Positions 1-27,475 of a stretch of DNA of 27,475 bases are shown here, in pieces. The position numbers were made by a program, and so were the translations under genes. Within the stretch, counting starts at the first letter, position 1. The number at the start of each line of letters is the position of its first letter. The notes under the pieces are model-generated. The model did no database searches. It worked only from the letters and a program-made list of their open reading frames with translations, and was not told the origin of the DNA. The stretch comes from an uncultured Deinococcales bacterium (GTDB lineage: Bacteria > Deinococcota > Deinococci > Deinococcales > JAAFIG01), in assembly GCA_964247135.1 (NCBI GenBank), contig CAXTTL010000034.1, positions 1 to 27,475 on the forward strand, written 5' to 3'.

Positions 1-213
1 GGCACTCGAGGTGCGCCCGATCAATTGACTTGGTTTGCACGGGTTCAAGCTCGAGATTTTCTCTTCTGTCGTGATGCGTTCACCGCCAATAATCAACGGG
101 TAATCCCGTCCGAGCATCGAACGGACTTTCTCGAGGGCGGCTTCGTAAGCGGCACGGTGGGCGGGTTGGGCGTAATCGGTGTAATTTTCTGGGGCGTAGG
201 TTGGTAAGTTCAT
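1..213 (-). CDS. pruA: L-glutamate gamma-semialdehyde (P5C) dehydrogenase, N-terminal part; runs off the left edge
   Basis: Not in the ORF track. Manual translation from ATG 213 gives MNLPTYAPENYTDYAQPAHRAAYEAALEKVRSMLGRDYPLIIGGERITTEEKISSLNPCKPSQLIGRTSSA, matching the P5CDH/RocA N-terminus (G.YPL.IGGE...S.NP..P). AGGAG RBS present; lies downstream of proline dehydrogenase. Confidence 0.9.
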   Translation of the reverse strand, partial: MNLPTYAPENYTDYAQPAHRAAYEAALEKVRSMLGRDYPLIIGGERITTEEKISSLNPCKPSQLIGRTSSA

Positions 214-220
214 GGTGCTC

Positions 221-520
221 CTATTGAGGCTCGAGGCGATCAATCCAATAAAATGGATCGCGTTTGTGGTGCGCGATGGCAAGGATCAGTAACTCTTGAT
301 TTTGCACCAAGCAAATCAAATGATATGGAAAGCGTTTCAAGCTGCGTTTGCGTATCGCGCCTACACCCGTTAAGGCGGCAGCCTCTGGGAACAGTTTGGT
401 ATCTTCTATGGCTTGACTGAGTGCTCGCTCAAAGAGCAACGTGCTTCCCATTTCGATTGTGTAATACCGTTCAGCTTCAGTGAGGTCATCAATCGCACCC
501 TCAAAAAAGACATCATTCAA
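221..520 (-). CDS. Type II toxin, RelE/ParE family
   Basis: About 99 aa from a probable TTG at 520 overlapping the antitoxin stop. Has the A..DL.EA..YY...R...L.RFPY.L......LILAIAH.KR.P.YW pattern of ParE-like addiction toxins. Confidence 0.8.
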   Translation of the reverse strand: MNDVFFEGAIDDLTEAERYYTIEMGSTLLFERALSQAIEDTKLFPEAAALTGVGAIRKRSLKRFPYHLICLVQNQELLILAIAHHKRDPFYWIDRLEPQ

Positions 521-734
521 CGGCTTTTCGAGCACGAGCAAATGCCTCCTCACGCGAATAAGCTTTCATTTCGCCTGATTCGTAAGCTTTCAAACGACGC
601 TCGATTTCAATTTTCCAGGCATCGCTTAACTCAATCGTATCGTCGCTGAATTCTTGCTCGAGAACGGCAAGAACCAGATCGCGTTCTTCGGGTTTAAGTT
701 CCCGTACTTTTTCAAGAACTTCTGCAACACTCAT
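513..734 (-). CDS. Addiction module antitoxin (TIGR02574-like)
   Basis: 73 aa acidic protein with L.PEER..L...AW..EIERRL..YESG....S.EE motif, directly upstream of and overlapping the toxin. Confidence 0.8.
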   Translation of the reverse strand: MSVAEVLEKVRELKPEERDLVLAVLEQEFSDDTIELSDAWKIEIERRLKAYESGEMKAYSREEAFARARKAVE

Positions 735-780
735 GGCTCTATTTTGCTCCTTTTTGGCTCAGATTCAAGTCATTCATCTT

Positions 781-1704
781 CTATCCTTGAAACAAGCCGC
801 GCAGCACAAATGCAATGTTGGCTGGGCGCTCCGCAATCCGTCTCGAGAAGTACGCGTACCAATCCTTGCCGTAAGGAATGTACGCCCGAACGTTGAAGCC
901 CTCCTGCGCCAAGCTTTTTTGCAAATCGCGGCGGATGCCGTACAGCATTTGAAACTCAAATTGCTCGAGTGGGATTTTTGATTTTTCAACAAAAATCTTG
1001 ACGTCTTTGATGATGCCCTCGTCGTGCGTGGCAATGGCGGTGTGGTTGCCCAACTCGAGGTTGCGGTACACCAGACGGCGGTATTGGTGGTCCACCACGG
1101 CTTTTTCTGGATAGGCTTGGTCTTCAGGCTCGAGGTACGCACCTTTGACGATGCGAAGATTGGGTTTGAGGTCGCTGAGATTCTCGAGGTCTTTTTCGCT
1201 GCGGCGCAACATGGCTTGCAAGACCAGTCCAACGTTGTCAAACTCACCGCGCAAGGTGCGGAACACCTCGAGCGTTTTTTCGACCCTTGGGCTGTCTTCC
1301 ATGTCGATGCGCACGAATGCCCCGACTTTTTTGGCGAGGGTCAAAATCTTTTTGGCGTTCGCCAGCGCATGTTCTGGGTTGATGTCCAGCCCGAGTTGCG
1401 AGAGTTTGATGCTGGCGTATTTTGGGTAGGGTTTTGCCTCGAGCGCGTCAAAAATGCTTAAAATTTCGGCGGTAAAACCGTTCGCTTCAGCATCGGAGTT
1501 GACCATTTCGCCCAGCAAATCCAGAATGCCATGCACCTTGTCCTGCTCGAGTTTTTCAACGGCTGCCACAGCCTCAGGTAAACTTTCACCCGCCACGAAC
1601 CTCGAGACGGCGGCTTTGGCGCGGTCATGCACCAGGTTTTTGATGATGCTGTTGCCGGACACGCCAAGCACAGCCGAACGGTACAAACGGTCAAAATTCA
1701 TCAT
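781..1704 (-). CDS. putB: Monofunctional proline dehydrogenase (PRODH)
   Basis: RFVAGE, DLLGE, SIKLSQLGL, RIDMED, RIVKGAY, IATHD, FEFQMLYG and Y..RRIAERPAN motifs; AAGGAG RBS. Confidence 0.95.
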   Translation of the reverse strand: MMNFDRLYRSAVLGVSGNSIIKNLVHDRAKAAVSRFVAGESLPEAVAAVEKLEQDKVHGILDLLGEMVNSDAEANGFTAEILSIFDALEAKPYPKYASIKLSQLGLDINPEHALANAKKILTLAKKVGAFVRIDMEDSPRVEKTLEVFRTLRGEFDNVGLVLQAMLRRSEKDLENLSDLKPNLRIVKGAYLEPEDQAYPEKAVVDHQYRRLVYRNLELGNHTAIATHDEGIIKDVKIFVEKSKIPLEQFEFQMLYGIRRDLQKSLAQEGFNVRAYIPYGKDWYAYFSRRIAERPANIAFVLRGLFQG

Positions 1705-1715
1705 GGTCTTCTCCT

Positions 1716-2420
1716 TTAATCAATGTCCCATTGGTCGCGTTTGGTCTTCAGGGCGGTCTTGAGGTTTTCGACGGTCAACAAGCCAAAATCTCGCACGTGC
1801 GCCCTGGCGGTTTGTTCAGACAATTCGGCATTTTTGCTTTCGATGGCTGCCAGAATCTGATAATGACTCGAGCGGGTGATGGCGTCCTGCATGTATTTGG
1901 CGGTCAGTAATTTCACCCGAATGATGCTTTCGGCAAGTCCGCGCAAGACGACCACCAGGGTTGGATTTTGGCTGGCTTGGGCGATGGCGTTGTGAAATTC
2001 GAGATCGGCTTGAATCTGGGCGTTGTAATCGTTGGCGGGGCAATGCTCGAGTTTCTCGAGGGCATTTTTCATGGCGCGAATGTCATTTTCTGTGGCGTGG
2101 CTGGCGGCTTCACGCGCGGCAAGCCCGTCCAGCACTTCTCGCACGGCGTACACGTGTTCGACCTCGAGCGCATTCACGGCTCGGACTTTCGCGCCTTTGT
2201 TGGCTTCAATTTCGACCAGACCATCTTGCGCCAGGCGTTGCACCGCTTCGCGCACGGGGGTTCTCGAGACGCCCAAGCGTTTTGCCAGGGCAATTTCGGC
2301 GAGCCGCGATCCGCTGCCGAGTTTGCCCGATAAAATCTCGAGCTTGAGGTGATCGTAAACCTCGTGACGCACCAGGGTTGGACGGGCGAAAGTTCTATTT
2401 TTAGCCTCGAGCGCTGACAT
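1716..2420 (-). CDS. GntR (FadR/FCD) family regulator, probable proline utilisation regulator
   Basis: N-terminal wHTH (LAKRLGVSRTPVREA) and FCD domain (VREVLDGLAA...DLEFHNAI...H..IL.AI); first gene of the put operon. Confidence 0.92.
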   Translation of the reverse strand: MSALEAKNRTFARPTLVRHEVYDHLKLEILSGKLGSGSRLAEIALAKRLGVSRTPVREAVQRLAQDGLVEIEANKGAKVRAVNALEVEHVYAVREVLDGLAAREAASHATENDIRAMKNALEKLEHCPANDYNAQIQADLEFHNAIAQASQNPTLVVVLRGLAESIIRVKLLTAKYMQDAITRSSHYQILAAIESKNAELSEQTARAHVRDFGLLTVENLKTALKTKRDQWDID

Positions 2421-2436
2421 TGTATACAGTATACAA
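2420..2436 (-). promoter_or_regulatory. Probable GntR operator overlapping a leaderless -10 box
   Basis: Perfect inverted repeat TTGTATAC-A-GTATACAA. On the minus strand it reads TATACT-7 nt-ATG of the GntR gene. Confidence 0.75.
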
Positions 2437-2524
2437 GAATTTTGGAAAAATATCGAATCCCCGCTTACGATTTTGGGCAGAGCATTGGCAGCAACCCGAA
2501 ATTTTCAAAAAGCGTGTACGTGAC

Positions 2525-2545
2525 GGTGCGCAAGGCGCACCCTAC
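2525..2545 (-). repeat. GTAG-family REP-like palindrome
   Basis: Minus strand reads GTAG-GGTGCGC-CTT-GCGCACC, the tetranucleotide plus GC hairpin layout of GTAG REPs; intergenic; single copy in the window. Confidence 0.55.
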
Positions 2546-2593
2546 ATCATCAGGCTCGAGCTTGGAGAAAAGTTGGGATTCCTTTAAACACAC

Positions 2594-3409
2594 TCAACTC
2601 GAGCTTTGCGCATTGGTCAGTTCATCGTCTGGGGTCATGCCATCCCACAAGAACCTCGAGAACAGGGGTTCATTTTCCGCTGTGCGCGGCGTTCTGGCAA
2701 TTTTCAAGTGCGTGTCCAATTCTTGGCGTTTGTCAAAAACAAAACACGTGCCCTCGTAATCTTGGTCTGCATCGTCAACTTGGGCAAAATAATTGATGAT
2801 TCCACCCTCGAGCTGCATGATCTGAATTCCTTTTTCGGCAAGCCAGGCGCTGGTTTTCTCACAGCGAATGCCACCCGTGCAATACATCGAAATGGTTTTG
2901 TCTTGCCAATTCAAAAGATTGCTTTCGATAAACGCCGCGAAGTCCCTGAAATTGTCCACGCCAGGGTTGATCGCTCCCTTAAAATGCCCGAGCGTGTACT
3001 CGAAGGCATTGCGGTTATCGATCAAAACCACGTCGTCGCGTTTGATGAGGTCGCGCCACAGATGCGGCGAAACGTCCGTGCCGTGGTACTTGCTGGCATC
3101 GACACCCTCAATGCCCAGCGCCACAATTTCGGGCTTGAGGCGCACTTTTAATTTCTTAAAGACCTGATCGCGGCAGTGGGTGCGCTTGTACAGCAAGCTT
3201 TGAAATCTCGAGTCTTGTTCCAAACCATCCCGCACGATTTGTAAGGCATCACTCGAGCCGCAGAGCATTCCGTTGATGCCCTCAAACGCCACCAAAATAC
3301 TGCCCAGCACCCCAGCGCCAGCGCAGAGTGGCTCGAGTGTGGCAATCAGCGCTTCAGGGTTTTCGACGGGAACGAAACGGTAAAAGGCATCGTGGAACAA
3401 ATCAGACAC
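2594..3409 (-). CDS. trhO: tRNA uridine(34) hydroxylase TrhO (YceA/UPF0176 rhodanese family)
   Basis: FY.F, G.ILVA.EGING, D.RN..E...GHF.GA, YCTGGIRCEK, LEGGI..Y and FVFD.R motifs; TAGCAT-6 nt-GTG start. Confidence 0.9.
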   Translation of the reverse strand: MSDLFHDAFYRFVPVENPEALIATLEPLCAGAGVLGSILVAFEGINGMLCGSSDALQIVRDGLEQDSRFQSLLYKRTHCRDQVFKKLKVRLKPEIVALGIEGVDASKYHGTDVSPHLWRDLIKRDDVVLIDNRNAFEYTLGHFKGAINPGVDNFRDFAAFIESNLLNWQDKTISMYCTGGIRCEKTSAWLAEKGIQIMQLEGGIINYFAQVDDADQDYEGTCFVFDKRQELDTHLKIARTPRTAENEPLFSRFLWDGMTPDDELTNAQSSS

Positions 3410-3477
3410 GGTCTAATGCTACGACGGTCTGCAACAATTTTGAAGGGCTTTTGTAGGCTCGAGTATGCTTTGAGGAC

Positions 3478-3954
3478 ATGAGCGAATATTTTCAAACCAT
3501 TTCAGCATTGATCGAATACGAATTGTGGTGCAATGACCAAGCTATGAAATTCCTCGAGCAACTGACGCCGCAAGAACTCGAGCGCGACTTTGGTTTTGGG
3601 CTGCGAACGCTGCATCACACCATGTTTCATATCATCAACGTCATGCGAACCTGGAGTTTGCAAGTCAAACCCGAACTCGAGCGCGTTAAACCATTGCCGT
3701 ACAACCGAAATTTGAGCTTACAGGATATTAAACTGCTGCTCGAGGAAGTCGGTCAGGCGTGGTTGTTGGCGGCTCGAGCCTCGCACGATTTGGGTCTGCT
3801 CGAGCGTGACCGGCGCTTGCATCAGGTGTTTCATCTGGTCACGCACGGCACGCACCACCGGGGGCAATTGCTCAGCATGGCGACCATTTTGGGTTACGAC
3901 CAACCGTTTGAAGGCGGAGATTTTGGCGGTTGGTCAAAGACGATCCATGAATAA
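3478..3954 (+). CDS. DinB family protein
   Basis: Y..W.N N-terminus, TL..T..H and H...H.THHRGQ metal-binding motifs. Confidence 0.85.
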   Translation: MSEYFQTISALIEYELWCNDQAMKFLEQLTPQELERDFGFGLRTLHHTMFHIINVMRTWSLQVKPELERVKPLPYNRNLSLQDIKLLLEEVGQAWLLAARASHDLGLLERDRRLHQVFHLVTHGTHHRGQLLSMATILGYDQPFEGGDFGGWSKTIHE

Positions 3955-3982
3955 AAAAACACCAAGGCTGATACCATAAGCA

Positions 3983-4855
3983 ATGCGCACTTTTTTAATC
4001 TCGAGTTTGCTGATTTTTCTTCTGTTCAACGCGCAAGCCTCGGTCTTGCAACTCGAGAATGGCACGCTCGAGAAAACCTTGGCTTGGGGCGCTTACACGA
4101 TCAAAATCACGCACTATCAAAACGAAAAACTGGCGGATGTTGCCCAAATTCGTGCGTCAAACGGGCGTGTCTTGCGCGAGGTTCGAGGTGTTGGAATTTA
4201 TGCCTCGAGTGAATCTCAAGCGTTGCTCGAGGATTTCACGGGCGACGGCGTTCCAGAGTTGCGCCTGATGGCATGGTCTGGCGGCGCGTACTGTTGCTAC
4301 ACCGATGTCGTTTTCAGCCGCGCTCGAGGTTTAAAAAACATCTTGATCGTTGCCGGAAACGAATTTCACCTCACCAAAGGCGTAAACATTTTGAATAAAC
4401 CCGCCAGGGATTTAAACCGTGACGGGCGCCTAGAATTAATCCTCGAGAATGATGCGATCAGTCATTTGAACGGTTCGACCCACGGTGCCACTTCGGTGTT
4501 GGTGTTGCAATGGAATGGCTTTAGGTACGTCGATGTCACCCGCAAATTTCCGCAAATTGGGCAAACTCGAGCCTTACAGTTCAAACAGCAAATCTTAACC
4601 CGAGCTTGTGATTCGGATTGGTCGCTCGAGTGTCTCGATTTGTCAACTGGTTTTTACGCCAATTCGGTCTTGGCAGGGAACGAGCGCACGGCTCGAGTCT
4701 GGTTGATGAATCACGGTGCAAAGAATTGGGTTTTGAGCAAAAGTTTGCTGGTCAAACGGGCGTTACAGACCACGAAATGCCGCGTTGGTTTCAGTCGGCA
4801 ACGCTTGATTTACATTTCAATCAGCCAAACTCGAGTCAGCAATTCAGGATGTTGA
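3983..4855 (+). CDS. Secreted hypothetical protein with FG-GAP/VCBS-like Ca-binding motifs
   Basis: Signal peptide (MRTFLISSLLIFLLFNAQA); DFTGDGVPEL and DLNRDGRLEL loops; SGGAYCC motif. Confidence 0.7.
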   Translation: MRTFLISSLLIFLLFNAQASVLQLENGTLEKTLAWGAYTIKITHYQNEKLADVAQIRASNGRVLREVRGVGIYASSESQALLEDFTGDGVPELRLMAWSGGAYCCYTDVVFSRARGLKNILIVAGNEFHLTKGVNILNKPARDLNRDGRLELILENDAISHLNGSTHGATSVLVLQWNGFRYVDVTRKFPQIGQTRALQFKQQILTRACDSDWSLECLDLSTGFYANSVLAGNERTARVWLMNHGAKNWVLSKSLLVKRALQTTKCRVGFSRQRLIYISISQTRVSNSGC

Positions 4856-4887
4856 GTAAGCAACGATGACACTCAACATCCCGAATT
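4841..4887. terminator. Inverted repeat between convergent genes, probable terminator
   Basis: AATTC-A-GGATGTTGAGT ... ACTCAACATCC-C-GAATT, a stem of about 17 bp with one mismatch (G-U on the minus strand). Confidence 0.6.
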
Positions 4888-4894
4888 CAAAATC

Positions 4895-5935
4895 TTATTT
4901 CATGTTCAAACGCTTCATGGCTTCATCCACCTCGAGTTGCCAATCGGTGTTGGCAATGTATGGTTTAAAGCCGAGGGCATGGTTGATTTTCAGCATTGGA
5001 CCGTTGCTGTCGGCATTGCCCGTTCGGACTTGATTGATCTCGGGACGCTCCGCCAAGACTTTCTCGAGCATCGCGGCTTTGAGCCATTTGCCCAGACCCT
5101 TGCCACGGTAAACAGGGTTGACGCCCGTGCCCCACTGCCCGAGGATGTGCGGGCGGTTGGGTTGCCAACCCGTTTCGCTAAAGCCAGCGAAACGACCCGT
5201 GCTGCGTTCTTTGACCAGTGCCAGGCAACGTTGCCAACCGGCAGCTTTGCGTTGATTTTGCCATTGCAGTAATTTCTCCGGCGTGGTCTTTTCGTCGTTG
5301 ATCTCAAGTTCGCCGCGCGGCGCGGTGTTCATGACATCGAACAACGCACAGAATGCCTCAAGTTCGTGCTCTGGGTAATCTTCGGTGTAAAACAGCAACT
5401 CGAATTCGTCGCTGGGCGCATCGGCAATCCAAGATTGCAACATGGCGCGGTCGAGTTCCTCGAGCAGCACTCGGTTCATGTGGTTTTCGATGCCGCGTTT
5501 CGCCCCGATCTTTTCGGCAAATGCGGCGCCCGATGGAATGCGTTCGCTGGTGCCAAAAATCAGGGTGCTGCGATTTTCACGCTTTGCAACGCGTAAAACC
5601 TGCTCGAGTAACTTTTTGCCCAGTCCCATGCGCCGAAATTCGGGCAGCACTGAAATGTCCGAGCCGCACAGGTGGGTGTTCTCACCCTCGATTTCAAACC
5701 CCAGGTCGCCGTAGGCGACGGCGCGACCGTCTTGAAAATAGGCGAAGGATTCAACGTTCACAAACGTGGGTATGTTTTTCCAATCCGCCAAGCGTTCACT
5801 TAAAGGGATGGGCGGGTCTTCTGGAATGCGTTCAAGGCGTTCAGCATTGAAAAGGTTGTGCAGGGCTACCGCGTCTGCATCATTGAGGTTGCGTAAATCC
5901 AGCGTTCTAAACTCGAGTTGGGTCATGACAGGCAT
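4895..5935 (-). CDS. Tandem GNAT family N-acetyltransferase
   Basis: Two acetyl-CoA motifs (VLPEFRRMGLGKKL; TGVNPVYRGKGLGKWLK) and C-terminal T.NA..N.PML.IN..LGF. GGAGG RBS supports ATG 5935. Confidence 0.9.
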   Translation of the reverse strand: MPVMTQLEFRTLDLRNLNDADAVALHNLFNAERLERIPEDPPIPLSERLADWKNIPTFVNVESFAYFQDGRAVAYGDLGFEIEGENTHLCGSDISVLPEFRRMGLGKKLLEQVLRVAKRENRSTLIFGTSERIPSGAAFAEKIGAKRGIENHMNRVLLEELDRAMLQSWIADAPSDEFELLFYTEDYPEHELEAFCALFDVMNTAPRGELEINDEKTTPEKLLQWQNQRKAAGWQRCLALVKERSTGRFAGFSETGWQPNRPHILGQWGTGVNPVYRGKGLGKWLKAAMLEKVLAERPEINQVRTGNADSNGPMLKINHALGFKPYIANTDWQLEVDEAMKRLNMK

Positions 5936-6068
5936 AAAATCCTCCAAAGGTTTGGGAAAAGTGTAGGCTCGAGTTTGAAAATTTGCATCGGCATCTTGGC
6001 GTAGGCTCTTCGAGCAATCTTAACAAAACCTCGAGATGCCCTGCGCTTGACTGGCGTAATCTGTGGGA

Positions 6069-6761
6069 ATGGACGTGAACGCCTCCCCGCTCATTTTGGT
6101 CGTCGAAGATGAACCGCACATCGCGCAGGTGCTCGAGGGTTATTTGCGCCGCGACGGTTTTAGAACCGAAGTCGCCAATGATGGCATCAAAGCTGTGCAG
6201 TTGCACCGCGTCGCCAAGCCGGACTTGGTGCTCTTGGACGTGCAGCTTCCTGGCATGGACGGTTTTGAGGTGTTAAAGAAAATCCGTGAGGAACGCCCAA
6301 CGCCCGTCATCATGGTCACGGCAATGGCGGAAGATTTGGACAAGCTGCTCGGACTTCGCATGGGCGCCGACGATTACGTGGTCAAACCCTTCAGCCCGCT
6401 CGAGGTGGTGGCTCGGGTCAAGGCGGTGTTGCGGCGTACCGCGCAGGCTGCACCGGTTTTGCAACCCGTGCGCATCGGCTCGCTCGAGGTTGACCCGACA
6501 GGCATGGTGGCGCGGGTTCACGGCTCGCGGCTGGATTTGACCCTGACCGAATTCAAATTGCTCGAGCATCTGGCACGCAACACCAACCGCACGTTTTCGC
6601 GCACCGAACTCTTGGAGGCTTGCCTGCCCGATTCGGATGCGCTCGAGCGGGTGGTGGACGCGCACCTCGGGAATTTGCGCAAGAAACTCGAGAAGGCGGG
6701 CGCGGGCGGGGTGCTCGAGACGGTGCGCGGCGTGGGTTACCGCGTCTGGCTCGAAGGCTAA
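6069..6761 (+). CDS. OmpR/BaeR-family response regulator
   Basis: Receiver (VVEDE, LLDVQLPGMDG, GADDYVVKPF) plus winged helix (LT.TEF.LL, D.H..NLRKK, ETVRGVGY). TAATCT-6 nt-ATG 6069. Confidence 0.95.
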   Translation: MDVNASPLILVVEDEPHIAQVLEGYLRRDGFRTEVANDGIKAVQLHRVAKPDLVLLDVQLPGMDGFEVLKKIREERPTPVIMVTAMAEDLDKLLGLRMGADDYVVKPFSPLEVVARVKAVLRRTAQAAPVLQPVRIGSLEVDPTGMVARVHGSRLDLTLTEFKLLEHLARNTNRTFSRTELLEACLPDSDALERVVDAHLGNLRKKLEKAGAGGVLETVRGVGYRVWLEG

Positions 6762-6767
6762 GTTGTC

Positions 6768-8582
6768 ATGAATCGTCTTTGGGTGCGTTTGTTGTTTTCG
6801 ATGCTCGCGGTGGGTTTTGTCGCGGGGGTTGGACAATGGTTTGTGATGGGTTATTTGGTGTACGCGTTTTCCAACAATGTTTCCAAAACGGACACCAAAA
6901 CCATCGAAAACGTTGTGCTCAAAACCGTCCAAAAAATTTCGCTCTCGGACAGCGAAGCCTGGATTTTAATTGCCTTCGCTTTTGCCAGCATCATCGTGGC
7001 GTTGTTCTCGGCAATTCTCATCTCGAGCCGAATTGCGCGTCCGTTGTTCGCAGTATCCAAAGCCGCGCAGCAAGTTGCTGAGGGCGAATGGGCGGCTCGT
7101 GCCAGCGTTCACAGCCGCGCGACGCGCGGGAATTCTGAGACCGCCAGGCTGGTCAGAAATTTTAATACGATGGCAGATTCGCTCGAGCGTCTGGAGGTTG
7201 AACGCACCGCCAGCGTCGCCGCGATTGCCCACGAACTTCGCACGCCCTTAACCGTTTTGCGCGGTCGGCTCGAGGCGATTCGGGACGGTGTGCTCGAGCT
7301 TGACAACGCAGAATCCACGCTGTTGGTGCAGCAAGTCGAGTTGCTCTCGAGGTTGGTGAATGACCTGCGCACGCTCTCGCTGGCGGAAGCTGGAAAATTA
7401 TCGTTGCAACTCCAAACCATTGACCTTGCCGCCTTAACCCGCAGCATCGTCGCCAGCTTTGAGGCTCGAGCAGGCGAAAAGAGTGTGCGCCTGGAGGTTG
7501 CCACGCCAGACCATCTCGAGGTCAAACTTGACCCGAACCGTTACCATCAGGTGCTTGGGAATTTGCTCGAGAATGCCCTGCGTCACACGCCCGAAGACGG
7601 TTTTGTACGCGTCAACCTGGAAGCCCGAGAACTCAGCGCCGAACTGACCGTGCGCGATTCTGGCGTTGGTATTCCGCCTGAAGCCCTCGAGCAAATCTTT
7701 GAGCGTTTTTACCGCGTGGACAGCTCGAGAAACCGTGCCTCCGGCGGTTCGGGTTTGGGATTGGCTATCGTTCGTGCCGTGATCGAAGCCCACGGAGGAA
7801 TTATCTTGGCTCGCAACGCCCAGGGTGGCGGCGCAGAATTTCGGGTCAGCCTGCCGCTCGAGGGGGCAGAGCAACTGCCGCTTCGGGCGCGTCCGAGTTT
7901 AAAACAAAAAGTTGTTCTGGCAACACCCAAAACCGAGCTTGACGATCAAATCCTCTCGAGCATCACGTATTTGCTGCTTGGTTTGCCGTTCGGGATTTTG
8001 TACTTTGTGGTTTTGATCGTTGGCTTTTCGGTCGGCGTGCCATTGGTCTTGCTCTGGGCTGGTTTGCCGATCCTGTATGTCACCTTGATTGTGGTTGGTG
8101 GTTTCGCAAGGTTCGAGCGATGGTTGCTCGAGGGACTGCTGAACCGCAGTATCCCGTATGAAACCCAAACGTATTTTGCCAAAACCTGGCTTGGGCGCTT
8201 CTGGCAACAATTTTCTTCGGTTCAAACCTGGAAAGAAATTATGTACCTGATCCTCAAATTCCCCTTTGGACTTGTCTCGAGCATCATTACGATTGTGCTG
8301 CTCGCCTTGGACATCGGTTTGGTGCTTTCGCCCGTGCTGCTCTTAACCAAATTAAACTTACCAATTCTTGATCTTGATGGTTACCAATTCAGAGTTGATT
8401 CGCTCGAGAATGCCGCGATTGCCTTTTCAGTCGGTCTGGCATTGACTTTCATTTCCGTACCATTATTGAATTGGTTGGCTCGAGCCAACGGTACGTTTGC
8501 TCAACTCATGCTTTCCAACGCAGCTCGCAAACCCCGCAAAGAACCCCCGCTCGAGATCAGGTCACAAAACGTTCAACTTTAA
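6768..8582 (+). CDS. BaeS-like sensor histidine kinase with additional C-terminal multi-TM 'Sensor'-like domain
   Basis: 2 TM, HAMP, HisKA (AHELRTPL) and HATPase (NLLENALRH, DSGVGI, FERFYR, GSGLGL), then about 200 aa of hydrophobic domain. Confidence 0.9.
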   Translation: MNRLWVRLLFSMLAVGFVAGVGQWFVMGYLVYAFSNNVSKTDTKTIENVVLKTVQKISLSDSEAWILIAFAFASIIVALFSAILISSRIARPLFAVSKAAQQVAEGEWAARASVHSRATRGNSETARLVRNFNTMADSLERLEVERTASVAAIAHELRTPLTVLRGRLEAIRDGVLELDNAESTLLVQQVELLSRLVNDLRTLSLAEAGKLSLQLQTIDLAALTRSIVASFEARAGEKSVRLEVATPDHLEVKLDPNRYHQVLGNLLENALRHTPEDGFVRVNLEARELSAELTVRDSGVGIPPEALEQIFERFYRVDSSRNRASGGSGLGLAIVRAVIEAHGGIILARNAQGGGAEFRVSLPLEGAEQLPLRARPSLKQKVVLATPKTELDDQILSSITYLLLGLPFGILYFVVLIVGFSVGVPLVLLWAGLPILYVTLIVVGGFARFERWLLEGLLNRSIPYETQTYFAKTWLGRFWQQFSSVQTWKEIMYLILKFPFGLVSSIITIVLLALDIGLVLSPVLLLTKLNLPILDLDGYQFRVDSLENAAIAFSVGLALTFISVPLLNWLARANGTFAQLMLSNAARKPRKEPPLEIRSQNVQL

Positions 8583-8601
8583 AACCAGTACACTGCTGCT
8601 C

Positions 8602-8913
8602 ATGACCGTAGACCCCGACATTCGCAAACGATTTGACCAGACTTTCATGCAACTTCTCGCCGCCGTGCGCGTCGAAGTGCTCGAGGCTCAACCGCCAGCG
8701 TTCGCCGCGACCAGCGAGGTCGCCAAAATGTTTTTTAAAGAATCTCAAAAAAGCGTACTTCAAGACCTGGCGCAACTCACCGCCGCCTGGAATTCCGGCG
8801 AACTCGATTCCAACGCCGTCACAAGGGCTTTCAAGACCCTGCAAGACATGGGACTCGAGACCGCCAAGGAACGCATTGCCAAATTACGCGAACTCGAGAC
8901 GATGACGCAATAA
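8602..8913 (+). CDS. Hypothetical helical protein (103 aa)
   Basis: TACACT-7 nt-ATG 8602; fills the gap between the kinase and the ndk-proximal repeat; no family recognised. Confidence 0.7.
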   Translation: MTVDPDIRKRFDQTFMQLLAAVRVEVLEAQPPAFAATSEVAKMFFKESQKSVLQDLAQLTAAWNSGELDSNAVTRAFKTLQDMGLETAKERIAKLRELETMTQ

Positions 8914-8946
8914 AAAACAAAGAGCCACACGTGTATAGAAATAAAA

Positions 8947-9028
8947 CTCCCTTCTCCCGCCGTGCGGGAGAAGGCGACCCAAGCCCGTCAGGTGCTGCTG
9001 TAAGGGTCAAGGCGGTTGGGGATGAGGG
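8947..9028. repeat. CCCTTCTCCC/GGGAGAAGG...GGGGATGAGGG-type intergenic palindromic repeat with an internal insertion; probable terminator
   Basis: Perfect 11-bp stem CCTTCTCCCGC-CGT-GCGGGAGAAGG (8950-8974) and tail GGTTGGGGATGAGGG (9014-9028) between convergent genes. Confidence 0.6.
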
Positions 9029-9036
9029 TGGGGCTT

Positions 9037-9447
9037 TTAAAGCTCTGGGAAGAACAATCCCAACTCTCGAGCGGCGCTTTCAACGCTGTCGCTGCCGTGC
9101 GAAACGTTCTCATCCACGGTGGTGGCAAAATCGGAGCGGATGGTGCCTGGGGCGGCATCCCAGGGGCGGGTTGCGCCCATCATGGTACGCCAACTCGAGA
9201 TCGCGGCTTCGCCCTCGACGGCGATGGCGACCACAGGACCGGAGGTAATAAAATTCACCAGACCGTCAAAAAATGGTTTGCCTTTATGCTCACCGTAATG
9301 TTGTTCGGCAAGTTCTTTGGAAATGACCATTTGCTTGAGCGCCAGGATTTTAAAGCCTTTTTTCTCGAGCCGAGAGATGATTTCACCGACCAGCCCGCGA
9401 CGCACGCCGTCGGGCTTGACCATTGCATAAGTTCGTTCGATAGACAT
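9037..9447 (-). CDS. ndk: Nucleoside diphosphate kinase
   Basis: [32 protein letters not shown] and N..HGSDS motifs; start MSIERT at 9447. Confidence 0.97.
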
Positions 9448-9492
9448 AGGGCTGCAGTGTACCAGAAGTTGCTGGGACATAACACTCGAGGT

Positions 9493-9936
9493 TTAAGGGC
9501 GCATTGCTGACCACACCATGACCGTGGCAATCACGGCTTTGGTACTCCAGGCAACGGTGCGAATCCAGTTCGAGTTGACCAGCGTTCGGTAGGCTTTTTC
9601 ATCAAAGCCGCTCGAGAGAATGGCGTGTTGCGGAACTTGCAAAAAAGCGGTCGAAAGCCAGATCACCGCCAGCAGCACGGCGTTCAACCAATTCAAACTC
9701 GAGGGAACACTGGTGGGCGGCGCGAAGAAAATCATGACCGTCAAAACAAGCTCGAGCAGCATGGCGGGCATGACCACAACCGCAATCAGATTGGTGTGCG
9801 CCGCCTCGTAAGCCGCAAAGTTCTGGCGTCCGACCATGTTAAACAGCGGATAGTGCAAGATTTGAACAATCCAGATCACGCCCGTCATGAACACGGTTGA
9901 AAGCAGGTGCAGCAAGGTCAGGATTCTCGAGTCCAC
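9493..9936 (-). CDS. Conserved-type 4-TM membrane protein of unknown function
   Basis: MTG.IW.VQ..HYPLF ... VP.H..L ... NWIRT..W pattern; four hydrophobic segments. Confidence 0.8.
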   Translation of the reverse strand: MDSRILTLLHLLSTVFMTGVIWIVQILHYPLFNMVGRQNFAAYEAAHTNLIAVVVMPAMLLELVLTVMIFFAPPTSVPSSLNWLNAVLLAVIWLSTAFLQVPQHAILSSGFDEKAYRTLVNSNWIRTVAWSTKAVIATVMVWSAMRP

Positions 9937-9964
9937 AGTCTAATTTAAGCTCGAGAACAGGTTC

Positions 9965-10387
9965 TTATTTGCCCCCAGCTTGCAATTTCTGGCTTTCCAT
10001 TTGACGCATCCAGGCAATAAACACGCCAACGAAAGCAATTTCTGCCAGCAATGAGGCGAAGCCGAGCGGTTCAAACCAGGCGTCGGGTTCGGCGGGCAGT
10101 CCGGGCAGTCCAACCGTGCGGCTGGCAATGTAGGCGAGGCTCGAGCTGGCGGCAATCAGGGCGGCGAGGTTCCAGCCCCAGCTTTTTTCGTGCCTGGAAA
10201 TTCCAATGGCGGCAATGATGGCGCCCAATCCGTTGGCGATGAACAATGCGCCTTTGTAGGTGGCGTCGCCCATCGCCTCGTTGGCGTTGAACATGTGAAT
10301 CATGCTGGTCACGATCATCAGTCCGACGGCGAGAATGGTGAAGTTGGTTTGGGTCGATTGCTGCTGGGGTTGTTGAATGGTTTGCAT
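9965..10387 (-). CDS. 4-TM membrane protein of unknown function
   Basis: AGGAGG RBS; four hydrophobic helices; Y..SRTVGLPG...W.EP.G motif. Confidence 0.8.
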   Translation of the reverse strand: MQTIQQPQQQSTQTNFTILAVGLMIVTSMIHMFNANEAMGDATYKGALFIANGLGAIIAAIGISRHEKSWGWNLAALIAASSSLAYIASRTVGLPGLPAEPDAWFEPLGFASLLAEIAFVGVFIAWMRQMESQKLQAGGK

Positions 10388-10515
10388 GGGTTTTCCTCCT
10401 GGGTGCGCGTTGCGCTGATAGAACCGTAGCTCGAGAAGGTTACGGTTTGGTTACGTGCTGGTGAGGGTTGAGTGAAAGCCAGCTTTATTTTGGAGGGTGT
10501 TTTTTTCATTTTTGA

Positions 10516-10544
10516 TTGACTCTTTTGGCTTAAACCCGTACACT
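10516..10544 (+). promoter_or_regulatory. Sigma-70 promoter of rpmE
   Basis: TTGACT (10516-21), 17-bp spacer, TACACT (10539-44); T-rich UP-like tract upstream. Confidence 0.8.
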
Positions 10545-10550
10545 TCTACG

Positions 10551-10609
10551 GCTGCCGCAAATGCGGCGCACTCCCCAACGGTCGGCAATCGTTGGGCATT
10601 GGAGGCTTT
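10551..10609 (+). promoter_or_regulatory. Structured 5' leader of rpmE (two hairpins)
   Basis: GCCGC-AAAT-GCGGC (10554-67) and CCCAACGGT-CGGCA-ATCGTTGGG (10574-96) just before the GGAGG RBS. Confidence 0.5.
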
Positions 10610-10825
10610 ATGAAGGCTGATATTCACCCGAAGTTGATTCCGTGCAAGATCATTTACAACGGCGAAGTTGTGATGGAAACATTCTCGACCAAACCAGAAA
10701 TTAACGTTGACGTTTGGAGCGGTGTGCACCCGTACTGGACAGGTCAGCAACGCTTTTTGGACACTGAGGGTCGCGTCGAGAAATTCACCAAGCGCTTTGG
10801 TGGTTCGTACCGCAAGAGCAAATAA
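10610..10825 (+). CDS. rpmE: 50S ribosomal protein L31 (zinc-free, Deinococcus-like)
   Basis: MKADIHP...ST...VDVWSGVHPYWTG.QRFLDTEGRVEKF.KRFG; lacks the CxC/CxxC zinc ribbon; GGAGG RBS. Confidence 0.97.
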   Translation: MKADIHPKLIPCKIIYNGEVVMETFSTKPEINVDVWSGVHPYWTGQQRFLDTEGRVEKFTKRFGGSYRKSK

Positions 10826-10847
10826 CAACCTGGTTGCAGGTGGATGT

Positions 10848-10913
10848 AAGGGCGCTGCTTCTTGACCATAAAATGCACCTAACGGGCATGGTCGCTTGCA
10901 GCGCCCTTTTTTT
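10848..10913 (+). terminator. Intrinsic terminator of rpmE with a long irregular stem
   Basis: AAGGGCGCTGC (10848-58) pairs with GCAGCGCCCTT (10898-908), inner GACCAT/ATGGTC stem, followed by a T run. Confidence 0.7.
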
Positions 10914-11895
10914 ATGCCGTTTGGGTTTGGCGCACGGTTGCCGTGGAGGCTCGAGTCACCAAGTTTGTCGGCAGCAACACCCCGCGCGGGGCAGCACCCT
11001 CGAGAAGCTCGAGCATCAGTTGCGCGGCGGTGTGTCCGATCAAGCGCATGGGTTGATGGACGGTGGTCAGCGGCAGGTGCTCATGGTCATCCTCGAGCGG
11101 CAGGTCGTCGAAGCCAGTCACGGAAATGTCCTGTGGAACCTTTAAACCCGCATCCTCCAAAGCTGCCAGAACACCGAATGCCATTTCGTCCGAGGCGCAA
11201 GCCACCGCTGTAAACTCGGGTTTTTGGCTTAAGGCACGCTGCATGGCACGGTACGCCCCGAGTTGTGTGAAGCGTCCGTCTAAAATCTCCAAAGTCTCGA
11301 GCTTGGCTTCCGTCATGACGTTTTGGTACGTCTCGAGGCGAAGTTGCGCGGTTTGCCCAATGGGGCTGCCGGTCATGTGAACAATGCGGGTGTGTCCAAG
11401 CTCGAGCAGGTGGCTGACGGCTTGACGCATTCCGTTGCGGTTGTCCACCTCGACCCAGGTGTATTCGGGCGGCATTTCACCGATGACCACAAAAGGTCGG
11501 TCATGAGAGCGCAATTCTTCAAACCTTGGGTCTGCCAGGTACACGCCTGGCACGATCATGCCCGCCACGCCTGGACGGGCAACGTCTTTGGTATCCAATA
11601 TGCGCACGGCGTAGCCAGCGCCGACCAATGCCTCCTGAATCAAATCGAGCAACAAGGTGTAATAGGCGTTGCGCAAGGAGGTTTCAGAAAACCTGGTAAT
11701 GCCGATCACGGTTCTCGAGCCTTTGGCGAGTTGTCTGGCGTCTGGGTCTGGGACGTAACCGAGTTCGCTGACCACACTGAGCACCCGATCCCTGGTGGCG
11801 GCGCTGACCCCAAAACGTCCATTTAAAGCCCTGGAGACTGTGCCAGTGCTGACGCCTGCGTGTTTGGCAATGTCATGGATGGTGAGTTTGGACAT
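10912..11895 (-). CDS. LacI family transcriptional regulator
   Basis: TIHDIAKHAGVSTGTVSRALN HTH and periplasmic-binding-type effector domain (VPQDISVTGFDD, LTTVHQP). Start MSKLT at 11895; the longer ORF-track extension overlaps its promoter. Confidence 0.93.
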   Translation of the reverse strand: MSKLTIHDIAKHAGVSTGTVSRALNGRFGVSAATRDRVLSVVSELGYVPDPDARQLAKGSRTVIGITRFSETSLRNAYYTLLLDLIQEALVGAGYAVRILDTKDVARPGVAGMIVPGVYLADPRFEELRSHDRPFVVIGEMPPEYTWVEVDNRNGMRQAVSHLLELGHTRIVHMTGSPIGQTAQLRLETYQNVMTEAKLETLEILDGRFTQLGAYRAMQRALSQKPEFTAVACASDEMAFGVLAALEDAGLKVPQDISVTGFDDLPLEDDHEHLPLTTVHQPMRLIGHTAAQLMLELLEGAAPRGVLLPTNLVTRASTATVRQTQTA

Positions 11896-11986
11896 AAGAC
11901 TCGCTTTGCTTGGCAATGGATAGAACTGGTTTGCAACACCGTTTGGGTCTTTTTGCTCAAGCAACCTTGTGCCGAGCCGAGGATTA

Positions 11987-12004
11987 TTTTCGTAAACGCT
12001 TTCG
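11987..12004. promoter_or_regulatory. LacI-type operator O2 (autoregulatory)
   Basis: TTTTCGTAAACGCTTTCG, 17/18 identical to the reverse complement of O1; just downstream of the lacI -10 box. Confidence 0.75.
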
Positions 12005-12009
12005 TGCCT

Positions 12010-12039
12010 ACCATAACGATGATTTCGGTGATTTGTCAA
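12010..12039 (-). promoter_or_regulatory. Sigma-70 promoter of the lacI-type gene
   Basis: Minus strand TTGACA, 18-bp spacer, TATGGT. Confidence 0.65.
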
Positions 12040-12097
12040 AATTTTTAAGCTCGAGGCGTTGGACACGAATGCTCAGGGTGTTGTGAATTATTGAGGC

Positions 12098-12126
12098 TTG
12101 ACAATCGAACCCGCAAGGATTAATGT
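12098..12126 (+). promoter_or_regulatory. Sigma-70 promoter of the agl-like operon
   Basis: TTGACA (12098-103), 17-bp spacer, TAATGT (12121-26). Confidence 0.7.
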
Positions 12127-12147
12127 TTTCGTAAGCGTTTACGAAAA
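12126..12147. promoter_or_regulatory. LacI-type operator O1
   Basis: TTTTCGTAA-GCGT-TTACGAAAA palindrome with central CG, over the predicted transcription start. Confidence 0.85.
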
Positions 12148-12245
12148 ACAGTATTTCTCGAGCAAAATTCTCGAGAGGTATGCAGTTTGGGCGGACATAG
12201 GGTCTGTACAAACAGCGCTTGTGCCCCTCGGGGCAAGGAGGAAGT

Positions 12246-13517
12246 ATGAAGCATACCAAAATAGCCTTTGCGGTGACCCTGGTCACGGCAAGCCTCGCCA
12301 CACTCGCCCTGGCACAATCCACCAAAACCATCAATGTTTTCGGTGCATTCGGTGGCGCTGAAGCCCAAAAGTTTCAAGAGGTGATCAATGTCTTTGAAGC
12401 CAAAAACCCGGGCGTCAAAGTCAATTACAGCACAAGCGCCGATTTCAACACGGTTTTGAACGTGCGCGTTCAGAGCGGTGACTACCCAGACATCGCCGGC
12501 ATTCCACAACCAGGCGTCATGAAAGACCTTGCCGCCAAAGGCGCACTTGCCCCAGTTTCGGGCACAACCTCGAGCCTGATCCGCAAGAACTACGCACCCG
12601 CCTGGGCAGATTTGGGCAAAGCCGACGACAAGAAAATTTACGGCGTGTTCCACCGCGTCAACGTCAAAGGTTTGATTTTTTACAACAAAGCTGCCTTTGA
12701 AGGCGCTGGTTACAAAGTCCCCAAGACTTGGGTCGAACTCCAAGCTTTGACCAAATCGATGGAAAGCTCGAATGCTGCGCCTTGGTGCGTCGGTATGGAA
12801 TCGGGCGGCGCCACCGGTTGGGTCGCCACAGACTGGCTCGAGAACATCATGCTCCGCACCCAGACCACCAAAATTTACGACCAATGGATCAGCGGTGCAG
12901 TTCATTTCAATTCCGAACCCGTTAAAAATGCGTTTAAAGTCTTGGACAGCATTTGGGGCAATCCAAAAGCCGTCTACGGCGGTAAAGGTTCAATCGCCGC
13001 AACCAGCTTCCTGGATTCGGCAAAAGGCTTGTTCACCAAAACACCACAATGCTGGTTGCACATGCAGGGCAGCTTTGCCACAGATTTCTTGCAGGACGAA
13101 ATCAAAAAAGACCTCGACAACAAAGTTGGCGTGTTTGTTCTGCCAATGATCAACACCAAATTGCCTCAGACACTCGAGGTTGGCGGCGACCAATTTGTGA
13201 TGTTCAAAGGCAAGAACCGTCCAGAAGTCCAGAAGTTCATGAGCTTCTTGGCAACCGGCGCTTCGGCTGACGCCTGGTCAAAACTCGGCGGCGGTCTGTT
13301 CCCACACAAAGACCAAAACCTCGACGCCTACAAGAACAAGATCGAACGCAGCTTTGCCGAGATCATCCTGTCCGCCAAATCTGCTCGCTTTGACGCTTCG
13401 GACGCTATGCCATCGGCTGTCAACCAAGCCTTCTGGAAGGGCACAACCGATTGGGTCACGGGCGGCGCCACACTTGACTCGGTGTTGAACGACATTGACG
13501 CCGCTTACAAGAAGTAA
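12246..13517 (+). CDS. Sugar ABC transporter substrate-binding protein, AglE-like (alpha-glucosides)
   Basis: Signal peptide; PD.A..PQPG, VK.L..YNK, PWC.G.ESG.ATGW..TDW.E...LR and RFD.SD.MP..V motifs; AAGGAGG RBS before ATG 12246. Confidence 0.9.
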   Translation: MKHTKIAFAVTLVTASLATLALAQSTKTINVFGAFGGAEAQKFQEVINVFEAKNPGVKVNYSTSADFNTVLNVRVQSGDYPDIAGIPQPGVMKDLAAKGALAPVSGTTSSLIRKNYAPAWADLGKADDKKIYGVFHRVNVKGLIFYNKAAFEGAGYKVPKTWVELQALTKSMESSNAAPWCVGMESGGATGWVATDWLENIMLRTQTTKIYDQWISGAVHFNSEPVKNAFKVLDSIWGNPKAVYGGKGSIAATSFLDSAKGLFTKTPQCWLHMQGSFATDFLQDEIKKDLDNKVGVFVLPMINTKLPQTLEVGGDQFVMFKGKNRPEVQKFMSFLATGASADAWSKLGGGLFPHKDQNLDAYKNKIERSFAEIILSAKSARFDASDAMPSAVNQAFWKGTTDWVTGGATLDSVLNDIDAAYKK

Positions 13518-13534
13518 GAAAAACGCGTAAACTC

Positions 13535-13573
13535 GAGGGGCGAAGGGTTCACCTTTCGCCCCTCAGTTGTTTC
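13535..13573 (+). terminator. Intercistronic hairpin after SBP gene (mRNA stabiliser or leaky terminator)
   Basis: 13-bp stem GAGGGGCGAAGGG-TTCA-CCTTTCGCCCCTC followed by AGTTGTTTC. Confidence 0.7.
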
Positions 13574-13595
13574 AAAAATCCAAGCGGAGGAAGCT

Positions 13596-14714
13596 ATGAA
13601 AACAAACTTGAGTCAACCCGCGAAGCCACTCAACGCTCAAGCCGAGTCCCCCAAAGCCTTGAGGTTGATTGGTTTGGTTGCCGCCCTGATCGTGACGCTC
13701 GAGGTGTACCGCAGGGTGTTCTTGTTTTTGCGTGATGGCACTGCCGACCCTTGGTTGATCTTTGGCACTTCGTTGCTGTGGGGCATCGGTGGGGTTTGGT
13801 TGTTGTTTGTGCTGGTCACATCAATTGTCGATTTGCTACCGACAAAAATCGCTAGAAACATCATGCCTTGGGTCTTCGCCTTACCAGCCCTCAGTTTGGT
13901 GTTTTATTATTTGTTGATTCCAACGTTTCGTACTTTTTGGCTGAGTTTGTTGGATTTCGAGTCGGTCAAGTTTGTGGGTTTGGACAATTACGCTTTTGCC
14001 TTCACCAGCCCTGCGATGCTCGAGAGTTTCAAAAATACCCTGATCTGGATTGTGTTTGGCGGCGGCATGAGCGTGATTTTGGGTTTGTTCATTGCCGCAC
14101 TTGCAGACCGTACCAGACCAGGTTTTGAAGTGACCGTCAAAACCACCGTGTTCTTGCCCATGGCGATCAGCATGGTTGCCTCGGCGGTGATCTGGCGTTT
14201 GATGTACCAGTACCGACCAGGCACGGACCAAATTGGCTTGTTAAACGCCGTGAACGTGGCTTTTGGTGGCACACCGGTCGCCTGGATGATCTCGAGACCG
14301 CTCAACACTTTTTTGCTGGTTTTAATCTTAATTTGGATGCAAACAGGTTTTGCGCTGGTGGTGTTCTCAGCCGCCATCAAAGGTCTGCCATCCGAGTTGC
14401 TCGAGGCAGCCCGCATTGACGGTGCGAGCGAATGGCAGTCGTTTTTTAAAATCACGATTCCTTACATTCAAGTCACGATTATTTCGGTCACAACCACGAT
14501 TGTTATTTTTTCCCTAAAAGTCTTCGATATCGTCTTTGGCATGACCGGCGGCAACTTTGGAACCCAAGTGATCGCCAACGAACAATACAGTCTGGCATTC
14601 CGAGATTTTAACAACGGACGCGGCGCGGCAGTGGCAATGGTCTTGCTGTTGGCGGTTTTGCCCGTGGTGTATTTCAACATTCGTGATTTTGGCAAAGAAG
14701 CCAAAGGCTTTTGA
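13596..14714 (+). CDS. Sugar ABC transporter permease, AglF/MalF-like
   Basis: FVGLDNY, F.PMAIS, W.QTGF and EAA motif LEAARIDGAS; multiple TMs. Confidence 0.93.
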   Translation: MKTNLSQPAKPLNAQAESPKALRLIGLVAALIVTLEVYRRVFLFLRDGTADPWLIFGTSLLWGIGGVWLLFVLVTSIVDLLPTKIARNIMPWVFALPALSLVFYYLLIPTFRTFWLSLLDFESVKFVGLDNYAFAFTSPAMLESFKNTLIWIVFGGGMSVILGLFIAALADRTRPGFEVTVKTTVFLPMAISMVASAVIWRLMYQYRPGTDQIGLLNAVNVAFGGTPVAWMISRPLNTFLLVLILIWMQTGFALVVFSAAIKGLPSELLEAARIDGASEWQSFFKITIPYIQVTIISVTTTIVIFSLKVFDIVFGMTGGNFGTQVIANEQYSLAFRDFNNGRGAAVAMVLLLAVLPVVYFNIRDFGKEAKGF

Positions 14715-14739
14715 ACCTCGAGAAGAAAAGGAGGTCAAC

Positions 14740-15642
14740 GTGTTCGGAAAAAAACGCTTGAATGTCAACGAGTTAAATCCAACCTCAAAAATGGTTGTTT
14801 ACGGTATTTTGATTCTTATTGCGGCACTCTGGACGATCCCAACTTTGGGGTTGCTCATCACCTCAATTCGCCCGCCCGATGATGCCTCTGCCACGGGTTG
14901 GTGGACCGTTTTTTCGGGCAATTTTCATTTCACCCTGCAAAATTATGCTGCCGTGCTTGGCAATGGAGGCGCTGACGCAGGCAACAGTGCCTCGAGCACC
15001 ACGCTCAATCAAGCCATTGTCAACACCATCATCATGGCGCTGCCATCGACGGTCATCCCGATTTTTTTGGCAGCGATTGCGGCGTATGCCTTTGCTTGGA
15101 TGTCTTTTCCGGGTCGCAAAATCTTGTTTATGATTTTGGTGGCATTGCTGGTGGTGCCACTTCAAATGTCGTTGATCCCGATTTTACGCGATTACCGTGG
15201 GCTTGGTTTAAATGGCACGTTTCTTGGCGTCTGGCTCGCCAACACTGGTTTTGGTCTGCCGCTTGCAACCTATTTGCTTTACAACTACATCGTCACCCTT
15301 CCCAGAGAGGTCTTTGAATCTGCCGTGATCGACGGCGCATCGCATCCAATGATCTTCTCGAGGTTGATCATTCCGCTTAGTCTGCCAGCGTTCGCTTCGT
15401 TCGCCATTTTTCAATTCTTGTGGGTCTGGAATGGCGTGCTGATTCCCTTGATCTTCTTGGGCGATAGACCAAACGTCACGGTGTTGCCGCAACGGATTTT
15501 GCAACTCTTAAACAATTACGGGCAAAACTGGACGGTTTTGACCGCAGGTGCCTTTGTTTCAATGGCAATTCCATTGTTTGTGTTTATTGCCTTCCAACGG
15601 TATTTTGTGCGCGGAATGCTGGCGGGCAGCGTCAAAGGATAA
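14740..15642 (+). CDS. Sugar ABC transporter permease, AglG/MalG-like
   Basis: W..PT.GL...S.RP, AAYAFAWM.FPGR, ESA.IDGAS, FQFLWVWN and G..AGSVKG motifs; AGGAGGT RBS before GTG 14740. Confidence 0.93.
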   Translation: MFGKKRLNVNELNPTSKMVVYGILILIAALWTIPTLGLLITSIRPPDDASATGWWTVFSGNFHFTLQNYAAVLGNGGADAGNSASSTTLNQAIVNTIIMALPSTVIPIFLAAIAAYAFAWMSFPGRKILFMILVALLVVPLQMSLIPILRDYRGLGLNGTFLGVWLANTGFGLPLATYLLYNYIVTLPREVFESAVIDGASHPMIFSRLIIPLSLPAFASFAIFQFLWVWNGVLIPLIFLGDRPNVTVLPQRILQLLNNYGQNWTVLTAGAFVSMAIPLFVFIAFQRYFVRGMLAGSVKG

Positions 15643-15659
15643 TCTCAAAATTCAATTCC

Positions 15660-15688
15660 AAAGCTCGAGGTTAAAAGCTCGAGCTTTT
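15660..15688. terminator. Hairpin between convergent sugar operons built from two CTCGAG copies
   Basis: AAAGCTCGAG-GTTAAAAG-CTCGAGCTTT(T); also contains the perfect 16-bp palindrome AAAAGCTCGAGCTTTT (15673-88). Confidence 0.55.
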
Positions 15689-17214
15689 CACTTCAAGTTC
15701 ATCGATGGTTTCAACTGGTCAACCTCGAGTTTTGTCACGATCATTTGACCACCCTCGGCAAACAATTGCAAACCTAGACTCGAGGCGTCTGGAAAGATGC
15801 TTTCGGTCATGGAAACCAGTCCGTCCTCGCTAAAAACTTCGACGCTCGAGCGATCAACCAGCAGGTGCAGCCGAATTTCGTGGTTGACTGACTCGAGCGT
15901 GACCGTGTGCGCACTGGCGAAACTCGAGGCAAAATTGACCTTCCCCGAATGGCTGCGGTCAACGTACAACTTTGAGGCTTTGGTATTAAACCCAATCGTG
16001 GTTTGCTCGTTTTGACCCACCCGCACCCGAATGCCAACTCGAGCGGGAACATTGCTGCTCAGTTTGAAATTCACTTTGATCTCGAGTGTTTCGCCGCTCA
16101 CGTCTTTCAGGGTTTGATTGCCCGTCACTTTTAGGTTTTGAAATTCCCAGTGTTTGTCACGCAGTGCCTCGAGTTCTGTGATGGGTTGTTGCGTGAGTCG
16201 CAAGCCAAGCTTTGTTTTTGCCAATCCCAACTCGCGTGGAATCGTGAATGTGCCGCGCCAACTCGAGGTTGGGATGCTTTGCGCGTACTGCCAGTTGTTC
16301 ATCCAAGCCAGCCAAATGCGGTTGTCTGGGGCGTTGTTCCAAGATTGCGCGGCGTAAAAATCCGCGCCATAATCCGCCCACAGAACCGTTTCTTTGGGGT
16401 TGTCGCTGACAAATGTTTTGCCATTGAATTGTCCAACAAAATATTGTGTTCCAGTCCCGCCGGCAGGGGCGCAATTGTTGACCCCAGTCGTCAACACCCA
16501 ACGTTTACTGGAACTTCCAGCAATCGGCAGTTCAAACAAATCTGGGGTTTCCCAAACGCCGCAAGTCGCGCCGTAACCAAAGCCAATGCCGCCACTTGCC
16601 GTCCAGGTTTTTAAATCGGGCGAGGCGTAAAACAAAATCGCGTTGCCAACCGCCAGCAGCATCACCCAATGCGAACTTCCGTCGCTCGAGGTGTGCCAAA
16701 AAACTTTTGGATCACGAAAATTTCTGATATTGGCAGGAGGCTCGAGCACCGGATTGCCCGCGTATTTCGTCCAGGTTCTGCCGTGGTCGGTGCTGTAGGC
16801 GAGGCTCTGCATTTGGCGTCCAGTTTGGTCGTGGGTAAAAATGGCGACCATCGCGCCAGCCCCAAAACCGGCGGTGTTGTTCGTGTCAATCACGGCACTG
16901 CCCGAAAAAATCGTGCCGAGCTTGTCAGGCTCGAGCGCCACGGGCAAATGCTGCCAGTGCAGCAAATCGCTGCTGACGGCATGACCCCAGTGCATCGGTC
17001 CCCATTTGGTGTCATTGGGGTTGAATTGATAAAACAAATGGTATTCGCCGTTGTCGTACACAAGTCCGTTTGGGTCGTTCATCCAGGCGCTCGGTGGTGA
17101 AAAATGATACTGAGGTCTGAAAGGTTCGCTGCCAGGGGCGACGAGGTTGGCAAAAACACAACACGCCGCCACAAGAAAACTCGAGGTCAACCACCTGATG
17201 ATTGTTGGTTTCAC
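15688..17214 (-). CDS. GH32 beta-fructosidase (levanase/inulinase-like), probably exported
   Basis: WMNDPNG, WGHA.S.DL.HW, FSGS, FRDPKV and WETP motifs plus C-terminal beta-sandwich (DRSSVEVF); signal-peptide/lipobox-like N-terminus. Confidence 0.93.
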   Translation of the reverse strand: MKPTIIRWLTSSFLVAACCVFANLVAPGSEPFRPQYHFSPPSAWMNDPNGLVYDNGEYHLFYQFNPNDTKWGPMHWGHAVSSDLLHWQHLPVALEPDKLGTIFSGSAVIDTNNTAGFGAGAMVAIFTHDQTGRQMQSLAYSTDHGRTWTKYAGNPVLEPPANIRNFRDPKVFWHTSSDGSSHWVMLLAVGNAILFYASPDLKTWTASGGIGFGYGATCGVWETPDLFELPIAGSSSKRWVLTTGVNNCAPAGGTGTQYFVGQFNGKTFVSDNPKETVLWADYGADFYAAQSWNNAPDNRIWLAWMNNWQYAQSIPTSSWRGTFTIPRELGLAKTKLGLRLTQQPITELEALRDKHWEFQNLKVTGNQTLKDVSGETLEIKVNFKLSSNVPARVGIRVRVGQNEQTTIGFNTKASKLYVDRSHSGKVNFASSFASAHTVTLESVNHEIRLHLLVDRSSVEVFSEDGLVSMTESIFPDASSLGLQLFAEGGQMIVTKLEVDQLKPSMNLK

Positions 17215-17238
17215 GGTTTAAACCCCGATGCTCGAGTC

Positions 17239-18702
17239 TTAAAGCTCGAGTTCCCAGACCTTCAAAGCAAGGATTTGAACGCTGCCACCCACGGCATAAA
17301 GCTCGAGTCCAGCGTCATCGCTACTCGGAAAAATCAGATCGCTGATGACCACGCGCCCATTGTTGCCAAAGACCTCGACTGAACAGGTGTCCACGAAAAT
17401 GCGCAGGTGCAAAACACCATCCTCGAGCGGCAATACGGCGCTGTGCTTACCTGGGAAGTGCTGGCTGAAATTGGTTTCTCCAGATTGCGTGCGGTCAACG
17501 AACAATTCTTGGCGGCTCGAGTCGTAACCAACAATGGTTTGTGCGTTGTTGCCCACCCGAACTTTGATGCCAAATTCATTGGCGGTTTCCAGTTTGAATT
17601 CGGCGATGATCTCGAGCGTTACACCTTGAGCCTCCAGTTTGGTGCTGCCTTCGGGGATGCTGGTTGCTGGCAAGCTGTAGAATCGCCCACGAAGCGCCTC
17701 GAGTTCACGGATGGGTTCTTGCACCAAACACAACTTTCCTGCCACCTCCTCGAGCTTTAAGCTGCGTGGAATGCTCATTGCGCCGCGCCAAGGGAAGGTC
17801 GGGGTTTCACGGGCGTACTGCCAGTTGCTCATCCAACCCAGCCAGATTCTGCGTCCATCGCTGGCGGGAATGTCGGAGTAGGAAATGGCAGCGTAAAAAT
17901 CTTGACCAAAATCCGTCCAATTTGGAGTGATTTCGAGATGATCCGCCACGAACATTGTGCCGTCAAACTGCCCGACAAAATAGCGCCCTGCCACCCGTCC
18001 TAACGGATCAGTTTCAAAAGCATCGACTTTCAAGACCCAACGCGTATCGCTCGAGTTTTCAATGTTCAGTTCAAACAATTCAGGCACTTCCCACAGCCTG
18101 TCCGTGGTGTTGGGGGGCGCAAAATCGCTCTGATGCGTCCAGGTTTTCAGGTCACTCGAGTTGTAAAAACTGACTTTTAACTGATCGGCGAGCACCACGA
18201 TCATCACCCATTTTTGGCTGGGTTCATGCCACAAGACTTTGGGATCACGAAATTCGCTCGAGCCGAGGTCGAGCACTGGGTTGCCCGTATAAAAAGTCCA
18301 GGTGCGACCACGGTCGTTGCTGTATACAAGGCGCTGATCTTGATTGCGGGGTGCTGCCTCGCGGTGTCCGGTGTAAACGATCACGAGCGGCGGTTTGCCG
18401 TTTTCACCAAAGCCGCTCGAGTTGTGCCAGTCCACCACCGCACAACCAGAAAACGCCATGATCCCGTCCAATTCAGGCACCGCCACGGGCAAATGCTCCC
18501 AATGCACCAAGTCGGTGCTGACGGCATGACCCCAACTCATGTGTCCCCAAGAATTGCCAAAGGGGTTGAACTGAAAAAACAAATGGTACTCACCCTCGAG
18601 GTAGACCAACCCGTTCGGATCGTTGATCCAGTTTTTTGGTGGGGTGAAATGAAATTTTGGACGGTACAAATCCGTTGTCGGAAGTTCACTCGAGATGGTC
18701 AT
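17239..18702 (-). CDS. GH32 beta-fructosidase (levanase/fructan beta-fructosidase-like), cytoplasmic
   Basis: WINDPNG, WGHA.S.DL.HW, FSGC, FRDPKV, WEVP, D.G.DFYA and D..SVEVF motifs; start MTISSEL at 18702; no signal peptide. Confidence 0.93.
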   Translation of the reverse strand: MTISSELPTTDLYRPKFHFTPPKNWINDPNGLVYLEGEYHLFFQFNPFGNSWGHMSWGHAVSTDLVHWEHLPVAVPELDGIMAFSGCAVVDWHNSSGFGENGKPPLVIVYTGHREAAPRNQDQRLVYSNDRGRTWTFYTGNPVLDLGSSEFRDPKVLWHEPSQKWVMIVVLADQLKVSFYNSSDLKTWTHQSDFAPPNTTDRLWEVPELFELNIENSSDTRWVLKVDAFETDPLGRVAGRYFVGQFDGTMFVADHLEITPNWTDFGQDFYAAISYSDIPASDGRRIWLGWMSNWQYARETPTFPWRGAMSIPRSLKLEEVAGKLCLVQEPIRELEALRGRFYSLPATSIPEGSTKLEAQGVTLEIIAEFKLETANEFGIKVRVGNNAQTIVGYDSSRQELFVDRTQSGETNFSQHFPGKHSAVLPLEDGVLHLRIFVDTCSVEVFGNNGRVVISDLIFPSSDDAGLELYAVGGSVQILALKVWELEL

Positions 18703-18710
18703 GTGCGGTG

Positions 18711-19628
18711 TTATCCCTTCACGCCCGAAGAAGCCAGGCTTTTGACAAATGCACCTTGGAATGCCAGAAACAATGCCAAGACGGGCAAGGTTACCATTGT
18801 GGTGTACGCCATGACCTCGCCCCAGACTATTTTGCGTTGAAAAAAGTATTGCAAGCCGACCATCACGGGGCGCAACTCCTCGCTTTGAACCACCATGATG
18901 GGCCACAAAAACGAATTCCAAGCGCCCAGAAATGTCAAAATGGCAACCGTGGCAAAGACCGGACCGGCGTTTGGCACGACAATATAACGGTAAATCTGAA
19001 AGCGGCTTGCGCCGTCAATCAATGCCGATTCGTCCAATTCTCGAGGGATGTCGTTGAAAAATTGGTAAAACAAAAAGATTGAATACGCGCCAGCCACAAA
19101 CGGAATAATCTGAACCTGATAGGTATTGAGCCAGCCGTTGGTGAGGTGAATGCCGCCATCAAAACTGAGGTTTGGGAGTTTGCTGACCAGCAGCAACAGC
19201 GGCATGGCGATGGTTTCAAACGGAATGATCAGTGTGGCAATAATCACCGCCAGCACAAGCTGTTGCCCTTGCCATTTGAGCCTCGAGAGGGCATATGCTG
19301 CCAGGCTGTTGAAGCTCAGTGCCAGAATCACTTGCAGCGCCGCAATACCGAGCGAGTTGCTGACAAAACGCAGGAATTGGCTGTGCGCAAAAACGGCGGC
19401 GTAATTCTCGAGCGAGAGCTTACCTGTTGGCAAAAAGGCGTTCAGGGAACGCAAGTCAGCAAAAATTTGATCGTTGTCTTTAAAACTTGACATCAGCATG
19501 AACAGAATTGGAAAAACAAAGACAAAGACCAACACCAGGTTGAGGGCGTATTGCGCGGTTGTCGAAATCAACTCGCGCTGGTTTCTCGAGATTCCTGAAG
19601 GTGCTGGTTGAGCACTGATTTGTTGCAT
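18711..19628 (-). CDS. Sugar ABC transporter permease, MalG-like
   Basis: P...M..SS.K, AAYALSRL.W.G, IP.ELDESA.IDGAS, WN.FLWP and SG.KG motifs. Start 19628 (alternative 19643). Confidence 0.92.
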   Translation of the reverse strand: MQQISAQPAPSGISRNQRELISTTAQYALNLVLVFVFVFPILFMLMSSFKDNDQIFADLRSLNAFLPTGKLSLENYAAVFAHSQFLRFVSNSLGIAALQVILALSFNSLAAYALSRLKWQGQQLVLAVIIATLIIPFETIAMPLLLLVSKLPNLSFDGGIHLTNGWLNTYQVQIIPFVAGAYSIFLFYQFFNDIPRELDESALIDGASRFQIYRYIVVPNAGPVFATVAILTFLGAWNSFLWPIMVVQSEELRPVMVGLQYFFQRKIVWGEVMAYTTMVTLPVLALFLAFQGAFVKSLASSGVKG

Positions 19629-19639
19629 GTTCGCCCCTT

Positions 19640-20728
19640 TCATGAATCCCGCGTCAGCCTGCGCTGCAAGAAGTTGATGCCCAGAATGATCAAGAAAAAC
19701 ACCACCGAAATGGTCGAGGCATACGCCAGGTCTTGTTCGCGGAAACCCTTGCGGATCATGTGGAAGGCAACCGTGCTGGTGGCATCGTCGGGACCGCCGT
19801 TGGTCATGACAAACACCTGGGTGAACAATTGAAACGCGGCAATCGTGATGGTGATAAAAATAAAGATGCTCGTGTTGCGCAAACTTGGAATCGTGATGAA
19901 CCTAAACTTTGCCCAGGTGCTCGCGCCGTCGATGCTGGCGGCTTCATAGAGTTGCTCGGGGATTCCCTGTAAGCCAGCCAGGAACAAAATCATTTGAAAA
20001 CCAGCGCCCTGCCAAACCGACATGATGATGATCGCCCACATGGCGACGTTGGGGTTGCCCAACCAGTCCACGGGAGGGACTGCAAAATTTGCCAGGAATT
20101 GGTTAATCATGCCGTGGTGCAGGTCATAAAGAAAACGCCAGACGATTGACACCACAACCATAGAGGTGACGACCGGACTGAAATAAATGGTGCGAAAAAA
20201 GTTGCGCCCCGCCAGCTTTTGATTGACCAGCAACGCCAGCATCAGCCCAATAAAGGACTGCAACGGAATCACGACAATGCTAAAAAAAATATTGTTGCCC
20301 AAGGACTTCATAAACACCGGATCGCCCGCCAAAATGACCAGGCGCTTGCTGCCCCAGGGCAGAAAAAACCATTCGCGCAACCCCGAATACTGCGGGTACT
20401 TGACCTCATCTCGGGTGAATTCCCGCGAGCGCGGATACTCGAGGTTGCCGTTTGGGTCTTTGGTCGGTTGTCCCGTTTTACTGTCCAATACAGGGTCTAA
20501 AGTCAAAAATGAAAGCCGCAGCAGCCTGGTGTAATTGCGCAAGCCGACAAAATCGGTTGGGTTTGCCGAAATCAGGCGTTGGTTGGTGAAACTGTACGAG
20601 ACGCCAGCCACAAAAGGTCCGATCAAAAAGACCAGCAATAACAAAAACGCTGGACCACCGAGCAAAATGGCGGGCACGAGATCAGGACTCGAGCGACGAT
20701 AATTGTTTTGACCTGTTGCGGTTATGAT
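19640..20728 (-). CDS. Sugar ABC transporter permease, MalF-like; start uncertain (ATC 20728 / ATA 20725 / GTG 20677)
   Basis: FVGL.NY, FRTIYF.P.V.S, W...GF.M...LAGLQ.IP..LYEAA.IDGA and T.GGP motifs. The frame is open up to a TGA at 20738-40. Confidence 0.9.
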   Translation of the reverse strand: MITATGQNNYRRSSPDLVPAILLGGPAFLLLLVFLIGPFVAGVSYSFTNQRLISANPTDFVGLRNYTRLLRLSFLTLDPVLDSKTGQPTKDPNGNLEYPRSREFTRDEVKYPQYSGLREWFFLPWGSKRLVILAGDPVFMKSLGNNIFFSIVVIPLQSFIGLMLALLVNQKLAGRNFFRTIYFSPVVTSMVVVSIVWRFLYDLHHGMINQFLANFAVPPVDWLGNPNVAMWAIIIMSVWQGAGFQMILFLAGLQGIPEQLYEAASIDGASTWAKFRFITIPSLRNTSIFIFITITIAAFQLFTQVFVMTNGGPDDATSTVAFHMIRKGFREQDLAYASTISVVFFLIILGINFLQRRLTRDS

Positions 20729-20779
20729 GGTCTCACCTCACTTTGGTTTGTTCTCAATTTATCGAATCTGTTTTTGTTT

Positions 20780-20805
20780 GAGAGGGACAAAGCACTGCCC
20801 CTCTC
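20780..20805 (-). other. Intercistronic hairpin after SBP gene (probable mRNA stabiliser)
   Basis: Minus strand GAGAGGGGCA-GTGCTT-TGTCCCTCTC, 10-bp stem, no U tract. Confidence 0.6.
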
Positions 20806-20872
20806 GAGCTTAAACGGTTTTCTCGAGGGTTATTTCAAATGCTCGAGAACGTTGATTTGCGACATGACAAGC

Positions 20873-22138
20873 TTACTTGTAACCTTTGTTGTCCTTGATG
20901 TTCTGGTTGATCGCATCCACGGCATCGTCAAGGGCATTTTGCACGTCACCGCCGTCACGAATCTTGACGCCAGCTTTTTCAAATTGGCTCGAGATGACCA
21001 GGTAGGCTGGGGTGGCTGGGCGTTGCACCGCAAGTTTGAGCATGTCAAAGTAGGTGCGGTATTTGCCTTTTGTGCTGTAATCATCAGTTAGTTTTGCACC
21101 GGCTCGGGTGCTGGGGATCAAACCGGTGGCGTTCGAGAACAATGCCACTTGCGGTCCTTGCATCACATAATTCAGGAATTGTCCTGCGCCAGCCGCGTCT
21201 TTGCAGGTTTTGCTGATGCCCCACTGCCACGATGCGCCGCCGATTTTGGGTCCTTTGCCAAAGTCCACCGTGGGCAGGAACAGGGCGTCGCTGCCGAACT
21301 TTTTCACCACGTCGTTGGCAGCCCAGCTTCCGGTGTACCAGAGCGGAATATGACCCTGCAAAAAGCCCTGGTCGTCGGCTGGGGTTGGGTTGACGTACTT
21401 TTGGCTGAACAGGCTTTGAAACCATTTGCCCCAAGCCACGCCCGCCGCACCATTGAGCACATTGCTGGCGGTTTGGAGGCTCGAGCGGTCAATCAAATCG
21501 CCACCGAAGCTTTGCAGCATTGGCGAGTAGGCGTATGGCCACCATTCGCCGCCGTAACCTGGGTTGACATCGAATGGATATTCAAAATCATTACTGGCTT
21601 TGAGGGTTTTTAAGATGCCGTTGAATTCCTCGAGTTTCCAGGGTTTGGACAGGGTTGGGACGCGGATTTTGTATTTACTCAGAATCGATTTGCGGGCAAA
21701 AATCTGCAAAACCACATCGAATTGACCCACGGAATACACCTTGCCATTGAAACGACCCACGTCGGCTGGGCTGATGCTCGAGATGAGTGACGCTGGCAGC
21801 GGCAGGGGTTGCAAATAGCCAGACCAGGCAAAGTTGGGGACGGTTGGACCGTCCATGTCGATGATGCAAGGCAAGCTGCCAGCCACCGAGGCGGCGGCGA
21901 CAGAATCGTTGTAGGAGGCTTGCGGGAAGGCTTCGATGGCAACTTCGTATTTGCCTTGTTTGGCGTTGAAGGCATCGACCATTTTTTGCACCGCGCCGAT
22001 TTCGGTGGGGTTGCCCGCCGAGTGGCTCCAAAGGCTGATTTTGGTTTTTTGTTGGGCGAATGCGCCCGTGGTCAGCAAAACGGCAAGCGATGTGGTCAAC
22101 CCCAAGGTCAGGGCAACGATTTTCTGTGTTTTGTTCAT
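20873..22138 (-). CDS. Sugar ABC transporter substrate-binding protein (fructo-oligosaccharide candidate)
   Basis: Signal peptide ending AFA-Q; LP..ID.DGP.VPN.AW.GYL, EW..YA.SP.LQSFGGDL and RP.TP.Y motifs; GGAGG RBS fits ATG 22138. Confidence 0.9.
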   Translation of the reverse strand: MNKTQKIVALTLGLTTSLAVLLTTGAFAQQKTKISLWSHSAGNPTEIGAVQKMVDAFNAKQGKYEVAIEAFPQASYNDSVAAASVAGSLPCIIDMDGPTVPNFAWSGYLQPLPLPASLISSISPADVGRFNGKVYSVGQFDVVLQIFARKSILSKYKIRVPTLSKPWKLEEFNGILKTLKASNDFEYPFDVNPGYGGEWWPYAYSPMLQSFGGDLIDRSSLQTASNVLNGAAGVAWGKWFQSLFSQKYVNPTPADDQGFLQGHIPLWYTGSWAANDVVKKFGSDALFLPTVDFGKGPKIGGASWQWGISKTCKDAAGAGQFLNYVMQGPQVALFSNATGLIPSTRAGAKLTDDYSTKGKYRTYFDMLKLAVQRPATPAYLVISSQFEKAGVKIRDGGDVQNALDDAVDAINQNIKDNKGYK

Positions 22139-22238
22139 GTTCATTCCTCCAGATAGGGCTTTTTTTTTGATACAAACTTGGGCAGATATCGAAATGTTAG
22201 GGCTAAATCACCTCCTCTCGGGCAAACTTCAATTTCAT

Positions 22239-22250
22239 TTATTCGTATAA
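22239..22250. promoter_or_regulatory. Probable LacI operator of the GH32 operon
   Basis: TTATTCGTATAA quasi-palindrome with central CG; the same motif occurs twice upstream of the regulator gene. Confidence 0.7.
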
Positions 22251-22296
22251 GTAAATTGGTTTGAGTTTTCAATTTGAGTGGCACTTAAAATCCCGC

Positions 22297-23325
22297 CTAA
22301 ATCGAAGCCCGTTCGATCAACTTACAACGAATCTTGTGCTGAATTGGACCGGCTCGAGCCTTGCCCTCGCTCATCAAAATCAGTTGATTGACCGCCCAGG
22401 CGCCCATTTTGTAATGCGGCAATTCCATCGTCGTCAGCGGCGGATGTAGATGTGCAGCAATAATTTCTTGATTGTCAAAGCCAATCACCGCGACATCCTC
22501 TGGAACACGTAAATTTAATTTGTGCAAGGCATCGTAAGCACCCATCGCAACGCGGTCATTGAAACAAAACAATGCCGTTGGAGGTTTGGGCTGCGTCATC
22601 AAATGCAGTGCTCCACGGTAGCCGCCAGCCTGCTCTGAAAGATCACGGAAAATCAAATTCTGATCAAACCGAATTTTTGCCTCGAGCAACGCCTTTTTGT
22701 AACCCTCGAGCCGTCCTGTGGTGGCTGGAATCGGGTCGGAGTTGTTGATTAAACCAATACGGCGGTGTCCTTTTTGGATCAAAGCTCTGGTCGCGCTGTA
22801 ACCGCCATCAACTTCGTCAGGCACAACCGAAGGCAAGGACTGATCTTTGATAAAACAGTCGAGCAATACGGTCGGCACGTTGCTCAAGGCGGCAGGCAAC
22901 TCCACCGCGTGGTGGTACATGGTCGCGTAAATAATGCCCTCCACTTGACGCTCGAGCAGCATTTCGGTGGCGGTTTTTTCCAAATCGGCTTGGCGTTTGG
23001 TGTTGACCAGCAACAAAATTTTGCCATTCTTCCAAGCGGCATCCTGCGCCCCTTCAATGATTCTGCCCGCGTGTGGCGTGATCGCAATTTCATCGGTGAT
23101 AAAACCAATCGTGTCCGAGCGTTGCGAACGCAAACTTTGGGCAAAAGCATTTCGCCTATAACCGAGTTTCTCAATCGCTTTGCGCACCCGAATTTTGGTT
23201 TCCTCGAGAATCGTGACGTTGGGCGTGTTGTTGATCACATATGAAACCGTCGGCTGGGAAACTCCGGCTAACTTTGCCACATCGCTCATGGTCGGCGCAC
23301 GTTTTGGTTTTGCTTCTTGAGCCAT
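22297..23325 (-). CDS. LacI family transcriptional regulator
   Basis: TMSDVAKLAGVSQPTVSYVIN HTH; FCFNDRVA.GA, VPEDVAVIGFDN and P.LTT motifs. Confidence 0.95.
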   Translation of the reverse strand: MAQEAKPKRAPTMSDVAKLAGVSQPTVSYVINNTPNVTILEETKIRVRKAIEKLGYRRNAFAQSLRSQRSDTIGFITDEIAITPHAGRIIEGAQDAAWKNGKILLLVNTKRQADLEKTATEMLLERQVEGIIYATMYHHAVELPAALSNVPTVLLDCFIKDQSLPSVVPDEVDGGYSATRALIQKGHRRIGLINNSDPIPATTGRLEGYKKALLEAKIRFDQNLIFRDLSEQAGGYRGALHLMTQPKPPTALFCFNDRVAMGAYDALHKLNLRVPEDVAVIGFDNQEIIAAHLHPPLTTMELPHYKMGAWAVNQLILMSEGKARAGPIQHKIRCKLIERASI

Positions 23326-23348
23326 AAAATACGCCCCTGGTTGGGATA

Positions 23349-23375
23349 TATACGAATAAATGCCTATACGAATAA
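23349..23375. promoter_or_regulatory. Tandem LacI operators (autoregulation)
   Basis: TATACGAATAA at 23349-59 and 23365-75 (16-bp period). Confidence 0.7.
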
Positions 23376-23387
23376 GTGAGTGGCATC

Positions 23388-23417
23388 AGTATGCAACTTG
23401 GTTTGAGAAAAAGTCAA
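23388..23417 (-). promoter_or_regulatory. Sigma-70 promoter of second lacI-type gene
   Basis: Minus strand TTGACT, 18-bp spacer, CATACT, just upstream of the tandem operators. Confidence 0.6.
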
Positions 23418-23570
23418 GTGGTTTCCAAAAACCGGTTCGGTTCGGCGTCGGTTTTGTCGCTCGAGACTCGCATACAAACCCCCAATCCATCAACTTAAAC
23501 CAAGCCTCATGAGGCAGCACTCATCGTGCAAGCTCGAGAATCAATTCAAACAACATTCTCGAGGTGAGAG

Positions 23571-24083
23571 ATGCTCAGCGAAGAAGAGAAAGCCAGAATT
23601 CGAGCCGAGGAGGAAGCCAGAGCCAAGCAAAAACTCGAGGCGCACGAGGAACGTCAAAAAGCGCTGGCGGCACTCGAGTTTCGAGAATCGGTGAAGACAG
23701 AATTGAACCCCAAACGGGCATTTCGTTGGTGGATTCCAATGGTGGTGTTGATGCTGGCAACGGCGGCGGGAGCGGGCTGGTGGATTACACGACCCAAGCC
23801 GCCAGAAGTCTCGAGCGCCCCGATTCAAGGCGGCATCGAAGACAACGAATTGATCGCCAAATGCCAGACCGAAGTGCAAACACAATTGGGATTCTCGAGC
23901 ACTGCCGAATTTGGTTTGGACGGCGACGCGGCAAGTCAGGTTTTTGTCAATAGCGACGGTAAAACCTGGGATTCTTGGGTGCGTTATCAAGACCCCAAAA
24001 TCGGCATGATGCACCGCAACTTTTCGTGTTCGTTTACCACCGCCGATTGCGTTTTTAACCTGCGATTTTTGGACAAGGAGTAA
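23571..24083 (+). CDS. Hypothetical single-pass membrane protein
   Basis: GAGGTG RBS; charged N-terminal helix (MLSEEEKARIRAEEE), one TM, Cys-containing C-terminal domain. Confidence 0.75.
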   Translation: MLSEEEKARIRAEEEARAKQKLEAHEERQKALAALEFRESVKTELNPKRAFRWWIPMVVLMLATAAGAGWWITRPKPPEVSSAPIQGGIEDNELIAKCQTEVQTQLGFSSTAEFGLDGDAASQVFVNSDGKTWDSWVRYQDPKIGMMHRNFSCSFTTADCVFNLRFLDKE

Positions 24084-24086
24084 GTT

Positions 24087-24626
24087 ATGAAAAAATTGTT
24101 ATTGGCTGTACTGGCTGCTGGACTGGCGTTCTCGAGCGCAAATGCCGAAACGGTGAATGTGCCGCAAAACAAAATCAAACTGGGTTGCAAGGACAGCAAG
24201 TTCAACCTCGAGCGACAAAACTTTTTGCTGCTCGACGAAACCTACCAAACTTGCACGCTGCGTTTGCCGTTGGCTTTGAAAGAACGTTGGGGCGGACGCC
24301 GCAATTTTTACTTTTTGCCGCGCATCAGCGTTGCGCTTTTTTCGCAAGACAAAGACAGCAAAAATGGACGTTGGACGCCCTTGGGCAGTTTTGGCAACCC
24401 AGAGGACGACTTGCTACACAGGGTGATCTCGAGCAAAAAATACAAACGCGCCGAACTGTTTGGCAACCTCGAGAAACCCCTGCAAGACTGGGCGGGCGCA
24501 GATCGGATTCCCAAAGTGCTCGGCATCGAGGGGCGCATGAGTGTTTGCGTCGCCCCAGTTTATGCGGGCGAAGCGCCGTGCGTGACGTTTAACATCAATG
24601 CTCGTTACAACATTTACAAGCGTTAA
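24087..24626 (+). CDS. Hypothetical secreted protein
   Basis: AAGGAG RBS; signal peptide MKKLLLAVLAAGLAFSSANA; four Cys. Confidence 0.75.
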   Translation: MKKLLLAVLAAGLAFSSANAETVNVPQNKIKLGCKDSKFNLERQNFLLLDETYQTCTLRLPLALKERWGGRRNFYFLPRISVALFSQDKDSKNGRWTPLGSFGNPEDDLLHRVISSKKYKRAELFGNLEKPLQDWAGADRIPKVLGIEGRMSVCVAPVYAGEAPCVTFNINARYNIYKR

Positions 24627-24643
24627 CTCATGTACGATGGGTC

Positions 24644-26017
24644 ATGAATTCAATTCAGGATTTCTCGAGTTTCTCCGATTTAAGAACCCAAATCCTCGAG
24701 CGCATGAAGGCATTTCGAGTGCCTGGGCTGGCACTTGGCATCATTCAAGGCGGGCAATGGTTCGCCGAGGGTTTTGGTGTCACCAGCATCAGTAACCCGC
24801 TTCCAGTCATCACCGACACGACCTTCCAGATTGGTTCGACCAGCAAAACCGTGACCGCCACCGTCATCATGATGCTGGCTGAGCAGGGCAAACTCGAGCT
24901 TGACGAAAAAGTCAAAACCTACCTGCCAAACCTCGAGTTAAAAGATTCAGATGTGGCGGCTCGGGTCACGGTACGGCATTTGCTGAACCACACATCGGGC
25001 TGGGCTGGGGATTTGTTTGTGAACACGGGCGACGGCGACGATGCGCTCGAGGTGTACGTGCACAAAATGCGCGACCTGCCGCAACTCACACCACTGGGCG
25101 AGGTTTGGCATTACAACAACGCGGCGTTCGGTTTGGCGGGGCGCGTGGTCGAGGTTGTGACTGGGAAAACCTTTGAATCCGTGGCAACGGAGCTGGTGCT
25201 CGAACCACTCGAGATGACGCACAGTTCGTACTTTCCGAGCGAGGCGATGCTCGAGCGGTTTGCGGTCGGGCATTTTGTCGATGAACACGATGTGGTGCAG
25301 GTTTCCAAACCTTGGGCGTTGGCGCGGAACACATCGAGCGTGGGGCGGATCAACTCGAGCGTGATCGACCAACTCAAATACGCGCAATTTCACTTGGGTG
25401 ATGGCACGGCAGCAAACGGCAAGAGGTTGCTCTCGAGCGAAGCCATGATCGAAATGCAGACGCCGACCGTGAACGGCGCAAACGGGGCAAAACATGCGGT
25501 CAGTTGGTTCGTGCACGATCTGGCGGGCACAAAATTGGTGCGGCACGGCGGCGCGACCAACGGGCAGATGTCGGAGTTTTACCTTGTGCCAGAACGAAAT
25601 TTTGCCTGGACGATTCTGACCAATTCCGAAAAGGGACGCGCCTTGAACAACGAGATGATTGGTTTTATCCACCATCACATTCTGGGGTTGCAAGAGTCCG
25701 AACCCGAGCATTTGACGCTGAACGCCGCAGCGCTCGAGCCATTTTTGGGTGCGTACCGCGACACCAACTTTGGCACGGTCATCGAATTCAAACTCGAGGG
25801 TGAAAGTTTGATCTTGCACGTGACCCCAGGTGATCGTTCTGGGGTGAGCAGCATTGTCACGCCGCCCCCGCCCGACGCCAAATGCACCTTCATTGCCGGT
25901 GAGCGCGTTTTGGTGCTCGACGGAGACAGCAAAGGCAACAAGCTCGAGTTTTTGCGCGACCCAAGCGGCGAGATACGCTATTTGCGTTCGGGTGGACGGT
26001 TGTATTTTCGGGTTTAA
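24644..26017 (+). CDS. Serine hydrolase, beta-lactamase/AmpC-like family
   Basis: F.IGSTSK (SxxK), LL.HTSG, YNN (YxN) and HGG.T.G motifs plus C-terminal extension; no signal peptide. Confidence 0.9.
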   Translation: MNSIQDFSSFSDLRTQILERMKAFRVPGLALGIIQGGQWFAEGFGVTSISNPLPVITDTTFQIGSTSKTVTATVIMMLAEQGKLELDEKVKTYLPNLELKDSDVAARVTVRHLLNHTSGWAGDLFVNTGDGDDALEVYVHKMRDLPQLTPLGEVWHYNNAAFGLAGRVVEVVTGKTFESVATELVLEPLEMTHSSYFPSEAMLERFAVGHFVDEHDVVQVSKPWALARNTSSVGRINSSVIDQLKYAQFHLGDGTAANGKRLLSSEAMIEMQTPTVNGANGAKHAVSWFVHDLAGTKLVRHGGATNGQMSEFYLVPERNFAWTILTNSEKGRALNNEMIGFIHHHILGLQESEPEHLTLNAAALEPFLGAYRDTNFGTVIEFKLEGESLILHVTPGDRSGVSSIVTPPPPDAKCTFIAGERVLVLDGDSKGNKLEFLRDPSGEIRYLRSGGRLYFRV

Positions 26018-26152
26018 GCCTCAACATCCAAACCTGCGGCGTTTAACGTACTACCAAATATGATGGGTCGTCTGGGTTCACAAAATCATCCTCGCCCAAC
26101 CAGGGCAGTCTCGAGCGCCACGCTCAAGACGGCGACGTATACTCGAAGCCAA

Positions 26153-26713
26153 GTGATGATCAACGATTTGGATTGTAGCGATTTGAGCAACGAGCTTTTG
26201 ATGCTCGAGGTGGCGGCGTGTTCCGAAGCCGCCCTGAAAGAATTGTACAAGCGTTTTTCCAAACAAATTTACAGCCTGGCACGGCGAATGCTGCGCGAGG
26301 AGAGTGCCGCCGAGGATGTCACTCAAGACGTGTTCGTGAAAATCTGGCAAAAAGCCCTGGATTACTCGAGCCTCAAGGGGGCGGTCAGCACTTGGGTCAT
26401 GACCATCGCGCACCACAGCAGCGTCGATGCGATCAGACGCCGCGCCACCCAAGAAACGGTGGTCCTCGAGGACGGTGAACTCGAGCGTTACCCGGTTGAG
26501 CACGATGACGACCGTTTGGAGAAAGTCACGGTGTCTCGGGCTTTAGAGAGCCTCGAGCCTGGCGAGCGCGGTTTGATCGAACTGGCGTATTTTGAAGGTT
26601 TATCGCACTCTCAACTTGCCACGCGCACCGGAATTCCGCTTGGCACGATCAAAACCCGTTTGCGTCTGGGGTTGCAAAAATTAAAAGCCGCGCTTGGAGA
26701 GTGGTCCGAATGA
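26153..26713 (+). CDS. ECF RNA polymerase sigma factor (SigK/RpoE-like); start could be 26060, 26153 or 26156
   Basis: Region 2 (AEDVTQDVFVKIW, W...IAH...D..R) and region 4 (LAYFEGLSHSQLA...GIPLGTIKTRLRLGL.KL); TATACT at 26138-43. Confidence 0.92.
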   Translation: MMINDLDCSDLSNELLMLEVAACSEAALKELYKRFSKQIYSLARRMLREESAAEDVTQDVFVKIWQKALDYSSLKGAVSTWVMTIAHHSSVDAIRRRATQETVVLEDGELERYPVEHDDDRLEKVTVSRALESLEPGERGLIELAYFEGLSHSQLATRTGIPLGTIKTRLRLGLQKLKAALGEWSE

Positions 26714-27475
26714 TAGCCCCGTTGCCCCCAAATGAAGTTTTCCGTCTTGCCGCCTTGGCGCGTTACAACGTGCTCGACACGCCACCCGAAGCCGTGTTCG
26801 ATCAGTTCGCCGGTCTGACCGCCGGACTGCTCAACGTGCCGATTGCGATGGTTGGTCTGATCGACTCCGAACGCCACTGGTTCAAGGCATCGGTCGGTGC
26901 AGATTTTCCGTACAACATGCGCGAGAACTCGTTTTGCCAGTACACGATTCTCGAGGACAAGGTGCTTTGCATTCCCGACACCCAACTCGATGATCGCGTC
27001 AACGATATTTTGCCTGTGACTTTGCTGGGCGTGCGCTTTTACGCTGGCGCACCAATAACGACACCGGACGGTTTCAACATCGGTACGGTCTGCGTGTTCG
27101 ATCATCAACCGCGCAGCCTCGAGCCTTCTGATCTGGAAACCTTGGCGCTGCTGGCAAAACGGGTGATGGAAGCTTTGAACGACCGCCTCGAGCATGGGGT
27201 CAGAACCGATTCTCGGGATGTGATTTTGGCGTCAATACTTGAGTCTTTGGGTTTGGAGTCGCTGCCGTTGTTTGGGCAAGCCATCAGTGAACCTGAAGAA
27301 GTTCTGGAAGATGCCGATGTGATCGCTCGAGTCTCACGAGCCGTAGCGCAAAAAAATCCATCTGCAAGTCTGGAAAATTTAGTTTTTGATCGCATCAAAA
27401 CCCTGCCCGCCAAACCCGCCCTGGCTCGGGTGGTGCATTACGATTCCAAAAGCTTTCTGGCTCACGCCATTGACA
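26710..27475 (+). CDS. GAF-domain protein with downstream anti-sigma-like segment; runs off the right edge
   Basis: Not in the ORF track. ATGA overlap with the sigma stop. Manual translation MIAPLPPNEVFRLAALARYNVLDTPPEAVFD...WFKA..G...SFC..TI...RFYAGAP..TPDG..IGTVCVFD..PR is a classic GAF; the frame stays open to the window end. Confidence 0.85.
   Translation, partial: MIAPLPPNEVFRLAALARYNVLDTPPEAVFDQFAGLTAGLLNVPIAMVGLIDSERHWFKASVGADFPYNMRENSFCQYTILEDKVLCIPDTQLDDRVNDILPVTLLGVRFYAGAPITTPDGFNIGTVCVFDHQPRSLEPSDLETLALLAKRVMEALNDRLEHGVRTDSRDVILASILESLGLESLPLFGQAISEPEEVLEDADVIARVSRAVAQKNPSASLENLVFDRIKTLPAKPALARVVHYDSKSFLAHAID

Follow-up and report, generated by a model that had tools for sequence, protein, structure and literature searches.

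The highly iterated palindrome HIP1 (GCGATCGC) of cyanobacteria has, to our knowledge, lacked an explanation for some thirty years, and work on it has been confined to that one phylum. Uptake sequences, namely the USS of Pasteurellaceae and the DUS of Neisseriaceae, are non-palindromic, 9-12 bp long and present about once per kb, with a demonstrated bias in DNA uptake. In E. coli, Dcm/Vsr very-short-patch repair is associated with a slight over-representation of CCWGG, under 2x. Excerpts of the respective papers place HIP sites at about 1 per 1,000 b (Elhai 2015, PMC4390886), describe a periodic spacing of HIP1 at 10-90 kb (Xu, Lawrence and Durand 2018, PMC5861425) and report that copies of the CTCGAG motif of a Nocardia orphan methylase are concentrated at the origin of replication (Blow et al. 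2016, PMC4752239).

Here we describe CTCGAG as what is almost certainly a HIP-type highly iterated palindrome of a Deinococcales clade, subject to a directional DNA-level force that acts on the exact hexamer only and on all resident DNA. Like HIP1 and the alternate HIPs, it is a single GC-rich palindrome in great excess both within and outside coding sequence, an excess for which codon use does not account, and it is conserved beyond control words and forms a lineage-wide trait; the first-pass annotation of this DNA had pointed to HIP1 as an analogue, and the analogy is the right one. However, HIP1 is a cyanobacterial word of 8 letters at ~1 per 1,000 b, whereas CTCGAG belongs to Deinococcota, has 6 letters and occurs at ~1 per 150 b, its one-letter variants are not enriched, and the cognate methylases that accompany HIPs have no counterpart found here. 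HIP1 itself was rejected as a candidate in this Deinococcota genome, where its core CGATCG has only 47 copies (0.03x). With USS and DUS, CTCGAG shares the genome-wide excess of one exact word, its placement in genes in tolerant frames, a measurable effect on protein sequence, a scarcity of nearby copies and the presence of competence genes, but it is palindromic, 6 bp long and present at 6.7 per kb, not an oriented 9-12 bp core at ~1 per kb. XhoI-type restriction-modification systems (PF04555 with PF01555) and the Nocardia orphan methylases recognize the same word, and the former occur in the same phylum; yet the XhoI-type system is without a homologue in 19 genomes of the CTCGAG-rich family, and CTCGAG blankets the genome without the origin clustering of the Nocardia motif. 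Dcm/Vsr offers a likeness in that a methylated palindrome can become commoner through biased repair, but here the effect is 25x, no Vsr was found in the genomes searched and CTTGAG and CTCAAG are undepleted.

We found no published report of hyper-abundant CTCGAG in a Deinococcales lineage. New are the contrast between Meiothermus-like, Thermus-like and Deinococcus-like genomes, the enrichment in phage MMP17, the symmetric flanks and the short-range interference. With CTCGAG there is a second iterated palindrome, independent of HIP1 and far denser, to set beside it; comparison is possible since sister lineages differ sharply in the trait, and as they lie on either side of it, gene families can be compared between them. 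Direct experiments are thus possible on the weaker form, which is found in cultured thermophiles of the transformable type and in a phage isolate.

An exact hexamer across the window and the genome

The window, that is, the whole stretch of 27,475 b analysed, contains exactly 193 copies of CTCGAG, beginning with one at 5-10 and ending with one at 27326-27331 (Table 1). In 100 dinucleotide-preserving shuffles the mean was 4.53 and the maximum 14, and 193 was reached in 0/100. The count of about 193 in the first-pass annotation was therefore exact, and its further statements on the window also hold: one-letter variants, described as far rarer, have 0-13 copies each (TTCGAG 12, GTCGAG 7, ATCGAG 3); all three frames are used, with a split of 101/14/55 in the window and, in the 290-aa ORF, five sites read as CTC GAG (Leu-Glu), four as xCT CGA Gxx (Arg) and two as xxC TCG AGx (Ser); and most intergenic spacers carry the word, as seen in 11 of the 15 window spacers of at least 30 bp and in 1,916 of 2,671 spacers genome-wide. 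Its placement of the DNA in Deinococcota agrees with the nearest named relatives, a Deinococcales MAG and Calidithermus roseus.

Table 1. Features of the window discussed in the text.
Feature	Position	Strand	Basis or remark
CTCGAG array, 193 exact sites	5..27331	.	one per 142 b on average; 170 coding and 23 spacer sites
ORF, 290 aa, no Pfam match, 11 CTCGAG sites	3983..4855	+	ORF call, family search, site frames
195-b intergenic spacer, 4 sites (20688, 20803, 20822, 20842)	20678..20872	.	example of non-coding enrichment
Variable site in solute-binding-protein gene	13173..13178	+	comparison with five congeners
Variable site, amino-acid-changing	9611..9616	-	comparison with five congeners
Two CTCGAG 9 b apart (2046, 2055)	2046..2060	.	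example of close pair, under-represented genome-wide

The enrichment extends well beyond the window, a check that the annotation had proposed. CTCGAG is the commonest hexamer of the 5,091,702-b genome (contig median 9.3 kb), with 33,925 copies (~6.7 per kb) against expectations of 1,369 from composition, 963 from a first-order and 2,351 from a second-order Markov model, i.e. 24.8x over composition and 14.4x over the second-order model. Its density is at least 2.56 per kb in 386/386 contigs, and the poorest of 1,473 5-kb windows has 8 or more copies. The 18 one-letter variants all remain at ordinary levels (96-2,216 copies), including CTTGAG and CTCAAG at 1.16-1.18x, and the reversed control word GAGCTC has 0 copies, Glu-Leu never being spelled GAG CTC.

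The flank preferences are symmetric (A at -3, 0.46 in spacers; G at -1; C at +1; T at +3, 0.45 in spacers) and contribute about 0.05-0.2 bit per position. Neighboring sites interfere with each other within about 15-30 nt: in a comparison of Leu-Glu pairs, which controls for protein sequence, where two such pairs lie 3-5 codons from each other, both are CTCGAG in 23-35% of the instances, as against 59% at 30 or more codons. No clusters are seen, with a maximum of 12 sites per 500 b and a similar density from gene start to gene end.

Codon choice and the proteome

The word might be conceived of as a by-product of translation-level selection, via preferred codons, a favored Leu-Glu dipeptide or codon-pair bias. 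In this regard, the CTC|GAG frame accounts for 62% of the coding sites and Leu-Glu is over-used (2.34x, with Glu-Leu at 1.01x). However, the enrichment peaks in non-coding DNA, where at 35x it is the highest of any compartment. Shuffling synonymous codons within genes yields 4,058 expected against 29,214 observed coding CTCGAG (7.2x), with the three frames at 5.8x, 13.9x and 11.2x, the 11-14x values being those of the two frames other than CTC|GAG. A dicodon model retains CTC|GAG by construction and therefore cannot test that frame, but in the two testable ones it predicts 2,376 and 3,555 sites as opposed to the 4,327 and 6,664 observed (1.8-1.9x); accordingly, the excess in these two frames persists under the dicodon-preserving null that the annotation had named as a refuting check. 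The share of dicodons completing CTCGAG is 94% for xCT-CGA and 93% for TCG-AGx. While 18,221 of the 23,665 Leu-Glu pairs (77%) are spelled CTC GAG, elsewhere these are minority codons (CTC, 15% of Leu; GAG, 32% of Glu), and the absence of GAGCTC from Glu-Leu pairs speaks against codon preference in the same way. The synonymous shuffle, the Leu-Glu codon pairs and the dicodon model all refute the translation-level explanation, which we regard as highly improbable, upholding the earlier assertion that neither codon nor dipeptide bias accounts for the motif.

Codon preference gives way to a DNA-level force, through which the proteome has gained some 13,500 Leu-Glu pairs. Among 107 orthologues compared with a Deinococcus-like outgroup, Leu-Glu occurs only in this genome in 436 instances and only in the outgroup in 110, whereas the corresponding figures for Glu-Leu are 166 and 144. 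This rewriting of proteins is relevant to the annotation, codon models and phylogenetics of these genomes.

Gain, loss and retention of sites

In congeners, CTCGAG is retained at 1,041 of 1,357 aligned sites (76.7%) as opposed to 42.7% of 186,573 control hexamers. Sites present in only 1-3 of 6 genomes number 68, against 2.7 predicted by losses alone, and the singleton gain rate is 3.0x that of the mean hexamer. CTCGAG sites originate by ordinary mutation, are fixed ~3 times more often and are lost 1.7-4 times slower than other hexamers; retention together with new gains supports the earlier proposal of an active process that creates and maintains the motif. The variable site in the solute-binding-protein gene reads CTCGAG here and in one congener (G001), TTAGAA in three and CTGGAA in one, all six encoding Leu-Glu through forms three synonymous changes apart. 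At the amino-acid-changing site, this genome and G004 share CTCGAG, three congeners have CCAGCC and another has CTAGCC, a four-letter difference between near-identical flanks. Among single-letter terminal losses 13/16 are C>T or G>A, and among the Leu-Glu codon pairs only the transition neighbors CTT GAG and CTC GAA escape depletion. Sites conflicting with the genus tree (45/58, vs 72% for control hexamers, p = 0.38) are no commoner than in controls and therefore give no specific sign of a horizontal spread of site-bearing alleles.

Relatives and mobile DNA

CTCGAG is enriched in 18/18 other genomes of this uncultured family, at ~25x for the family. Among complete genomes, Meiothermus-like genera show a weaker enrichment of 3-12x over a codon-aware null, Thermus-like genomes show none (equalling the reversed-word control) and Deinococcus-like genomes are depleted. 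A contig of a Calidithermus roseus isolate is enriched, as is, more mildly, a plasmid of Allomeiothermus silvanus (3.7x over composition). The Meiothermus phage MMP17 (33,172 b) has 87 CTCGAG against 8 reversed-word copies, a density of 2.6 per kb that compares with 2.5 per kb in a sampled Meiothermus-like genome, whereas its relative, the Thermus phage Riverbug (34,064 b), has 23 against 35. A contig with conjugation genes (C75) carries 3.45 per kb, about half the chromosomal density. Hence, the resident DNA affected comprises the chromosome, a conjugative element and a phage whose host genus is enriched. An artefact of assembly, binning or library preparation, raised earlier as a possible refutation, is contradicted by the presence of the word on every contig, in the other family genomes and in the isolate, phage and plasmid records, and by sites in conserved genes that lie in frame without insertions or deletions; its probability is negligible.

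Methylases and repair genes

The first-pass annotation had suggested, as one option beside DNA-uptake bias and a nucleoid protein site, an XhoI-type methyltransferase site with associated repair, which the gene content of the family does not support. The XhoI-family nuclease (PF04555) is found in 0/19 genomes of the family and in 4/151 genomes elsewhere in the phylum, where three systems (G021, G084, G139) are intact with an adjacent PF01555 methylase and one (G104) is broken. The XhoI-linked methylase finds its best match in this genome at 25% identity (C189), and the relatives G027 and G022 have homologues at 62-63%; PF01555 has no match in G011, a single-contig genome of the family. The enriched genomes G008, G019, G027 and G030 yielded no C5 methylases. 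Outside the family, the D12 group A methylases were found only in genus g6 and not in 20 enriched genomes of g13-g15, and the gamma-class hits are MmeI-type or HsdM-like. No methylase orthogroup tracks the trait among these genomes, which are 57-94% complete and in which specificity is not readable from sequence. Vsr (PF03852) has no match in six genomes (G000, the present one, G005, G011, G019, G027 and G030), and MutH was not found in G000. In phage MMP17, a D12 methylase adjoins a weak Vsr/DUF559-like gene. Separately, 5-7% of the sampled words were present in the sequencing runs that were checked.

Possible mechanisms

By analogy with USS/DUS, for which it has been described, and with HIP1, for which it is now suspected, we tentatively posit an uptake- or recombination-biased molecular drive, a reading that is quite possible though short of probable. 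Here, a symmetric, probably dimeric host protein would read CTCGAG with a footprint out to -3 and +3 that leaves no room for another useful site within about 15-30 nt, and DNA bearing the word would be preferentially passed on during exchange between relatives; methylation of the word would be possible but not required. In its favor are the restriction to the exact word, the excess outside genes and in every frame, the price paid in protein sequence, the retention and gain of sites, the symmetric flanks, the interference of close neighbors and the spread to mobile DNA. Against such a drive, CTCGAG is shorter and 7-10 times denser than the known uptake sequences, the tree-conflicting patterns match those of control hexamers and no candidate reader protein was found. 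The genome codes for ComEC (155 bits) and DprA (236 bits), but these match in 10-11 of 14 control genomes and, being near-universal, are therefore little informative. It is conceivable, if rather doubtful, that CTCGAG is a 'self' word, with a dimeric host protein biasing the uptake, recombination or retention of DNA, such that chromosome, conjugative elements and temperate phages would converge on one site per 100-150 b despite thousands of amino-acid changes. If true, uptake sequences would have a palindromic counterpart that is independent of methylases, and CTCGAG would be the first HIP-type system beyond the cyanobacteria for which a phage and cultured hosts (Meiothermus, Allomeiothermus, Calidithermus) are at hand.

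A somewhat unlikely alternative has CTCGAG as dense binding sites, under selection, for an abundant nucleoid-structuring protein or one marking resident as opposed to foreign DNA, each site being slightly advantageous and phages as well as mobile elements adapting accordingly. The even, cluster-free spread over spacers and genes, symmetric flanks, short-range interference, retention above control hexamers and the similar densities of MMP17 and the sampled Meiothermus-like genome are consistent with it, and a nucleoid or chromosome role is argued for HIP1 in an excerpt of Xu et al. (2018, PMC5861425); however, no candidate protein was found, and selection at each of the 34,000 sites would have to be strong enough for amino-acid replacement. 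Less expected still is Elhai's model for HIPs, in which an orphan CTCGAG methyltransferase and mismatch or very-short-patch repair favor the methylatable word, with old sites protected and new ones created by biased mismatch resolution. This unlikely reading finds support in the co-occurrence of HIP1 and alternate HIPs with cognate methylases (excerpt of PMC4390886), the orphan CTCGAG methylase of Nocardia (excerpt of PMC4752239) and CTCGAG methylation in hot-spring metagenomes, the host phylum being unstated in the excerpt (bioRxiv 10.64898/2026.06.24.734251), as also in the C>T or G>A bias of losses, the undepleted transition neighbors in Leu-Glu pairs and the MMP17 gene pair. Set against it are the survey of nucleases, methylases and repair genes above, the genome-wide lack of depletion of CTTGAG and CTCAAG, and the fact that replication-time repair bias would at most double the gain rate. 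As regards the uptake- or recombination-biased drive, a phage that carries the word at host-level density is explained at least equally well by a process at work in every round of replication or by selection on the phage itself, and the short-range interference may instead stem from avoidance of hairpins formed by two copies of the palindrome close to each other.

CTCGAG in the window and the genome

The window carries exactly 193 copies of CTCGAG, from 5-10 to 27326-27331, which is the figure that the first-pass annotation had estimated by manual count; among 100 dinucleotide-preserving shuffles, with a mean of 4.53 copies and a maximum of 14, none reaches 193. By ORF-based calls, 170 of these sites lie within genes and 23 in spacers. 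The accompanying claims on frames, spacers and variants are likewise borne out: coding sites occupy all three frames (101, 14 and 55 read as CTC GAG, xCT CGA Gxx and xxC TCG AGx; 5, 4 and 2 in the gene at 3983-4855), 11 of the 15 spacers of at least 30 bp have at least one copy, and the 18 one-letter variants stay at 0-13 copies apiece. The source genome, G000 (5,091,702 b in 386 contigs, 84% complete, 52.7% GC, with the window as contig C34), contains 33,925 copies, one per 150 b, and CTCGAG is its top-ranking hexamer. Composition predicts 1,369 copies (a 24.8-fold excess), a first-order Markov model 963 and a second-order one 2,351, and the one-letter variants number 96-2,216, or 0.08-1.8 times composition. 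A fourth-order (maximum-order) Markov null expects 27,444, an observed/expected ratio of only 1.24; it was rejected as not meaningful because its sub-words, such as GCTCGA and CTCGA, are mostly the motif itself. The concern that the word might be absent from the rest of the genome is dispelled by its presence on every contig, the lowest density of any being 2.56 per kb, and all 1,473 five-kb windows hold at least eight sites. Density is uniform along genes and reaches 8.46 per kb in convergent as against 6.79 in divergent spacers. No clusters of the kind that might mark an origin were found in G000, the maximum being 12 sites per 500 b.

As a separate observation, GAGCTC, the reversed word and the SacI site, is missing altogether from the window and from the 5.09 Mb of G000, for which about 1,369 copies would be expected. 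Other palindromes, namely GGGCCC (1 copy), CGGCCG (3), AGGCCT (4), CGTACG (5) and GGATCC (7), are nearly absent too, as are the tetramers GGCC (0.016 times expectation) and CTAG (0.07 times). Of the 18 other genomes in the family, 15 have 0-7 copies of CGAGCTCG, an extended form of the reversed word. These scarcities suggest restriction pressure of an intense and varied kind beside one favoured palindrome.

Codon choice and the effect on proteins

Simple ORF-based calling yielded 4,658 genes, 88% of G000, with 29,241 sites (6.54 per kb), while the intergenic DNA has 4,673 (7.55 per kb, 35 times spacer composition); 11 sites straddle a gene end. By frame, in the order used above, the coding sites number 18,223, 4,327 and 6,664. 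A synonymous-codon shuffle within each gene (10 replicates), which preserves the proteins and per-gene codon counts, leaves 3,153, 311 and 593 of these, amounting to an overall excess of 7.2-fold, and a shuffle of codon order leaves 1,728. The dicodon-preserving null is blind to the CTC GAG frame and informative for the remaining two only; in both of these the enrichment, which had been argued at first pass to lie beyond codon or dipeptide bias, persists (4,327 against 2,376 expected and 6,664 against 3,555), and the full hexamer is completed in 94% of xCT-CGA and 93% of TCG-AGx dicodons.

In the first frame, 18,221 of the 23,665 Leu-Glu pairs (77%) are spelled CTC GAG, as against the 1,153 predicted from usage outside Leu-Glu, where Leu is encoded by CTC in 15% of cases and Glu by GAG in 32%. 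Leu-Glu itself occurs at 2.34 times the expectation from amino-acid composition and Glu-Leu at 1.01 times. We also compared G000 with a Deinococcus-like genome over 107 reciprocal-best orthologues (35,296 dipeptide columns), leaving out genes with N and pairs with under 35% identity or 70% coverage. Leu-Glu is found in both at 131 columns, in G000 alone at 436 and in the outgroup alone at 110, the corresponding one-sided counts for Glu-Leu being 166 and 144. The remaining strongly skewed dipeptides include Lys, Ile, Asn or Ser, which is attributable to the GC difference between the genomes; Leu-Glu is not of that kind. As Leu-Glu is both over-used and skewed toward G000 among orthologues, about 13,500 such pairs are extra in its proteome. 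Among the eleven other Leu-Glu codon pairs, most stand at 0.3-0.6 of expectation whatever their mutational distance, the exceptions being CTT GAG (1.82), CTC GAA (1.19), CTT GAA (1.14) and CTA GAG (1.0); CTT GAG and CTC GAA are the transition neighbours of CTC GAG and look like decay products of CTCGAG.

Phyletic distribution

The closest named relatives of one window protein are from a Deinococcales MAG (69% identity), Calidithermus roseus (55%) and then a Deinococcota MAG. Counts across the phylum are collected in the table, in which the labels Meiothermus-like, Thermus-like and Deinococcus-like are readings from family grouping and named records. Codon-aware tests of relatives used a synonymous shuffle of a 400-kb sample per genome. 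In the Meiothermus-like genome G038 (genus g13, one contig, 63% GC) there are 792, 67 and 77 sites by frame against 258, 5.7 and 22 in the shuffle, and 57 in spacers against 11.9 expected. The Deinococcus-like genome G028 (genus g7, 70% GC; records L396-L415) has 30 sites against 99 shuffled, with one in spacers against 19 expected. Deinococcus-like genomes are depleted in CTCGAG, with a polarity opposite to that of their sister lineages. Across 75 loci from other phyla the median is 0.32 times composition, and the maximum, 8.5 times, is in a locus of 74% GC. We found no published report of CTCGAG enrichment in Deinococcota, and Elhai 2015 (PMC4390886) has no occurrence of the word.

Counts of CTCGAG and its reversal in Deinococcota, and positions of the loci discussed
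Item	Position or record	CTCGAG	GAGCTC (reversed word)	Content
Rest of family, five genera		GCTCGAGC in 18/18 genomes, 838-4,448 copies	extended reversed word: 0-165	
Genus g6, 2 genomes		6,990 and 7,299	62 and 145	
Genus g7, Deinococcus-like, 77 genomes		26-1,010 per genome		
Genus g9, Thermus-like, 27 genomes		1,455-2,803	1,113-2,680	
Genera g13, g14, g15, Meiothermus-like, 20 complete genomes of 2.4-3.9 Mb		3,336-12,522	278-2,187	
Calidithermus roseus contig	11,850 b	56	1	
Allomeiothermus silvanus pMESIL01	first 50 kb	63	15	
Thermus thermophilus pTT27	first 50 kb	45	55	
Deinococcus radiodurans MP1	first 50 kb	8	5	
XhoI-type R-M loci	L492 (G021:C1:73699-77256); also L490, L491, L493			
Low-density contig C75	L501 (G000:C75:9000-19420)			VirD4/TraG-like conjugative coupling protein and TraC/VirB4-like ATPase genes
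Phage MMP17 methylase	L383, 26062-27388			D12-class adenine methylase gene and the small gene it overlaps
Intergenic repeats	window, 8913-9035 and 10840-10909			two short repeats
Sugar-use clusters	window, 10912-23325			two adjoining clusters

Conservation and turnover within the genus

Turnover was followed in G000 and five congeners, 82-85% identical in syntenic DNA, over three 20-kb segments. Here, 1,041 of 1,357 aligned G000 sites (76.7%) are also CTCGAG in the congener, as against 79,683 of 186,573 control hexamers (42.7%) that are identical; the window by itself retains 392 of 561 (controls 41%) and its spacers 48 of 59 (controls 48%). Among 26,079 positions aligned across all six genomes, 248 have the word in at least one, and it is shared by six genomes at 99 of these, five at 64, four at 17, three at 15 and two at 26, with 27 found in one. 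On a star tree, the estimated loss of 0.097 per branch by itself predicts 2.7 sites in the classes of one to three genomes, where 68 are seen, and a rough estimate under uniform rates places the singleton gain rate at 3.0 times that of the mean hexamer. The force on CTCGAG hence both retains sites and adds them. Of the 16 terminal losses in the window that involve one letter, 13 changed C to T or G to A.

Among hexamers with identical 6+6 flanking letters, differences spanning at least three letters make up 30 of 153 involving CTCGAG against 2,879 of 46,587 controls (6.2%; odds ratio 3.7). This excess is real, but it does not show that such block changes write CTCGAG in one step, as they are equally well explained by stepwise change or by forced amino acids reverting once a site is lost. 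Parallel gain in non-sister genomes, striking by eye in the window, was also dropped after control: 45 of 58 CTCGAG patterns (78%) conflict with the genus tree, as do 72% of the 26,678 patterns from control hexamers (p = 0.38).

Flanks and spacing of the sites

The flanks of CTCGAG in G000 show a weak, symmetric bias, in which A at -3 (0.37 overall, 0.46 in spacers) mirrors T at +3 (0.37 and 0.45) and G at -1 (0.39) mirrors C at +1 (0.38); the deficit of G at -3 is in part due to the complete absence of GAGCTC. Close pairs of sites are depleted, to 0.14 of expectation at 7 b, 0.54 at 16 b and about 0.85 at 22-40 b, returning to 1.0 from 80 b, and the site-spacing analysis of G000 found no periodicity, helical or otherwise, at distances under 400 b apart from the codon period. 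With the protein controlled for, the interference can be expressed as the chance that both of two Leu-Glu pairs are spelled CTCGAG at a given codon distance. This is 0/193 at two codons, because a double CTCGAG there would create GAGCTC, then 0.26, 0.23 and 0.35 at three, four and five codons, about 0.49 at 6-10, and 0.59, the independence value, at 30 or more. Given the flank symmetry and the short-range interference, we infer a symmetric reader protein that would recognize CTCGAG; the interference may alternatively represent avoidance of hairpins between neighbouring palindromes instead of a reader's footprint.

Methylases, nucleases and competence genes

Absences in this section mean that an enzyme was not found in assemblies that are 57-100% complete. 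The first-pass annotation had proposed correlating the enrichment with methyltransferases; of PF01555, PF00145, PF02086 and PF07669, profiled in 31 relatives (PF02384 in G000 only), no family follows the trait. G000 encodes two MmeI-type DNA methylases, one HsdM, one large type IIG-like enzyme, 4-5 of PF01555, two C5 and one D12, and no XhoI-family nuclease, Vsr or MutH was found in it (84% complete). Nor was Vsr found in G005, G011, G019, G027 or G030; PF01555 has no match in G011 (a single contig) or G015, and a search for C5 methylases found none in G008, G019, G027 or G030, all of them enriched. Three candidates were rejected. The D12 'group A' methylase is in eight enriched genomes, but neither G000 nor G001 has it, and among 151 genomes sampled from the phylum it occurs in genus g6 only. 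The gamma-class matches to PF07669, some 500 aa long, proved to be HsdM-like type I subunits that occur in enriched and non-enriched genomes alike. DUF559, with a Vsr-like fold, has four members in G000 and three in G011, five in the non-enriched G028 and none in the enriched G019, a distribution that does not follow the trait.

XhoI-family nucleases occur in four of 151 genomes of the phylum and in none of the 19 of the family. Three of these (G021, G084, G139) are small genomes with intact pairs, in which a PF04555 nuclease and a PF01555 methylase are encoded convergently; in G104, stop codons break the nuclease gene. The G021 methylase has 62-63% identical homologues in G027 and G022 and only a 25% match in G000. 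These XhoI-bearing genomes do not avoid CTCGAG, which they carry at 1,424-6,713 sites, roughly double the number for its reversal. G000 also encodes ComEC and DprA. A search of public sequencing runs turned up only three, which share 5-7% of the words sampled; no RNA run was among those listed.

Phages and mobile elements

Contig C75 of G000 has 3.45 sites per kb, half the usual density, and carries conjugation genes; it is likely to be a plasmid or an integrative conjugative element. Contig C112, at 3.55 per kb, encodes a 1,499-aa type IIG-like enzyme. The Meiothermus phage MMP17 (MH939157) has 87 CTCGAG in 33,172 b, 7.8 times composition and second in hexamer rank, and eight GAGCTC. For Thermus phage Riverbug (34,064 b), which has a major head protein 54% identical to the MMP17 one, the respective counts are 23 and 35, and the two phages provide one host-switch comparison only. 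Thermus phage P23-77 has two CTCGAG in 17,000 b. Phage MMP7, with a head protein identical to that of MMP17, was left out as an independent case.

The D12 methylase of MMP17 is 37% identical to the sole D12 methylase of G000 (contig C320), and its gene overlaps a small one annotated as Vsr, whose sole match is a weak one to DUF559 (17.8 bits, below cut-off). A scan of viral contigs for three CTCGAG within 78 b was set aside, as most of the listed matches are of high GC with the reversed word equally common. Also among the matches listed are the IMG/VR contigs L298, L288 and L300 (67-69% GC, 3.3-4.9 CTCGAG per kb, 0-2 GAGCTC), which may come from phages or prophages whose hosts are enriched Deinococcota.

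What might maintain the word

The force acts on DNA and on the exact word CTCGAG, genome-wide and lineage-wide, and is strong enough to change proteins. We tentatively favor biased transmission as the source of its accumulation, while holding this to be somewhat short of an even chance: the word would be bound by a symmetric reader, and DNA bearing it would be favored during DNA exchange, in a manner like that of the DNA uptake sequences (USS). Recent work on HIP1, the highly iterated palindrome of cyanobacteria, ties it, in its abstracts, to transformation and gene transfer, which fits such a model. Selection on the binding sites of a chromosome protein is a doubtful alternative to which we give about one chance in four. 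Methylation-linked repair, with no methylase family tracking the enrichment, has lost ground in this analysis, and we regard it as unlikely.

Other features of the window

The two short intergenic repeats of the window recur in many copies, 76-98% identical, scattered over G000 and its five congeners. Each sugar-use cluster encodes a LacI-type regulator and an ABC solute-binding protein with a pair of permeases; both GH32 genes, for hydrolases of fructan or sucrose, are located between the clusters.
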